From: an uncultured Spirochaetota bacterium
Lineage (GTDB): Bacteria > Spirochaetota > Spirochaetia > SZUA-6 > Fen-1364
Direction of reading: 5' to 3'
NCBI GenBank assembly: GCA_963820525.1
Contig: CAWGAA010000002.1
Location: 32,001 to 96,000, forward strand
Length of the DNA stretch: 64,000 nucleotides
Below the pieces are notes generated by a model. It was not told where the DNA came from, ran no database searches, and saw only the letters and a list, made by a program, of their open reading frames with translations. Made by a program: the position numbers and the translations under genes. This document shows, piece after piece, positions 1 to 64,000 of this stretch (within the stretch, counting starts at the first letter, position 1; every line of letters begins with the position of its first letter).

Positions 1-638
1 AACCGGTCCTTCTGCAGCCGGGTGACCGCCGTATCGAGAGGGACCATCACGACATCGTCCTGGTCCTCGCCCATCCCCGTGCTGCCCTTGTCCGCCAGGA
101 CGCCGATGATCGTGAACGGAGTTGTCTGGATGCGGATGCGCTCCCCGATCGGACTCGCGTCGCCGAACAGCTTCTTGGCAACCGTGAGGCCGACCACCGC
201 CACCTTGCTCCGCGCGGTGAGGTCCTTCCCGGTGAAGAACTCCCCGCTCTTCACGCCCCATTGCTTGATCGTGAGGTAATCCGGTTCGACGCCCATCACG
301 GTAGTGGACCAGTATCCCGATCCGCCGACCACCTTGAAGCTCTGGCGGACCTCTCCGGAAATCGCGGCGATGTAGCTGGTCTCCGCGCGGAGCTTCGCCA
401 CGTCGGCGCGGGTGATCCTGTTTGCCCCACGCGGGCCGCGGGGCGGCATGACCATGATGAGGTTCGTCCCCATTGAGGCGATCTGTCGGGCGATCTGCAC
501 CTGCGACCCTTCGCCCACGGCGATCATCACGATGACCGAGCCCACCCCGATAATGATCCCCAGCGAGGTGAGGAGGCTGCGGATTCGGTTCCTGAAGATG
601 CTGCGCACCGAGTAAATGAGAAGCCTTTCAACTGTCAT
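1..638 (-). CDS. MacB/FtsX-like ABC transporter permease (partial, runs off window start)
   Basis: Manual translation from ATG 638: MTVERLLIYSVRSIFRNRIRSLLTSLGIIIGVGSVIVMIAVGEG, a typical MacB permease N-terminus; ATGA overlap with the ATPase stop. Confidence 0.9.
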   Translation of the reverse strand, partial: MTVERLLIYSVRSIFRNRIRSLLTSLGIIIGVGSVIVMIAVGEGSQVQIARQIASMGTNLIMVMPPRGPRGANRITRADVAKLRAETSYIAAISGEVRQSFKVVGGSGYWSTTVMGVEPDYLTIKQWGVKSGEFFTGKDLTARSKVAVVGLTVAKKLFGDASPIGERIRIQTTPFTIIGVLADKGSTGMGEDQDDVVMVPLDTAVTRLQKDR

Positions 639-1402
639 GGGAGTGCTCCATTCGCGGCGGACAGGAGAACGTGCTTCTCCTTCCATACCGCAAGATCGTC
701 CACGGCCCGCCTGTGCGCACGAACCGGTTCGTCCGACACCACCTCCCCGTCCCGCATGATGATGATCCGGTGCGTGTAGGCGGCCAAGTCCGGCTCGTGG
801 GTGACCATGACTACGGTCTTTCCCCTCTGGTTCAGCTCCTGGAAGATGCTCATGATCTCCAGGGTCATCTCGGTATCGATGTTTCCGGTCGGCTCGTCCG
901 CCAGGATGAAGGCGGGATCGTTGACGATCGCCCGGGCGATGGCAACCCGTTGCTGCTGTCCGCCGGAGAGCTGAGAAGGCATGTGGAACAGGCGGTCGTC
1001 AAGCCCCACCTCCTCCAGCGCCCTTCGGGCCTTTCGCGAGAGCTCCCTCCTGTTCGCGGAGCGGCCGTAGAAGAGAGGCATCTCGACGTTCTCCAGCGCC
1101 GTGGTCCGGGGGAGCAGGTTGAAGCCCTGGAATACGAAGCCGATCTTCTCGTTTCTGATGCGCGCGAACTCGTCGCTGCCCGCCTTGGAGGTCTCTCTGC
1201 CGTCCAGGAAATAGCTCCCCGCTGTCGGCTTGTCCAGGCAGCCGAGGATGTTCATCAGCGTCGACTTCCCCGAGCCCGAGGGCCCCATCACGGACACGAA
1301 CTCCCCGGTCTCCACGCTCAGGTCCAGCCCACGGATCGCCTTCACGGTTACCTCTCCGACGATGTAGTGGCGCTGTATCCCCCGCAATTCGATGATCGCC
1401 AT
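635..1402 (-). CDS. ABC transporter ATP-binding protein (MacB/LolD-like)
   Basis: GPSGSGKS Walker A, LSGGQQQRVAIARA signature, ILADEPTG Walker B. Confidence 0.95.
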   Translation of the reverse strand: MAIIELRGIQRHYIVGEVTVKAIRGLDLSVETGEFVSVMGPSGSGKSTLMNILGCLDKPTAGSYFLDGRETSKAGSDEFARIRNEKIGFVFQGFNLLPRTTALENVEMPLFYGRSANRRELSRKARRALEEVGLDDRLFHMPSQLSGGQQQRVAIARAIVNDPAFILADEPTGNIDTEMTLEIMSIFQELNQRGKTVVMVTHEPDLAAYTHRIIIMRDGEVVSDEPVRAHRRAVDDLAVWKEKHVLLSAANGALP

Positions 1403-1404
1403 GC

Positions 1405-2730
1405 CTACTCCACTTTCGTCTTGACGATGATGGTTTTACCTTCAAGATCGTCGGCGCCGATGATTTCCGTGCTCGTCCCATTGCTCGTGCCGGTTTTCAC
1501 CATGCGCACGGCAAGCTTGCCGCTGCCGTCGAGATACCAAAGTGCCTTCTTGTCCTGGGCGACCGGCAATCCGGATGCCGCGGTGGCGTTCGCGTTGTTC
1601 CTGCTCCCCGGCGGCGGTCCCATGGGCATCATCATGCCGGCGAGTCCCCGCGCTTGGGTCTTCGTACCGTCCCCGCCCGCTACCGCGCCGGCTGCTTTCG
1701 CGGCTTCCATCATCTTCTGGGCAGCCTCGCGTTGGTCGGGCGGCAGATCCGCGAGCCCGGCGGTGAAGATCATGGCCTGGATCTCCTGGTCCGAGAGTCC
1801 GGAGGGTTGGAATCGAAGCGCGGCATTGGGCACGGTCAGAACGTTCCGCCTGTTCTCCTTTATGAACTCGACCTGGGCCGTCATGCCGGGCAGGAGCTTC
1901 CCCTTGTTGTTGTCCGCGTCGATCATCACGTAGTAGTTGACCACGTTGTCGGTCGTCTCCGGCACGAGACGGATCTGGTGGACCTTTCCGTTGAACGTGA
2001 CGCTCGGATACGCCTCCGCCGTGAAGCGCACCTCCTGGCCGGGCTTGATGGAGGCGATATCGAGCTCATCCACTTCCGCCTTAATCTCCATCCTCGCAAG
2101 GTCCTCGGCGATGGTGAAAATGCTCGATGCGTTGGCACTCGATCCTTCGACGACGCTCTGCCCGACATCCACGTTTCGATCGAGGACGATGCCGTCGATG
2201 GGCGAGGTGATGAGCGCGTATTGATCGAGCCTGGTCTGAATGCTCTCGAGCGCCGATTGGGCCGAGGCGAGCTCGGCGGCGCACACCTCCAGGGTCGTCG
2301 TGCTCGACTTGAGGTCGTAATCCGATATCAATGCTTTCGAGGCGAGCTGCGTCTTGTTCTGCACGTCGAGCTGCTGAAGATCGTAATTCGCCAGCGCCTT
2401 GCGCACCGCGGCCTCGGCTTCCTTCTCCTCCAGCCTGAGCATGTCCGTGTTCAACTCCACGAGCACCTCACCCTTCTTCACGCGGTCGTTGTAGTCCGCG
2501 TGCACCTTCTCGACGCGTCCGCTCATCTGGGAGAGGATGCTCACCGTGGAGACGGCGGAGAGCGTGCCGCTGCTGGAAACGATGCTCTCGATGGATCCGC
2601 GGGCGACCGTTGCCAGCTCGTACGATTCCTTCGCCTTGTCGGTGCTTGCCTTCGGCCGCGCCAGGAGCCATATGCCGCCGGCAGCCGCGATCAGGGCAAT
2701 GGCGATGATAATCCAGGTCCATTTCTTCAT
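1405..2730 (-). CDS. MacA-like efflux periplasmic adaptor (membrane fusion protein)
   Basis: N-terminal TM segment, lipoyl/hairpin motifs (VKKGEVLVEL, ITSPIDGIV, LLPGMTA); operon with ABC genes. Confidence 0.92.
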   Translation of the reverse strand: MKKWTWIIIAIALIAAAGGIWLLARPKASTDKAKESYELATVARGSIESIVSSSGTLSAVSTVSILSQMSGRVEKVHADYNDRVKKGEVLVELNTDMLRLEEKEAEAAVRKALANYDLQQLDVQNKTQLASKALISDYDLKSSTTTLEVCAAELASAQSALESIQTRLDQYALITSPIDGIVLDRNVDVGQSVVEGSSANASSIFTIAEDLARMEIKAEVDELDIASIKPGQEVRFTAEAYPSVTFNGKVHQIRLVPETTDNVVNYYVMIDADNNKGKLLPGMTAQVEFIKENRRNVLTVPNAALRFQPSGLSDQEIQAMIFTAGLADLPPDQREAAQKMMEAAKAAGAVAGGDGTKTQARGLAGMMMPMGPPPGSRNNANATAASGLPVAQDKKALWYLDGSGKLAVRMVKTGTSNGTSTEIIGADDLEGKTIIVKTKVE

Positions 2731-2926
2731 GTGCGTATGCCTTCCTCCTCGTATCGCTTATAAGAGACAAGATCCGTGCCAGGTCGGAAATGCCTGTTTT
2801 CAGGGGAATTCCGCGAATTTGCACCCGCTTCCGGGAAGCGGGTGCGCAGAAAGTGCGCACATCAGGTTTCACTGCGCAAAACATTCGCTATGACTTGGCG
2901 CACGAATTGAGATCGACGTCAAAGGC

Positions 2927-3625
2927 GTGGAAGTCTTCGCTTTCAATCTTGACAGGAGGCTCTACGGGGAGATCAGCAAGCTGGTCTACCGCATGATCCA
3001 GCGCTTCTACAACGCGGCGGCAGGGCGGAGGGTCCAAAGCGCCGCCGTCATCGCCTACTCCTCCGCAGGTGAGTTCGCGCGGTGGAATCCTCACCTCCAT
3101 GCTATCTTCTTGGAAGGCGGATTCGATAGGGAGGGGAGGTTTGTCCATGTGCAATGCCTCAATCTGTCCAAGCTCAGTCAGTACTTCCGCGCCAGCATGG
3201 TCGCCTTCTTCCTCAAGCGCACCCTCCTCAACGAACGTCTGGCCAGGAACACCATCACTATGCTGAGTGACCAGTCCTCTGATTCTCAAGCAAGGCTTGC
3301 ATTCGCGGGCTGTACTCATCGCGCACACGATCCACCTGGAAGCGCTGCCCCCACCTCCTGCGCCTTTCTCCGCTGTCCAAGGCACCGCCTGAGAGCAAGC
3401 ATCCGCCAGGCCGCAGAGTCAATCGAGTATGGACGCGCCTCCTCCACATGGGCCCGCCTCATCGCAAAGCTCTACGGCGCCGATCCCTTGATCTGTCCTC
3501 GCTGTGGAAACAGCATGCGGGTTCTCGCCATCATCACAGACCCCTCCCAGGTCGACAGAATCCTCCGCCATCTCATCAAGATCGGCCGTGCTCCACCGGG
3601 GCTTATACTCGCTCCACGCCACTGA
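2927..3625 (+). pseudogene. Degenerate IS91/ISCR-family transposase remnant (diverged variant)
   Basis: WNPHLH HUH motif and WARLIAKLYGADPLICPRCG C-terminus homologous to 25143..26504; 5' truncated, with internal deletion/frameshift (GLYSSR segment out of frame). Confidence 0.85.
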
Positions 3626-3931
3626 GATCCACCCCAGCTCTCGCCCCGGCTTTCCTCACTCCAGCCGCGTCGCAGAGGTCTGTTCTCGGCGAGCGCTGCC
3701 CTGCCCGGGGTCCACTCCTTCCCTTGCCTGGAACTCCACGGCCTTGCAATTCCGGTCCTTTCACCCGCCCCGAGCACCGAGGAGTCCTCCATGCCGCCGC
3801 CCTTTGGGCCCCTTTTCTACCGTGCCCCCATCCTCACGCAACCCGTCTTGCATATAAAAATTCAGTCATTCTGGCCGAGTGTGCCAGGACCCATCGAGTA
3901 GCGTGCAACAAGAACGCCGAAGGAGGGGAGA

Positions 3932-6900
3932 ATGTTTCACTCTGGCGTGGAAGAGGTCCATGAGGCACTGGCTGCTGATTTCGCTCGGGCGGGAAGAGTG
4001 GTCATCCTCTGCGGCGCCGGAATCTCACGAGACTCCCCAACATGCCTACCGCTGGCATGGGAAATACGCAAGTTGTTCCACGACGCAATACGCGATGCGG
4101 CACTCGACATATGCGGCGAGACGGTTGTGGATTGGGCTTTCGTGAATCAGATGATGCCAGAGAGCATCCTCAGCTCGCTCTTCAGTGTTTTCGCCTACGA
4201 CGTCTTTCGGTTCATGGACCCCTTCTTTGAGCGGCGGCCGAACGCCGACCACGAAAACCTCGTCCGCCTCGCCCTGAGTGGGGCCATTTCTGACATTATT
4301 ATACATAGCGTCCTAAGTAATTGCGCATAGACGACGTAATGTTTCATTTGGAGCCTCCCACTGAGCGAAGCGGTCTTCAACCGCGGACGTGACATCGCCC
4401 ATAGTAGGGAAGTATCTGTTATGCAGACAGAGCCGTCTGGTGAGCTTCCACATCCTTTCGATTGGGTTCAGATCGGGACTATACGGCGGCAGATAATCGA
4501 GTATGAAAGATGCACTGTGCTCCTCGCGCCACTGCTTGTGGAGCTTTGCATGGTGGTATCTAGCATTATCAGTGATCACGACGATGTGCCTTTGACTCTT
4601 TGAAGTTCTGAAGCGCAATTGCTTCATGAACACGAAGAATGTATTCGCGTCGAAACTATCCTCTTCGCGTTTGAAGAAGAATTTGCCGTCGCGCAGACGA
4701 ACGGCACCGAAGTATCCCACGCTCTTTCGCCCGGGATAATGTAACAGTACCGGATCTTTGACTTCGGGTGGAACCCACATTCGGCATCGTGAGCCGTACT
4801 GCTGAAAGTGTACCTCATCCGTCGCCCACAAATCTATCTCTTCATCCAGCATCAACGCCTTGAGTTTTTTTTATAATCGGTCTGGCGAGCCGGATCGGCT
4901 CGCGCAATTATTGGGCGAGGCTTGCGTAGTCGGAAGTTGAGTTGTCGAAAGACGCGTTGACATTGACGTACACCCAATCTGACTTTATAGCGCTGTACAA
5001 TGAAGGCGGAGAGTGTCTTTCCATCCCATAGGTTACCAGACAATCCAGCAGCAGTTGGTGATTGTCGAAGAGCGCGGCTTACTTCTTGTATTTGCTCAGG
5101 TTTGAGGCGTGTGGGTCGTCCAGTTCGGTCGCCTTCAACAATGCCCGCGAGTCCCTCCGCCTCGAAGCGGCGAATCCAATACTGCACGGTTCGGGGTGCA
5201 TCGCCAAGAAAATGCGCAACCTCAATACAGCTCATTCCCTGGGCTACTAGCAGAATGCCATGAAGTCGATGATCATAGCGGGATTCCTGTGAACGACGGA
5301 TTTCGTCTTGCAGTCCAAGGATGATAGTGGGGGCATCCGCGATAATCAGTTGTTTCATTCCTATATAAAATCACATTATGCAATTATGCGCAATTACTTA
5401 AGACGCTCTGTATACTCTGAACTTTGACTTCGCACTGGAAAAGGCATGGCGGGAACTGACGCACAGGGACATCGATCCAATCACGAGCTCTAGCGGCATC
5501 GTCGGAAAGCACCCGCAACGTGAGTTTCGCTTGCACAAGCCACACGGAAGCATTTACGAACGCAACCGGCGTTCGGGCCCGAGGGAGAGGTATTTGGACC
5601 TGCACTTCACGATTGAGAGAATTGGAACCGCGCCAGACGATGAACTCTCCGCTTGGTTTCAGGAGGTTCTGGCGGGTAAGACTCTCTTTGTAACGGGGTA
5701 CTCGGCCCAGGATCTGGATATTTTCCCAGCCCTACGCTCGGTGCAGGGGATGGAGCGAGTCTACTGGAACTTCTTCCAGAGAAGCGACTGGGAAGAACGG
5801 GACGATGACCCCCCACCGAAGAAGGCGCTTCTCAAGTGGCTGGATGGGGCGTACTTGCTGTTCGGGCCAGTTGCGGAGCACCTGCCCACCGTGCTGGAAA
5901 AGGTTGGCATGGAACCGTCGGTTCTCGGAGGGGCGGACAAGAACAAGCCGCATGGATGCTCGCCCGGAGCCATCATGGACAACAAGCCCGGACTCCTGCT
6001 CGGGGGCGCGCTTGTACTGCATTCGGTCAACCGCCCTGGTCAGGAGGAGGCGGTACGTACAATTCTAAAGAGGTTGCGGAAGTGGACGAATATGCACCAC
6101 ACCGACGATAGGTATCCCGACGACGTCCAACGACGGTTCCGCATCATGGCCAATCAGCTTGATGCTGATCTCCTCCAGGAGGCTTCGTCTCCGAAGGCGT
6201 ATCGCGCCTACCGCAAAACGGTGCGCCTCCTTGACGCCTATGTTGGCGACGAGATTGCTGCCGAAGTCACTCCGCGGCAGACACGCTGCAAGATGCTCTG
6301 GAGCGCCATGCGACGGACACCGGGCATCGAAGGTGTTTTGTTTCGGCCGGCTTGGTCCTTTTTTCGCCTCTGGCTGATGGGTCGGGGATGGGAGACTCGC
6401 GACGCGGGAACGCGGAGGCTCGCGCAACACTTCGTCGGCGGGGTATTCTTCAGGCTCGCCCTATACGTGGACGTGATCCTCGATCTCCCCTCGACCGCGC
6501 GATTGTTCTACGCGATAGCGCACGGCCATTACTCCCGTGCGACGCGCAGGCTCGGACCATGGAGAGCGCGGGACACGTTCCACTACTCTCGGGCGGACGA
6601 GAGTTGGCTCCTGTCGCGCAGAAGGACTGGCCAGCGTGAAGGTCTTCTCGTGTTCCCGGGCGGGCTGGAGAAACGCCTTGCCCACTATGAGTACGTGCAA
6701 GGCGTTCTTGAAGGCGACGTCGGCCTGGCTCAGGTCCTGTTATTCAGGGCGCTCGCCGCGAGGCTGACACCACCACGAGATGCTGATTCGAGGGCCGGTA
6801 TTCGCGACCTTCTTCGAAAAGCCTCTACGGTCTACGCGACGCGCAACTACCGCGCCGGCATCGAGCGGGCACAGGTTTACCGTTGGATTCTGGAGCCGGG

Positions 6901-7018
6901 AGTGAGGATGGCAGGGAGTCTGACTCGTGCCATCGGGCGTGTAGCGACACTGCGGGCCATACAACGAGATCCTGAAGGAGAGGCAGACCGGCTGCTGCGC
7001 GAACTCTCACCGGTATGA
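3932..7018 (+). pseudogene. SIR2-like domain protein with long helical C-terminus, interrupted by IS630
   Basis: Removing 4302..5412 and one TA fuses the two ORFs in frame (about 657 aa): GAGIS, IITLNFD, HKPHGS, FVTGYSAQDLDI sirtuin motifs. Confidence 0.85.
4302..5412 (-). mobile_element. IS630-family element (orfA 4852..5358, orfB 4313..4855)
   Basis: About 28-bp terminal IRs (TACA..GCGTC.TAAGTAATTGCGCATA), TA duplication, DDE motifs DEVHF/DNARYH/YSPDLNPIE, A7C slippery site. Confidence 0.95.
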
Positions 7019-7079
7019 AGAGACGCGAACAAGCTCATGCACAACGCCATAGGGAATCGAGCGCTTCACGCGGCGACTA

Positions 7080-8290
7080 GTACCTCGTCCATCTAATTCA
7101 GAACAGCATCGTAGTGTCTTTGAAGCTTGTCGCGGGCTTGGTCCGTTGTGAACCGCCAGCCGATCTTTGCCCGCTCCTTGTCGTGCCGCATTTGCCACGC
7201 CCATAGCTGAGTTCGTAGTTCCCTGATGCTCCCTATCCGTCGAGCGAAGCATTGCTTGGACATCACGGAAAACTCAATCTCCGCCATGTTCAGCCAACTG
7301 GCTTTCTTGGGGGTGAAATGTATCTCAAAGCGCTTGGACAGCGCTCTGGCCTCATTCGCTGCATAGAACTCATAGAAGCAGCCGGGACCATGGGTGTTCA
7401 GGTTGTCCTGGATCAGCACGATCCGCTTGGCCTCGGGGTACTTCGCCGACAGCCTTCGCATGAAGCTGGCGTACTCTCGCTTGCCCCGATGACGGTGTAC
7501 TTCCACCTGCCGTCTGCCAGCTCGAGGTTCTACGGCCGCCAACACGCAGCAGGTCCCTCGCCTCCTATATTGGTAATCCACCTTCGCAGCGCAGCCGGGC
7601 TTCATCGGAAGCTCTTGCGCTAAGCCCTGAAGAAGCTGATACGGCCGCTCATCGAAGCAGAGCACGGGAAACTGCGGATTGTAGGCCCGTTCGTAGACTT
7701 CCAAAATGTCCTCCATGCGCGCCAAGTACTCCCCCGTTATCTGCCCAAGGCACCACTGCTTCTTTTGCCACGGCTTGAGGTCGTTTTTTTTAGCACCCGC
7801 CGAACCGTCTCATGCGAAATCGAGTCTACTTCCTTGACCTCCACCAATTTGTCCGCCAAGAGCCGCAGCGTCCAGCGACTGCGCCCCTGCGGTGCATCCG
7901 TGCAGGCAATCGTGGTCAGCATCGCTTCGCCCTTCCCGCTAAGTTTCGGCGGATGTCCTGAGCGAGGCTTCTCCCCCAGCGCTACTGGCGCAGCCCCAAT
8001 CGCCAATACTTCTCTCGCGTCGCCGCCACCATCCGCAGGCTGATCCCCAGCGCCTTGCAGATCTCCCTGTCGCTCTTACGCCCCTCTTTCACCCTCTCAT
8101 CGGCCATGAGCAGAATGCGCGCCCGATTGATCACTCTCGCTTTCTGTACTCCCTTATGAACCAGCGCCTGCAGGTGCTTTCGTTCCTTTACTCGCAACAC
8201 GACTCGGTATCTCTTCCCTCCCATACTGTTCCCCTCCGAGAACCAGTATGGCACAAGTCCATGGTGTTGTATACTTCAATGACATAGCAC
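7080..8290 (-). mobile_element. IS630-family element (second type), frameshifted
   Basis: CTAG/TA flanks with imperfect IRs; HTH fragments 7737..8254; DDE ORF 7093..7725 (FDERP, DNLNTH, SWLNMAEIE). Confidence 0.9.
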
Positions 8291-8915
8291 TAGACGGATT
8301 CGATACCCGAAACTGTTCTGCGCCTGTTCACCGGGCAATCATAGTGAGGAGATGACTGACCTCTACGACGCCGGGAAAGAGATTGATTTCCAGAAGGCAA
8401 GGGCTCGGCTGGAAGAACTGGCCAGACCGCCGGAAGCTCAGAAGGAAGCGAAGGCATAGCAGAAGGACTGGTTTCGTCGATGCTGGGCGCTGTCTCGCCT
8501 GCCTTGCAGAATACCCCCAAGACGCCAGTAGAAGGCGTGGCGCTTTATAAACAGGTGAAGGAGGAAATAGGATTGCAGCACTTGAACGTGACGACCCCGC
8601 TTGGTGGCGATATGCGAGAGAGTTTACGCGCAGAGGATTGTGGCCTGTTGGAACGATTGAAACCCACGGCCCGCATCCCCCACCGGCTGACTGCATTTGG
8701 GGTGAGGCTGAAGCTGTCTATGAGGACAACACCTCAGTGGAGGTTCGATTCATAACAGCTCACGGCAAGACTCACTATCAAGACCTTCGCGGACTACGAT
8801 TCAGAAATGCGGACGGCACCACGTATCCCGTCCACCCGAAGGCATCCCAGGGAAAGAAGGTGCGAGACTGGCTGCACCGATGCGACCAGAAACTACGAGG
8901 AGTGGAATAGGGGAC

Positions 8916-8993
8916 TTACCGGTCAAGCACGAAACCAAACGCGTGTAGAAGAGCTACGATCTCATTGTAGCCAAAGCCCGAAAGGCGCCCCAT
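8916..8993 (-). pseudogene. hicA: HicA toxin N-terminal remnant
   Basis: Manual translation MGRLSGFGYNEIVALLHAFGFVLDR*, starting 2 bp after the hicB stop; ends before the GSH motif. Confidence 0.65.
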
Positions 8994-8995
8994 TT

Positions 8996-9256
8996 CTACA
9001 GGGCGAAAGCCGTGTCCACCTCGACGTGCTCGGTAGCAGGCCGGAGAGTGGATGGGAGCGGTTCCCCGTGCTCACGGTACGATTCAAGTAGCTTTCGCGC
9101 AACGTCCCGAGCGTAATCTATCGTTTGGTCGAGCGTGTCTCCCTGCGCCAAAAGATCGGGCAGATCATCAGACGTGGCGAGATACTTCCCTTCGGGAAGC
9201 TTCTCAACATGAAGTCGAAGCAGGTATTCACCCTCGGCGTAGACGTGTTTACTCAT
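8996..9256 (-). CDS. hicB: HicB-family antitoxin
   Basis: YLATSDDLPDLLAQGDTLDQTIDYARDVARKLLESYREHGEPLP, the HicB RNase-H-like pattern. Confidence 0.85.
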   Translation of the reverse strand: MSKHVYAEGEYLLRLHVEKLPEGKYLATSDDLPDLLAQGDTLDQTIDYARDVARKLLESYREHGEPLPSTLRPATEHVEVDTAFAL

Positions 9257-9318
9257 CAAAAAAGAGCATAACATTCCGATTATCCGCTGACAAGTCTAAG
9301 GTGTCATCCGGTTTGGAC

Positions 9319-9976
9319 TCATTTCAGCAGCCCATACTGCTTGCGAAACCACGCCCTACCCAATTTGCTCCGAAGAGCGTTTATCTTCAGATTGTGGCAT
9401 CGACCAACACGCCTTCCGCTACCACAGGGGCATAGTTGTTTGTTAGCCAGCCTCCTCTTCATGCTGGTGAACCGGATCATTTCCAGAGTTGCGTCGCTAC
9501 CTTCTATGCCAAATAGCTCGGAGAAGTCAGACTAGGAGCCCCTTCTTGCCATGGCCGAGCTCCCCGAAAGGCAAAAAGCCTTTCCGCTCATAAAATGAAA
9601 AACCATAGAGATATGGAATCAACAATTGCTCGATAAACGTCACCAGGGTCGGGGAAAGAAGTAGAACCAATCGTAGACGTGTGGCCGATCCCAAGCAGAG
9701 GCTTCCATCTGAGTTCATATGAAAGCGCCGAGGTATCCTGCCAGCAGTCTCTCTGACTACAGGTGGATTGTCAGGGAAACTCGAGGGAACAGAAATGTCG
9801 ACCTTATACTCGTCATTGATCCTTTCACATCCCCTTGCAGTTGCGCTGAAGGACAGGCACCCACTTATCCTGAGCCGATGATCCACCAAGGGTCGCACAC
9901 TAAGGCCATGGTGGATATTCAGCAGGCCAGGGAGGTCCCAGCGCGTAAATAACGCCGAGGTTAGTTCATTCTCCAC
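9319..9976 (-). pseudogene. Prokaryotic E2/UBC-fold protein with C-terminal SEC-C zinc motif (frameshift near 9530)
   Basis: VPSSFPDNPPVV..FHMNSDGSLCLG resembles the E2 active-site region; the shifted frame continues DFSELFG…NKQLCPCGSGRRVGRCH…LLK*. Confidence 0.7.
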
Positions 9977-10197
9977 GGCGCCAAGGCTTTGGAGCTGAGA
10001 CGATTGGAATCACCGAAGAGGGAAAGGTGCAAGTGGTCGCTTCACTATAGATACAGTTTGTCGGGTAATTCAGGCGCCCGTTGGCTCGGTGTTCGACGGG
10101 CCGCGGACCTATGTCGCGCCTTCCGGTGCGCTGTGTGTCTTGTGTGCGTACCCCGCTGGTGCACTGTCAGTCTCGTGACCAGGCGTCCCGTATTCCG

Positions 10198-11589
10198 TTA
10201 GCCGTTCAGCGTCATCCCCTTTCGCCCGGCAAGTTCGCGGATCAGCTTGTTGGTGTTGAATCCCAACACAGCGCGCTGCCCACACGCTCCCATCATGGCC
10301 TCCGAACGAGCAGCTGGACGATTGAACCCGTATCTCGGGCTCTTGATGGTGCCGATTCCCGCCTCCACCATTGCCCTCTCTCTGACCAGCCGGTCGCGCA
10401 CCGGCCCGCTTACCGACCACTGCGTACGTCCACGGGGGGCCAGTCCCACATCCTTGACCCCCAACTTCTTCAAGGTGGAGACATTCTCCGCGCTGTATCC
10501 ACCACGGTCGTAGGCATAAGCCAGCGGCGCCTTGCCAAAGAGCGCGATGTGGTCTTTGACCGCTCGCACCGCGAACTTCGTGTCCTGTAACTCGCGGCGA
10601 TTCGGGGCCAGCGTGGCCAGCAGGTACCCCCCCGCCAGTCGCCTGATGCCCCAGCTCAGCCCAAACTCCACCGATTTGCCCACTTTGCCGCGTACGATGC
10701 TGTAGAGCTGCGGGATATGCAGGCTGATGATCTTGCCGCTGGCCACGCAGCCCGTGCGAATCCAGTAGCGGATCTGCGGGATCAGTTTGCTCATCGTTTC
10801 CTGCAACTGAACCAGCTTGCTTTTGGCCACAATTGCATGCTTGCGTAGCTTTTCCCACTGTGCGGCAGGGGCGCCCAGCGCCTTGCTCAGATGCTCGTTG
10901 AGCTTCTTGACGATGGCGATCATCTGCCCCATCACCCGATCCTTGCTCTCCTTGGTCTTGGCGAACAGGCGGTACTCTCGCCCCTTCTTCTTGGCCGCCT
11001 CGAATTGACTCACCGTCTCCTGCACGAATCCCTTCAGCGCTCGGCCAACTTTTCGGGTTGCGGCAGCCACCGAGGTCAGAAAGCCGGCCATGAGCCCCAT
11101 CTCGTTGGGATAGGGGATCGCCGCTTCCTGCGCTGTGGTGTCGGCCACCAGTGTCTTGGGATCTGCCAACTTTTGTTTCACCGCCATTTGCACCACGCAT
11201 TGATTGATGAGCTTGATCCCCTGCTCGCCCATCAGTTCGGTGAAGTCCTGGATGGTGGTGAAGTCCGGGGTCCACTCCGTTTCGGTCAGCCCGCACAAGT
11301 AGCGCGCTGGGGCGTAGTAGCAGATCAAGTCCTCGGCCTCCCGGTATGTCAGCTTTCGGGTGGCCATCAGCAGCATAGCTCCCAGCAAGGCGCGCAGGTG
11401 CGGCGGCCGCCCAGCGGCGTTCTTGAGCTTGGCGGATCGTATCTGCTGGGCTTGCTCCTCCATTTCTGTCCAGTCCAGGGTGTCGGTCATTTGGACCAGC
11501 CTGTGGTCCTCCGCGATGGAGATGGTCGGGCGCATAGACCTGGGAATCAGAGCGGGTTGGCGCTTGGCACTGGCAGAAGTGGTTTGCAT
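10198..11589 (-). CDS. DDE transposase
   Basis: VADTTAQEA, VEFG, AYDRGG, RAMVEAGIGTIK motifs; lies between the IRs. Confidence 0.88.
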   Translation of the reverse strand: MQTTSASAKRQPALIPRSMRPTISIAEDHRLVQMTDTLDWTEMEEQAQQIRSAKLKNAAGRPPHLRALLGAMLLMATRKLTYREAEDLICYYAPARYLCGLTETEWTPDFTTIQDFTELMGEQGIKLINQCVVQMAVKQKLADPKTLVADTTAQEAAIPYPNEMGLMAGFLTSVAAATRKVGRALKGFVQETVSQFEAAKKKGREYRLFAKTKESKDRVMGQMIAIVKKLNEHLSKALGAPAAQWEKLRKHAIVAKSKLVQLQETMSKLIPQIRYWIRTGCVASGKIISLHIPQLYSIVRGKVGKSVEFGLSWGIRRLAGGYLLATLAPNRRELQDTKFAVRAVKDHIALFGKAPLAYAYDRGGYSAENVSTLKKLGVKDVGLAPRGRTQWSVSGPVRDRLVRERAMVEAGIGTIKSPRYGFNRPAARSEAMMGACGQRAVLGFNTNKLIRELAGRKGMTLNG

Positions 11590-11795
11590 GGACGAGGACC
11601 TCCTGGGGAACGATTGCTCTATCGGCGGCTGCCATGGAGGGGGCGCTGGAGAAGATCAAGATGCCCAGGCCGAGAAAGACGCACACGCACATCGAAGCGA
11701 GGATCCGGGAGAAAAACCAACGCCGGGGAAGCTTGACGGGCAACATATCTAACAGTATTATAACTGTAGACAGTTTTCTGTCAAGATATATTTCT

Positions 11796-12182
11796 ATGAA
11801 AACCGATCTTCCGCAAAACTACCAGCAGCTCCAGCGCGCCCTCAGCCGAGTCGGCTATTTCCGCCGTGGCACCTTGCTGAAACGCTTCATGGCCTGCGGC
11901 AAGCCCGGCTGCGCCTGCCAAGCTTCTCCGCCCCGCCTTCACGGTCCCTACTACCAGTGGACCCGCAAGGTGGATGGAAAAACCGTCACAGTCCGCCTGA
12001 CGCGCGAACAGGCCGACCTTCTCGCCGTCTGGGTTGCCACCGGCCGCGAACTGGACAGAATCATCGCTCAAATGGAGAGGATGTCGTTGCGCGTCACCGA
12101 TCGCCTTCTTAAAAAGCTACCGTCCCCCGCGAGAAAGACGCCAACCCCGCGTATCCACGGTAAGCGGGCTCCGGAGAGCTAA
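11796..12182 (+). CDS. DUF6788-like IS-associated small protein
   Basis: RGTL…CGKPGCAC…HGPYYQWTRKVDGKTVT motif; inside the IS. Confidence 0.75.
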   Translation: MKTDLPQNYQQLQRALSRVGYFRRGTLLKRFMACGKPGCACQASPPRLHGPYYQWTRKVDGKTVTVRLTREQADLLAVWVATGRELDRIIAQMERMSLRVTDRLLKKLPSPARKTPTPRIHGKRAPES

Positions 12183-12263
12183 CAATTACCCGACAAGCTG
12201 TAGATAGCGGTGATCCGCTTTTCGACTTCTCCGGCGACTCTAATCGCTAATTCGCGTTCGATC

Positions 12264-12669
12264 TGCGGGTTCCAGAAATTATGGCCACATTAATTCCAGA
12301 AATTTTGGCGTGTTTGAAGGAGAGCCAGAATGGAGCAGAGAGGGGAATACGATATTGGGTGCTCGGGCCGGGAGGGCCGGCAGCGGCTGGCTGCGGGTGA
12401 GGACCGGTCCCCTGATTTAGCACCGTCAGTCGTGGATCATGGGATCTCCGCCATGGAGGTCCCGATGATTGCCCAGCTCAAGCGCTTTGAGATCCAAATC
12501 CTACTGAAGGCCGGCCACTCCCAGGCGGAGACGAGCCGCATCGCGGAGGTCTCGCTGCGGACAGTGCAGCGCGTGGCAGAGGAGCCCGAGGTCGAGCATC
12601 CCGACGACGGCAAGGAGCGAACTCGGCGCATGATCGGGCGGCCCAGCACCGCCGAACCATTCAGGTCCT
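12264..12669 (+). mobile_element. IS21-like left end with truncated istA 5' fragment
   Basis: TG start with repeated TTCCAGAAATT boxes; HTH peptide MIAQLKRFEIQILLKAGHSQAETSRIAEVSLRTVQR ends abruptly. Confidence 0.6.
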
Positions 12670-12687
12670 AATCCTTGTCGAACATGT

Positions 12688-14392
12688 CTTTGAACTTACA
12701 GGGACTTGCAATGGCTTGTAGGGAGTGCGAAAAAAATAATGTCACAGATAATGTAACAGCTAAGGTGAGGTGATGACGCCCACAAGGCAAGCTCGGCGTT
12801 TCTGGGGCCGTTGGCTCCCTGTGTGGCAGATCAGCTGGCCTTTGCTCTGGAGACGGCGTCACCCTGCACCTATCGGCAGCGGTGCGCCAGTACGCTGCAA
12901 AGTTTATTTCAGAGACACTTCGCCGAATTTTGCGCGCGCTACGAAGCGGACTACGCCCGCCGCCTGGGACGGATCCGCTTGGAGAGGATCCGCAGGGTAG
13001 TCCAGCGTTTCCTGGACTGCGGGAACTACACCAGGGGCGTGGCAAGGATCCAGTGCACGAATCCTAACTGCAAGTCGGAGTACTTCCGGCCCTTCTCCTG
13101 CAAGACGTTCTATATCTGCCCGTCTTGTTCGCAGAAACGCACGCTGCTGTTCGCCGAGTACATGAACGAGCGGCTCATGCTTCGGTTGCCCCACAGGCAA
13201 TTCGTCTTCACCCTGCCCAAGGTCCTGCGGGTGTTCTTCCGACATGACCGGCAGCTCCACGGTGAGATCAGCCGACTCATCCATCGCCTCCTGCAAGACT
13301 TCTTCACGGCGGCCGCAGGCATGAGGATCCGCACCGGCGGTGTCATTGCATTTCAGACCTCAGGGGAGTTCGTGAGATGGAACCCGCACTGGCACGGGTT
13401 GTTCCTTGAAGGAGGCTTCGACCGCAACGGCCGATTCGTTCACATCCCCACGATGAACCTTGCGAAGATGAGCGCCTGCTTCCGCCACAGAGTTGTGGAG
13501 TTCTTCCGCCAGCGACAGCTGTTGAACGAGCGCTTGGCAGAGAACATGCTGGAGTGGACCCACTCGGGATTTAGTGTCGACGGCTCCGTCGGCATCCCCG
13601 CAGGCTCCCCGAAAGCGCGCGAAGCCCTCTCGCAGTACATCGCGCGGCCGCCTGTCTCGCTTAAGAAGCTTCTCGTGGAGGAGGGCGGCACAGACAGCGT
13701 CCTGTACTACACTGAACTCCTCCAGCACCTCCCAGAGCCCCGTACGAGGTTGATCCGTGCCTACGGATTGTACTCCTCACGCGCTCGGGGTACGTGGCTG
13801 CGGATGCCCTACCTTGTACGTCTCGCCCCTGAGGGGTGGAAGCAGGATCATTCGCCTCCGCCTTCAGCTTGCGTCGGTGCCCCCGGCGAGCCCCAATCGG
13901 ACTGTTCGGTCTCCGCGATGGAGTGCCGCTCCGCGTGGGCTCGCCTTATTGCGAAGGTCTACGAGGTCGATCCCTTGGTCTGTCTCAGCTGCGGCGCAGC
14001 GATGCGCGTCTTGGCCGTCATCACCGAGCCGCAGCAGGTCCTCAAGATCCTGCGCCACCTCGTGAAGATCGGTACGCCGCCACCCGGCTTAGACCCTGCT
14101 TCCCTCAACTGACCCTTGTCTTCTTAGCAAGCCTGGGGCACCTATGAACAGTGTCGAGAGCCCATTTCTCGTCGTTCCCTTTTGCGGGACTAGTCTGGCT
14201 TTTCTTTATGCCCGAAGGCCGCGTAGCCCCATCTGTTGGCCCATATTGTTTCCCATTCCTCATTCTCGGCCCGATATGTTCTTGTTGAAGATCACTCAAC
14301 TTGCCTGTGATGGGTTGCAACCGTACTCCGGGCGAGCTCGTCCCGCCAGTCGCTTGCTATGCCCAGACAACACCCTTATAGTAGTTCCTATC
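12688..14392 (+). mobile_element. IS91/ISCR-like rolling-circle element, copy 1
   Basis: Left end CTTTGAAC shared with copy 3; right end …GTAGTTCCTATC followed by CTTA; no IRs or TSD. Confidence 0.88.
12811..14112 (+). CDS. IS91-family HUH transposase with 20-aa in-frame deletion
   Basis: Zn domain (CTNPNC…SCKTFYICPSC), WNPHWH, YIARPP; lacks 60 bp present in copies 2 and 3. Confidence 0.9.
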   Translation: MAPCVADQLAFALETASPCTYRQRCASTLQSLFQRHFAEFCARYEADYARRLGRIRLERIRRVVQRFLDCGNYTRGVARIQCTNPNCKSEYFRPFSCKTFYICPSCSQKRTLLFAEYMNERLMLRLPHRQFVFTLPKVLRVFFRHDRQLHGEISRLIHRLLQDFFTAAAGMRIRTGGVIAFQTSGEFVRWNPHWHGLFLEGGFDRNGRFVHIPTMNLAKMSACFRHRVVEFFRQRQLLNERLAENMLEWTHSGFSVDGSVGIPAGSPKAREALSQYIARPPVSLKKLLVEEGGTDSVLYYTELLQHLPEPRTRLIRAYGLYSSRARGTWLRMPYLVRLAPEGWKQDHSPPPSACVGAPGEPQSDCSVSAMECRSAWARLIAKVYEVDPLVCLSCGAAMRVLAVITEPQQVLKILRHLVKIGTPPPGLDPASLN

Positions 14393-14598
14393 CTTAACTC
14401 CTTGGCGGTAGGATACGTGTCGGTCTTGAGCCTTGCTGGAAGGGCTGACAGTTGAAATACCACGACTTTGACAGGCCTGCGGAGGTACAGCATCCCGTTA
14501 TTGGACTTGACGGGGAGGAAGGAGGCGATAGAATGACAATAACGAGAGTTTGGATGTCGGATTTGCTTAGGATTCAGAGTCCAAATGGGAAATCTCCG

Positions 14599-16533
14599 AT
14601 GAATAGTAAGTTGCTTCATTTGCTATCCACTAGCGCGCTGATCGCGCTTGTTACAATAGCGGCAGGGTGTAATCATCTGCCTGTCACAGCTACTCCGACC
14701 TCCTCATCCACGCTATTCTCAACCAACACACCTAACCTTGTCCCTGCTCAAAAGGCGGCTGCCCTGTATGAACAGAATTTCGAGGAGAGCCCGCTGCAAG
14801 GCCTATCCGAACACGGATCCTGGTCCGTGTCGCTTGACGAGGCCGGAAATCATGTGTTTTGCAACCAGGTCTCTAATAACTGGCAGACTTTTATGTTCGG
14901 TTATGAGAACTGGACGGATTATGCCGTCGAGATGCGAGTTAAACTGCTGAAGCAGAATACCGACCTAAGCGCAGAGATCTATGCACGGATAAACAATTCC
15001 ACCTATGGATATCGAGGCCAATTGTTCTATATGCGGGCAGGCCTAGCATATATTTTACCGTTGGAAAATCTGGGGATAGTCTCCATCACCACCGAGGCGA
15101 ACCACTGGTACATTCTTCGGATGGATGTCGCTGGCAACCAGATCAAGTTTTACCTGGACAACCAGATGATCGCCAGTGCTTCGGACAGCAACCGATCGAA
15201 CGGGATGGCGGGATTTGGGGTTGCCCCAGGCGCAATAGCATGTGTGGATGATATCCGTGCCTGGCCGCTTACGCCGGATGGCCAGATTGCACAGGCAGCA
15301 CCTGCAGATCAAATTGTCAGGAAGGATTCCCTAGCGAAGTATGAAGGCGACTGCACTTTCTGCTTTGTCGATGGCAGCGATCCCTCCATGCCCGTGTGGG
15401 ATAGTGCCGCGGGAGGTTATAAACAACAGCCGGGCGATACAAGGAAACAAACCGTCCTGGACGAGAATTTTGTCGTTCCCGCCAAGCAGGTGACCACGTT
15501 TGAGAACCAAATTGTCTTTATCCGGCCTCATCAAAGGCACGACATTAAAGTTTATGGAACCCTGATCATTAAAGATAGCCTCCTCCTGTGGCAGCAGACT
15601 GAGTATCAACAAACTTATCTAATCATTGAGAAAGGCGGTAAACTGGTCATCGAGAATTCCTATGCGTTTTCAAGCAATCAATTTTGGATTGGCTGGACAT
15701 TTGAAGATGGATCAACCGTCTCGTTCGATCACTTTGTGGGGACGCCATGGTGTAGTATCTGGGGGTCGGTCAACTATACCGCAGCCAATTTCTCCACCGT
15801 AGATCTCACGATCTTTGGGAACGTTCACAATGCCCGCCTGGAAATTTCGAACGCCCATCATGTGGAGTTCGAGTTCTTTCCCCCGCCCGGTACTTATGAA
15901 TTCAGCCTGCCGAAAAAGGAACAGTGGGTCGATTGGAAGATTGACAATATTTGGCCGAATACAACCATCGATATGACGCATTCCTACTTTTATGCGAGGA
16001 GCATCAGCCTCGACTCGAATGTTCATGTCACCATCACAAACACTGTCGATGGTATCAGTGTGGGCTGGGCTATCCATAAGGATACTCCAGGTTTTGTGGA
16101 TTGCGAGATAAAAGGTCTGGGCGAACCCGGGAATGACCAGGGAGTGCTGTACCAAAATACCACCTGGGACCTGCCCTGTATCAATTCATCCCTGACGATA
16201 AAGAATTCCGTGCTGCAGACAGCTTGGCCCTGTTCATATGGATATGTCCACCTGAAAGTTTATGATTCCAATTTATTCGACCCGAGAAATTGGGGCCCAC
16301 CAAGCACATACGAAATCTATCGGTCCAGTATTCATTTCGTGGCCGCTTACAACGGCGGACTGATCTACTTAGAGAACTCCAAAGTTCAAAGTGGTATCGA
16401 GATCAATGGAGCAGGCTCCATTGTGTATGGTTATGGGGTTTCTGCAGTGGATCCGGGAAGCAACTATTCCATCATGCAAGAAAGCGGCGGGAAGTATATG
16501 GAATTGCAATCTGCCGGACCACCGTGGAAGTAA
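14599..16533 (+). CDS. Lipoprotein: DUF1080/ConA-like domain plus uncharacterised ~400-aa domain
   Basis: Lipobox IAAGC; WTDYAVEMRVK…NHWYILRMDVAGNQIKFYLD…GMAGF…VDDIR pattern; C-terminal part aligns with 30818..32101. Confidence 0.75.
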   Translation: MNSKLLHLLSTSALIALVTIAAGCNHLPVTATPTSSSTLFSTNTPNLVPAQKAAALYEQNFEESPLQGLSEHGSWSVSLDEAGNHVFCNQVSNNWQTFMFGYENWTDYAVEMRVKLLKQNTDLSAEIYARINNSTYGYRGQLFYMRAGLAYILPLENLGIVSITTEANHWYILRMDVAGNQIKFYLDNQMIASASDSNRSNGMAGFGVAPGAIACVDDIRAWPLTPDGQIAQAAPADQIVRKDSLAKYEGDCTFCFVDGSDPSMPVWDSAAGGYKQQPGDTRKQTVLDENFVVPAKQVTTFENQIVFIRPHQRHDIKVYGTLIIKDSLLLWQQTEYQQTYLIIEKGGKLVIENSYAFSSNQFWIGWTFEDGSTVSFDHFVGTPWCSIWGSVNYTAANFSTVDLTIFGNVHNARLEISNAHHVEFEFFPPPGTYEFSLPKKEQWVDWKIDNIWPNTTIDMTHSYFYARSISLDSNVHVTITNTVDGISVGWAIHKDTPGFVDCEIKGLGEPGNDQGVLYQNTTWDLPCINSSLTIKNSVLQTAWPCSYGYVHLKVYDSNLFDPRNWGPPSTYEIYRSSIHFVAAYNGGLIYLENSKVQSGIEINGAGSIVYGYGVSAVDPGSNYSIMQESGGKYMELQSAGPPWK

Positions 16534-16859
16534 TTCCATCGAATTTCAAAGGAGCCTCCAGGAACCGCAGATTCTCACGCCGTGATTTTCTAAGAGCGAT
16601 GCCTGCTGCGGTCGACGCAGGATGTTGCGCGACTTGGGTGATCTATCATAGAACCGCTCCCAGTTAGCTGGCGAAGATGCACCGATCTGGTGGTTTGATG
16701 GCAGGATGGATATATAATGAGGATAGAGGTGGAAACGTGACAAAGGTAATTCCCGTACTTCTCGGAATCGCTCTCCTGGCAGGGTGCGCAACCGAATCGT
16801 CGATCTACGACGGAGCGAGGCCGAACCATGTCGTCGCGAACAGCGACGGCTCAACGACG

Positions 16860-17036
16860 TTTGAGTTTCTGTTTGATTTTTTTTGTTACCGAACCTAAGA
16901 GCTTGGGTTTAGCTCCTGTTCCATAAGCGCCATAGACAATGTACCCGGAAGCGGAGCCACTTTTTGGTATCAGTTGTTCCCTCCATGTCTCGCCTCTTTT
17001 AAATAACACCATATTTCCAGGTAATAATGATGCATT
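16860..17036 (-). pseudogene. AT-rich fragment of a right-handed beta-helix protein N-terminus
   Basis: LLPGNMVLFKRGETWREQLIPKSGSASGYIVYGAYGTGAKP; truncated on both sides. Confidence 0.6.
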
Positions 17037-18758
17037 CAGGCTGTCGAAAAAACCAGTTTTCCCAAGAAAATCATTGTTCGGCGCGACGGCAGGATGTAAA
17101 ATAAGGAGTCGAATTCGCCATTCGTGAAGCACGGGAGGGACTTCATGCCGGCATTCCTCATCCCGAATAGATCCCAGATGCTGCTGCTCACACAGGTTGA
17201 CCTTTCGACTGTCGCTCCCGAGGGGAGCGCGGTGTACCTCATCAACGACCTGGTGGATTCTTTGGACACCCGTGCAATTGAAGAATCGTATGAAGTGGGC
17301 TCCGACAATGGACGACCACCCTTCCATCCGAAGACCCTTTTGAAAGTCGCTCTGTTGGCACTTCACAGCTGCCGCTTCTCGTTGCGGAAGATGGAAGAAG
17401 ACACGATGAACAACCTGGGGTACAAGTGGTTGACCGGTGATATGACGATCGATCACTCAACGATGGGACTGTTTCTGGCGCGGTTTGCCGGGGAAATCGT
17501 GGAGTTGTTCAGCCAAGTGGTTGCGAGCTGCGCGGAGCAGAATCTGATCGAGTTCGACCTTCTGGCCATAGACAGCGTCAAGTTGCGGGCGAATGCCAAC
17601 TACAAGCAGAGCAAGACCCTTGAGGGGATCAAGAAGGAAGAAAACCAAATTGCAGCACGCCTGAAAGAGGTCCTGGAGACTGCCTCGGACGCGAAGAGCG
17701 CTGAGGTGGAGGAAGTTCTGGCGTTGAAACGGCGTGCGGAAAGGGTGCGGGAAGCCAGGAAAGTTCTGCTGGAACGATTGGCAGAGAAAAGCCGCGAGGC
17801 AAGCGAGAAGAAGAAGAAGCAAGAGCTTGTTGAAAAGGAAAAGGTCAACATCACTGACCCCGACGCGCATATCATGCAACAGGCGAATGGGGAGAAGAAT
17901 CCAGCGTTTTCGATCACCACAACGACGGATGTGAGCCACGATATTGTGACACATTTCCAGGTGAATGCTGAGGATAATGATGCAGCGGCGTTGCCTGAGG
18001 CGATCGAGGGCAGCCGTCGCAGTACAGGGGAAAAGCACCAGGAAGTAGAAGCGGACTCCGGATTTGCCAGCATGGAGAATTATGAGAAGCTGGAATTGGA
18101 TGGGCAGGAGGCACTGATCCCCGATCGGCGCGTGGATGTGGAGGAAAACGGGACGACGGCGAAAGGGGAGTATGATCGTTCGAAGTTCAACTTTCGAGCG
18201 AATAGCGACAGCTATCGTTGTCCGTGCGGATGGATATTGAGGAATACAGGTTCTGTTGAACTTAACGGCCGGATTTATGACCGCTACGAGAATCCCAGCG
18301 CCTGTGCCAGGTGTACCTATCGCAGTAGATGCACAAAAGGGACGCACCGGCGGGTGTTTCGGAATCGCAATGAAGAGGTTCGCCAACGGATGCGGACGAA
18401 GCTTGATAAGAAAAGATCACAGGGGAGGTACAACAAGCGCGCGCACACTGCAGAGTCGCCGTTCGGCAACCTTAAATGGAACCTGAAGTTCCGCGCAGTA
18501 ATGCGCAGGGGCATAAGGAAGGTGCGCATGGAGGCAGCGCTGCTGTTCATGCTGCATAACTTCATGAAAATGGCGACGGCGCCGGCTTGATTTCGTGAGG
18601 GATCGCGGAGAATTGCCGACAGGGGCGGACAAAGAGCCGGAAAGCAGTGCATCGGTGAGAATCACGGGCAGACCGCTCACCGCTATCGGACATTTGTTAC
18701 ATGCTGCGATAACGATGCACCCCCGGCCCGTGCGCGCTTCGGTTTTTTCGACAGCCTG
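17037..18758 (+). mobile_element. IS1182-family element
   Basis: IRs CAGGCTGTCGAAAAAACC / GGTTTTTTCGACAGCCTG. Confidence 0.92.
17124..18590 (+). CDS. IS1182-family transposase
   Basis: GRPPFHP, AIDSVKLRANA, TDPDA, ADSGF, AESPFGNLK motifs. Confidence 0.92.
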   Translation: MKHGRDFMPAFLIPNRSQMLLLTQVDLSTVAPEGSAVYLINDLVDSLDTRAIEESYEVGSDNGRPPFHPKTLLKVALLALHSCRFSLRKMEEDTMNNLGYKWLTGDMTIDHSTMGLFLARFAGEIVELFSQVVASCAEQNLIEFDLLAIDSVKLRANANYKQSKTLEGIKKEENQIAARLKEVLETASDAKSAEVEEVLALKRRAERVREARKVLLERLAEKSREASEKKKKQELVEKEKVNITDPDAHIMQQANGEKNPAFSITTTTDVSHDIVTHFQVNAEDNDAAALPEAIEGSRRSTGEKHQEVEADSGFASMENYEKLELDGQEALIPDRRVDVEENGTTAKGEYDRSKFNFRANSDSYRCPCGWILRNTGSVELNGRIYDRYENPSACARCTYRSRCTKGTHRRVFRNRNEEVRQRMRTKLDKKRSQGRYNKRAHTAESPFGNLKWNLKFRAVMRRGIRKVRMEAALLFMLHNFMKMATAPA

Positions 18759-18879
18759 ATTGGATTATTGCGACGATAATAGTTGGCATAGCACCTAATG
18801 CAGCCCCAACTATAAGTAATTGTATATCGTGAGATGTAATAGTCACTTATTTTTCTCGCAGTCACTCGTAATTGACCGC

Positions 18880-19581
18880 TTCTTTTTCATTCCCATCGGC
18901 GCGGGGGAGGCTTTATGCGAGGCCTGGAGGCGCTCGGTGGTTGCCTTCTTTCTGGACAAAGGGTTGCTGAACAGGGAGTTCGCCCGCACGCTATTGACCT
19001 GGAGGCACTCGGGGTTCTCCATCGAGAGCGGCACGCGCATCTATGACGCGCAGACTCGGCAGGGCCTCTGTCAGTATATCATTCGCGCCCCGCTTTCCCT
19101 GCAGAAGCTGGAGTGGGACGAAGAACAGGATACCATTACATGGACTTCCTCTCCTACGGGATACTTTCGGGGACAACAGCGCCATTTCTCCTGCCTGGAC
19201 TTCATCGCCCAGTTGACCCTGCACATTCCCCCGCAGGGCAAGCATCTTCTGCGCCGCTACGGGTTGTACGCCTCCAGAGCACGGGGGACCTGGAAGAAGC
19301 GTCCCGCCTTGAGCAGCCGTGCCCCCGAGGGCTGGTATGGTCGCACAGAGGGTAGTGACTGCGTGCCGGCGTGCGCCTCCCAGGACTGGGAGGTCGGCCG
19401 CGCTGAGTGCAAAAGCGCCTGGGCCCGGCTGCTGGCCAAGGTATATGAAGTGGACGCGTGGGCCTGTCCGGCCTGCGGCGGGCGCATGTCGGTGATCGCC
19501 GTTATTCGCGACCCTGCCGAGATTCGAAAGATCATAACGTGTATGAGCAAGCAGGGGCGGGGGCCGCCGTATGAGTGCTGA
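18880..19581 (+). pseudogene. 5'-truncated IS91-family transposase (third variant)
   Basis: WRHSGFSI, QYIIRAP, RRYGLYASR, AWARLLAKVYEVDAWACPACG; HUH and Zn domains missing. Confidence 0.85.
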
Positions 19582-19837
19582 GCGTTCTGCCCCGTTTGAT
19601 TCGACGCAAACGCGGATACCCTACTCCCGATGCGCCCTCAACCGCAGTATGCCCCAGGATCATCGGGAGGTAGCCCGCTGGGCGGGCTTTCGTGGTATAG
19701 AGACGCCCGCCGTACCGTCGATTCGGTTCTTGACGGGGTGAAACCGGCAAGATAGGCTCGCTCTGAGGCCGAAAGTGTGTAATGTGTGGCACTCTCGATT
19801 GCGGGAACAGGAAGACGTAGCGGGGCGAACCGGTGAA

Positions 19838-19905
19838 TCAGTCGACAAATGCTATAAAATGGCTTATCAATTCAGTCGACAAATGCTATAAAATGGCTTA
19901 TCAAT
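19838..19905. repeat. Perfect 34-bp tandem duplication
   Basis: TCAGTCGACAAATGCTATAAAATGGCTTATCAAT x2. Confidence 0.95.
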
Positions 19906-19955
19906 TTTATAAGGAGAACCATATGAAACATAAATTGATATTATCGATAATTTTA

Positions 19956-20520
19956 GAGTCTCCTACGGGGAGAAACCCCCTCGTCTTTAGACGAAGACTT
20001 TAGTAGGCTTGCGGTACGATGAAGCAGTATCGAAAAGCGTCGCACTGCGTCTATGATTTGAAGTATCATATAGTGTGGATCACCAAGTACCGCAAGCCAG
20101 TGTTGGGGAAAGAGATAGGAACCCGCGTAAGAGATCTGATACGAATGATTTGCGCGAGCCTGGACGTAGAGATCGTGAAAGGGAACATCAGCCGCGATCA
20201 CGTGCATCTGCTGCTGAGCGTGCCGCCGACTCTATCGGTATCCAGGCTCGTGCAGCGCATGAAGGGGCTGACATCACGGAAGCTGCTCATGGAAAACAAA
20301 GGGTTGAACAAAACATTCTGGGGCAGGCATCTTTGGGCCCGCGGGTATTTCGTGGCGAGCACAGGGAACGTGACCGAAGAGATGATCGCCCGCTACATCG
20401 AGAATCAGCAGGACACAGAGCGGGACCAAGATGCCGACTTCAAAGTAGAACCGTGATGTCGGCCCCAGTCGGCTTTAGCCGACAAGCGCAAACCCCCCGA
20501 CTTAAGTCGGGGGTGGTTTA
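19956..20520 (+). mobile_element. IS200/IS605-family tnpA-only element
   Basis: Subterminal hairpins (e.g. CCCCCGACTTAAGTCGGGGG); TTTAG at both junctions, so boundaries are ambiguous by a few bp. Confidence 0.9.
20019..20456 (+). CDS. tnpA: IS200 Y1 transposase
   Basis: YHIVWITKYR, DHVH, LWARGYF, YIENQ. Confidence 0.95.
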   Translation: MKQYRKASHCVYDLKYHIVWITKYRKPVLGKEIGTRVRDLIRMICASLDVEIVKGNISRDHVHLLLSVPPTLSVSRLVQRMKGLTSRKLLMENKGLNKTFWGRHLWARGYFVASTGNVTEEMIARYIENQQDTERDQDADFKVEP

Positions 20521-21114
20521 GCACTTGTTTTGGTGAGCTTCAGTGGATGCTCGATTAACACAAATGAGCCGCCTACTGTTACTCTTTCTGCCGATAAAAT
20601 AAATCCGATGTTCGGAACTGAAGTCATCATCACAGCCGATGCTTATGACGAAGATGACGATACCCTGACTTATACTTGGTATATAAATAACAATATACAA
20701 AGTCAACTTGATTCGGATGTTTATTCGGTTTCCTATACTCTGAATCCAACAGTGGAAACCGCTGTTATCATTAGTTGTACGGTATCGGATGGCGAGGATG
20801 AAGCATCCGCCAATATTACCATCACATTCACAGCACCGGTAACTTTATTTCTTAACAATTCTACAGGCTATGTAATCGATGGTGTCTATATAAAACCCTT
20901 ACCATCAGGTACATGGGGTAATGATTTATTCTCCGGTACAGTTGGTGCATATGGTACGGGTTATGTTTATAATGTCCCCGAGGGAACGTATGATATCGAA
21001 GTCGATTCAGGTACGGTACGCTATTGGTCTTTTACAAATATTACCCTTGAAGGTGGCACGACTTTTACTTTAAATCTATTATAATGTATTTTTAGTTAAT
21101 TTTTGAGTATAGAG

Positions 21115-21142
21115 GTCAGGCTGCCCGCAGCCTGACTTTTTT
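21115..21142. terminator. Rho-independent terminator between convergent genes
   Basis: GTCAGGCTGC-cc-GCAGCCTGAC followed by a T tract. Confidence 0.75.
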
Positions 21143-21685
21143 ACTCTTTTTCCAAAAAAACCTGGTGCAGTATAATCAGTGCCTTTTCCCTGTTTTTTCT
21201 TTCCAATACAAAACTTATATTGCGTTCGGATGAACCCTGGGCAATGGCGAATACATTGATATTATGCTGACCCAGGGTGCTGAATAACCGGCCTGAAATC
21301 CCCGGGGTGCCGCGCATATTTTCACCAATGACCGCCATAACAGCCAGGTTATCCCGTACCGAGATTTCCTGGATACGCTTGTTCGTTTTATCATCTGCCA
21401 GGGTATTATTCAGGGCAGCAAGGGCAGCCTTGCTTTCCTCTTCTTTGAATACCAAACAGACACTATGCTCTGATGAAGCCTGCGAAATCATGATCACATT
21501 GATGCCCCTTTCGGCTAAAGCTGCAAAAATCTTTGCCGGTATGGAAGGATTTTTCATAATGCCGCCGCCTTCGATATTTATAATTGAAACCTTATCGATA
21601 CAGGCAATACCGGTAATAAAAGCAGCATGCCGTTTTATATCCTTTGCAATCAAAGTCCCCCTGGTACCTGGATTTAAGGTATTTT
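21141..21685 (-). pseudogene. Aspartate kinase C-terminal fragment (ACT domains)
   Basis: KNTLNPGTRGTLI…INVIMISQASSEHSV…AIAQGSSERNISFV; 5' two-thirds replaced by the oriIS segment. Confidence 0.85.
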
Positions 21686-21822
21686 TTCCTCATTCTCGGC
21701 CCGATATGTTCTTGTTGAAGATCACTCAACTTGCCTGTGATGGGTTGCAACCGCACTCCGGGCGAGCTCGTCCCGCCAGTCGCTTGCTATGCCCAGACAA
21801 CACCCTTATAGTAGTTCCTATC
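21686..21822 (+). mobile_element. Orphan IS91-like right end (oriIS), 137 bp
   Basis: Near-identical to the last 137 bp of copies 1 and 2; followed by CTTA. Confidence 0.92.
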
Positions 21823-21980
21823 CTTAGCATAGCGGGCCGACTGAACGCGTGTGGTAGCATCTACTGATTACTAGGTGCAAGCCACAAAGGCCCGCGTTCT
21901 TTGATATCTCTTATCCAAGTCTTCTTATGCCAAATCCTTTTTCCAATTAAAGAGATATCTTGATAAGCAAATATGCTTAC

Positions 21981-22093
21981 GTATAACATAGAGTTCAGTT
22001 GCCCCGAAGCCTCAAGGCGGCAGTTCAATTTCCGCCCGTATGCCTTGCTTTCCTAACGTAGTCTTAGGGGTCAACTGCAACGACATGTTATAG
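21981..22093 (-). other. Integron attC-like recombination site
   Basis: Minus strand CTATAAC-ATGTCG-TTGCAGTTGACCCC…GGGGCAACTGAA-CTCTAT-GTTATAC: imperfect palindrome with AAC/GTT cores and extra bases in one arm. Confidence 0.7.
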
Positions 22094-22099
22094 CGCGTC

Positions 22100-23565
22100 C
22101 TTTTAGCTTGGGGTTCTCGCATATTGGGTTGGCCCCCTTCCCAAGGTTGTAGTCCACGCATGCGGTTCTGAGGTTCTGTAGTTCCGTATTTCAGCCAAAT
22201 GTCCAAGGCTTGAAGTGATCCACATGCAATCTGACCTCAGGCGGCTTCCTTCCGCAATAAGTGCACGCAAAGCCGTCTCTCTTATACAGCGCGTCATAAG
22301 TAATTGCGCATTATTGCATAATGTGATTTTATATAGGAATGAAACAACTGACTATCGCGGATGCCCCCACTATCATCCTTGGACTGCAAGACGAAATCCG
22401 TCGTTCACAAGAATCCCGCTATGATCATCGACTTCATGGCATTCTGCTCGTAGCACAGGGAATGAGCTGTATTGAGGTTGCGCATTTTCTCGGCGATGCA
22501 CCACGAACCGTGCAGTATTGGATTCGCCGCTTCGAGGCGGAAGGACTCGCGGGCATTGTTGAAGGCGATCGAACTGGACGACCCACACGCCTCAAACCTG
22601 AACAAATACAAGAAGTGAGCCGCGCTCTTCGACAACCACCAGCTGCCGCTGGGTTGTCTGGTAACCTATGGGATGGAAAGACACTCTCCGCCTTCATTGT
22701 ACAGCGCTATAAAGTCAGGTTGGGTGTACGTCAATGTCAACGCGTCTTTCGACAACTCAACTTCCGACTGCGCAAGCCTCGTCCAGTAATTGCGCGAGCC
22801 GATCCGACTCGCCAGACCGAGTATAAAAAAAACTCAAGGCGTTGATGCTGGATGAACAGATAGATTTGTGGGCGACGGATGAGGTACACTTTCAGCAGTA
22901 CGGCTCACGATGCCGAATGTGGGTTCACCCGAAGTCAAAGATCCGGTACTGCTACATTATCCCGGGCGAAAGAGCGTGGGATACTTCGGTGCCGTTCGTC
23001 TGCGCGACGGCAAATTCTTCTTCAAACGCGAAGAGGATAGTTTCGACGCGAATACATTCTTCGTGTTCATGAAGCAATTGCGCTTCAGAGCTTCAAAGAG
23101 TCAAAGGCGCATCGTCGTGATCACTGATAATGCCAGATACCACCATGCAAAGCTCCACAAGCAGTGGCGCGAGGAGCACAGCGCATCTTTCATACTGGAT
23201 TATCTGCCGCCGTATAGTCCCGATCTGAACCCAATCGAAAGAATGTGGAAGCTCACTAGACGGCTCTGTCTGCATAACAGATACTTCCCTACTATGGGCG
23301 ATGTCACGTACGCGGTTGAAGACCGCTTCGCTCAGTGGGAGGCGCCAAATGAAACATTACGTCGTTTATGCGCAATTACTTAGGACGCTATGTATAAAAC
23401 CAAGAACCGCATTGAGGCGGAAATAGTTCTGGATGCCTTCGATTCGTGCTTGACAGACTTTGCTGACGCTTGGCCACTGACAGCCGCAGTTCTAAGCCAT
23501 AAGCTGTAAAAACCGGCACTCGACCTTTCAGATAGCAAGAAAAGTCGGCACGGGTTCGGACACAA
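22100..23565 (-). pseudogene. HNH endonuclease, split by IS630
   Basis: RTISASMRFLV|KRDGFACTYCGRKPPEVRLHVDHFKPWTFG*NTELQNLRTACVDYNLGKG; internal stop plus 1-nt shift at the junction. Confidence 0.78.
22285..23394 (+). mobile_element. IS630-family element, near-identical to 4302..5412 (inverted)
   Basis: Similar IRs, TA duplication; extra 1-bp frameshift near 22925. Confidence 0.95.
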
Positions 23566-23678
23566 AACGCGCTCAGGCCAACAATACCGGGATAGCCATG
23601 ATTACCTTGCATTGTTTCCGTGGCTATTGCGCGGTTGCCTCAGGGAAATGTCCACTCCATCAGTCTTTCTTCCCCTGC

Positions 23679-24752
23679 CTAGTGCACCTTGCGGATACGC
23701 TGGTTCTGCGCGTCTACAAAATAAACGTCGCCCGCGGAGTCAACCGCAACACCACCTAGCGTGGAAAGCTTGGCAGAAAGCGCAGGTATGTTGTCTCCAT
23801 TGTAGCCATAGTCGCCGTTGCCCGCTACGGTCGTAATGGTGCCGGCAGTGCTCACTTTGCGGATGCGCCCATTATTCGCATCTGCGAAGTAGACGTTCCC
23901 TCCGGAATCCACCGCAAGACCAACAGGATCCGAAATCTCAGCGGAGGTAGCAGGTCCCCCTTCGGCCAGTCCGTTTGATCCGCCACCAGCCACGGTCGTA
24001 ATGACGCCTGCGGTGTCGACCTTGCGGATGCGGTCGTTGCTTTCATCGTCGATGTAGATATTGCCCTCAGAATCCACCGCAACGCAGCTAGGAGAGCCAA
24101 GCTCTGCGGAAGTAGCGGGCCCTCCGTCCCCGCTAAAGCCTTTGGTTCCGTTGCCTGCCACAGTGCTAATGATGCCCGACGTGCTCACCTTGCGGATGCG
24201 ATTGTTCTCAGCGTCAGCTATATAGATATTGCCTGCGGAGTCCAGCGCAACACCACGCGTGAAACCAAGCTCGGCGGAGGTAGCAGGCCCTCCGTCCCCG
24301 CTAAAGCCTTTGGTTCCGTTGCCTGCCACAGTGCTAATGATGCCCGAGGTGCTCACCTTGCGGACACGATAGTTTCTTCCGTCTGCAATATAGAGGTTTC
24401 CCGAGGGATCAAGGGCAACGCCCCATGGGTAGAGCTCAGCCGAGGTAGCAGCACCCCCGTCACCGCTAAAGCCTTCGGTTCCTTTGCCTGCGACCGTCGT
24501 AATGATGCCCGATATACTCACCTTGCGAATTCTCCAGTTGTTAGTGTCAGCAATGTAGAGGTTCCCCGATGGATCAACTGCAAGGCCATGAGAGTCGAAA
24601 ATCTGAGCAGAGGTTGCAGGCCCTCCGTCACCACTGAAGCCTCTTTTTCCGTTGCCTGCTACGGTCGTTATAGTGGGACTGTCTGGAAAAGCTGCAAGAA
24701 GGACAATGGAAAGCAAGAACCCGGAAACAAGCAGAGTCTTTGCGGTCTTCAT
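23679..24752 (-). CDS. Secreted NHL-repeat beta-propeller protein
   Basis: Signal peptide; six ~56-aa repeats VAGNG..GFSGDGGPATSA..GVAVD.GN.YIAD..N.RIRKV (168-bp period). Confidence 0.9.
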   Translation of the reverse strand: MKTAKTLLVSGFLLSIVLLAAFPDSPTITTVAGNGKRGFSGDGGPATSAQIFDSHGLAVDPSGNLYIADTNNWRIRKVSISGIITTVAGKGTEGFSGDGGAATSAELYPWGVALDPSGNLYIADGRNYRVRKVSTSGIISTVAGNGTKGFSGDGGPATSAELGFTRGVALDSAGNIYIADAENNRIRKVSTSGIISTVAGNGTKGFSGDGGPATSAELGSPSCVAVDSEGNIYIDDESNDRIRKVDTAGVITTVAGGGSNGLAEGGPATSAEISDPVGLAVDSGGNVYFADANNGRIRKVSTAGTITTVAGNGDYGYNGDNIPALSAKLSTLGGVAVDSAGDVYFVDAQNQRIRKVH

Positions 24753-25102
24753 GAACTTCCTCCTTCGGACCTCTCTCTATTGGCGCCGATAGAAGAACAG
24801 GCTGCCTGGCAGGCCATTGGAAAATAGCCAAAGCTTCCCACTTATTTTAGCACCAAAGGCAATGAAGTCAAGAGCGAAGTGCTCCCCACTGCTGCTGAAT
24901 GGCAGGAGTGAAGATCACCGTGCCTCCACTGGCTGAGCGCCGTCTCACGATCACGAGATGATACACGTCCAAGGTTGCCAACCCCTTGATGCTTCACAAG
25001 AACTGCTCAAACCTTTTCCAGTCATTCTCTTATTTGAGGGCGCATTTACATCGCGCCATCTGATCTGACAGCCTGAAACGGTGGCGCATGTGGAGCCTCA
25101 TT

Positions 25103-26784
25103 TGATGACGCCCACAAGGCAAGCGCGGCGTTTCTGGGGCCGTTGGCTCCCTGTGTGGCAGATCAGCTGGCCTTTGCTCTGGAGACGGCGTCACCCTGCA
25201 CCTATCGGCAGCGGGGCGCCAGTACGCTCCAAAGTTTATTTCAGAGGCACTTCGCCGAATTTTGCGCGCGCTACGAAGCGGACTACGCCCGCCGCCTGGG
25301 ACGGATCCGCCTGGAGAGGATCCGCAGGGTAGTCCGGCGTTTCCTGGACTGCGGGAACTACACCAGGGGCATGGCAAGGATCCAGTGCACGAATCCTAAC
25401 TGTAAGTCGGAGTACTTCCGGCCCTTCTCCTGCAAGACGTTCTATATCTGCCCGTCTTGTTCGCAGAAACGCACGCTGCTGTTCGCCGAGTACATGAACG
25501 AGCGGCTCATGCTTCGGTTGCCCCACAGGCAATTCGTCTTCACCCTGCCCAAGGTCCTGCGGGTGTTCTTCCGACATGACCGGCAGCTCCACGGTGAGAT
25601 CAGCCGACTCATTCATCGCCTCCTGCAAGACTTCTTCACGGTGGCCGCAGGCATGAGGATCCGTACCGGCGGTGTCATTGCATTTCAGACCTCAGGGGAG
25701 TTCGTGAGATGGAACCCGCACTGGCACGGGTTGTTCCTTGAAGGAGGCTTCGACCGCAACGGTCGATTCGTTCACATCCCCACGATGAACCTTGCGAAGA
25801 TGAGCGCCTGCTTCCGCCACAGAGTTGTGGAGTTCTTCCGCCAGCGACAGCTGTTGAACGAGCGCTTGGCAAAGAACATGCTGGAGTGGACCCACTCGGG
25901 ATTTAGTGTCGACGGCTCCGTCGGCATCCCCGCAGGCTCCCCGAAAGCGCGCGAAGCCCTCTCGCAGTACATCGCGCGGCCGCCTGTCTCGCTTAAGAAG
26001 CTTCTCGTGGAGGAGGGCGGCACAGACAGCGTCCTGTACTACACTGCTTACAACGACTATTTCCGAACAAACGCCAAGCTGTTCTCCGCCTCTGACTTCT
26101 TGGCCGAACTCCTCCAGCACCTCCCAGAGCCCCGCACGAGGTTGATCCGTGCCTACGGATTGTACTCCTCACGCGCTCGGGGTACGTGGCTGCGGATGCC
26201 CTACCTTGTACGTCTCGCCCCTGAGGGGTGGAAGCAGGATCATTCGCCTCCGCCTTCAGCTTGTGTCGGTGCCCCCGGCGAGCCCCAATCGGACTGTTCG
26301 GTCTCCGCGATGGAGTGCCGCTCCGCGTGGGCTCGCCTTATTGCGAAGGTCTACGAGGTCGATCCCTTGGTCTGTCTCAGCTGCGGCGCAGCGATGCGCG
26401 TCTTGGCCGTCATCACCGAGCCGCAGCAGGTCCTCAAGATCCTGCGCCACCTCGTGAAGATCGGTACGCCGCCACCCGGCTTAGACCCTGCTTCCCTCAA
26501 CTGACCCTTGTCTTCTTAGCAAGCCTGGGGCACCTATGAACAGTGTCGAGAGCCCATTTCTCGTCGTTCCCTTTTGCGGGACTAGTCTGGCTTTTCTTTA
26601 TGCCCGAAGGCCGCGTAGCCCCATCTGTTGGCCCATATTGTTTCCCATTCCTCATTCTCGGCCCGATATGTTCTTGCTGAAGATCACTCAACTTGCCTGT
26701 GATGGGTTGCAACCGCACTCCGGGCGAGCTCGTCCCGCCAGTCGCTTGCTATGCCCAGACAACACCCTTATAGTAGTTCCCATC
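25103..26784 (+). mobile_element. IS91/ISCR-like element, copy 2 (different left flank)
   Basis: Identity to copies 1 and 3 starts at TGATGAC; ends GTAGTTCCCATC followed by GTTT. Confidence 0.88.
25143..26504 (+). CDS. IS91-family HUH transposase (intact, 453 aa)
   Basis: Zn domain, WNPHWH, single-Tyr YIARP, C-terminal CxxC. Confidence 0.93.
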   Translation: MAPCVADQLAFALETASPCTYRQRGASTLQSLFQRHFAEFCARYEADYARRLGRIRLERIRRVVRRFLDCGNYTRGMARIQCTNPNCKSEYFRPFSCKTFYICPSCSQKRTLLFAEYMNERLMLRLPHRQFVFTLPKVLRVFFRHDRQLHGEISRLIHRLLQDFFTVAAGMRIRTGGVIAFQTSGEFVRWNPHWHGLFLEGGFDRNGRFVHIPTMNLAKMSACFRHRVVEFFRQRQLLNERLAKNMLEWTHSGFSVDGSVGIPAGSPKAREALSQYIARPPVSLKKLLVEEGGTDSVLYYTAYNDYFRTNAKLFSASDFLAELLQHLPEPRTRLIRAYGLYSSRARGTWLRMPYLVRLAPEGWKQDHSPPPSACVGAPGEPQSDCSVSAMECRSAWARLIAKVYEVDPLVCLSCGAAMRVLAVITEPQQVLKILRHLVKIGTPPPGLDPASLN

Positions 26785-27479
26785 GTTTGCGGACTGATGG
26801 TACCGTCGACCTCCACCACCATCAGCTCACACTCCTGCTGCGCTTTCTGGGCCGAGATCATCTGGTAGGGATTGTCCGTGATGCGCTCTCCGACCGCCTC
26901 GGTGTTGCGTTGCACCGCCGTGGCACTGACCCCGAAGCCCAACGCCTCGCTGAGCATTTCTGCCCCTCGCGCATAGGCTTCGCTCCCGCCGAAGCATGTC
27001 AGCAGATAGCTCATAAGCGGCGAATAGCCAAGGCAACGATCCAGCCCCAGCTTCTCCTCCAGAGGACTCCATCCGCCCTCCCCGTCGCGGAACTTGTAGC
27101 ATCGACGCGGCAGCACCATCGTGGCTCCAAAGCGAGTACGAAACCGCAGATTGCGCATACCCGAATACACAGCCGTGCGCTCGCCGACCCGAACGCCATT
27201 CTCTTGTGTGGGCTCTTTCAAACCTGAAAGTGACCTCCCGTTCCAGGATTTGACCCAGTTCGTAGACGAAGCTCAGAATCCGCTGTTCAACCTGTTCAAG
27301 ATTGCACCTTCCCAGATTGAGCCCTTCGGACAGTTGCTTGACCAGCATCTGGCTGTGCGGTAGAACGTCAGTGATTTCCATGGCCTGTCTCCCCTCCCTA
27401 ACAAGGATTAAGCAAGGTGGAGATAGGCCATTTTCTTTAAAAACTCAATGCCAAAAAACCCGTTCTTGAAATCGCACCC
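26785..27479 (-). mobile_element. ISKra4/ISLre2-like element, frameshifted and 3'-truncated at the oriIS
   Basis: Terminus GGGTGCGATTTC; RTRFG, PLEEKLGL, VSATAVQR, VEVDG, then cut exactly at 26785. Confidence 0.75.
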
Positions 27480-27617
27480 TTTCCAGATCCATCCTTGTGA
27501 GAGGCGAGGTAGCGGTGTATGATCAACCAGAGTCTAAGTAAGTTCCTCCGTTCCAACTCACTGCGTTGGCCTGGATCGAAGATGCGTGATCTATCCTTTA
27601 TGAAAGTGGAAAGAGCC

Positions 27618-30311
27618 ATGTTGAAGAGACTGTCCGTGATGCTTGTCGCCTCGCTCGTGGTCGGATTCCTCCTTAGCTGCAAGTCGGTCCCCGATCGAGT
27701 CAAAGAGTTGGCCGACAACTCTTATTTCCAAGAAGCCTCGACCGTCATCCAAAAGGAGCAGGAGGAACTCTCCAAGAATCCAGACTTGGGGAGAATACGA
27801 GAACTTGAACGTGCACAGAGCCTTCTCGAAGAGCGAGTCGCCGAACACTACGGCAAACAAGTCGAGGAATTGACCGCAGCGGGTAAGGTCAGAGAAGCAC
27901 TCAAAAGAGCTCAGGAGGCGTTTCAACTGTGTCCGTGGTCAGACAGGATCAAATCGACTCGACTCCGCTGCGAGGCGATTGTCAACAAGCTGGATGATCT
28001 CGAAAGAAAATGGATCGGACAAATCTCTTCAGGACAAGTAAGTCCCGACGAGTCGCATGAAGTCCTGAGCGATCTTGCGGCTGTTGTCCCCTCCCTGTCG
28101 GACTCTCCGAAATTGCATCAGCTTCGGGGAATCGCCACTCAGGCAGCGGTTGAGTTCTGGGGCGAGAAGTTGGCGGAAGAAAGGCTGCACCTCTCTCAGT
28201 CGGATGAGTCCCAGATGGAAACGGATCTCTGCGCGCTCCTTGGCAACCCCAGAAAGGCCACGGAGATTGCGAATGCTGTCCGAACCGTCGGGGATCTTGG
28301 CTCACGGGACTTCCCCAATCCTGACGTTCTTTCTGGCCTCGTTGATGTGCTCTATCTGGACAACACAGATCAGGTCTTTGACGGGAAGACTCAAGCAATC
28401 AAGAGGGTTCTCCAGGCGTCGTTCGAAGATTGGACGGCCAACGGCTTTGTGCAAAGCCTCGTGTCCGCAAGCGTGTCCTTCGATACCGTGAAGGAGGCGG
28501 AGTTCCTTCTCGAATCAGTACCTGGTCTGAAGGATGCAAGTTCTTACAAGCACGCGCTTGCTCTTGGGCACTTGAACCGCGCGAAGCAACTATTAAAGGG
28601 GGGAGTCTCAACCACGGTGGCGTTGCTGCACCTTCAGCGCTCGAAGTTCGTTGATTCCGATTCGAAAGATGCGGGCGATCTGGGGGCAACGGAGAGAAGC
28701 GCGCGGACTTACCTTTCGACTGTCAATTACCCTGACATCACGCTTTCCATGGACATCAACCCAGCTATTTCGTTGGACATCCAGGGCGTGATGTATGCAG
28801 CCTTTTCCAGCGCATTCTTGGGGCGCTCACAAGAGGACAGACCTTGGCACTTGGTGGACTCTGGGACGGGCGCTCAAGACGTATCCATCGTGATCGACAG
28901 CGCCGAGTTGGCTGTCCCAGAGCTGAGCAAGCTACCCCGTGTGAATTCGCAGTTTCTCTCCCATTACGAGACAGTTCCCAACCCCGCAAAAGAGTCGCTT
29001 CGGTTTCAACTCTCGTGGGAAAAGAGCCAAGTTGAAATGGCGGAGAGCGACTATGAGCGGGCGGTCTCATCGTACAACTGGGATCCAAGCGATTGGAACC
29101 TCAACAGGGTGAACTCTGCCTACACCCGCTACAAGTGGGCAATTTCGAGCTACAACTCCCTCGTGGATCAGTTCAACATGACGCCGTCCACTATCGAACA
29201 GCCCGTCTTTTTGCCTTACAGCTACTCGCAAGGGGATGTAAGATTCGGATGTCGGATATCCATCACGTGCAAGGTTGGTACGAAGGAATACCATTTCACG
29301 GGCGAGTCCATGGACAGGTCGTTCGTAAGGATAGGAACCAAGCCGACCGACACAAACCAATCCGCGCGGAGGGACGTTGGTCTGACGTTCTCCCCCACTT
29401 TCGAGAGATTTCTCGACCATATCAACGCGGCGTTGAGAAGCGTTTGCGACCAGATCGACCCTCTGCTACTGTCCTTGAATTACCCAAGTTATGCGACGCT
29501 GTCTCCTGACGAAACCGTCCTTCTCCAATGCTTGATGCATCCATGGGGCTTCAGCAAGTCATCGGTGCAACGCCCTGATCTGCCAGCGTGGGAGAAGGAC
29601 GCGCTTGCTCTTGTTTCGGTCGCTCAACTCCAGCTCAATTTACCGAAGATTGAGCTTGTCGCTGGTAGAGCGAAGCTCAAGGGGCCCCTATCCCCTGAGG
29701 CTGCGGCGAAAGCCCTTGGGCCGTTCGTTTGCCTCATCAAGTCAATCAAGGACCGTCAAGTGGTATCGACTGGTTCGGGCACCGTCATCGGGCCAAACGG
29801 CCTCGTCCTGACTTGCGCTCACATTCTGAACGCCCCTGATATCGAAATCGACCTCTCAGAAGGGAGGTACCAGGGCAGCTATCAGAGCGACATCGTCTTC
29901 GTCAACGAGAAGAGCGATGTTGCAGTCCTGCGTGCCAAACGACTCGCCAACAACGAATGGGCCTCTGTTCGATTGAAGGGTGGGACTGTGAAAGGAGAGC
30001 GGATCATCGCGATAGGCAACCCAGCCATTGGTCAGGAAGCCCTGAATGTTGGCGGCGTCTCAACTGGAGTCGTCTCGAATCCAAAGGTCGCAGCGTTTGG
30101 GCGGGACCAACTGGTGGGAGATATCACGGTTGCGTCTGGATCAAGCGGCGGCCCTTTGTTCAGCCTTGACAGCGGCGAGCTTGTTGGAATCGTCCAAGCG
30201 GTCACGCGGCCAGGTCTGGATGTGGAGGGGGTATCTTCATCTGGCTCATACTGCTTGGCAGCACCTGCGGACATGTTACCAAAGTGGCTGGGACTGCAAT
30301 ACAAGCATTAG
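27618..30311 (+). CDS. Large lipoprotein with C-terminal trypsin-like (S1) serine protease domain
   Basis: Lipobox LLSC; GSGTVI, TCAHIL, DVAVL, GNP, GSSGGPLF catalytic triad motifs. Confidence 0.85.
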   Translation: MLKRLSVMLVASLVVGFLLSCKSVPDRVKELADNSYFQEASTVIQKEQEELSKNPDLGRIRELERAQSLLEERVAEHYGKQVEELTAAGKVREALKRAQEAFQLCPWSDRIKSTRLRCEAIVNKLDDLERKWIGQISSGQVSPDESHEVLSDLAAVVPSLSDSPKLHQLRGIATQAAVEFWGEKLAEERLHLSQSDESQMETDLCALLGNPRKATEIANAVRTVGDLGSRDFPNPDVLSGLVDVLYLDNTDQVFDGKTQAIKRVLQASFEDWTANGFVQSLVSASVSFDTVKEAEFLLESVPGLKDASSYKHALALGHLNRAKQLLKGGVSTTVALLHLQRSKFVDSDSKDAGDLGATERSARTYLSTVNYPDITLSMDINPAISLDIQGVMYAAFSSAFLGRSQEDRPWHLVDSGTGAQDVSIVIDSAELAVPELSKLPRVNSQFLSHYETVPNPAKESLRFQLSWEKSQVEMAESDYERAVSSYNWDPSDWNLNRVNSAYTRYKWAISSYNSLVDQFNMTPSTIEQPVFLPYSYSQGDVRFGCRISITCKVGTKEYHFTGESMDRSFVRIGTKPTDTNQSARRDVGLTFSPTFERFLDHINAALRSVCDQIDPLLLSLNYPSYATLSPDETVLLQCLMHPWGFSKSSVQRPDLPAWEKDALALVSVAQLQLNLPKIELVAGRAKLKGPLSPEAAAKALGPFVCLIKSIKDRQVVSTGSGTVIGPNGLVLTCAHILNAPDIEIDLSEGRYQGSYQSDIVFVNEKSDVAVLRAKRLANNEWASVRLKGGTVKGERIIAIGNPAIGQEALNVGGVSTGVVSNPKVAAFGRDQLVGDITVASGSSGGPLFSLDSGELVGIVQAVTRPGLDVEGVSSSGSYCLAAPADMLPKWLGLQYKH

Positions 30312-30317
30312 GTCTGT

Positions 30318-30346
30318 CAGACAACACCCTTATAGTAGTTCCTATC
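30318..30346 (+). mobile_element. Minimal orphan oriIS end, 29 bp
   Basis: CAGACAACACCCTTATAGTAGTTCCTATC is identical to the termini of copies 1 and 3; followed by CTTT. Confidence 0.9.
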
Positions 30347-30444
30347 CTTTGCAGCTGCTGACACTATCGAAAAGCTCGATCTATCAGAGAAGGTAGTCTG
30401 GAGGGCGCAAGCTTCTGGAAGTGCTCCCCACTGCCGCTACCGTT

Positions 30445-30720
30445 CCCTGGCGGTCGATGAGTCAGGCAACGTCTTTCTGGTGGGATATGCAAACGGTCCC
30501 GGACCCTATGAGTTCGGGAACGAGGTTTCCCTCATTGGCACGCCGTACGGGGGAAAGCCTGTTCTGGTGAAGTATGACTCTTCGGGCAGAGCGCAATGGG
30601 CACGGGGCTTTGATTGCCAGACCGAAGCGTATCGATTCGTCGGGGTGGATGGCCAAGGGGGAGTTTACGTCGCAGGCGGGATTCGAGAGTATTGGACAGC
30701 CAGACCCTGCTGCCAAGTTT
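30445..30720 (+). pseudogene. Beta-propeller (SBBP-like) repeat fragment
   Basis: LAVDESGNVFLVG…LVKYDSSGRAQWAR…VDGQGGVYVAG; no start or natural end. Confidence 0.5.
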
Positions 30721-30817
30721 TATTTTCGTTCGGCCGCAGGCGTTCGGTGGGGCGCCCCCTTGCTCTGCCCTGGATGCCGCCTTGTTGTGCGAGATTTATT
30801 AAGCATCCTTTCCGTTT

Positions 30818-32101
30818 CTACCACGGCCGCCCCTGGGTTGCGAGCTCCCGGTAGTCTCCGCCATCGACCTCAATAACCTGGAACGGCAAAACGGCATCAC
30901 GGCTTGTGATACCGTAGCCGTAGACGATGGTCCCAGGGTCTTTCACCTCGATGTCGTAGCGGATTTTGCATTTCTCGAGGTATGACTGAGCACCGCCGTA
31001 GGCCGCGAAGTGATCAATGGTGGAGTCATATATTTCGTAGGTGGCCTGACCGTCAACCCGTGGGTCAGCAAGGTTTGAGTTACGCACTACCAGGTGCACT
31101 CTGCCATAGGTCACCGGCCAGGAGCGCTGCAGTTTCGACTTGATGATTCGAAGACTCGATCCGTTGGCAGGGATGCTCCAGCTCCTGTCTGCGTAGTAGA
31201 CGCCATCGTCCTTCTCTGGATCGCCAAGGCCGTTGATCTCTGCGTCAATGTAGCCTGCGCCAAAGTAGCTGACGGCCCAACCCATTGAAAAGCCGCTAGG
31301 CGTGTCACGCACTATGGCGTTGCATCCGTTTGGCAGACTGATGTCGCGCTCAAAGATGTAGGAGTCTGCAATCGATACGGTCGTATTTGGCCAGATGCCG
31401 CTCAACTCCCAGTTATACCACCGACGCTTCTCCGGAAAGGTAATGTCAATGCTGCTGTTCTCCGGCGGGTAGATCTCAAGCCAGACATGATGAGCATCTG
31501 TTATCTGGACGTTCGAGTCGTAGACACCGCTCTGGAATGTAAACTTGATTGTGGAGAAGTTGACTGCTGAGAGATCGATCCGACCCTCCGCAGAGGTCCA
31601 AGGGTTGCCCACAAAATGGTCATAGATGACAGTGGCGCCGTCCTTGAATTCCCAGATCACCCAATACTGGTTTCCCGAGAAAGCGTAGCTGTCTTTTATG
31701 TCCAGGATGCCCCCGCTCTCTACCTCAAACCGACACTGTTGATGTTCGGTCTGGTCCCACAGCAGGAGAGAGTTTCTAATATGCAGGGTGCCGGCGATCT
31801 GGATGTTTGCTCGTGCAGTGGGCCGCACCCACACGATCTTGTTCTCGACCGTGACAACCTGGCCGGGCGCTACGGCAAACGTCTGGTCCCACACGATTTG
31901 CTCTCGCGTGTCTGACGCCTGTGGAGCCCATCCTCCCCTACTGTCGTCCCAGACCGGCATATCGGGCTCGCTGCCGTCAACCCAGCTGAAGACATCATCA
32001 CCTTCGTATTTTTCCCGCTGATTCTTGGTCGTAGTTGTGATCGGGCATCCCGCAAAGCATACTGCGAGAACGACGGCCCCCAAGAAAAGGAGCCTTCTCA
32101 T
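30818..32101 (-). CDS. Uncharacterised lipoprotein, homologue of the C-terminal domain of 14599..16533
   Basis: Lipobox FAGC; end-to-end similarity to that domain. Confidence 0.8.
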   Translation of the reverse strand: MRRLLFLGAVVLAVCFAGCPITTTTKNQREKYEGDDVFSWVDGSEPDMPVWDDSRGGWAPQASDTREQIVWDQTFAVAPGQVVTVENKIVWVRPTARANIQIAGTLHIRNSLLLWDQTEHQQCRFEVESGGILDIKDSYAFSGNQYWVIWEFKDGATVIYDHFVGNPWTSAEGRIDLSAVNFSTIKFTFQSGVYDSNVQITDAHHVWLEIYPPENSSIDITFPEKRRWYNWELSGIWPNTTVSIADSYIFERDISLPNGCNAIVRDTPSGFSMGWAVSYFGAGYIDAEINGLGDPEKDDGVYYADRSWSIPANGSSLRIIKSKLQRSWPVTYGRVHLVVRNSNLADPRVDGQATYEIYDSTIDHFAAYGGAQSYLEKCKIRYDIEVKDPGTIVYGYGITSRDAVLPFQVIEVDGGDYRELATQGRPW

Positions 32102-33027
32102 GATATTGCCTCCTTGATAGTCCTCCTGTTGGACCGAGCCAGTACGGGCAGGAGAGATTGAGCATGTGCAAGGCCTGCTCCAGCCTCGGCCACAGCACGC
32201 CTGCCACCTTTTGAGAGACTGTCGCGTTCATATGCCCGAAGGAATAGCTTGCGTACGCAAAGGCTCGAGCAGTGAGCCCTGCAAGCGATTGGCAATCTCC
32301 TAGCGGTACTCGCCAGTGCAGCCATCTCTGAGATGGACTCCAGCTCAGCTTAGAGCTCCTGAAAACCAAACAAGAGTCCCTGCCGAAGGGAGAGATTTTC
32401 CAGACCCAGTGGGACGTATTCCACAGCACGTTTCCCACCGTCCCCCAGGAGGGATGGATCTGCCTCAGCGCAGAGAGGAACTGTCAGCCAAGGGAAAAGA
32501 ATATAAGAGAATGGAGACGGGGCCCTAGCATCTTCCGAAAAGACGGTTCCAACAGATGCGGCTGGAATCAGGAAAAGCGCAACCTTCTTCATATTGCCCC
32601 CGAAAGAGTTTTCCGGCTTTTCTGGCACCTTGATCCAAAGCGGCACGCACCTATTTGGCTAGTCGAATATTATAGTGCAAAGCATCTCACATTGCAATGC
32701 CCTCTGCCGCCCAGCCTGAGCGGGCGAGCTGAAAGCCCTGAGCGGCGCCGCCTGTCACGCGGCACGCCCTGAACCTGCGCCCCGAGGATTCGATGCTGGA
32801 CGCCCTGGGCATTCTCTTCGAGGCGGACTATACCACGGAGGGGCCGGCTGATCGGACGCGTGAGCGCTCGCACAAGAAAGAAGCCGTTCGGGTGGAGAAG
32901 GACGGCCTGATGCCGGACGCGGAGCAGCCTTCGGTTTCTGCGCCGGAGGCGTGAGCGAGGGCGTTCCGCCCGCGGGAAGAGGCGCGCGGCAAGATTGCCG
33001 CGCCGGTGCCTGCGGCGATCCGAACGG

Positions 33028-33317
33028 CTACGGCGCGCAGAATGCGTTGAAGGTCTTGAACATCTTCTCGAAGCTGGCGAGTGTGGTCGCGGATATCTCT
33101 TCAGCCAGGGAAGCGCTGTTCTCCGCGAAGTACCTGGCCGGCCGGGTGGGGTCGAACTTCGGCTTTGCGGTCTGAACAATCGATTCGAAAGAGCGTGAAA
33201 AGGCCTCCGTCATCCGCACGCCGCCGCCCTTCAGCTGGCTCTTCTTGATCAGTTTTTCCAGCTCGCTTCGATACTCCTGGTTCACCAGGTTGAGGTAGAA
33301 ATCCTTGTCGAACATGT
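33028..33317 (-). pseudogene. C-terminal fragment of OLD-like ATPase gene (related to 58833..60544)
   Basis: 33168..33320 matches 58833..58985 (153 bp, about 7 mismatches by eye). Confidence 0.88.
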
Positions 33318-35008
33318 CTTTGAACTTGCAGGGACTTGCAATGGCTTGTAGGGAGTGCGAAAAAAATAATGTCACAGATAATGTAACAGCTATGGTGAGG
33401 TGATGACACCCACAAGGCAAGCGCGGCGTTTCTGGGGCCGTTGGCTCCCTGTGTGGCAGATCAGCTGGCCTTTGCTCTGGAGACGGCGTCACCCTGCACC
33501 TATCGGCAGCGGGGCGCCAGTACGCTCCAAAGTTTATTTCAGAGGCACTTCGCCGAATTTTGCGCGCGCTACGAAGCCGACTACGCCCGCCGCCTGGGAT
33601 GGATCCGCCTGGAGAGGATCCGCAGGGTAGTCCAGCGTTTCCTGGACTGCGGGAACTACACCAGGGGCGTGGCAAGGATCCAGTGCACGAATCCTAACTG
33701 CAAGTCGGAGTACTTCCGGCCCTTCTCCTGCAAGACGTTCTATATCTGCCCGTCTTGTTCGCAGAAACGCACGCTGCTGTTCGCCGAGTACATGAACGAG
33801 CGGCTCATGCTTCGGTTGCCCCACAGGCAATTCGTCTTCACCCTGCCCAAGGTCCTGCGGGTGTTCTTCCGACATGACCGGCAGCTCCACGGTGAGATCA
33901 GCCGACTCATCCATCGCCTCCTGCAAGACTTCTTCACGGCGGCCGCAGGCATGAGGATCCGCACCGGCGGTGTCATTGCATTTCAGACCTCAGGGGAGTT
34001 CGTGAGATGGAACCCGCACTGGCACGGGTTGTTCCTTGAAGGAGGCTTCGACCGCAACGGTCGATTCGTTCACATCCCCACGATGAACCTTGCGAAGATG
34101 AGCGCCTGCTTCCGCCACAGAGTTGTGGAGTTCTTCCGCCAGCGACAGCTGTTGAACGAGCGCTTGGCAAAGAACATGCTGGAGTGGACCCACTCGGGAT
34201 TTAGTGTCGACGGCTCCGTCGGCATCCCCGCAGGCTCCCCGAAAGCGCGCGAAGCCCTCTCGCAGTACATCGCGCGGCCGCCTGTCTCGCTTAAGAAGCT
34301 TCTCGTGGAGGAGGGCGGCACAGACAGCGTCCTGTACTACACTGCCTACAACGACTATTTCCGAACAAACGCCAAGCGGTTCTCCGCCTCTGACTTCTTG
34401 GCCGAACTCCTCCAGCACCTCCCAGAGCCCCGCACGAGGTTGATCCGTGCCTACGGATTGTACTCCTCACGCGCTCGGGGTACGTGGCTGCGGATGCCCT
34501 ACCTTGTACGTCTCGCCCCTGAGGGGTGGAAGCAGGATCATTCGCCTCCGCCTTCAGCTTGTGTCGGTGCCCCCGGCGAGCCCCAACCGGACTGTTCGGT
34601 CTCCGCGATGGAGTGCCGCTCCGCGTGGGCTCGCCTTATTGCGAAGGTCTACGAGGTCGATCCCTTGGTCTGTCTCAGCTGCGGCGCAGCGATGCGCGTC
34701 TTGGCCGTCATCACCGAGCCGCAGCAGGTCCTCAAGATCCTGCGCCACCTCGTGAAGATCGGTACGCCGCCACCCGGCTTAGACCCTGCTTCCCTCAACT
34801 GACCCTTGTCTTCTTAGCAAGCCTGGGGCACCTATGAACAGTGTCGAGAGCCCATTTCTCGTCGTTCCCTTTTGTGGGACTAGTCTGGCTTTTCTTTATG
34901 CCCGAAGGCCGCGTAGCCCTATCTGTTGGGTTGCAACCGCACTCCGGGCGAGCTCGTCCCGCCAGTCGCTTGCTATGCCCAGACAACACCCTTATAGTAG
35001 TTCCTATC
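33318..35008 (+). mobile_element. IS91/ISCR-like element, copy 3
   Basis: Left end CTTTGAAC; 74-bp deletion in the 3' non-coding part; ends TTCCTATC followed by GTTC. Confidence 0.9.
33441..34802 (+). CDS. IS91-family HUH transposase (intact, 453 aa)
   Basis: Near-identical to 25143..26504. Confidence 0.93.
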   Translation: MAPCVADQLAFALETASPCTYRQRGASTLQSLFQRHFAEFCARYEADYARRLGWIRLERIRRVVQRFLDCGNYTRGVARIQCTNPNCKSEYFRPFSCKTFYICPSCSQKRTLLFAEYMNERLMLRLPHRQFVFTLPKVLRVFFRHDRQLHGEISRLIHRLLQDFFTAAAGMRIRTGGVIAFQTSGEFVRWNPHWHGLFLEGGFDRNGRFVHIPTMNLAKMSACFRHRVVEFFRQRQLLNERLAKNMLEWTHSGFSVDGSVGIPAGSPKAREALSQYIARPPVSLKKLLVEEGGTDSVLYYTAYNDYFRTNAKRFSASDFLAELLQHLPEPRTRLIRAYGLYSSRARGTWLRMPYLVRLAPEGWKQDHSPPPSACVGAPGEPQPDCSVSAMECRSAWARLIAKVYEVDPLVCLSCGAAMRVLAVITEPQQVLKILRHLVKIGTPPPGLDPASLN

Positions 35009-35928
35009 GTTCGTCCGGATTCAGCTCAGGAGCGTACGGAGGAAAGTACTCCACATGAAGCCGAGAAGTTTTTCGGCATAACTCAAGAATGGGCACCTCC
35101 TCGATGCGTGTTACTATTGTCCAGTAGCGCGATGACGTGCCCACGGAGATGGCGCAGAACCTGCCTGAGAAATACCGTGACTTCTTCCTGTCTGATATTA
35201 TCCCAGAAGAATAGACCGTAAAGCCCAAGCCACCTGCGGGTAGGACTTACCGACGCACCAGAGATGATCGATATGCGTTCATTGGAAAAGCGATGGCGCA
35301 TGAAGGGTGTCTGGCCTACAGGTGCCCACGTCTTTCTTATACTGGGAGTCAACATAAAGCCCGATTCATCGATGAAAATCAGGTAGGCGCCCAGCCAAGT
35401 GGCGTTTTTTTTATCCTATTCCAGTTCTTAGTTTTCCACTCCTGGATGGCAGCCTCGTTTCGCTGCAGAGCACGCCTCTCGGGCTTTTGTGGGCTCCAAC
35501 CCAAAGCATGCATAAGCCGTCCGACATGGGTATAGTGATATCTGATGCTGAATTTCTTCTCGATAAGTGTTGAGATCCGTCGTGTGGTCCAGATATCCGT
35601 CTGCCATCCAAATGCTATTGGTCCTTGAAGTAAGTAGCGTAACAACTGAGCTTTCTGCTTTGTATTCATTTTTGTCGGACGGCCAGGGGAAGCAAGAACT
35701 CTCAATCCTTCTTCTCCGTTTCTATTCCATCGATCACGCCAGCGCATTACAGAACTGGCGTTACATCCTATCTGGCGAGCTATTTCGTTTAGTGAGAGCT
35801 CCTCTTCAAGCAGGGCGATCGCTTTGAGACGGCGAGATCGCAATACATCAGCTGAACCTTTTAGCCTCATGATGAACATCCCCTCCCAGGGTGTTCATAT
35901 TATATTGCATTATATATGCTACAATCAA
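35009..35928 (-). mobile_element. IS630-family element (third type), 3'-truncated at the oriIS
   Basis: HTH orfA 35379..35879, A8C slip site, IDESGF, DNSNTH, YAPELNPDE, then cut. Confidence 0.88.
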
Positions 35929-36095
35929 TAGTCGGTCAGGAATAGGAAACAGACCCCTATTCTTCATAGATATTTTGACTTATGCTGGACCAGTCTCGCA
36001 AGACGCCCCCCCAAAAAAGATCTGAGGTTCTCGCCCGGGTCCGTATAAAGCCCCTGCCAGCCGACCTTTATCGCTGCATATCCTTCTTGCCGAGT

Positions 36096-38276
36096 TCATC
36101 TGCTACGTACCACGAAGCGCGCTTTCAAAGCCTGTTGATCCAGGGAATGCGCTCCGACGAATAGCTCATATTCGAGCGGCTCCACAACGAAGTCTGCCCG
36201 GGTCTCATCATAGTAGGCCAGCCGAGATATCGGCACGCTGAATTGGACGGTCTTGGTTTGGCCGGGCTGCAGGGCAATTCGGGCGAACGCCTTGAGCTCT
36301 TTGGGTGCCCGCTCCACCGCTGACTCAATGGGCGAGACGTAGAGCTGCACCACTTCCTCGCCGGCGTGTGCCCCAATGTTGGAGACATCCAGGTTCACTT
36401 TCAAAGTGCTTGATGGACCGAGTCGCTTCCGGGCGAGCCTCAAGTCGGCATAGCGGTAGCGGGTGTAGCTGAGGCCGAAGCCAAAGGGGAAAGCCGGCGT
36501 GTTGCCATCTCGTTCCAGCTTGCGGTAGCCGTGCCATAGGTCGTATTCGATTTCGGCTGCATTCTTGTCGAAAAAGGGGAGATCTTCAACCCGTTGGGGG
36601 ATGACAAATGGCAGCTTTCCGCTTGGGTTGACCCGACCCAGCAGAATATCGACCAGTGCGTGACCGCCTTCCATGCCGGGGTACCAGAGCAAAAGAACGG
36701 CCGCTACTCGTTCGCGCCATGATTCCATCAACACGCAGCTGCCGCCCAGAATCGCGACAACGGTCCGCGGATTCGCGGAGGCGACCGCCAGGATCAAATG
36801 CTCATCTTCTGCGTGAAGGGTGAGCCGGTCACGGTCGCCGCCTGTTAAAATTGCGTCGGCCGGCTGTCCGACCAGGCTCTGCATGTACCTCTGAGCCGCA
36901 GGCGCCTCCTCCGGGGCAGGTGGGGGGAACAGCGCAGCCAGTCTCTGCATCGTGCTCGGATCAAGGAACTCACCTTCGTCGTTGTGGGTATAGCCGACAA
37001 TCAGCACGACTGCGTCAGCGGCCCGGGCCGTGGCTGCGGCTCGCTCAAGATCGCTGCCGTCGTCGTACAGCACGTCCGCCTGACCCTTGAGCGCAGCCTG
37101 AATCCCTGCCAGCGGGGTCACCACGTACGCGGGGCGGGTGCTGCTGGAGCCGGTGTCGCCTGTATTTGGCGTACCGGCCAGCCGGCCGATCACGGCCAAT
37201 TTCTTCAGCTTTTTCAGCGGGAGCAGATTCCCCTTGTTTTGCAGCAGCACGATGGACTTGTTCGCCGCTTCACGCGCCAGCGCGCGGTGGCTCTCGCGGC
37301 CGATCTGCGCTGCATCGTAGACGTTCGGCCGCACCAAACGCAGTTGTTGGCGCAGCAGACGCAGCACGGCATCGTTCACCCGCTCCAGCGGGACTTGGCC
37401 GTCCTCGACCAGGCGTTTCAGGTGTCGGTGAAAGTGCATCTGAAAAGGCATTTCCAGGTCTTGCCCGGCCAGCGCCGCTTTTTGCGCATCGCGCACGCAG
37501 AACTGGAAGTCGGACAACACGTATCCCTTGAAGCCCCACTGCTTCTTGAGGATGTCGGTCAGCAGGACCTTGTTCTGCCCGCACCATTCCCCATTGACGC
37601 TGTTGTAGGCGCTCATCACCGCCGCCACCCCTTCATCCACCACGCGTTTGAAGTGGGCCAGGTAGACCTCGTGGAGCGCCCGGGGGCTTATGCGCACGTT
37701 GACCTTGAAACGAGCATTCTCCATCGAGTTGAGCGCAAAGTGCTTCGCACAGGCCATGGCGTGTTTCTGTACGCCCCGTGTGAGAGCAGCGCCCATCTCA
37801 CCCAGGTGATACGGGTCCTCGCCGTACGTTTCCTGGGCGCGTCCCCAGGCGGGATGTCGAAGCAGGTTGATGCAGACCCCGCCAAACAAGGTGCCGCCGT
37901 GAGCCCGCAGCTCGCGCCCAATGACTTCACCGACACGTTCTTCCAACGCCACGTCCCACGACGCCCCTCGGGCCATGGAGACCGGGAAAGTGGTGGCTCC
38001 CTTCATGACCACGCCGCGAGGGCCGTCCACAAAACGGATGCCGGGGATGCCCAGGCGAGAAACGACGCCGGCATTCCACGGATGGTCGGCGTACCCCCCG
38101 TTCATCATATCCAGCAGCCCGGGCCAGAAAGCGACGTCGCCGTCCATCATCTCGATTTTTTCATCCAACGAAAGCTGCTCCAACAGTTCGTGCGCCTTGG
38201 CCTCAATCTGCTTGCCGGAGAGTTCCTTCGCCGATGCAGAGCGGGCAAACGCTGCTTGATCATTGATCTTGGTCAT
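36096..38276 (-). CDS. GH3 beta-glucosidase
   Basis: DGPRG, GRAQETYGEDP, KHFALN, MSAYN, VLSDF, FPFGFGLSY, Fn3 tail. Confidence 0.95.
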   Translation of the reverse strand: MTKINDQAAFARSASAKELSGKQIEAKAHELLEQLSLDEKIEMMDGDVAFWPGLLDMMNGGYADHPWNAGVVSRLGIPGIRFVDGPRGVVMKGATTFPVSMARGASWDVALEERVGEVIGRELRAHGGTLFGGVCINLLRHPAWGRAQETYGEDPYHLGEMGAALTRGVQKHAMACAKHFALNSMENARFKVNVRISPRALHEVYLAHFKRVVDEGVAAVMSAYNSVNGEWCGQNKVLLTDILKKQWGFKGYVLSDFQFCVRDAQKAALAGQDLEMPFQMHFHRHLKRLVEDGQVPLERVNDAVLRLLRQQLRLVRPNVYDAAQIGRESHRALAREAANKSIVLLQNKGNLLPLKKLKKLAVIGRLAGTPNTGDTGSSSTRPAYVVTPLAGIQAALKGQADVLYDDGSDLERAAATARAADAVVLIVGYTHNDEGEFLDPSTMQRLAALFPPPAPEEAPAAQRYMQSLVGQPADAILTGGDRDRLTLHAEDEHLILAVASANPRTVVAILGGSCVLMESWRERVAAVLLLWYPGMEGGHALVDILLGRVNPSGKLPFVIPQRVEDLPFFDKNAAEIEYDLWHGYRKLERDGNTPAFPFGFGLSYTRYRYADLRLARKRLGPSSTLKVNLDVSNIGAHAGEEVVQLYVSPIESAVERAPKELKAFARIALQPGQTKTVQFSVPISRLAYYDETRADFVVEPLEYELFVGAHSLDQQALKARFVVRSR

Positions 38277-38321
38277 GAATAAACCTCCCAGGTTCAATAA
38301 TCTTTCACCTTGAATGGTGAT

Positions 38322-40754
38322 TCACTCCTGGCCCACGGGCACCTGGTAGGTCTTCCCCGGGTCGGTGCTGAGCTCGACGGGCTTGAGACCCGGCCCGTGG
38401 ATACGGCACGGGCCGCCAAGGGTCGAGCGCACCTCACACCGGGCCAGCTCACCGAGCTTCCATTGGAAGGATACCTCGAACCCTCCTCGCGCCCGTAATC
38501 CGCTGACCCTGCCTTCGGTCCAGGACCCCGGAACGGCCGGGAGGAGCTCGATGCGGCCGTCATGGCTCTGGAGGAGCATCTCGGCGATGCCTGCTCCAAG
38601 GCCGAAGGCGCAGTCCAGCTGCATGTGCTGTTCGGTCATGAGGTTGGCGCCGAGGCTCCGGCAGCTTTCCCTGACCATCTGGCCCGCTTGCTCACGTTCC
38701 TTGAGCCGGGCGAAGAGGGCCACGGACCACGCCGCCGGCCAGCCCCACTTGAATGCACCGTGGGCGAAGCGGCGGAACATGCTCTTCCTGCACGCCTCGT
38801 AGAGCTCTGGATTTCGATGAGGCGTGAATAGCTCTCCAGGGTACAGGCCGTACATGTGGGAGACGTGTCCCATGCCGGGCATGCACTCTGCGAAGTCGAA
38901 GCACCACTCCTGAAGCTGCCCGTAGCGTCCCACTTTGAAAGGATAAAGACGCTCCATGGCTCGCTCGATCTTCTTGTGGAGATCGCTGCGGCGTCCCAGC
39001 ATCTCGGCTCCGCGGAGGCAGTGTTCGAACACCTCGCGGATGATCGTGAGGTCCATGGTCGACGACTTGCTCACCGCGCTGGTGCGTTGATGCACCGCCA
39101 TGCGGTTTTCCGGTGACATGGCGAGCAGAAACTCCTTCTCCTGCGCCGCTTGCTCATCGAGGAAGAAGTTGTTCTCCGGAGAGGTCGACGGCGCGGTGGA
39201 AAGGTACCCCTCCTCGTCCTCGACCAGGAACCCCAGGAAGAAGCGCGATGCATCTTCAATGATCGGATAGGCGCGCCGGGACAGGAACTCGGTATCCCCC
39301 GTGTGCTCGACGTGCCGCCACAGGTGCTGGCACAGCCACCCTGCGGCCATGGGCCACCACGACCAGCTTGGAAGCCCGGCACACGGAGTGGTCTTCCGCC
39401 AAAGGTCGATATTGTGGTGCGCCACCCAGCCATCCAGCCCGTACCACTCCCGCGCCGTGCGCTTGCCGCTTTCTGCTGCTTCGGCCACCAGGTCGAACAG
39501 CGGCTCATGGCACTCCGGCAGACCCAGCACCTCGGCCCCCCAGTAGTTCATCTCCACGTTGATGTTGGTGGTGTAGTTGCTCGACCACGGCGGCCGCACC
39601 AGGTCGTTCCAGATCCCCTGCAGGTTGGCGGCCTGCGTGCCGGGGCGTGAGCTGGCGATCAGGAGGTAGCGGGTGTACTGGAGAGCCAGACCCGCGAAGG
39701 AGGGATCCTCCAGGGTCCCTGCCTGCTGAAAGGCGAGGCGCATGCTGGTGGGCAGAGCGGCCATTGTGGAAGGGCCGATGGAGATGTCGACGCGCCGGAA
39801 GAGCGCGCGATGGTCCGCGATGTGCCGTTCCAGCAGCTGGTCCCATGTGCGGGAGCGCACGCTATCAAGCGTCTGGAGGCAGCGCGAGACCACGTGATCG
39901 ACGTCGCGCATGCGCTCCCTGCCGCAGCCCTCATAGTTCGTATGGGCGGCCAGGAGCACGACTGCATGGCTCGCGCCGCTGACCAGGAGCCGGTCGGGAG
40001 CCGAGGTCACCTGACCGTCGGTTTCCACCACGCGTACAGAGGCGGCAAACCGGATGCTGGCGGACTCCTCCTCGGGGAGGTATACCACGGCGGGCCGAGC
40101 CGTCGAGTAGTCCGGCTCGCTCCAGTCCGGCGCACGGCCTGACAGGAGGAGCGTCGAGCCTCGGGTGCTACTTGCGTGGCAAAGCTCGCTCTCCAGGATC
40201 ACGGCCAAATCCATGGTTCCTGAATCCACCGAGAGGCGGAGGGCTACAACCTGGTCCGGCGCGCTCACGAAGCATTCCCGTCGGAACAGCCTCCCATCCT
40301 CGCGGTACTCCACAGCGGCCATGGCGGAGTCAAGGTCAAGCCAGCGTCGGTATCCCTGCGGCGGCTCGCGACGCATGCGCCTGAGGAACTCGCTCCCGGC
40401 AGAAGACTCCAGGCTCATGACCACGTGGAGCGTTCCCAGGGGCTCGTACGCCTGACCCCAACCGCCAAGCATGCGCTCCGCGACCAGGCGGTGCGCCTCC
40501 GCGAACTTGCGCTCGAAGACCAGCCGGCGCGCCTCTGGGAGGAGCTTCCAGGTATCCGGGTTCAGGAGGAAGGATTCGCTGCCGGACCAGAGGGTGTCCT
40601 CGTTGATGGCGATCCACTCGTCCGGCAGAGAGCCGAAGAGCGCCGCTCCAAGCCTGCCGTTTCCCAGCAGGTGCGAATCGACAAGGCGCGCGGCCGGCTC
40701 GGATTCCCACAGTATGAGCGAGTCAGCAGCAGCGGAGCTATGGTTGGGTTCCAT
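38322..40754 (-). CDS. GH95 alpha-L-fucosidase-like hydrolase
   Basis: LGNGRLGA, NEDTLWSG, ANLQGIW, YTTNINVEMNYW, PSTSPEN, AEMLLQS, GLRARGG. Confidence 0.93.
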   Translation of the reverse strand: MEPNHSSAAADSLILWESEPAARLVDSHLLGNGRLGAALFGSLPDEWIAINEDTLWSGSESFLLNPDTWKLLPEARRLVFERKFAEAHRLVAERMLGGWGQAYEPLGTLHVVMSLESSAGSEFLRRMRREPPQGYRRWLDLDSAMAAVEYREDGRLFRRECFVSAPDQVVALRLSVDSGTMDLAVILESELCHASSTRGSTLLLSGRAPDWSEPDYSTARPAVVYLPEEESASIRFAASVRVVETDGQVTSAPDRLLVSGASHAVVLLAAHTNYEGCGRERMRDVDHVVSRCLQTLDSVRSRTWDQLLERHIADHRALFRRVDISIGPSTMAALPTSMRLAFQQAGTLEDPSFAGLALQYTRYLLIASSRPGTQAANLQGIWNDLVRPPWSSNYTTNINVEMNYWGAEVLGLPECHEPLFDLVAEAAESGKRTAREWYGLDGWVAHHNIDLWRKTTPCAGLPSWSWWPMAAGWLCQHLWRHVEHTGDTEFLSRRAYPIIEDASRFFLGFLVEDEEGYLSTAPSTSPENNFFLDEQAAQEKEFLLAMSPENRMAVHQRTSAVSKSSTMDLTIIREVFEHCLRGAEMLGRRSDLHKKIERAMERLYPFKVGRYGQLQEWCFDFAECMPGMGHVSHMYGLYPGELFTPHRNPELYEACRKSMFRRFAHGAFKWGWPAAWSVALFARLKEREQAGQMVRESCRSLGANLMTEQHMQLDCAFGLGAGIAEMLLQSHDGRIELLPAVPGSWTEGRVSGLRARGGFEVSFQWKLGELARCEVRSTLGGPCRIHGPGLKPVELSTDPGKTYQVPVGQE

Positions 40755-40846
40755 GCGGCTCCTTCCATGCCATCGGGCGCTGCCCGGGCGCCCGCTGCGC
40801 AAGGACGTGCAGCGGGCCCCGGATCGCGCCTTCAGATACGTTGTGC

Positions 40847-42535
40847 CTATTTCTTTCCGAGCTTCTTGTTCACATCGTCAACATGCTTCGCCCACACGAC
40901 CTTCCGCACGTCCTCCAGGCCATTGGCACGGATCTCGTCCATCGCCTTGGTATAGACCCCTTCGAACGTGGCGTCATCCGACGCGATGGTCATCTGCGCG
41001 ATCGTCTTGCCCCATACGTCCTTGATCTTTTGCAGCTGGATCCCTTCCTTCGAGGAGGGAGCCGGCTCGATGGATGCCGACCCTGCATCCGGGCCGCCGA
41101 TGCCAAGATCGTAGATGTCCTTGGCATACTTCCCGGTGGCAATGAGGTAGTCCGTGTACCCATGGGGTGCAATGGCGAGCTTCTGGTAGACGGCCGGCAC
41201 TGAGCGCCACATCATCAGGCGCCGCTCGAAGCCGTACTTGTCCCAGAAGGCGTCACCCGTCTTGTTCAGCTCGTCGAGGATCGCCGGCGTGTATTTGGGG
41301 ATGCCGTTCACGATGTTGTAGGTTTCACCCAGCTTCCCGAAGAGGTTGTCCATCTGGCCTTCTTCACTCCAGGAGTACTCGAAGTAGCGGATGATGCGGC
41401 CCGGGTTCTTCGCGTCCTTGGTGACCATCGATCCCACCCATCCCGTGCTCCGACCGCCTGCGTACTGGGGGTCCTTGCCTCCGACGTGGAGGTACTCCAA
41501 CGGGATGTAGGTGTTCTTCTCGTCCCCCGTCACCTGCATGATCTTGGTGTTGTGCTGCTTGTAGATGTCGATGGGGTAGCGCGTCGTCACGGCGAAGATG
41601 CCGGCATTCACTTCATCCCCAAAGGTTTCCTGACGCGCGGTGACCCTATCGACGCTCATCAGACCCTCTCGGACCAGGGTGTTGAGGAACTTGATACTAT
41701 CCACCATACCCTTGGACTCGAAACAGAACTTGATGGTGTTCCCCTCCAGGTAGTAGCCACAGCCGTACGTCTCGGGAGCGAAGGCGCCCAGCAAGTAACT
41801 AAGCGTGAAGCATCCGGTGAGGCCCCACTGGTTGACGTCGACCGGCGGCTCGATGGTGATCACCTTCTTGTCGGGGTACTTCTGCTTGATCATCTTGAGC
41901 ATGGCGATGAACTTCTCGGGCGTATCCACGGAGGGCTTGCCCAGGGCTTCGTAGATCCCCTTCTGGATGAAGAAGGGCCGGTAGAGTTGCTTCTCCAGCG
42001 ACCGCTGGTAGTCCTCCTTGGACGCCATGAACGAAGGCAGATAGTAGAGGTTGCCGTCGGCCTGGCTGTGGTAGACCTTGACGTCCTGCGCAATTTGGTC
42101 CCAGAACTCGGGCGCGTACTTGTCCGTGAGCTCCTTGATCGGATAGATCTTGCCCGACGCGATGATCCTCTTCGTCATGTCCGCGTACCATTCAAGCACC
42201 ATGGCATCGGGCAGTTTCCCGGACGCCACTATGACGCTCAGGTACTCCTTTTCGTCACCTGTGGGGACGATGATGTTGGGATGCACGCCGGTCTTCTGCT
42301 CGATCACCTTCTCGACGTAGCTCCCCTTCCAGGGATAGAAGGTACCCCACGCGCCGTAGAAGTAGAGATCGAACTGGAACGGCGAGGTATCCTTCTGCCA
42401 CGACAGCGCCGCCCCCGGCTGCCCCGAGGGCGCCGGAGTCCCTGCCTCTTTCTGCCCCGCTGCAAAACACAGCGCGGCAGATACCATGAGAACGAGTACG
42501 AGCCCCGCTCTCAAAGCACATATACTTCTTTTCAT
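40847..42535 (-). CDS. Sugar ABC transporter solute-binding protein
   Basis: Signal peptide (FAAGQKE), ASGKLPD, DGNLYYLP; operon context. Confidence 0.88.
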   Translation of the reverse strand: MKRSICALRAGLVLVLMVSAALCFAAGQKEAGTPAPSGQPGAALSWQKDTSPFQFDLYFYGAWGTFYPWKGSYVEKVIEQKTGVHPNIIVPTGDEKEYLSVIVASGKLPDAMVLEWYADMTKRIIASGKIYPIKELTDKYAPEFWDQIAQDVKVYHSQADGNLYYLPSFMASKEDYQRSLEKQLYRPFFIQKGIYEALGKPSVDTPEKFIAMLKMIKQKYPDKKVITIEPPVDVNQWGLTGCFTLSYLLGAFAPETYGCGYYLEGNTIKFCFESKGMVDSIKFLNTLVREGLMSVDRVTARQETFGDEVNAGIFAVTTRYPIDIYKQHNTKIMQVTGDEKNTYIPLEYLHVGGKDPQYAGGRSTGWVGSMVTKDAKNPGRIIRYFEYSWSEEGQMDNLFGKLGETYNIVNGIPKYTPAILDELNKTGDAFWDKYGFERRLMMWRSVPAVYQKLAIAPHGYTDYLIATGKYAKDIYDLGIGGPDAGSASIEPAPSSKEGIQLQKIKDVWGKTIAQMTIASDDATFEGVYTKAMDEIRANGLEDVRKVVWAKHVDDVNKKLGKK

Positions 42536-42594
42536 ATGACCTCCTTAAAGGACTGTGTCCACACAAGCGGGCCAACGGCCCGTCGCCTTGTGTG

Positions 42595-43470
42595 CTAACC
42601 CTTGAGAGACCCGATCATGACCCCCTTCACGAAATACCTCTGGAGAAAGGGATAGATGATCACGATGGGGAACGTCGTGAGCACCATCGTGGCCAGGCGC
42701 AGCGACTGGCTAGAAACGCTTTGGCTGCTGTAGTTCGCCGACATAACACTCACGTTGACCGACTGGATGGCCTTCACCAGGTACTGCTGGAGCGTCAGGA
42801 GCTTGCGCCCGCCGTAGAGCATGGCGTCGAACCACGAGTTCCAATGCCACACCCCGTAGAACAGCGCGATGGTGGCCAGGACGGCCGTGGATAGGGGAAG
42901 GATGAGCTGCACGAAGATCCGGATCTCCGTGGCCCCGTCCATGTACGCGGATTCCTCGATCTCCGGCGAGATCTCCCGGAAGAACGACATCATGATGAAG
43001 GCGAAGAATGCGTTGAACATGTTGGGGATGATGAACACGAGGAAATTGCCGTACAGATGCAGCCCCTGGGCGATCAGCAAGTAGGTGGGGATGAGCCCCC
43101 CGCTGAAGTATATGGTCACGAGGGTCATGCCCAAGAATACGTTTCGCCCCCAGAGTCTCTTCTTCGAGATCCCATAGGCAAATGCCGCGGTGAAAAGCAC
43201 TCCCACCACGGTTCCAACTACAGTACGCGCCGTCGTGACCCATATGGCACGCAGGATCTCCGGGTCCCTCAGCACGTACTGGAAGTTGAGGACGGAAAAC
43301 ACCCGAGGCCAGAAGTAGACCGGACCCCTCAGAAGGTCCGTGGGATCGTTGAAGGAGGAGACGATAATGTAGAGGAAGGGGTAGAAGCACGCCACCATGA
43401 CGAGCGAGAGGAAAAGGGTGTTCAGCGTCACGAAAATTGCCTGTCCGACTGAAGTCCGTCCTATTCTCAT
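42595..43470 (-). CDS. Carbohydrate ABC permease (LplC-like)
   Basis: FSGGLIPTY, EESAYMDGA, YPFLQRYFVKG; start at MRIGRT. Confidence 0.92.
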   Translation of the reverse strand: MRIGRTSVGQAIFVTLNTLFLSLVMVACFYPFLYIIVSSFNDPTDLLRGPVYFWPRVFSVLNFQYVLRDPEILRAIWVTTARTVVGTVVGVLFTAAFAYGISKKRLWGRNVFLGMTLVTIYFSGGLIPTYLLIAQGLHLYGNFLVFIIPNMFNAFFAFIMMSFFREISPEIEESAYMDGATEIRIFVQLILPLSTAVLATIALFYGVWHWNSWFDAMLYGGRKLLTLQQYLVKAIQSVNVSVMSANYSSQSVSSQSLRLATMVLTTFPIVIIYPFLQRYFVKGVMIGSLKG

Positions 43471-43478
43471 CCTCGTCC

Positions 43479-44498
43479 TCAATATAGGCTCTGTCCCGTG
43501 AGCCGCCGGGACACCGAGTTGGCGATGGTGAGGAGGATCACGGCCGCCACCGAGCGGAACATTCCAACAGCCGCGGCGTAGGAGTAGCGCGTGAGCTGGA
43601 TGCCCATCCGGTAGGTGTAGGTGTCGATGATCTCCGTTGCATCGTGGATGATTGAGTTGCTGAGCAGGTACATCTGCTCGAAGAACTCGAAGTTGGCGCT
43701 GATGAGGCCCGCTACGGTGAAGATCAGGAGCACGATGATGGTCGGTTTGATGGAGGGGAGGGTGATATGCCGGATCCGGGTCCAACGGTTCGCCCCGTCT
43801 ATCGCGGCGGCCTCGTACAGAGTGGGATCGATGCCGGTTATGGCGGCGATGTAGATGATGGATTCCCACCCGAAGGACTTCCAGACGTGGCTCACGACCA
43901 CGAGGGACGGGACGTACGTTTCCGATGCGAGGAACAGGAGGGGCTTCTGCACGATTCCGAGCTGGAGAAGGATCTTGTTGACAATACCGTCGTCCACCGC
44001 AAGCACGACGTACAGGAAGCCCGACACGAAGACCCACGAGATGAAGTGCGGCAGGTAGCTCACCGTCTGGACGAACTTCTTAAACGAGAGTTTCTGCACC
44101 TCGTTCAGGAGGATGGCGAAGATGATCGGCGCGGGGAAGCCGAAGAGCATCTTCAGCAGGCTATAGAAGATTGTGTTCCACAGGGCGTGGAGGAAGTATT
44201 TGTCCGTGAAAGCCTCCTGGAACTGCTTCAAGCCCACCCAGGGACTCTGCGTGAATCCCTTGATCGGTCCCAGGAAGAGGTCGTATTCCTTGAAGGAAAT
44301 AACCAGACCGAGCATCGGGACGTAGTTGAAGACGATCATCCAAACCACAGCCGGAATCACGAGAATCAGGAGGTATCTCTGTCGTACGAGCGTATGCAGA
44401 AGGGAGGGGGCGTTCAACGGCGAACGAACGGCTCTGACCCTGCGGCCGCGGTCCGTTGCTGAATCTCGCTTCTTCAGCGTGCTCACGGAACCCTGCAT
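43479..44498 (-). CDS. Carbohydrate ABC permease (LplB-like)
   Basis: SYLPHFISWV, LYEAAAIDGA. Confidence 0.92.
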   Translation of the reverse strand: MQGSVSTLKKRDSATDRGRRVRAVRSPLNAPSLLHTLVRQRYLLILVIPAVVWMIVFNYVPMLGLVISFKEYDLFLGPIKGFTQSPWVGLKQFQEAFTDKYFLHALWNTIFYSLLKMLFGFPAPIIFAILLNEVQKLSFKKFVQTVSYLPHFISWVFVSGFLYVVLAVDDGIVNKILLQLGIVQKPLLFLASETYVPSLVVVSHVWKSFGWESIIYIAAITGIDPTLYEAAAIDGANRWTRIRHITLPSIKPTIIVLLIFTVAGLISANFEFFEQMYLLSNSIIHDATEIIDTYTYRMGIQLTRYSYAAAVGMFRSVAAVILLTIANSVSRRLTGQSLY

Positions 44499-44627
44499 GA
44501 CGGTATTGTGCGGGGGAGCGAAGGGAGCTGTAAAGTGACAAAGGACATCAAAACGAACCGAGATACGGTACTTTTGTCACAAGCACGTAGGCGCCGCAGG
44601 GATCTCCCATGGCTCCCCTCTTCCCCA

Positions 44628-45284
44628 TCAGGGCTGCGCGAGAGGCCACATCTTCTTCAGCTTCTGGATGAGCTCCATCCTGTCTCCCGCGTCGAAGGCA
44701 TCATAGAGGGAATGGATATAGTTCCTCACGCTGCGTTCCGAGATGCCGAGTGTCTCAGAAATCTGCCGGTTGTTCATAAGGCGCATCACGAGGTTCAACA
44801 CGTCCCGCTCACGCGGCGTGAGCCCTTCCATGATATTGTCCTGCGCACCCAACTCTCCCTCCTGGGAGCGGACTATCTTTTCCGTTACGGTCTCTGCAAA
44901 GAGCGTAGCCCCTCGAATGACCGCCTGAAGGTAAAGGACGAGGTCCTCCGGGGTCATGTTTTTCATAAGATAGCCAACCGCGCCGTATTTTACCGCGAAA
45001 TGCACGTACTCGTCGTCGTCGAAGGTCGTGAGCATCACGATCTTGATCTCTGGAAAGCTGCGATGGATCAGCTTGGTTGCTTCCACACCGTCCATGCGCG
45101 GCATGCGCACGTCCATGAGGATGACGTCCGGCCGCTTCGACTCCGCCATGTCGATGGCCATCTCTCCGTCGGTGGCGATACCGACCAACTCGATGTCCTC
45201 CGAGATCCCCTTCAGCACGTACTGGAGGCTCTCGGCGAAGAGGACCTGATCATCAGCGATCAGAAGCTTTATCTTCGTGGCCAT
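44628..45284 (-). CDS. NarL/LuxR-family response regulator
   Basis: IADDQ, LMDVRMP, LTPRERDVL HTH. Confidence 0.93.
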   Translation of the reverse strand: MATKIKLLIADDQVLFAESLQYVLKGISEDIELVGIATDGEMAIDMAESKRPDVILMDVRMPRMDGVEATKLIHRSFPEIKIVMLTTFDDDEYVHFAVKYGAVGYLMKNMTPEDLVLYLQAVIRGATLFAETVTEKIVRSQEGELGAQDNIMEGLTPRERDVLNLVMRLMNNRQISETLGISERSVRNYIHSLYDAFDAGDRMELIQKLKKMWPLAQP

Positions 45285-46512
45285 TTTCCTTTCCCGTGGG
45301 CAGATACATCGAGATCCTGAACCCCGTTTCAGCAGGATCGATAGCTACTCTGCCTCCCACGAGCGTGGCCCGCTCCTGCATCCCCTGGATGCCGATGCCT
45401 GGTGTCACGCCGTTCGGGCATCCGATTCCGTCATCGTCAAGCATGATCCTCAGGTTGTCTCCGTAGTCCCAGAGCATGATGGTCACCCGGGAGGCGCGTC
45501 CGTGGCGGAATGCATTGATGAGCCCTTCCTGTATGAAATGGTAGACCGCTTCGGGAAAACGCTCCAGATCCCTGATGTCGGCGTTGCCCATCTCATAGCG
45601 TACCTGCATGCCGGTGGAAATCGCGAAGACCTTCACCAGCTTTTTGACCGCCCAGTAGACGGACTCCTCCTTATGCTCTCGGGTGCGGAAATCCTGGAGG
45701 ATTCTCTTGATATTCGCGAGCCCTTCCTCCGTGTGGGCGCGGATGCGTTTGATGTAGGCCGGCACCCGCTCGGGCTCGGTGCGCACCATAACCTTGATCG
45801 CCTCCATCATCATGACCGTGTTGGTCAGTGTGTACCCGATGGCGTCATGGATGTCGCGCGTCAGCCTGTCCCGCTCCCGGGTGCGGGACTCCTGCTCGAT
45901 GTCCTTTGCATAATTCTGGGACAGGATATTGGCCCGGGTGAGTGAGGCGACGTTCTCCTCCAACCGGTCTGCGTATTTCTGCAGGTCGATGGTCTTCTCG
46001 TGCGTGCGGATCAGAAGCGAGCCGAGCGTCGCCAGCGCAATCCCCGTGAGCGCCATGGCGGCCGCCGCGAGGACTCCAGGACCGCCTCCGAGCAGGAGCG
46101 TCGCGGGCAGCAGCAACGCGGCTGCGCAGCTCAGGACGAGGCACGTCGGGAATGGCTCGAACAACAGCGCCCACAGGACGTTCGTGAGGACAAGCAGGAA
46201 ATTCGTCTCCAGGCGCAGCCTGTAGCAGTTCATCAGAAACGCAGTCCCGCAGGTGTAGAGCGCCAGCAGGTAGCGGAACGCGGTCTCCTTCTTCACCGCT
46301 ATCATGCACGCGGCACACACCGCCAGCGCAAAGACTCCGAGACCGTAGATGAGCTGCGCAATGGTCTCCGCGAACAGGAGAGAGGCTGCGCGGCGATCCG
46401 TGGCAACAAGGGCATAGGCCAACAGCGCAAGCGCGTACGCGCCAAAAACAAATGGAGCGCGCCAGGAGCCGACGCGTTGGGCGATACGCATGAAACGTTC
46501 TATGGGTCGCAT
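45253..46512 (-). CDS. HisKA_3 sensor histidine kinase
   Basis: TM N-terminus, RDIHDAIG, QEGLINAFRH, DDGIG, GIQGMQER. Confidence 0.92.
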   Translation of the reverse strand: MRPIERFMRIAQRVGSWRAPFVFGAYALALLAYALVATDRRAASLLFAETIAQLIYGLGVFALAVCAACMIAVKKETAFRYLLALYTCGTAFLMNCYRLRLETNFLLVLTNVLWALLFEPFPTCLVLSCAAALLLPATLLLGGGPGVLAAAAMALTGIALATLGSLLIRTHEKTIDLQKYADRLEENVASLTRANILSQNYAKDIEQESRTRERDRLTRDIHDAIGYTLTNTVMMMEAIKVMVRTEPERVPAYIKRIRAHTEEGLANIKRILQDFRTREHKEESVYWAVKKLVKVFAISTGMQVRYEMGNADIRDLERFPEAVYHFIQEGLINAFRHGRASRVTIMLWDYGDNLRIMLDDDGIGCPNGVTPGIGIQGMQERATLVGGRVAIDPAETGFRISMYLPTGKENGHEDKASDR

Positions 46513-46590
46513 TTGTCTTTACTACCGGACTTTTACACTGATACTACACTGTCCCTTTCTCGTCATCAAGGAGACCAGTTATGCGTCATT

Positions 46591-47180
46591 CAGGCTGTCG
46601 ATTTAACCTGGTCGCGCGGGTAGACGGTGGCTCGAGCTTCGCAGACCGATGGGAAATCTGATAGAATAGCGCTGAATAAGAAAGCGGGAGGGGAACGTGC
46701 GATTTTTCAGGGTACCTAATAGAAAACAAATGTTGCTTCTGATCCAGGTGAGCCTTGATAGCATTGCGCCTGTGGGAAGCGTGTTGCGGTGTATCGACGA
46801 ATTGGTGGATCAGCTGGACACCGCCGAAATCGAAAAGAACTATGATCTGGAAAGCGAACAAGGCCGGGAGCCGTTTCACCCGAAGACGTTGATCAAGGTA
46901 GCCCTGTACGCCTTGCACAACTGCCGGTTCACTCTGCGGAAGATGGAAGAGGACACCCGCAATCACTTGGGCTACAAGTGGCTTGCCGGGGATGAGGTGA
47001 TCGATCATTCCACGATGGGCTACTTTTTGAGCCGCTACAAAGATCAGATCGTGGAGCTGTTCACCCAGGTGGTGCTGCTGTGCGCCGAGCAGGAGCTTGT
47101 GGACTTCGAGGTCCTGGCGATCGACAGTGTGAAGCTGCGTGCCAACGCCTCCTACAAACAGAGCCGGGATCTTCGAGGGA
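46591..47180 (+). mobile_element. Truncated IS1182-family element (diverged relative of 17037..18758)
   Basis: CAGGCTGTCGA end; PFHPKTLIK…AIDSVKLRANA, then similarity stops. Confidence 0.85.
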
Positions 47181-47330
47181 TCCCACCCCAACAGGCCGCC
47201 GAGAGCGGCAATGCCAAGCGCGAAAGCGCGCGGCAGGGGCCCCATGACGGCAGCGACACGATAGCGTCGCGGGAGTCATGGGGAACTATCCCAATTATCC
47301 TTCACCCATTTTCTTCGCTGAAGAAACTTT

Positions 47331-47445
<115 letters not shown>

Positions 47446-47514
47446 TTTTTTATTTGATTGCTGAATTGCTGCGCTGAATGTCACATGCGCATGCAATAAA
47501 TCCGTCGAGTGATG

Positions 47515-47765
47515 CTATGGCCTATCCCTTTCCACCGGCTCTATCTCCGGCGGCCCGAAGTAGCTCTTGGGAAGCGTGAGGTCGCTGATGATCAACTTCT
47601 GGAGGACGATCCCCGGATCTAGCATGGTGACCTTCAGAAGGTGCGGGCCGGGCTCGGCCACCGCGTGGGTGGATCTGAGGTAGCGCGCATTGTCGCGCGT
47701 GAACTGCGTCCACCAACCCTTTCCCAGGAAAATTTCGTCTGCTCGATTGGCGAAGATGTCCAGCT
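47515..47765 (-). pseudogene. GH115-like C-terminal fragment
   Basis: PGPHLLKVTMLDPGIVLQKLII…PKSYFGPPE; upstream part absent. Confidence 0.65.
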
Positions 47766-48038
47766 GTCTCTCAGCAGCGCTACAGCGCTGCGAACGTGCA
47801 CCGAAGGCGCACGTCTGATGCCGAGGGCGGCAGCTGGCTCGCGCAAGCGAGACAGCGAGAGCCCGAGGCCAACCGGGGCCCAACAGCGGCAGCGGCTGGA
47901 GCGCCGAAGGCGCGAAGCCGCGGGAGCTATGGGGAATCCTGAATCCTTCACCCGCAACCCTAACTGTGTGATTATTGCCTTGAGACCCGCGACTCGGACC
48001 TGCAACTGGGTCTGTTTCCGCGGTCGCTTGAAGGTCCC

Positions 48039-49436
48039 GTGAGCTCGGCCTCGCAATGCCGCGCGTGGTCGTGGTATAGTCACCCTGTGAGACTGACCTC
48101 CCGGGCAGCCTTTGCCGCAATCACCAAGATGGTCCTTCTGCTGGCCCTGGGCGCCGGGCTGGCAGCCTGCGGCCCCGGGAGAAGCCCGGGCCCCGGTTCC
48201 GGCGCGCCCCGGAAGATCCAGGTCATGGCGTCGGATGGCTGGATCTACGATGTCATGGGAGAGAACGCGAAGCTCTTCGAAAAGGAGACCGGCATCAAGG
48301 TCTCCTTCACGATCTACGCTCCCAATGTCTATTTCCGGGCACTCCAGACAATGCTCGCCGCCGGGGAAGCCACCGACGTTTTCCTCATGCAATCTACGAG
48401 GTGGTACCTCGGCAGCGACATCGATCCGCAGAAGTACTGTATCGACCTGACCAACGAAGAGTGGACCACGCGCCTGAAGCCCGAGTGGCTTCCGGCAGTT
48501 TCGTACAAGGGCCGGGTCTACGGCCTTATCGTCTGGGATGATATGGTCGGCTGGGTCTATACGTACAACGACAGGATCTTCAAAAGACTGGGGCTCAGCG
48601 CGCCCAGGAACACACAGGAGTTCATGACCGTCTGCGAGCGCATCACGCAGGCCGGCATCGTCCCCATCTATGAGCCGGGGGCCGCCCGCTGGCACTCAGC
48701 GTTGACGTTCTTCGAGATAGGCGCCACGTTCGAGGAGAACGACCCCGGGCTGTATGACCGGCTCAACGCGAACGGGCTGACATTCGCCGGATATAAGCCG
48801 TTCCGCCGTGCCCTGGACCAGATCCTCCTTGCGGCCGACCGCGGCTACTTCGGAAGCGACTTCATGGCCAATACCATCGAGGGATCGAAGACCGCGCTCA
48901 TTTCGGAAGCCGCGGCAATGACGCTGAACAAGATCGGGTTCGCAAGGAGCGTCCTCAAGGCGAACCCCGATTCCGGCGCGCAGTCCTGGGGGATGTTCCC
49001 CATTCCGTGGATCGACAACCGCACCGTGAGTATTGAACGCTCCGCACCCACGTGGTTCGGAAACGCGAAAAGCCGAGACCCCGTGGCGGTGCTCGGGTTC
49101 TTCCGTTTCTTGACCCGGGAGGACAATCTCTACCGGTACGCGGTGGACCAGCCCGAAGGAATCAGTCTCTCATTTCCTACCCAGCCAGTACCCCTGCTGC
49201 CGAACGAGCAATCGTTCCTCAGCTCCGCGCACCTGGGCGGAGAGCCTTTCCAGGGCGGAGTCAAGTACATCATGGGACAGTGGATGGAGATGGAAGCCGA
49301 CTTCGAGCAGATGTTGGTCGGCGCGATGGCTCCGCAGGCTTTCCTCTCCAACATCGACGCCCGTCGGGCCAACATGGCCGGCGCGGCCCGGGACCCCGCT
49401 TGGCAGAGGCCTACGGCCGGTCTATCGAATCCTTGA
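48039..49436 (+). CDS. ABC solute-binding lipoprotein (start uncertain)
   Basis: Lipobox LAAC, FEKETGIKV, YNDRIFKRLG, AGIVPI. Confidence 0.85.
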   Translation: MSSASQCRAWSWYSHPVRLTSRAAFAAITKMVLLLALGAGLAACGPGRSPGPGSGAPRKIQVMASDGWIYDVMGENAKLFEKETGIKVSFTIYAPNVYFRALQTMLAAGEATDVFLMQSTRWYLGSDIDPQKYCIDLTNEEWTTRLKPEWLPAVSYKGRVYGLIVWDDMVGWVYTYNDRIFKRLGLSAPRNTQEFMTVCERITQAGIVPIYEPGAARWHSALTFFEIGATFEENDPGLYDRLNANGLTFAGYKPFRRALDQILLAADRGYFGSDFMANTIEGSKTALISEAAAMTLNKIGFARSVLKANPDSGAQSWGMFPIPWIDNRTVSIERSAPTWFGNAKSRDPVAVLGFFRFLTREDNLYRYAVDQPEGISLSFPTQPVPLLPNEQSFLSSAHLGGEPFQGGVKYIMGQWMEMEADFEQMLVGAMAPQAFLSNIDARRANMAGAARDPAWQRPTAGLSNP

Positions 49437-50178
49437 ATGCGGATGGGTTTAGGCCGGTTTCCTTCTTGAACAGGCGGGAGAAATACAGCGCGTCCTCGTA
49501 GCCCACCGCTGCGGCAACCTGCTTGATCTCGAGCTGGGGGTGTCCCACGAGCAGGCGCTTGGCCTTCTCTATGCGAAGACGGATGAGGTCCTGCGTGGGC
49601 GTGCGTCCCGTGATCTTGCGGTAGAGCCGAAGGAGGTACGCTGCCTTGCATCCAAATGAAGCTGCCAAACGCTCGAGGGAGTAGGGTTGCCGGTAATTCT
49701 CTTGTAGATAGACCTCCACGGCCTTCGCCAGATCGTTTTCCCGGGCGCCGATCCGGTCCAATCCGAACTCGGCGTCCACCGATCCGGCCGATGCTTCCAG
49801 CCGTATTCGGATTCGACGGAGGGTCTCCCGCAGTATATCGACGTCGATGGGCTTCAGAATGTAGTCGTCCACGCCGAGCTCGATCGCCCGGCGGGCATAC
49901 TCGAACTCGCTGTAGCCGGAGACGATCAGTATCCGCAGGTCGGGATTCGTGCGGCGAATTCTCTCCACAAGCTCCAGCCCGCCCAGCACGGGCATCTTGA
50001 TGTCGGTGATGAGCAGGTCGGGAAGGTGACGCTCCACCAGCTCCACGGCCTCCTCGCCATCGGTCGCCGTCCCCACACATTCGAGGTTGTGGTCGAGCTC
50101 CGCGGTCTTACGGGCCAGATAGTCCCGCATCCTCTCCTCGTCCTCCGCGACGACGAAGGTGAGTCGACGTTCAGCCAT
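49411..50178 (-). CDS. YesN-like response regulator (REC + AraC)
   Basis: AEDE, TDIKMP, YFSRLFKKETG. Confidence 0.93.
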   Translation of the reverse strand: MAERRLTFVVAEDEERMRDYLARKTAELDHNLECVGTATDGEEAVELVERHLPDLLITDIKMPVLGGLELVERIRRTNPDLRILIVSGYSEFEYARRAIELGVDDYILKPIDVDILRETLRRIRIRLEASAGSVDAEFGLDRIGARENDLAKAVEVYLQENYRQPYSLERLAASFGCKAAYLLRLYRKITGRTPTQDLIRLRIEKAKRLLVGHPQLEIKQVAAAVGYEDALYFSRLFKKETGLNPSAFKDSIDRP

Positions 50179-52048
50179 TGAACCCTGCCCCCATGGCGAT
50201 CCGCGCGCCCCCTTCAGGCCGGTTTGTGATCTCGAAGACGATTCCTTCCCCGAACGCGAGCCTGAGCCTCTCGTAGGAATTAAGGATTCCCATTCCCGAG
50301 ATCGACATAGGGGACAAGCCATTGCCCGTCCGCCGAGCGGCGAGCTTCTCGGAGATGCGCGCGAGAGTCTCCGTCGTGAATCCGGGTCCGTTGTCAAGGA
50401 TTTCTATCATCCACCGGCCATCCGCGCAGCCGCCGCGAAGCTCGATGCGCCATGGAGGTCTGGTGGACGTCCCGTACTTGAAGCAGTTCTCTATGAACGG
50501 CTGGAGAATCAGCCGGGGCACGACAATCTCCCTCACTGCGCTGGGGACGTCGATCACGTACTTCAGGCTCCCTCCAAACCTCGCCCGCATGGCGGCGAGG
50601 TAGCTCTCCGCATACTCCATCTCCTTTCCGAGAGTAGCGGTCGTCTCCTCGGTGGACGACACGTAGCGGAGAACGCGTACCAGGTTTGAGATCAGGTCCT
50701 GGATGGCAGCCGTAGAACCTTCCTCTGCCATGATGGCGATAGTCTGGAGCATGTTGTGGAGAAAGTGCGGATTGAGCTGCGACTGAAGAGCAACGAGCTG
50801 GGCTTCCTTCTCGTGCGCCCGCAGGGAGACTGCCTCCCGGATCGATTCATTGAGCTTCAACCTCATGTCGCGGAAGGCCAGACGCAGCTCGTCTATCTCG
50901 CCGAGGTTAGGCCTGTGCGTCCCCTCGGTGGTCTTGTCCAGGTTTCCCAGGTCCAGTGCCTCGATCTCCGCGTGCAGCGCCTTGATCGGAACCGTCACAC
51001 GGCGGGCGATGAAGTAGGACGCACCAAGGGAGCAGGCGATCGCCGTCAGAGTCAGGAGCGCGATCCGCACGGCGTATTGTAGGACGCTCGCGGCCAGCCC
51101 CGCGGATGGTTCGCCGATCAGGAGGGTCCAACCCGTATCACGCGACACGGCGGCCGCGAAGATCTGCGGTTCCCGCTTGCCCGGAAGGACGCCGGTCACG
51201 ATCAGGCGGCGCGCCGCCTGATCTGCGATCCGCAGGAGCGCGGGCGCATCGACGGGAGGCCCCTCGTAGGGATAGAGCTGGTTCCCGCTGCGGTCGAAGA
51301 CGAAGATCGATGCGGATGAGCCGCTGAGCAGATCCAGCTCACTGAACAGCGTATCGCAGTACTGCTCCACCTCGACGATGCCCTGCGTGGAAAGCAGGGC
51401 ATCCTGGAACGTCCTCAGCAAAGATACGTACCGCTTGTCCTTGACGATGACCGAGGTCTCTTCCAGGAGCGGATCCATGTGGGGCGGGAGGATCACTCGT
51501 TCGCCGCCGGCCTGCATGACCTCGGCATACCAAGGCTCGCGTGTCACGGCCCGCTCGATGAGACGGCTGTAGTATCCGGCTCCGATCATCTCGCCGCGAA
51601 GGTCGAAGATGTTCACCTGCGGCGCTGACTGGTTGGGTCCGAGAATCGTATCACTGATCTCGATCAAGGTTTCCGTGTTCTCCAGCTTGGAGATTCTCTC
51701 GCCGGCCGACGCCGGCGAACGCGGGAGCGCGAGGTGCCGCGCATAGAGGCCCTGGAAAACTTGTGAGTAGATCAGCGTCAGGCTCAGCCGGTTCATCTCG
51801 GACACTTGGGCGTCCAGGTTCGTCATGATGGACTTGGAGAGAGACGTCAACGCCTCGGCAAAGCGCTCCCGCGCCACCCCCGAGGCGTAGTCGTACACCA
51901 CCAGCGAGAAGGCGATGAGCACGCATGCCAGCAGGAGCGAGACGGAAAGGAAGATGGACCCCCGGACGGTCCGGCTACGCGACACGGACACATGATAGCA
52001 CATGGCAGAAGCAGCGGGGCATGGAATTTTGTCCATGATCCCGCGCAA
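50171..52048 (-). CDS. YesM-like sensor histidine kinase
   Basis: LQSQLNPHFLHNML, LQPFIEN, DNGPG; HAMP domain. Confidence 0.93.
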   Translation of the reverse strand: MRGIMDKIPCPAASAMCYHVSVSRSRTVRGSIFLSVSLLLACVLIAFSLVVYDYASGVARERFAEALTSLSKSIMTNLDAQVSEMNRLSLTLIYSQVFQGLYARHLALPRSPASAGERISKLENTETLIEISDTILGPNQSAPQVNIFDLRGEMIGAGYYSRLIERAVTREPWYAEVMQAGGERVILPPHMDPLLEETSVIVKDKRYVSLLRTFQDALLSTQGIVEVEQYCDTLFSELDLLSGSSASIFVFDRSGNQLYPYEGPPVDAPALLRIADQAARRLIVTGVLPGKREPQIFAAAVSRDTGWTLLIGEPSAGLAASVLQYAVRIALLTLTAIACSLGASYFIARRVTVPIKALHAEIEALDLGNLDKTTEGTHRPNLGEIDELRLAFRDMRLKLNESIREAVSLRAHEKEAQLVALQSQLNPHFLHNMLQTIAIMAEEGSTAAIQDLISNLVRVLRYVSSTEETTATLGKEMEYAESYLAAMRARFGGSLKYVIDVPSAVREIVVPRLILQPFIENCFKYGTSTRPPWRIELRGGCADGRWMIEILDNGPGFTTETLARISEKLAARRTGNGLSPMSISGMGILNSYERLRLAFGEGIVFEITNRPEGGARIAMGAGFNG

Positions 52049-52118
52049 CCCAATCCATTTACGGCGCCGCGGTGCAGCCGGATACTGGAGAGCAACAATT
52101 CACTCGAAGGAGGTTTAC

Positions 52119-53399
52119 ATGCTCAGAAAATCCATTCTCTGTTTCGTGATCTTGGCGCTCTGCGCGGTGCCGGGTCTCTTTGCTAAAGGCGGCTCGGAGA
52201 AGGTAACACTCACCGTCTGGGACTTCAAATACGGCGAGGTCGCGGAGGGCCAGTCCCAGAAGCCCATGAAGCAGATGGACACGCTGTTCATGGAGAAGTA
52301 CCCGGGAGTCACGATCAACCACGTGGCGCAGCCCAACGACACCTACTACCAGATCATCCAAGCTGCGGCCAGTGCAAACAAGGGACCGGACGTGGCGATG
52401 TTCCACCCCGGCACTCGGGCCAACGAGTTTGATGACATCCTGGTCGCCCTCGACCCCTATATCGCGGATGTGAAAAGCCAGTTCACGACGGCGGGCATCC
52501 TCGCGTGCTCAAAGGACGGCAAGGTGAAGCTCCTGCCCATGACCATGCAGGGGTTCGGCTTCTACTACAACAAGGACTACTTCAAGAAGGCAGGCCTGGA
52601 TCCCGAGAAGGCACCCAAGGCCTCGGCTGACTTCCTCGCGGCCTGTGAGAAGCTGAAGGCGGCCGGCATAGTTCCCATCACAGTCGGCCAGACCTACACC
52701 CTCGATTTCATCCTTCGCTGCTTTGTGGCGAACGTCTTCGGCCCGAACGTCATCGGGCTCAAGGACGGCTCCGCGAAATTCACGGATCCCCTGTTCAAAG
52801 AGGGCGTCGAGTTTGTCAAAACGCTCATCAGCAAGGGCTATCTGGAGAAGGAAGGATTCTCCCGGCCGTATTTCATGGACGGGATCGACAAGTTCGCCGC
52901 CGGCGGCGGGGGCATGTTCATGGGGCTTCTGTCGGACGTCGGCAACTGGTATGTGTTCTCCAACAAGCTGGGAGCGGCCAACGTGGGCTATTTCCCCACG
53001 GTCAACTTCCCTGACAGCAAGTACAAAGACCGGCAGATGGCCCAGGGTGCGGGGATCGGCTACGGAGTCATGAAGTGGTCGAAGAATGCCGAGGCTGCCG
53101 CGGGCTACGTCAAGTTCTACACCACCGGAGAAGCGGCGAAGATCTACGCCAGCGGCACCGGGGCGATGTCGCCGCTCACGGCTTCAACCGGCCTCGAAGT
53201 GTCCTATCCCGCTTTGAAGAGCATCCAGGGGTACCTCAAGAGCGGTACCGCCGTGGACTACATCTCCGGAGTCTTCGCCAATTACGGCGGGTACGAAGAT
53301 GATTCGAACAGGCTTCTCGACCGGGTGTTCGTTACCAACGAGCTCTCCACGGACCAGTTCATCACCGAATACCAGAAAATCATAGAAGGTAAGAACTAG
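52119..53399 (+). CDS. Sugar ABC solute-binding protein
   Basis: AGGAGG RBS, FAKGGSE leader, YYNKDYFKKAGLD. Confidence 0.9.
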   Translation: MLRKSILCFVILALCAVPGLFAKGGSEKVTLTVWDFKYGEVAEGQSQKPMKQMDTLFMEKYPGVTINHVAQPNDTYYQIIQAAASANKGPDVAMFHPGTRANEFDDILVALDPYIADVKSQFTTAGILACSKDGKVKLLPMTMQGFGFYYNKDYFKKAGLDPEKAPKASADFLAACEKLKAAGIVPITVGQTYTLDFILRCFVANVFGPNVIGLKDGSAKFTDPLFKEGVEFVKTLISKGYLEKEGFSRPYFMDGIDKFAAGGGGMFMGLLSDVGNWYVFSNKLGAANVGYFPTVNFPDSKYKDRQMAQGAGIGYGVMKWSKNAEAAAGYVKFYTTGEAAKIYASGTGAMSPLTASTGLEVSYPALKSIQGYLKSGTAVDYISGVFANYGGYEDDSNRLLDRVFVTNELSTDQFITEYQKIIEGKN

Positions 53400-53409
53400 A
53401 TACATCGAG

Positions 53410-53443
53410 GAGGACGGGGCCTCAAACCCCGTCCTCTTTGTTT
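53410..53443 (+). terminator. Stem-loop between SBP and permease genes
   Basis: GAGGACGGGG-7nt-CCCCGTCCTC followed by TTTGTTT. Confidence 0.7.
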
Positions 53444-53458
53444 CACGGAGTATCGAGC

Positions 53459-54337
53459 ATGAGCCACCGTCGAGGGTTGGAAAAAGACGGTTTTACCCCT
53501 TACCTCTTTCTGGCGCCGCTTTTGGTGCTGCTCGGGGCGTTCATTCTCTATCCCGTCATCATGAACTTGATTTCCAGTTTCACGGAGTGGAAGGGCTATG
53601 GTCCCATGAAGTGGATCGGCCCGGACAACTACCGCGAAATGCTCAACGATACGCAGTTCTGGACCTCGATCAAGAACACCGCGATACTCGTCTGCTACAT
53701 CCCCGCGAGCGTGGTCATCACCGTGTTCATCGCCGCGCTCCTTCGGGAAGGCCTCCGGGGCTGGCAGACCTACCGCGCCATCCTCTATATCCCGAACCTC
53801 CTGGGGTACGTCATCATTGGCGTGGTCTTCTCGATCTTCCTCCGCGATGACGGGCCCCTGAATATCGCGATCAAGGCGATTACCGGCCATACGGTGTCAT
53901 TCCTGATCTCCCCGGCCCTCGCCATCAACTCCATCGGAATCATCAAGGTCATCTGGGTCCATCTCGGGTTCGGTCTTATCTACTTCCTGGCCGCAATGAG
54001 CGGCATCGACCAGTCGATTTACGAGGCCGCGCTCATAGACGGCGCCAGCTTCTGGGAGACGCTGTTGCGCGTCACCATACCGAGCATCAGCTTCGCCATA
54101 GAGTTCTGGATTGTGTTCAACTTCATAGAGGTATTTGCCCGTATGTTCAGCCTCATCTACACTCTCACCCGTGGAGGACCCGGATACGGCACGTTCACAC
54201 TGGAATACGGGGTCTTTGTCCAGGGATTCGAGAAATTCCGATCGGGGTATTCCAGCGCGTGGTCCATGGTGTTGTTCCTCTTCTGCGCCGTCATTTCAGT
54301 GGTGCAGATCCGCCTGATGCGAAGGAGAAGCTCATGA
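53459..54337 (+). CDS. Sugar ABC permease (MalF-like)
   Basis: IYEAALIDGAS motif, TM segments. Confidence 0.92.
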   Translation: MSHRRGLEKDGFTPYLFLAPLLVLLGAFILYPVIMNLISSFTEWKGYGPMKWIGPDNYREMLNDTQFWTSIKNTAILVCYIPASVVITVFIAALLREGLRGWQTYRAILYIPNLLGYVIIGVVFSIFLRDDGPLNIAIKAITGHTVSFLISPALAINSIGIIKVIWVHLGFGLIYFLAAMSGIDQSIYEAALIDGASFWETLLRVTIPSISFAIEFWIVFNFIEVFARMFSLIYTLTRGGPGYGTFTLEYGVFVQGFEKFRSGYSSAWSMVLFLFCAVISVVQIRLMRRRSS

Positions 54338-55173
54338 AGAGGACCTCCTCTATCGATGCCGGCACGCGTGTGCTGGTCCAACTGTTCCTGATTCTGCTGG
54401 TGATCGTATCCCTTCTTCCCCTCTACAACGTGATTTCCGCCAGCTTCAAGACCGGGGATGAGTTCGTCAATAACCCCTTCCTTCTCCCGAAGTCTCCCAC
54501 CGTGGACAACTACGAGCTCGCCGCCATCAATGGAAGTCTCCTTCGTTTCGTGGTCAACAGCTTCATTCTCGTTCCCATAGGCCTGGTTTTCTACCTGGCC
54601 GTGTGCGTCAGCGCGGGCTATGCGTTTGGCAAGATGCGATTCGGCCTGAAACGGCCCCTGTTTCTCCTCGTGCTCTTTCTTCTTATCTTTCCCCAGCTTC
54701 TCCTCGCTACGCAGGTCTTCAAACTGATCTCCCTGCTGGAGCTGACGAACACCGGCGTCGGCGTCATCCTCACGTGGGTGGCATATTTCTCTCCATTCGG
54801 TACCTACATCATGACGACGTATTTCACCGACATGCCCTATGAGCTGGTTGAAGCCGCGCGCATGGACGGCGCTTCGCACTTCCGGATCCTTTGGAGCGTG
54901 ATGACGCCGATTGCTGCGCCCATGATCGCGACCATCGCCATCATCGGCTTCCAGTCCATGTGGAACGAGCTGCCGTTTTCACTGCTCATCCTCCAGGACC
55001 AATCCCGAAGGACGCTCACGCTCGGCGTCGCAATGATGAGGGGAGAATACGGCCTCCGCGTGCCGATCCAGAGCGCGGCCCTGGTCATTGCGATGGCGGT
55101 GCCCCTCATCGTGTTCCTCATCTTCCAGCGCCGCGTCACCATTGGAGTCACCGCGGGCGCCCTCAAAGGCTAA
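54334..55173 (+). CDS. Sugar ABC permease (MalG-like)
   Basis: ELVEAARMDGAS, GVTAGALKG. Confidence 0.92.
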   Translation: MKRTSSIDAGTRVLVQLFLILLVIVSLLPLYNVISASFKTGDEFVNNPFLLPKSPTVDNYELAAINGSLLRFVVNSFILVPIGLVFYLAVCVSAGYAFGKMRFGLKRPLFLLVLFLLIFPQLLLATQVFKLISLLELTNTGVGVILTWVAYFSPFGTYIMTTYFTDMPYELVEAARMDGASHFRILWSVMTPIAAPMIATIAIIGFQSMWNELPFSLLILQDQSRRTLTLGVAMMRGEYGLRVPIQSAALVIAMAVPLIVFLIFQRRVTIGVTAGALKG

Positions 55174-55271
55174 CAATGGGGGCGATCCCTTCGGTGTAGT
55201 CACCGCAGTCAATGAGGCGTTGTGCAGCTTGAGGCGAAGGATGCAGGCATATTCATCCTGTTTCCTATCGA

Positions 55272-56183
55272 TTGGTCGGACCACCAGAGGGGCGTGATTT
55301 GGAAACATACGATATCACATTTGTGGGGCATCTCTGCTTTGACGAAATCACACCGTATCACGGGGAAACCAGCGTCGCGCCCGGCAGCGCGGTGTTGTGC
55401 GGCGCCATCGCGGCAGCCCGCATCGGCCAAAGGGTGGCCATTGTGACAAGAATGGCGGCCGCAGACACACAGATCTTGCAGCCGCTGAAAGAGCTGGGCG
55501 TTGCGACGCTCGTGATTCAGGCTCGGGAAACAACCTATGCCGTTGTCATTCATCCGACCCCCAATGTGGATGAGCGCATCCTGAAAATCGCGCGCAGCGC
55601 CGGGTTCTTTTCCATTGAAGACATGCCTACTATCATGACGCGCGATCTGCATCTCGCCGGGATCTCTGACCAGGAGTTCAGCGTGGATTTCATCCGCGGT
55701 TTGAAAGCCCAGGGCTATCATCTCTCGGTTGATATGCAGAGTTTTGTCCGTCAGGTGAATCCGCTCACCGGCAAAGTCGCTTTCAAGGATGTTCCCCAAA
55801 AGCAAGACATTGTCAAACTGATGAGCAAGGTAAAACTGGATGTGGTGGAGGCCAGAGTGCTTACCGGGACGGACGATCTGGAACAAGCGGCCCGGCAATT
55901 TGAAGCCTGGGGAAGCCCGGAAACAGTCATTACCCACGCGGAAGGCGTGCTCGCCCGCGTCAATGGCAAGACGTACTATGAGAAATTCTCGAACCGGAGC
56001 ACGGTAGGACGCACTGGCCGGGGCGACACGACCTTTGCAGCTTATCTTGCCCGCCGGGGCGATCACAATGTCGCGGAATCTCTGAAATTCGCGGCCGCTC
56101 TGGTCTCGATCAAAATGGAGACTCCCGGGCCATTTCGGGGAACGTTGGCGGACGTCATTACGCTCATGAAACAGGAGGAGTGA
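55272..56183 (+). CDS. PfkB-family carbohydrate kinase
   Basis: VGHLCFD, GRTGRGDTTFAAY C-terminal motif. Confidence 0.88.
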   Translation: MVGPPEGRDLETYDITFVGHLCFDEITPYHGETSVAPGSAVLCGAIAAARIGQRVAIVTRMAAADTQILQPLKELGVATLVIQARETTYAVVIHPTPNVDERILKIARSAGFFSIEDMPTIMTRDLHLAGISDQEFSVDFIRGLKAQGYHLSVDMQSFVRQVNPLTGKVAFKDVPQKQDIVKLMSKVKLDVVEARVLTGTDDLEQAARQFEAWGSPETVITHAEGVLARVNGKTYYEKFSNRSTVGRTGRGDTTFAAYLARRGDHNVAESLKFAAALVSIKMETPGPFRGTLADVITLMKQEE

Positions 56184-56186
56184 CGC

Positions 56187-58532
56187 ATGCATCTTTTTAA
56201 GACATCGGAAAGGTACTTCCAGGTTCATCCCTGGTTGGTGATTGAAGAGGGCTTTGACCCGCAGAAACAGCGTTTGGCCGAATCGATCTTTTCCTTGGCG
56301 AATGAGTTTATGTGCGTCCGCGGGTATTTCGAAGAAGGATATTCCGGGGATCACTTGTTGGGGAGCTATTTCAGCCAATTGTATGAGATGCTGGACGTAA
56401 AATACCCCCAGATTTTCAAAGGGTTTGTGACGGAAGCCGCCGCCATGATTACGGCGTTGGACTGGCTCTACACCCGGATAACGCTTGATGGGGAAACGCT
56501 AGATCTCCACACCGCGCAGTTTTCGGATTTCAAACGCACGCTCGACCTCCGTGACGCCACCTTGATGCGGGAGTTCGTCTGGACGACCCGCAGCCAGAAA
56601 CAACTGAAGTTGACGTTCATCCGGTTTGCCGATATCCAGACCACTGCGCTTGGTTGTCAGCGGATCCTGCTCGAACCGTTGAATTTCTCCGGAGAGGTAA
56701 GAATCTGTTCCGGTCTTGATTTTGATACTATCTATGAAATCGCGGCGGGGTGGGATCAGACCAAGGGCACCGGCGCCAGCAAGGAACAGCTGGCGCAGAC
56801 CAACTTCTGGACCTGCGAACGCAAGCAGCGCGTGGGCGATCACTATGCCATTCAAGCCCGTACACATCGAAGCGGTTGTCACTTGTTTTCCAGCTTCAGA
56901 ATCGCGGCGAATCAGCCAGTGAAGCCCCGCATCGTCGAACAAGAGAAATTCATCGGGATCGAATTTGCGCTCAAGGTACAGGCGCAGCAAACGACTACGT
57001 TTGAAAAGATGGCGGTAAACCATTGGGAACAGGCAGATGACGCCGAGCAGGTCTGGACCAACGGCCTTCAGCTCGCACAAAGTCTCGCCGGAATCACGTT
57101 TGACCAGGCACTGGTGGAACATCGCCGCTGCTGGACGCATTACTGGGATCGCATGGATATCGAAATCGAAGGCGACCCGGAGCTGCAGCAAGGCGTCCGC
57201 TACTCGCTTTTTATGATGTACATCAACTATCACGGCGAAAGCGACCGGCGGAACGTGCTCTGCAAGCTCGGCGGCGAAGTCTATGGCGGCCTCAACTTCT
57301 GGGATACGGAAATCTATTGTCACCGGATGTACATGTTCCTTGATCCCAAGATTGCACGGAAACTGCTCATGTACCGGTACCGCTATTTGCCCCAAGCCCT
57401 CCAAAATGCACGGCGTATTGACCTGGAAGGCGCTCGCTACCCGTTTTCAACGATTACCGGATTGGAAGATAGCGGCACCTGGCAGCATGTGGACCTGGAG
57501 ATCCATCAAAACGAAGCTATCTACTACGCCATCTGGCATTATGCGCGCGTGTGTCAGGACAAACAATTCCTGTACCATGAGGGCATTGAAATGCTGCTCC
57601 AAATGTGCCGGTGCATGGCGAGTTGGGGCGGCTGGAGCCCGAAGAAGGGCGATTTCGGCTTCTACGGGGTGATGGGTCCGGATGAGTTCCACATGATGGT
57701 AAACCATAACTGTTATACGAATTACCTCGGCAAGAAGATGTTCAACTATACGCTGGAGGTGCTCGCCGAGATGCAACGAGAAGCGCCGGAGCTATATGAG
57801 CACGCGGTCGCGAAGGTACAGTTGCGTCCGGAAGAAACTAAGGAATGGCAGCGGATGGCGGAGAAGATGCGGATTCTCAAGGATGAAGCCACCGGCATTT
57901 ACGAACAACATGACGGGTACTTCGATCTCCCGCATGTTGAAGTGAAGAACATTCCGATGTCACAGATCCCGATTTACAGGAACTGGGCGTACATCAGGAT
58001 TTTCCGGTACAATATGCTCAAACAACCCGATTTCCTCAACTTGCCGTATTTCTTCAGCCAGGATTTCACGATGGAGGAAAAACGGCGGAACTACGAGTTC
58101 TATGAGGCCCGCACAAGCCATGAATCGTCGCTATCGCCGTCTTTGCATGCGATCTTGGCCGCAGAACTGGGGAAACTGAAGGAAGCGTACAACTTCTTGG
58201 CCTATGCGGCCCGGCTGGATCTGGACAATTACAACCGGAATACCGAACAAGGCATCCATTCTTCCTCGGCCGCTGGAGTGTGGGCCGGCATGGTCTCCGG
58301 GTTCGGCGGATTGCGTACCGATGCCGAAACGTTGATATTCAATCCGACTATTCCGGCGCAATGGAACGCCTATCGCTTCAGAGTCTTCTACGGGGGCGCC
58401 TTGCTGGCGGTTCACGTCACCCACGACAAAGCCCTATTCAAAGTCGTGGAGGGAAACAGCGTCAAGGTGAGCATTTACGGCCAACTTCGTCAAATCACCC
58501 CGAAAGGTCTGGAAGTCAAGATGCCCCAATGA
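56187..58532 (+). CDS. GH65 glycoside phosphorylase/hydrolase
   Basis: ESIFSLAN, YGGLNFWDTE, VMGPDEFH, KQPD, HESSLS. Confidence 0.93.
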   Translation: MHLFKTSERYFQVHPWLVIEEGFDPQKQRLAESIFSLANEFMCVRGYFEEGYSGDHLLGSYFSQLYEMLDVKYPQIFKGFVTEAAAMITALDWLYTRITLDGETLDLHTAQFSDFKRTLDLRDATLMREFVWTTRSQKQLKLTFIRFADIQTTALGCQRILLEPLNFSGEVRICSGLDFDTIYEIAAGWDQTKGTGASKEQLAQTNFWTCERKQRVGDHYAIQARTHRSGCHLFSSFRIAANQPVKPRIVEQEKFIGIEFALKVQAQQTTTFEKMAVNHWEQADDAEQVWTNGLQLAQSLAGITFDQALVEHRRCWTHYWDRMDIEIEGDPELQQGVRYSLFMMYINYHGESDRRNVLCKLGGEVYGGLNFWDTEIYCHRMYMFLDPKIARKLLMYRYRYLPQALQNARRIDLEGARYPFSTITGLEDSGTWQHVDLEIHQNEAIYYAIWHYARVCQDKQFLYHEGIEMLLQMCRCMASWGGWSPKKGDFGFYGVMGPDEFHMMVNHNCYTNYLGKKMFNYTLEVLAEMQREAPELYEHAVAKVQLRPEETKEWQRMAEKMRILKDEATGIYEQHDGYFDLPHVEVKNIPMSQIPIYRNWAYIRIFRYNMLKQPDFLNLPYFFSQDFTMEEKRRNYEFYEARTSHESSLSPSLHAILAAELGKLKEAYNFLAYAARLDLDNYNRNTEQGIHSSSAAGVWAGMVSGFGGLRTDAETLIFNPTIPAQWNAYRFRVFYGGALLAVHVTHDKALFKVVEGNSVKVSIYGQLRQITPKGLEVKMPQ

Positions 58533-58539
58533 GCGGCCT

Positions 58540-58832
58540 GGTTCACCAGCCGCGAATGATCTTGTCCCAAACGATTTCTTCGGGATCGGAGAAGGCTTTC
58601 GGATCGTCGCAATGCCCCTCTACTTCCAAAACGATCAAATTGGTTTGGCACTTTTCGGCGATGGGCCGGATGAAGGGTTGGTCTACGAGCTGCTTCGAGG
58701 GCAGTTGTCGAGCGCGCTCAAGGGCGCCCTCCTGCTCAGGCGGCTCAAGGAGAGGGCCGACATTCTGTCGAAGGGAATCGAGAACCTGACGCTGAGCCTC
58801 AAGGGTATGGTCGAGAGTTCGGACGCGATCGT
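58540..58832 (+). pseudogene. Internal fragment of a LacI-sensor-type signalling protein
   Basis: PLYFQNDQIGLALFGDGPDEGLVYELLRGQLSSALKGALL; no start or end. Confidence 0.45.
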
Positions 58833-60544
58833 CGGTCTGAACAATCGATTCGAAAGAGCAGGAAAAGGCCTCCGTCATCCGCACGCCGCCGCCCTTCAGC
58901 TGGCTCTTCTTGATCGGTTTTTCAAGCTCCTCTCGATACTCCTGGTTCACCAGGTTGAGGTAGAAATCCTTGTCGAACATGTCTTCGATCCCCGAGTCGT
59001 CCAGCGCCGTGAATAACTCGTAGGAGAAGATCCGTTTCTTCTGCAGTATTCCGCTCTTGATGGCCTTCTCCAGGTCCTTGATCTCGCTGTCCCGGATGAC
59101 GACCAGCCCATTGGCGATGTTGGCGGCATGATCTTCCAGGAGCGCCACCAGCGCGGAGAGCGTCTTTGCCCCTCCCAGGGGGACGATCTTCCACATCGGA
59201 TTGAGCCCTTCCTTGCCCCGCTTCTTCAGCAGCGCGGAGACCACCTCCAGGAAGAGGAGATCCGCGACGCCGTCCACCACGAGGAGGTTGGGGCTGGCGA
59301 AGGCATTGGCCAGGGCCCTGTGGCCCAGCATCCAAGACGCTCTTGTCCTCCACGATGCGCACCCGGTCCATCTTCAGCGTATCGATCATGTAGGGGGAGT
59401 GCGTCGTATAGATCACCTGGTGGCCCGTCTTGGACTCATCTTCGAGATAGCGCAGGAGGTCCGCCTGCGCCGCGCCATGGAGGAAGAGGGCGGGCTCGTC
59501 CAGCAGAAGAATCAGTGAGGGGCTCAAGCGTTTCTGCTGCGAAAACCATGCCAGGAACGAGAAAAACCAGATGAACCCGCGGGACCGGGTGCCCAGGAGG
59601 GTGTGCACCTTCTGCTTCGCGTTATAGACGTGGCACCAGAGGTTGGTACCGGATCTCATCCCTTCCGGATCCTTGGGCAGCGCCGGGCGGATATCGAAGT
59701 TCATTTCCAGGTACCGGTTCTGGGACCAATACTTCATGATGTTTCGCGTTACATGATTGGACGCCCCCTCCAGGCGGTTGTCGCGTTCCAGGGCCCGGCT
59801 CGGGTTGATGATCTCTTCGAGCTCCAGCCGGGCAAGCTCGATGAGACCCAGCAGGGGATAGTCGGATTCCAGCAGCTTGCCGCTCGCCCTGCGCTGGATG
59901 AGCGCCTCGACGTTCACCTGGCCCGTCATCTGATAGAACTCATCGAAATAGAGGAACCGGGGAACGCTTTCCTGCAGGTACTTTTCGAAGAAGTAGCTCG
60001 ACGCGCCCTTCCCCGTGATTTCCTCCACCAGGGAGGAAAGTTTCCCGGTGGAATCGCTTTTCGCGACCTCCTCGAGCGTCATGCTCTTGGGTTGGGATTT
60101 CCCTTGCGGGGGGTGAATCTCTCCCCTCTTCATGAGGGCCTGAACGAGGGAGTCTTCACGGATGCTCAACTCAGGGACCAGCTTGTTTTGATACCCTTTC
60201 GAAAGGATCAATTCAGGTTTCGCCAGGAGCCCGGGAAAATCCTCTTCCAGCCGCTCGAGGTCCTTCTCATCGAGGGCGAAGGTGGCCCGGGTGACAATGG
60301 CCGGCTCTCTGCGTCCGCTTTTCACTTCCAGCCTGTAGTCTTCCACGTCGCTGCGGGGAAAGTCGTCGTCGACATTGAAGGAACCGTGCTGGGGGATTAC
60401 CGGGTTGAGCCTAGAGACGGCCTCCAGAATGGCGGTCTTACCCGACTCGTTCATTCCGACGAGGCACGTTATATCTGAAACGCCGAAATGACACGCATCT
60501 CGAATGCACTTGTAATTTGAGATCTCGACATCTATCAACTTCAT
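58833..60544 (-). pseudogene. OLD-like ABC ATPase + TOPRIM-like protein, frameshifted near 59335 and 3'-truncated
   Basis: GMNESGKT, LLLDEP, IYTTHSPYMID; second frame NLLVVDGVADLLFL…IVPLGG…IEDMF. Confidence 0.8.
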
Positions 60545-60738
60545 AGACACCTCTTTTTTTGCAGCAACGTCAGAACGAATATACCTTCGCCATGTTCTTC
60601 CGGCCACTTGCCGCTCGAGCGGGGATGGTGAACTGCGTGAAAGCGCCGCGCGTGGGATCCCGGCCCTATTGTTTTCATTGACGATTCAGCCGGCCGCAAA
60701 TTACACTTGAAGCAAGAGAGAACCTCGAGGAGACGTGC

Positions 60739-61695
60739 ATGAGAAGCCTTCCCTTCGGCGGCACGAGCGCCAACGTGAGCGCCGTGTGCCTGGGCGCCAT
60801 GAACTTCGGCACCAAGCTTTCCCAGAAAGAATCCCTGCGGCTGCTCGACCGCTACTACGAGGCCGGCGGCCGGTTCATCGATACGGCAAACAACTACGCC
60901 GTCTGGTGGGGCGGGGACGGAACCGAGTCCGAAACGATTCTCGGCACCTGGATGAAGGACCGCAAGAACCGCGACGGACTCTTCCTTGCATCAAAGGTCG
61001 GCTTCAACACCCCCAAGATCGGAAACGGATTATCGCGAAAGATCATCAGGCAGGAGATCGAGGGAAGCCTCAAGCGGCTGGACACGGATCGCTTGGACCT
61101 GTATTTCGCGCACAAGGACCACCGGCCCGATCCCCTGGAGGAGACCCTGGGGGCTTTCGAGGAGCTGGTCGAAGAAGGAAAGGTCCGCTTCATCGGGTGC
61201 AGCAACTACAGGGCATGGCGGATCGAGCTTGCCCGCTCCATCAGCAGGCAGAAGGGCTGGGCCGAATACGTATGCGTCCAGCAGCGGCACACCTACCTCA
61301 GACCCGCCCCGGGAGCGCGCTTCGATCCCCAGCTTGCAGCCGACGACGAGCTCCTGGATTACTGCAAGGCCCATGAGAGGGATTTCCTGTTTCTCGCCTA
61401 CTCGCCGACGCTGGGCGGCGCCTACACGCAGCGCAAGGACAGGCCGCTGCCTCCCCAGTTCCGCGGAGCCGACTCCGAGGCGCGCCTCTCCGCCCTGCGC
61501 TCCGTCGCCTCCGAGATCGGGGCCACCCCCGTGCAGGTCGTCTACGCCTGGATGCTCGCCTCCTCCCCCGTCGCTCTTCCCCTCGTGTCGGCAGGGTCGC
61601 TCGAGCAGCTCGATGAAAATCTTGGAAGCCTGAAGATCAAGCTGGATCAGGACCAGATGCGCAGGCTCGATACGGCGGGAAATCCAACGGGCTGA
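60739..61695 (+). CDS. Aldo/keto reductase
   Basis: LGAMNFG, FIDTANNY, SLKRLDTDRLDLY, GCSN. Confidence 0.95.
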   Translation: MRSLPFGGTSANVSAVCLGAMNFGTKLSQKESLRLLDRYYEAGGRFIDTANNYAVWWGGDGTESETILGTWMKDRKNRDGLFLASKVGFNTPKIGNGLSRKIIRQEIEGSLKRLDTDRLDLYFAHKDHRPDPLEETLGAFEELVEEGKVRFIGCSNYRAWRIELARSISRQKGWAEYVCVQQRHTYLRPAPGARFDPQLAADDELLDYCKAHERDFLFLAYSPTLGGAYTQRKDRPLPPQFRGADSEARLSALRSVASEIGATPVQVVYAWMLASSPVALPLVSAGSLEQLDENLGSLKIKLDQDQMRRLDTAGNPTG

Positions 61696-61825
61696 CAAGG
61701 GTCCCAGGTTCCCTTCGAAGAGATGCCTGCGCTCCTTGCTGGATAGACGGCCGCAACGCCGGGCTTGTCGAATCGAGCTTGTCACGCTACTGTGTCATCT
61801 CGCGGATAGCGGGCTATAATTCCTT

Positions 61826-63256
61826 ATGGGCGGATTATTCGGCATCGTTTCCAAAAGCGACTGCGTCGACCGGCTCTTTTACGGAACGGACTATCACTGC
61901 CACCTCGGCACCCGGCGCGGCGGAATGGCCGTCTCAGACGGGAAAAGCATCGACAGGACGATCCATGACATCACGGCCGCTCAGTTCCGAAGCAAATTCG
62001 CCGCCGACATTGCGCGTCTGAAGGGCACGTGCGGCATCGGCGCGATCAGCGATTTCGAGGATCAGCCGCTCATCATTGGCTCTCATCTCGGGATCTTCGC
62101 CATCGCCACCGTGGGTGTGGTGCGAAACGCGGAGGAGCTGACCGCGCGTCTTTTCCGATCGGGAAGCGCGCACTTCTCCGAGATGAGCGGAAGCTGCATC
62201 AATCCCACGGAGATCGTGGCATCCCTTGTGAGCAGCGAGGAGAGCTTCGACGCAGGCATCCAGGCCGCGCAGCAGGCCGTGGAGGGCTCCTGCTCTTTCC
62301 TGATCCTTACCATGAACGGAATCTATGCGGCCAGGGACCGCTACGGCCGCACTCCCCTCATCGTCGCGAAAGGGCCGGACGGCTACTCGGTCACCATGGA
62401 GACATGCGCCCTTCCCAATATCGGCCACGATCGGGTGAGGGACCTTGGTCCCGGGGAGGTCGCGCTCATAAGCACGGAAGGAATCGAGCAGAGAGTCAGG
62501 CCGGGAAATGCAATGCAGATCTGCGCCTTCCTCTGGGTGTATTACGGCTATCCCGCATCCACGTACGAAGGGGTGAACGTGGAGAGCTTTCGCTACACGG
62601 ACGGGGCGGGCCTCGCGGCCGTGGACGGAGTAGCGGCCGACGGCGTGGCCGGGATTCCCGACTCGGGCAGTTCCTACGCCATCGGCTACGCGCAGCAAGC
62701 CCGGCTTCCCTTCATCCGTCCCTTCGTGAAATACACTCCGACCTGGTCACGCAGCTTCATGCCCCAGAACCAGGCAGAAAGGGATCTTGTCGCGCGGATG
62801 AAGCTCATACCCGTGAAGGAGCTCACGGAGGGGAAGCGCCTCCTATTCTGCGACGATTCGATCGTCCGCGGGACCCAGCTCCGGGACACGTTCGGGCGGC
62901 TCATCGCCTATGGCGCCAGGGAGATCCACCTGCGCATCGCCTGTCCGCCCCTGCTTCATGGGTGCCGTTTCCTCAACTTCTCCCGCTCGCGCTCCGATCT
63001 GGATTTGGCCGCTCGAAAGGCGGTGCAGGCACTCGAGGGGCGCGCGGACCATGTGCCGGATGAATACCATGATCCCCGCTCTCCCCGCTACGCGGCCATG
63101 GTGGGCTATATCGCAAAGAGTCTGGACTTGACGTCGCTCACCTACCAGACCCTGGAGGGCATGGTACAGGCGATCGGATTGCCGAAAGAGGATCTCTGCA
63201 CATATTGCTGGACCGGCGCATGCGCGAATCTGACTGAAGGCGGATCACCGATCTAA
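61826..63256 (+). CDS. purF: Amidophosphoribosyltransferase-like protein lacking N-terminal Cys
   Basis: ARDRYGRTPL, GIPDSG, DDSIVRGTQ PRPP loop, CTYCWTG. Confidence 0.88.
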   Translation: MGGLFGIVSKSDCVDRLFYGTDYHCHLGTRRGGMAVSDGKSIDRTIHDITAAQFRSKFAADIARLKGTCGIGAISDFEDQPLIIGSHLGIFAIATVGVVRNAEELTARLFRSGSAHFSEMSGSCINPTEIVASLVSSEESFDAGIQAAQQAVEGSCSFLILTMNGIYAARDRYGRTPLIVAKGPDGYSVTMETCALPNIGHDRVRDLGPGEVALISTEGIEQRVRPGNAMQICAFLWVYYGYPASTYEGVNVESFRYTDGAGLAAVDGVAADGVAGIPDSGSSYAIGYAQQARLPFIRPFVKYTPTWSRSFMPQNQAERDLVARMKLIPVKELTEGKRLLFCDDSIVRGTQLRDTFGRLIAYGAREIHLRIACPPLLHGCRFLNFSRSRSDLDLAARKAVQALEGRADHVPDEYHDPRSPRYAAMVGYIAKSLDLTSLTYQTLEGMVQAIGLPKEDLCTYCWTGACANLTEGGSPI

Positions 63257-63456
63257 ATGCAGACAGGGTAGGGGGAAAGTCTCCCCCCCCCGCTCCGGCC
63301 CTGGCGGGCCTCCGCTTCCCCCTCTGCGGGGCGGGTGCAAAGCACCCGCGGACCACCCGCAACGCCCACGGGAGGCGCACTTCGGGAGGCATATCGAGTA
63401 TGCAGAACACATGCCGTCCTTGACGACATCTTCAGGGCGGCGATAGAGTGGTCACC

Positions 63457-64000
63457 GTGAACGTGAATCTGGAATCCATTTTCGCCGGCGGGATAAAGCT
63501 TTTTTTGCCCGTAGTGATCACTCTCCTTCTGGTCTTCCTGGGGTTTTTCTTTTATAAACCTATTCTTAAGCTTAAAACCGATCGTGACGCTCTGGCCGGC
63601 AAGAAAAAGAACAGCACGATTCTACTTTCGGTTTCATTCTTTGTGCTGACTCTTTTATTATTCAGCGCTGCCCGGATCTATATTACCAACTTCAAGGAAT
63701 TTTCCTATGTATTCCATGAAAGCATGTTATTCTTCCTGATACTATCACTTGTCTTGATATTAATATTATCTACTGCGCTTCTATTGTTATCTCGATATCA
63801 AAAAACAATCCGCACTATCGTCTCGGTGCTTTTCGTAACCGCATTTTTGATGTGGTTTCAGGGGAATATTTTTCTCTGGCAATACGGAGTTTTGGACGGC
63901 AATGAAATTGAATGGAATACTTTAGTCTATTATGGAATCATCGATTCGGTATTCTGGGCCATTGTAATAACGTTTTCTATTTTAAGAACTGAATTAGTCT
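63457..64000 (+). CDS. AT-rich polytopic membrane protein (partial; possibly sulfatase-like membrane domain)
   Basis: Open to window end; several TM segments; WFQGNIFLWQYGVLDGNEIEW. Confidence 0.6.
   Translation, partial: MNVNLESIFAGGIKLFLPVVITLLLVFLGFFFYKPILKLKTDRDALAGKKKNSTILLSVSFFVLTLLLFSAARIYITNFKEFSYVFHESMLFFLILSLVLILILSTALLLLSRYQKTIRTIVSVLFVTAFLMWFQGNIFLWQYGVLDGNEIEWNTLVYYGIIDSVFWAIVITFSILRTELV

Follow-up and report, generated by a model that had tools for sequence, protein, structure and literature searches.

Within a 64,000-nucleotide stretch of DNA from an uncultured sediment spirochaete (hereafter the window), a 29-nucleotide sequence recurs five times in one orientation, raising the question of what these repeats are and how they came to be arrayed in this manner. 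The original prediction regarded them as the ends of an IS91-type rolling-circle element that had built a Helitron-like platform for collecting genes. We find that the repeats are the oriIS-type right ends of one new insertion sequence of ~1.76 kb, which belongs to the IS91/ISCR family of rolling-circle elements. Unprefixed positions below are those of the window; C1, C2 and C3 denote contigs of the genome, with C2 being the one that carries the window.

Distribution and orientation of the right ends

All five 29-mers lie exactly at the predicted positions, on the forward strand and followed by the predicted tetramers (Table 1), and no match was obtained in any of 100 shuffles. The single variable pyrimidine is T in four of them and C in one, and successive ends are 7430, 4962, 3562 and 4662 nt apart. 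Three terminate close copies of a single HUH element, two stand alone with short stretches of element sequence, and the two diverged transposase remnants that had also been noted are recovered by tblastn in the same orientation, with only the second being detected by Pfam. A search of the whole genome with up to 4 mismatches brought the count to nine, all on the forward strand of C2 between 5.7 and 67 kb, with no match on the other three contigs. The four further ends (C2 7071, 13983, 14664 and 14799) lie 17–25 kb to the left of the window, and all nine right ends have either the same sequence or a single-nucleotide difference.

Table 1. Mobile-element units and neighbouring genes in the window
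Feature	Position	Strand	Basis	Details
Diverged IS91-family transposase remnant	2921..3604	+		three tblastn pieces, 55-68% identity to copy 2 protein
Copy 1, IS91-family element + CTT	12670..14395	+	domain search, alignment of copies	12670-12690 (21 nt) equal flank upstream of copy 3 (read-through); element proper from ~12688/12691; tnp ORF 12811-14112, 433 aa, 60-bp in-frame deletion; right end 14392, then CTTA
AACTCCT, element-internal, directly after copy 1 end + CTT	14396..14402	+	homology of C2 13306-13993 to 13715-14402	unrelated DNA next; same form as junction of head-to-tail pieces at C2 13983/13987
693-aa ORF	14452..16533	+		GC 0.49; weak lectin-domain match; signal-like hydrophobic stretch after internal Met
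IS5/IS1182-type DDE transposase gene	17124..18590	+		between ends 1 and 2
Diverged IS91-family transposase remnant	18877..19569	+	tblastn, Pfam	42% identity; Y2_Tnp
IS200-type (Y1_Tnp) element	19950..20525	+		between ends 1 and 2; 5 near-identical genome copies
Solo right end, 137 nt of element + CTT	21686..21825	+	alignment to copies	right end 21822, then CTTA; SNP and C of CTT in common with copy 1; left flank ends TTTT
IS630-family element (HTH + DDE_3)	22282..23397	+		between ends 2 and 3; one of several genome copies
NHL/SBBP beta-propeller protein	23679..24752	-		signal-peptide-like N-terminus
Copy 2 + GTT	25103..26787	+	domain search, alignment of copies	first ~100 nt of long form absent; left flank ends ATT; intact tnp ORF 25143-26504, 453 aa; right end 26784 (C variant), then GTTT
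930-aa protein	27519..30311	+		lipobox-like N-terminus; C-terminal trypsin-like (HtrA-type) protease domain
Solo right end, 29 nt + CTT	30318..30349	+	29-mer match	right end 30346, then CTTT; begins 6 nt past stop codon of the 930-aa protease-domain gene; lacks subterminal palindrome
427-aa protein, no known family	30818..32101	-		lipobox-like N-terminus
Copy 3, long form, + GTT	33318..35011	+	domain search, alignment of copies	left end 33318/33321, inside gene fragment with paralogue at 58833-58988; tnp ORF 33441-34802, 453 aa; 68-bp deletion near right end; right end 35008, then GTTC

The shared orientation is real and extends beyond the ends themselves, as 13 of 13 tblastn matches to IS91-family transposases in this part of C2 (10 loci, four sequence families) are on the forward strand. 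Other clusters of the family are also locally co-oriented, with those at 1.26-1.30 Mb of C1 and at 3-60 kb of C3 lying entirely on the reverse strand. This pattern could reflect insertion restricted to one strand, into single-stranded DNA of one replication arm, or else hopping to nearby sites on the same strand.

A repeat-rich region mis-joined at identical ends might give the appearance of such an array; the assembly is derived from a metagenome, and in the short-read contigs compared no full copy is covered together with its two flanks. However, each copy has private SNPs (~1%) and private indels, each junction sequence is unique, and the same end is found in other contexts on independent metagenome contigs. 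The junction of copy 1 also recurs in contigs of two sediment runs, though these possibly represent the source sample and so are not independent. We therefore regard an artefact of assembly as very improbable.

Identity of the element

All three full copies contain the Pfam domains Zn_Tnp_IS91 (PF14319) and Y2_Tnp (PF04986) above cut-off, the NCBIfam model for the IS91 family transposase (NF033538) scores 135.7 bits, above its cut-off of 125, and both an HWH motif and a tyrosine motif, AYGLY, can be read in the sequence. The right end lies 280 nt 3' of the tnp stop codon, confirming the predicted placement of an IS91/ISCR-type oriIS downstream of the transposase gene, and folding reveals a subterminal imperfect palindrome ~40-80 nt from this end. 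The putative left end of the long form begins with CTTT at 33318, has a small hairpin 8-24 nt inside, and is present in copies 1 and 3, in a fragment on C3 and in metagenome contig L019, with only a single independent left junction (copy 3/C3) to define it. As had been proposed, terminal inverted repeats and long target duplications seem to be lacking: the two ends are unlike when their sequences are read, and no duplication longer than T-T is seen at the junctions. The layout, with a palindrome near the right end and a hairpin just inside the putative left end, is that described for the IS91 family (PMC13181058). As the NCBIfam model for ISCR clade Ia (NF052416) gives 128.6 bits against a cut-off of 925, the element falls outside that clade. 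A search of the 453-aa transposase for a helicase domain with Pfam returned only Zn_Tnp_IS91 and Y2_Tnp, and membership among the Helitrons was rejected on these grounds.

Constant right ends and variable left boundaries

Opposite the constant right end, left boundaries fall at ten different positions of the element, such that the units carry 11, 29, 132, 137, 678 (twice), ~1327 (twice) or 1682 nt of it, or its full length, and one unit, copy 1, is over-long. Structurally, this is the constant and variable end pair anticipated for one-ended transposition. At C2 13306-14816 three right-end pieces stand head to tail with exactly GTT between them, and an IS21-like insertion of 3.1 kb interrupts one of the units (B). 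The only documented read-through past the left end is short, amounting to 21 nt in copy 1, ~100 nt if the boundary of copy 2 were the true left end, and a flank of at least 530 nt that a truncated copy on C3 has in common with copy 3.

Contigs from metagenomes add further configurations: in one, a full copy (99.2%) is followed by a new right flank, another has a 58-nt solo end, and a wetland-metagenome contig joins the end and CTT to position 30390, 40 nt past the junction in this genome (a single contig, with 33 nt on its short side). The breakpoint G|AACTCC recurs in unit C, in the neighbour of copy 1 and in the 60-bp deletion of copy 1; read on the top strand it corresponds to N^AAS, and this fits the same cleavage register.

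The trinucleotide at the junctions

G/C-T-T follows 13 of 13 ends of the element and its close relatives (nine in this genome, plus those on sequences L018, L019, L004 and L007), and a more distant relative (L005) has TTT after its end. Three of the nine junctions in this genome are CTT; the fourth base is T, A or C but never G, so that CTTG does not occur and GTTC is seen in 2/9. The S-T-T-N that had been read after the ends is therefore genuine, but its description as a relaxed target next to oriIS is probably wrong, because S-T-T is non-native to the abutting DNA in four junctions. In the three stacked junctions the sequence after the end and GTT is invariably element-internal, and the native neighbours at these points are CCG, CCT and TAG; the fourth is the solo end at 21822, where a 92% paralogue of the right flank has GGA in place of S-T-T.

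Thus the trinucleotide appears to travel with the element, judging from these four junctions and from flank statistics of 11 units, several of which possibly have a common history. At the boundary of maximal homology the left flank ends in TT in six of the 11 (copies 2 and 3, solo end 21822, the L018 unit, and units C and E), rising to eight if 1-2 nt of shared bases are allowed (adding D and B), with unit A, copy 1 and solo end 30346 lacking it; these counts were read by eye, and ~4% would be expected from base composition. In mating-out experiments with IS91 the tetranucleotide by oriIS comes from the target, with a CTTG donor giving CTTG in 51%, GTTC in 41%, and others (PMC13181058, Table 2), and hence a carried trinucleotide would be a departure from the type element. 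Some junctions also fit the canonical rule, under which a unit begins with the tetranucleotide and the tetranucleotide of the target comes to lie by oriIS: units A and B begin at native GTTC, and the GTTC that follows copy 3 corresponds to CTTC in the paralogue of that copy's target.

Co-orientation and G|TT junctions would likewise be explained if the ends were integron-like, attC-type recombination sites of a cassette array devoid of its integrase. Integron integrase genes are indeed found on C1 and C3 (over cut-off on C1), and the paralogue of the right flank of end 21822 lies ~34 kb from an integrase gene, 3 nt after a GTTAGGC core-like motif. Against this, C2 has no integron integrase match, the end folds into a subterminal palindrome of IS91 type, without the pairing of its two ends that would close an attC-type hairpin, a third of the junctions here have C in place of the G, only 2/13 ends have RRRY-compatible bases next to GTT, and a cassette-borne IS91-type transposase from elsewhere in this genome belongs to a different family (24% identical). 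Such an array is a most implausible reading, although attC sites may be present in the island.

The junctions also bear on ordinary decay, whereby independent full insertions would have been trimmed later by deletion, other insertion sequences or recombination, with orientation reflecting strand bias or chance and GTT a preferred target. The island is a graveyard of insertion sequences (IS630 x4, IS5-type, IS200-type, IS21-like and a 2.16-kb multicopy element), and the internal deletions of copies 1 and 3, the interruption of unit B and the co-oriented clusters on C1 and C3 are all compatible with such a history; given this setting, some solo ends could be leftovers of deletion. Yet random deletion is not expected to produce left edges with T-T in 6-8 of 11 units, nor would it stack three right-end pieces with exactly GTT between them or place a non-native GTT or CTT before the abutting DNA in four junctions. 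Decay as the general explanation hence seems unlikely.

The DNA between the ends

The segments between the ends have a GC content of 0.51-0.57, versus 0.59-0.62 in the surrounding replicon, and include four or five genes whose products begin with a lipobox- or signal-like sequence. The claim that the intervening DNA is rich in surface or secreted proteins holds to this extent, but much of this DNA consists of other insertion sequences (IS630, IS5-type and IS200-type) and gene fragments. Had cargo and oriIS moved together, in successive rounds of one-ended transposition, to build up a platform, each segment would have arrived with the end on its right. The low GC and the gene content of the segments, the combination of one constant and one variable end, the flank of copy 3 found on copy 1 and the longer stretch of it on C3 are all consistent with this proposal. 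Moreover, 82-nt ends are sufficient for mobilisation of IS91 in trans (PMC13181058), so that full copies could, in principle, mobilise the 137-nt solo end along with DNA lying upstream of it.

Several observations argue against import of this kind. Of the five units in the window, two terminate in solo ends, which cannot be direct one-ended products since such a product holds the whole insertion sequence between cargo and oriIS, and the shorter of the two is without the palindrome. Embedded insertion sequences aside, each of the four inter-end segments is present only once in the genome; copies 2 and 3 have their own insertion-type left junctions within the supposed units; and on C3 the shared flank is 94% similar versus 98% for the insertion sequence part, disfavouring a single recent joint move. 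While the constant and variable ends of the proposed platform stand, the transport of cargo with them is doubtful, and the low-GC lipoprotein and secreted-protein genes are best described as neighbours of the ends, and at most as candidate cargo.

A model for the origin of the array

The best explanation, and in our estimation a reasonably probable one, is an IS91/ISCR-type element with sloppy rolling-circle termination, a carried G/C-T-T and self-targeting of its ends. Under this model: 1) replication-coupled transposition would start at the fixed right end and proceed leftwards. 2) Sloppy termination would give rise to the graded series of right-end-anchored units, ranging from abortive products of 11, 29, 132 and 137 nt, through partial units (the 678- and ~1327-nt pairs) and the near-full copy 2, to the full copies 1 and 3, with copy 1 reflecting slight read-through. 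3) G/C-T-T would be carried along, and the new unit would be joined just after T-T in the target. 4) A resident junction of end and GTT would itself serve as a target, generating the head-to-tail stack on C2. Family membership, the anatomy of the units, their counts and the non-native GTT or CTT junctions are established by the data; we infer the cleavage register, the self-targeting and the abortive nature of the short units, as opposed to their being remnants of deletion.

Comparison with related elements

Like IS91, IS801, IS1294 and IS1294b, the element encodes an HUH transposase whose N-terminal part is a zinc-binding domain, and with the IS91 family it shares two unlike ends, an oriIS with a subterminal palindrome downstream of tnp, the lack of a long target duplication and a short T-rich motif by oriIS. 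In that family one-ended transposition occurs at 1-14% in the natural elements, and at up to ~50% when the transposase acts by itself (PMC13181058); here the structure of the units, with oriIS constant and the opposite boundary variable, suggests the corresponding behaviour. In contrast to IS91, the fourth base is never G and GTTC is infrequent, the trinucleotide looks carried and not target-derived, there is no orf121-like upstream gene, and the host is a spirochaete. Many of its units are also shorter than the element, as if by premature stops, and no such description was found in the portions of the IS91-family literature consulted.

ISCR elements (e.g. ISCR1, ISCR2 and ISCR8) typically present one constant oriIS end beside varied genes, are often truncated, and occur as several co-oriented copies. 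The best plasmid matches to the transposase are of ISCR type, with 39-40% identity over 81% of the protein. One of them, matched at 39% over 374 aa, belongs to an rmtE2-linked element (plasmid NZ_KU130396.1) whose downstream region has a 10-mer identical to the last 10 nt of the present end, followed by AGTA and not S-T-T. ISCR8 is found in multiple copies in environmental plasmids (PMC13393415). The spirochaete element differs from ISCRs in having a recognisable left end and in its neighbours, which are lipoprotein and secreted-protein genes and other insertion sequences and not resistance genes.

The likeness to Helitrons is one of analogy only, as the element is bacterial and lacks a helicase domain or Rep/Hel architecture. 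The Helitrons and Helentrons of eukaryotes include many 5'-truncated and multi-terminus copies, capture flanks by end bypass and form tandem arrays of end pieces. In Sphingobium herbicidovorans accessory (catabolic) genes lie between two copies of IS91 in which the oriIS, located 3' of the transposase gene, is conserved, and a circle of insertion sequence and cargo has been seen directly (PMC5737581), whereas the spirochaete element is known from sequence alone.

Conclusions

The spirochaete harbours a known kind of element whose behaviour is instructive. If the explanation favoured here holds as a whole, to which we give somewhat better than even credence, the element is or was recently active in the 718-kb replicon of this organism.

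Identity and occurrence of the element

The three transposase-bearing copies in the window are full elements, with ORFs of 433, 453 and 453 residues that contain Zn_Tnp_IS91 and Y2_Tnp domains, possess the HWH and AYGLY tyrosine motifs, and score 135.7 bits with the NCBIfam model "IS91 family transposase" (cut-off 125). Among annotated proteins, ISCR-type transposases on plasmids of proteobacteria come closest (39–40% identity over 81% of the protein); in one such plasmid relative, located beside rmtE2, a 10-mer downstream of the gene is identical to the last ten bases of the 29-nt right terminus (hereafter, the end). The length of the element, ~1.76 kb, is the sum of the 1691 nt of copy 3 and its 68-nt deletion. 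An imperfect palindrome lies ~40–80 nt from the right end, within the last 150 nt, and a small hairpin is situated just inside the long-form left end (w33318/33321). This layout agrees with the published description of the IS91 family: unlike ends, oriIS and terIS, with subterminal palindromes, a tetranucleotide adjoining oriIS, frequent one-ended transposition and no target duplication (PMC13181058). The spirochaete element is a new IS91/ISCR-family member, and as such a known kind of element.

The five 29-mers of the original prediction were recovered at the positions claimed, all on the + strand, with no match in shuffled sequences. The prediction had also proposed a search of the whole genome (four contigs, 5.05 Mb, GC 0.60), and this search, allowing up to 4 mismatches, returned nine copies in a single orientation, all on the + strand of the 718-kb contig C2. 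They end at C2 positions 7071 (followed by GTTT), 13983 (GTTA), 14664 (GTTC), 14799 (GTTT), 46392 (CTTA), 53822 (CTTA), 58784 (GTTT), 62346 (CTTT) and 67008 (GTTC), the last five being within the window (C2:32001–96000). The 420 nt downstream of the genes of other, diverged IS91-family copies in the genome contain no comparable terminal motif.

The element is rare in public data. Among genomes sampled at one per species, an exact 23-mer of the end matched 0 loci, and a protein-based scan found 1 locus, in a Spirochaetia MAG, that covers the C-terminal 76 residues only. Right-end DNA was matched in 4 of 60 relatives, all 4 from one genus of the same family, and a metagenome scan for the end yielded 2 contigs: one with a full long-form copy (99.2%) and a new right flank, the other with a 58-nt solo end. 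In a genome of a related genus (G002:C59, ~1470–1690), a ~190-nt right-end fragment of 95% identity has a 1-nt deletion in the end. A second "GGGTTCCTATC" motif stands 3 nt upstream of this fragment, with no transposase gene within 1.5 kb upstream; it is possibly a further stacked mini-end, and was kept out of the end counts because TCT, not S-T-T (G/C-T-T), comes after it.

A co-oriented swarm of right-end-anchored units

The locus is real, and richer than originally described: it is a co-oriented swarm of right-end-anchored units. The units were defined from BLAST searches and alignments (see table), and every one of them closes with the same end plus G/C-T-T. Units B, C, D and E stand head to tail, with a spacer of exactly GTT each time. 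Divergence between copies is ~1%, mostly at private sites, with one SNP and the C of CTT common to copy 1 and solo 21822.

Units of the element, DNA between the ends, and neighbouring features (w, window position; C2, contig position)
Feature	Position	Strand	GC	Description
Unit A	C2 5745–7071	+		~1327 nt of element; begins directly after stop codon of Ldh_2 gene
Unit B	C2 ~9504–10160 and 13306–13983	+		left boundary as in A; split by 3.1-kb IS21-like element with 7-nt duplication
Unit C	C2 13987–14664	+		678 nt
Unit D	C2 14668–14799	+		132 nt
Unit E	C2 14803–14813			11 nt
Copy 1	w12670–14392	+		full length plus 21 nt of copy 3's upstream flank; 60-bp in-frame deletion
Solo 21822	w21686–21822	+		137 nt
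Copy 2	w25103–26784	+		lacks first ~100 nt
Solo 30346	w30318–30346	+		29 nt
Copy 3	w33318–35008	+		full length; 68-bp deletion
Segment	w14396–21685		0.51	693-aa ORF, IS5-type gene, diverged IS91 remnant, IS200-type element, Ig-domain and ACT-domain fragments
Segment	w21826–25102		0.52	181-nt repeat, IS630, NHL propeller gene
Segment	w26788–30317		0.55	930-aa lipobox protein with protease domain
Segment	w30350–33317		0.57	427-aa lipobox protein, gene fragments
IS21-like element	C2 10161–13305			rve and AAA_22 genes; inside an IS91 copy; duplication AACTCCT
2.16-kb element	w10045–12209			544-aa ORF without Pfam family; DUF6788 ORF
IstA-like gene fragment	w12330–12668	+		IS21-type, N-terminal
5S rRNA gene	w47332–47445	+		Rfam, 92.5 bits
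Small partner gene	w58543–59331	−		
ATPase gene	w58925–60607	−		AAA_15/AAA_21 (OLD/AbiEii-like)

A wrong joining of contigs at the repeats is an unlikely source of this arrangement: the copies have private SNPs and every junction is unique, even if the coverage, drawn from four runs, consists of short-read contigs only, none bridging a full copy, with uninformative depth. In one contig of the wetland run X3, w30350–30389 is missing and the solo end plus CTT is fused to w30390, 40 nt past the genome junction; this single contig, with 33 nt on its short side, might reflect a related population that contains an end-anchored deletion variant. Wetland runs also show loose ends at w25102 and w26786; these were considered as an empty site of copy 2 and rejected, as neither matches the flank of the other.

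All 13 tblastn HSPs in C2:5.7–67 kb are on the + strand; they represent 10 loci, including three diverged IS91-family remnants, and by our own arithmetic a single orientation has a chance of ~1 in 64 to 1 in 500 if 7–10 loci are independent. Other IS91-family clusters in the genome are likewise locally co-oriented. Diverged transposase fragments cluster at C1 1.26–1.30 Mb and C3 3–60 kb, each cluster being entirely on the − strand; separately, C3 835–859 kb contains three copies of a Y2-type gene, 24% identical, near an integron integrase-like gene. Stacking at resident ends accounts only for C, D, E and the 7 nt of element-internal sequence (AACTCCT, w14396–14402) that follow the end plus CTT of copy 1. 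For the remaining co-orientation, the likeliest cause is local hopping on the same strand or else strand-specific insertion on one replication arm, into DNA in single-stranded form. In IS91, only the bottom-strand circle integrates (PMC13181058). Neither cumulative GC skew nor long-ORF strand bias, both weak, locates a replication origin. If arms are assigned from the skew extremes, both the C2 island (+) and the C1 cluster (−) would be on "falling" arms, which lends no support to a simple replication-strand rule, though the signal is too weak to weigh either way.

Junctions and the register of cleavage

According to the original prediction, the element inserts beside a relaxed STTN target. 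Among the element and its close relatives, all 13 ends indeed continue with S-T-T (TTT in one more distant relative), but at four junctions it is non-native to the abutting DNA. In the stack, units C, D and E resume with element-internal sequence after the end plus GTT; in its native place this sequence is preceded by CCG, CCT and TAG. In a 92% paralogue of the right flank of solo 21822, GGA occupies the place of the trinucleotide; hence the trinucleotide was not native at any of these four. On the other side, T-T closes the left flank in 6 of 11 units under a strict homology boundary (copies 2 and 3, solo 21822, C, E and L018, a metagenome contig), and in 8 of 11 when 1–2 shared bases are allowed (D and B added), against a chance expectation of ~4%; it is absent in A, copy 1 and solo 30346. 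The swarm could alternatively represent ordinary insertions in decay, a reading supported by the many other insertion sequences and internal deletions of the region, but decay does not account for the non-native junctions, for T-T in the left flanks or for spacers of exactly GTT.

Only for copy 3 is there a paralogue of the target suitable for comparison (w58833–58988). The paralogue reads ...ATGTCTT/CGATCC and the insertion ...ATGTCTT/element...end GTT/CGTCC, which fits insertion after T-T with a carried GTT without change, and the canonical rule with one substitution. Paralogue fragments of the ATPase and partner genes form this target (w32790–33320), with a further copy at C3 2869–3682; the two genes are possibly a defence pair. 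A recurrent internal breakpoint, G/AACTCC, is a top-strand N^AAS site in the same register, and was used by unit C, copy 1's neighbour and copy 1's deletion. The duplication of the IS21-like element coincides with it, sharing its first nucleotide with these three breakpoints. Units A and B begin at native GTTC, which the canonical termination rule fits as well. The IstA-like fragment stops exactly at copy 1's left junction and its continuation was not found after copy 1; the flanks of copy 1 are therefore not those of a simple insertion.

In the canonical IS91 model the motif adjoining oriIS is target-derived, and with a CTTG donor the new sites show CTTG, GTTC and other tetramers (PMC13181058, Table 2). 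Whereas the tetramers of IS91 proper vary at new sites in that table, we read the trinucleotide of the spirochaete element as carried. We place the odds for such a shifted register at about even. The steps would be: 1) The transposase would cut after S-T-T, so that the oriIS end takes the trinucleotide with it. 2) Incoming units would be joined behind a T-T. 3) A resident "end plus GTT" would itself serve as a target, which would account for the head-to-tail stack. 4) Short terminal tandem pieces of any length might arise by abortive initiation, in which, after a nick and brief synthesis, the nascent 3' end would be joined back onto the 5' end held by the transposase. The carried trinucleotide, premature stops and self-targeting are the points that appear worth testing. 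A more encompassing proposal, which we consider rather unlikely, is that cutting after S-T-T, insertion after any T-T and preference for each "end plus STT" as the next target would together let the element nest within itself and preserve its orientation; if solo ends received transposase in trans, the array would keep growing in one orientation and could mobilise the low-GC genes for lipoproteins and secreted proteins that lie upstream of each end.

The DNA between the ends

The original prediction viewed the region as a gene-collecting platform rich in surface or secreted protein genes. Four or five genes do look so, their N-termini being judged by eye without a predictor, and the low GC suggests a foreign origin. 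In 25 relatives, homologues of the Ldh_2 gene left of the island are only 33–38% identical. The collecting itself stays hypothetical: read-through is documented only for 21 nt in copy 1 and for at least 530 nt of flank common to a truncated copy on C3 (this flank is 94% similar, versus 98% for the IS part), and the inter-end segments have no second copy in the genome apart from embedded insertion sequences. Furthermore, the solo ends cannot be direct products of one-ended transposition, and copies 2 and 3 possess their own left insertion junctions. Taken together, these observations make cargo capture possible at most.

An array of integron-type cassettes, with the ends as attC-like sites, was also considered; however, no integrase match was found on C2 and the end lacks an attC-like fold. 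An Rfam search of 96 kb for attC or integron features matched nothing apart from one 5S rRNA gene, and our own R''/R' hairpin scan had no discriminating power, integrase-adjacent regions scoring no higher than controls. The 5S gene may be an orphan on a secondary replicon, with no 16S or 23S gene reported in the window. The 2.16-kb element, present in 5 copies of at least 99.8% identity (C1, three; C3, one; window, one), is probably an unclassified insertion sequence.

Significance

IS91/ISCR elements disseminate resistance and catabolic genes, and knowledge of their initiation, termination and target choice stems from a few enterobacterial elements. At the present locus, one element has left a natural record of its activity over many events, including premature stops, read-through, head-to-tail stacking and a seemingly carried trinucleotide. 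This record, if confirmed, would sharpen the model of cleavage in part of the family and provide a reason for the frequent occurrence of co-oriented, truncated ISCR-type ends near unrelated genes. Were the self-nesting array to prove true, bacteria would in effect have a counterpart to the multi-terminus arrays of Helitrons, one that shuffles spirochaete surface-protein genes. For the host, the ends mark, on a secondary replicon, a low-GC island of 62 kb with variable genes for lipoproteins and secreted proteins.

Follow-up and report, generated by a model that had tools for sequence, protein, structure and literature searches.

The DNA analysed here (the window, a stretch of 64,000 nucleotides from contig C2 of an uncultured Spirochaetota bacterium) raises the question of how separate copies of one transposable element come to be preceded by the same broken end of an OLD-like gene, when that gene also stands uninterrupted elsewhere in the window. 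The first-pass annotation proposed that an element with its left end at 33318 had inserted into the OLD-like gene at an STTN target, and that it was then re-transposed with read-through of its left terminator, terIS. The insertion and the later co-mobilisation of the left flank are supported, with real junctions and flanks of variable length, but terIS read-through does not, and neither the target nor the left end survives comparison with related loci. The features on which the argument depends are as follows.

12670..12690, + strand: 21-bp OLD-derived flank of copy 1, with a T^AA junction to a truncated HTH-bearing gene
12691..14395, + strand: copy 1, with the att arm, a transposase with an in-frame 60-bp deletion, and an ori end with terminal CTT
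21686..21825, + strand: ori-end stub of 140 bp, terminal CTT
25103..26787, + strand: copy 2, left-truncated inside the att layer (T^TG), with an intact transposase (25155-26504) and an ori end with one substitution
30318..30349, + strand: ori-end stub of 32 bp, junction T^CA, terminal CTT
32790..32954, + strand: outermost layer captured by copy 3, from the 3' end of a lon protease gene; its left junction is T^CG if a slide of one base is allowed
33028..33320, - strand: 3' portion of an OLD-like ATPase gene, likewise captured, with its stop codon at 33028-33030
33321..33428, + strand: putative att-like site at tRNA-Leu(GAG), one broken arm only, with the direct repeat AATGTCACAG; a layer captured earlier, and not terIS
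33453..34802, + strand: copy 3 transposase, 449 aa, intact, with an HUH (HWH) motif, a zinc finger and one tyrosine at the catalytic position
34993..35011, + strand: ori end of copy 3 (TATAGTAGTTCCTATC, then the terminal GTT), lying within an IS630-type gene
58833..60544, - strand: second OLD-like allele, uninterrupted between 58985 and 58986 (CTT^CG) and cut off at 58833 (T^CG)

The copy 3 transposase matches the Pfam profiles Y2_Tnp (PF04986) and Zn_Tnp_IS91 (PF14319) and scores 137 bits against the NCBIfam IS91 family model NF033538, for which the cut-off is 125. Its tyrosine motif, ALSQYIARP, contains a single tyrosine and aligns with the pS68 and ISPps1 proteins (the L079 row of the alignment, a frameshifted read of L077, was ignored). 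A transposase search of the genome_contigs set returned one locus only, and a promoter scan of 32600-33500 gave no forward consensus promoter for the gene. Several related loci (L082, L085, L086, L015, L049 and G000:C1:1302191, G000 being the genome that contains the window) have a motif around GGTTGCACC approximately 70 bp before the transposase start, which is possibly a promoter; in the element of the window the att arm takes its place. We also note that at 34927 copy 3 is without 74 bp that other copies have near the ori end, the longer form being present in contigs from sequencing runs X1 and X5, and that the sequence AACTCCT within the transposase is the 7-bp duplication of an inserted 3.1-kb element (G000:C2:10161-13305; window 13714-13722). 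The same spot is a tandem unit start and the end of the copy 1 deletion, and it matches the first 7 bases of the copy 1 right flank (14396-14402).

The shared left flank is readily confirmed. The sequence AATCCTTGTCGAACATGT occurs exactly four times in the 5.05-Mb genome (chance expectation 0.00015): at 12670 before copy 1, at 33300 before copy 3, at 58965, and at G000:C3:3251-3268, where it precedes a third element copy outside the window. As had been observed in the first reading, copies 1 and 3 have different sequences on their right, in neither case a continuation of the OLD-like gene. An OLD-like left flank is common to all three copies that have the whole att layer, extending for 21 bp in copy 1 and 530 bp in copy 3 and being native on contig C3, which supplies the map of flank extents that the first-pass annotation had called for. 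The piece at 33028-33320 corresponds at 52% to residues 563-657, the last 95, of an intact homolog in genome G019, in agreement with the suggestion that 33028-33167 provides the C-terminus missing from the allele at 58.8 kb. At 58965 the sequence AATCCTTGTCGAACATGT is followed by CTTCGATCCCC and the gene is uninterrupted, although this allele is neither an identical empty site nor the donor: it differs from the copy 3 flank at 7 of 153 bases (approximately 95% identity), it is frameshifted by an internal deletion near 59300-59330, and its match ends at 58833. The counterpart that the earlier interpretation led one to expect, an ori end anywhere in the genome whose right flank continues the OLD-like gene, was not found; two one-mismatch matches were obtained, neither of them at a listed element end. 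The gene product is an ABC-type ATPase (AAA_15 profile; PADLOC Old, E 3e-22) of a family whose best matches are the PADLOC Old/AriA/GajA ATPases, and its C-terminal part gave no profile match to a TOPRIM nuclease domain. The truncated HTH-bearing gene to the left of the copy 1 flank we take to be IS21 istA-like, and between a GH65 gene and the cut OLD-like end there is an internal fragment of another gene (58543-58832).

The longer flank of copy 3 indicates where the OLD-like sequence was situated before it was mobilised. Its 530 bp combine the 3' ends of two genes, lon and the OLD-like gene, and the lon piece is a 94% match to the end of a full-length lon on contig C3, where a complete 892-codon lon is followed by the flank sequence and then by 380 bp of the element. 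Because the flank there lies beside full-length lon and leads into the element, we regard C3 as the donor-type locus, although 90 bp of the OLD piece have since been deleted there. The C3 and copy 3 sequences have 16 differences in the 180-bp lon part and five in the remaining OLD part, and the former imply that the donor was another allele or that C3 recombined later. In run X5 the copy 3 flank allele is found in lon context, so that this allele is present at the native locus in the population, and overall the OLD and lon pieces fall into three distinct alleles that are 92-95% identical. One X5 contig connects lon with the OLD end that carries the 90-bp deletion and with the uninterrupted site; it may be a genuine lon locus without an insertion, or else the product of graph joining across 42 identical bases, and was left out of the proof. 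All copy orientations fit an adjacency of the starts of C2 and C3 that would form one island of approximately 95 kb, running from lon to the 58.8-kb OLD piece, and the ends of the two contigs have no overlap. The gene after lon is not conserved in the 21 relative loci compared, and a purF-like gene is present in one of 24 relatives.

The placement of the left end at 33318 is contradicted by the relatives. In a search of 24 relatives the matches begin at 33321-33325, which at first resembles a conserved left end. However, the conserved sequence runs on leftwards in all 14 aligned relative loci (six genomes), with no transposase after it there, such that 33321-33390 is the inner part of a longer arm. 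In 11 of the 14 the arm extends into a reversed 3' fragment of tRNA-Leu(GAG) flanked by AATGTCACAG repeats, and at locus L047 a AATGTCACAG repeat lies between an integrase-like gene (weak Pfam matches, E 0.014-0.05) and a whole tRNA-Leu; two relative loci stretch the arm match to about 33428. From this anatomy we read 33321-33390 as the putative broken arm of an integrase att-like site. The relatives have ...GTCAAG/TG and the window ...GTCTT/TG, and the OLD match continues through CTT to 33320, which places the junction between 33320 and 33321 and assigns CTT to the OLD-like gene. An element that is 99% identical, from another metagenome, also carries the arm, and therefore the att layer is older than the OLD layer.

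Nothing resembling a terminator accompanies this junction. The transposase homologs have no common terminator upstream, sharing only a leader of approximately 35 bp and short subgroup motifs, and the sequence after 33320 folds no better than expected (z 0.25 and 0.47 relative to shuffles), so that the proposed overrun of terIS has no conserved signal to overrun. No copy that starts at 33318 with a different flank was found in the genome. The att-like sequences have a distribution of their own. Units of 250-400 bp (arm, tRNA-Leu 3' fragment, arm) occur in several copies per genome with no adjacent integrase (L033-L043, L045, L046 and L052, in genomes G002, G006, G016, G017, G018 and G021), and may be a non-autonomous integrative element; two of those in G017 precede the same genes, presumably for arsenic resistance. 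A second transposase of the family (67% identical) has the arm, in inverted orientation, approximately 90-125 bp upstream, at L082:91-125, which makes a second, independent pairing of arm and element.

The right end is defined to the base. It reads ...CCTATCSTT, closes at 35011 in copy 3, and the IS630 homolog without an insertion at the copy 3 site is available from run X8 and from locus L031. Within 60 kb of C2 the + strand carries all ten ori ends of this subfamily, of which nine are full and one is a 14-bp tandem repeat; some are arranged head-to-tail. The STTN target proposed in the first reading is explained differently by the unoccupied sites, since in six of six unoccupied homologs of right flanks (five from this subfamily and one from a sister subfamily ending in ATT) the STT is missing and homology begins after those three bases, the homologs having AGC, CCG, CCT, GGA, ACC or CCT in its place. 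A closer homolog of the copy 3 right flank in X8 has CTT where the element has GTT. The terminal three bases are constant within each subfamily (STT, ATT, ACT or AAT), and the terminal C/G variant tracks an internal SNP in the six copies long enough to score. Absence from unoccupied sites, constancy within subfamilies and linkage to the SNP together argue that STT is the element's own last three bases. What follows the end is constrained: among the 29 family ori ends whose flanks differ, 28 have an H-purine dinucleotide (HR) next to them, where the background is 0.34; this count excludes as chance one of 30 motif matches (on C1, with no element context) and does not include three variant-motif ends. 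STT as a 3-bp target duplication was considered and rejected: the left-junction trinucleotide is unlike the terminal STT in all five non-tandem window copies, and the unoccupied homologs are without it. No clean insertion with both flanks from one locus was found. Neither the ori end, the supposed left end nor the 32790 junction folds better than shuffles. Head-to-tail ori-end pieces of 681, 681, 136 and 14 bp, each closing with the terminal three bases, are found at G000:C2:13306-14816, and an array with a 10 bp unit that closes in the same manner lies at G000:C1:1261620-1261650.

The left junctions appear to follow a similar preference. Nine of 11 island left junctions read T^HR with no more than a 1-base slide (null 0.135; six of eight without the tandem joints), although the rule was derived from these same junctions, and ^HR alone, at 10 of 11 versus 0.61, is weak. 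The left junctions of copies 1, 2 and 3, the OLD insertion and the 58.8-kb piece all read T^HR, the new left junctions have 0-1 base of microhomology, and both the OLD-att junction (T^TG) and the empty target (T^CG) fit as well. Among hold-out junctions the rule is obeyed by six of 14 (p 0.007, scored by eye), comprising four of seven from other subfamilies in the genome (one pair being ambiguous as to the new side), one of two from run X8, and one of five from other genomes, where three rows (a 50-bp repeat, an internal deletion and a divergence point between subfamilies) were unscored. Ordinary internal deletions fit in one of three cases. T^HR is thus enriched, but it is by no means general, which is what one would expect were the copies also being trimmed by ordinary deletions.

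Three nested foreign layers need to be accounted for to the left of the transposase, the att arm, the OLD 3' end and the lon 3' end, with left ends at many positions. The explanation that we favor, and think probable from these comparisons, is that we are dealing with a single-tyrosine rolling-circle transposon of ISCR type, in which ori is fixed and no left end is conserved, and which would acquire flanks through one-ended transposition halted wherever chance dictates. The transposase would nick at ori, copy leftwards, and join the ends so that T precedes H-purine (T^HR). A unit beginning in the att arm would have entered the OLD-like gene next to lon, at CTT^CG, either in the C3 locus or in an ancestor of it, and subsequent rounds would have run on, for 21 bp into OLD in copy 1 and for 530 bp into lon in copy 3; it is from these nested shared flanks that we infer co-mobilisation. 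The right junction of the first OLD insertion would since have been lost. Wherever this could be assessed, the two flanks of a copy never come together as one gene, so that the data contain no clean insertion and subsequent deletions must be frequent. As for the uninterrupted allele at 58.8 kb, it may be the far half left behind when a flank-bearing circle integrated by homologous recombination, or alternatively another allele that was captured or imported. Circle integration, a model that is part of the ISCR literature, would leave the flank on both sides, as in ISCR1 integrons, and fits the pattern and orientation of the alleles. Homologous recombination between copies had been named as something that could fully explain the flank swap, but although it swaps flanks it makes no new junctions, and those at 12670 and 32790 are beyond its reach.

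The principal competitor is that the transposase made only the ori junctions, the flank being part of a larger duplication or of a segment imported from a related strain and trimmed by deletions and other IS. The island is indeed rich in deletions and other IS, the OLD and lon alleles are distinct (92-95% identity) and the public runs hold further recombined haplotypes, and the eight hold-out left junctions that do not fit T^HR would be unsurprising under it. Nonetheless we consider it unlikely, given that there is no 99%-identical copy beyond lon to drive unequal crossover and that T^HR is the reading, with 0-1 base of microhomology, at the left junctions of copies 1-3, of the OLD insertion and of the 58.8-kb piece. 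An element of the canonical IS91 type, with its left end at 33318, an STTN target and a terIS that is sometimes read through, would account for the resemblance of CTTT at the junction to CTTC at the empty site and for the STT after every ori end, and IS91 itself is described as using CTTG/GTTC targets (PMC13181058). We judge this improbable, because STT is missing from all six unoccupied homologs, the sequence after 33320 is part of a longer att-like arm and folds no better than shuffles, no copy begins at 33318 with another flank, and there is one tyrosine here where IS91 has two (PMC5714925).

More improbable again is a functional att arm, with a tyrosine integrase and not the HUH transposase moving the unit as for CR2-sul2. 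The precedent is close, in that PMC9376610 describes an ISCR2 att site 112-130 bp upstream of the gene and mobilisation by an island integrase, and the inverted arm upstream of the 67%-identical transposase at L082 could be counted in its favor. At the window locus, however, the tRNA-derived core is absent, the junction is inside the arm and left ends vary in position, and the only homolog in the genome of the L047-type integrase is 29% identical. As for collapsed-repeat misassembly, which the first-pass annotation had offered as a refutation, the cluster does lie near the starts of C2 and C3, and the read support covers junctions other than those of copy 1 and the tandem arrays. Contigs of four public runs (X1, X2, X5 and X8, one of which may be the source sample) were compared with window 32300-35300. 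The outer junction at 32790 is spanned by X1 and X2 contigs; the flank-element junction by X8 (50 and 71 bases either side) and X2 (30 on the short side); the uninterrupted OLD site is present in X2, X5 and X8; and the 58833 junction, the copy 2 left junction and the C3 deletion are all in X5 contigs. Most junctions thus recur in contigs of other samples, and misassembly is unlikely, to the point that we give it hardly any weight. The exact junction 22-mer had no matches in the metagenome_contigs set. Contig depth of the flank is approximately four times that of the single-copy junction in X1 and X2; such depths are not copy numbers and form no part of the argument.

One-ended ISCR-type transposition, as we favor here, has a substantial background. 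IS91-type enzymes are described as acting on the bottom strand and starting at ori, with failed termination carrying adjacent DNA, and one-ended transposition is established for IS91 and IS1294 (PMC13181058) and proposed for ISCRs (PMC3575428, PMC5714925). The ISCRs are the Y1, single-tyrosine branch (PMC10288648), which is the configuration of our element, whereas IS91 has catalytic tyrosines Y249/Y253 (PMC5714925), that is, two placed four residues apart. ISCR transposition is described as lacking experimental demonstration and some boundaries as unclear (PMC6218425, PMC9376610), PMC13393415 still states that the elements 'may transpose', and for ISCR2 the transposase is reported to have had no part in measured mobility (PMC9376610). 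Likenesses to ISCRs extend to the vague left boundary of some CRs (PMC9376610), to the constant left and variable right context of ISCR1 (PMC6218425), whose integrons can carry duplicated 3' segments (PMC3575428), and to the ori end, whose ISCR-type shape, TTCCTATC plus three bases, is common to the named records L108 and L110. Of the 30 plasmid matches listed for one of these two records, 19 stop exactly three bases after CCTATC. The best plasmid matches of the transposase are 40% identical, and one of them has been described as 80% similar to the ISCR20 transposase (PMC5034289). The element differs from ISCR clade Ia in falling far below the cut-off (NF052416, 130 versus 925 bits), and from ISCRs generally in being a chromosomal cluster in an environmental Spirochaetia-like lineage, with many, variously truncated, co-oriented copies and a cargo of broken housekeeping and defence-gene ends instead of resistance genes.

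With IS91, IS801 and IS1294 the element has in common an HUH and zinc finger transposase above the IS91 cut-off, a conserved ori end following the gene and an absence of terminal inverted repeats. It may also resemble them in making no target duplication and in transposing one-endedly. It differs in having no four-base target (CTTG, GTTC or GTCC), with only HR conserved after the end, no terIS sub-terminal palindrome or fixed cleavage site, and no orf121-sized gene between the left context and the transposase. The CR2-sul2 unit of GIsul2 similarly has an integrase att just upstream of the transposase, where terIS was once proposed (PMC9376610), but our element keeps only the broken arm without the recombination core. 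There is also a working likeness to Helitrons, in rolling-circle capture of gene fragments, one fixed end and a dinucleotide-level preference (PMC10288648), although it goes no further, the element being bacterial with one tyrosine and no helicase domain. It is thus an element that works like an ISCR, and is neither a canonical IS91 nor a member of ISCR clade Ia.

ISCR elements are blamed for the spread of many resistance genes, and the locus described here offers two intact transposase copies, a base-exact ori end, 29 independent right junctions family-wide and a dozen left junctions. For a first assay the prediction would be an end of NNT (...CCTATCGTT), HR as the next bases, and variable left ends. 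It also carries a caution, that a target motif or a left end read from copies alone may in fact be the tail of the element itself or a piece captured earlier. What is modestly new is the junction rule, one-ended ISCR capture being of an already known kind. The literature searched, outside the main ISCR review and the IS databases, gives no description of this ori end or of its HR preference, and either may have been described elsewhere. We raise, as no more than a tentative suggestion from these sequences, that there may be a spirochaete Y1 HUH clade without a terminator or a four-base target, with a minimal T^HR code, in which every event would begin at ori and could stop nearly anywhere. Such a clade would behave like a bacterial Helitron, giving rise to head-to-tail arrays and to co-oriented islands of captured gene ends, and it may still be moving in wetland and sediment populations. 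Sister subfamilies form local clusters with ori ends all on one strand (G000:C1:1261-1302 kb, G000:C3:46-60 kb and G007:C23:1-10 kb), which suggests mostly short-range activity in cis.
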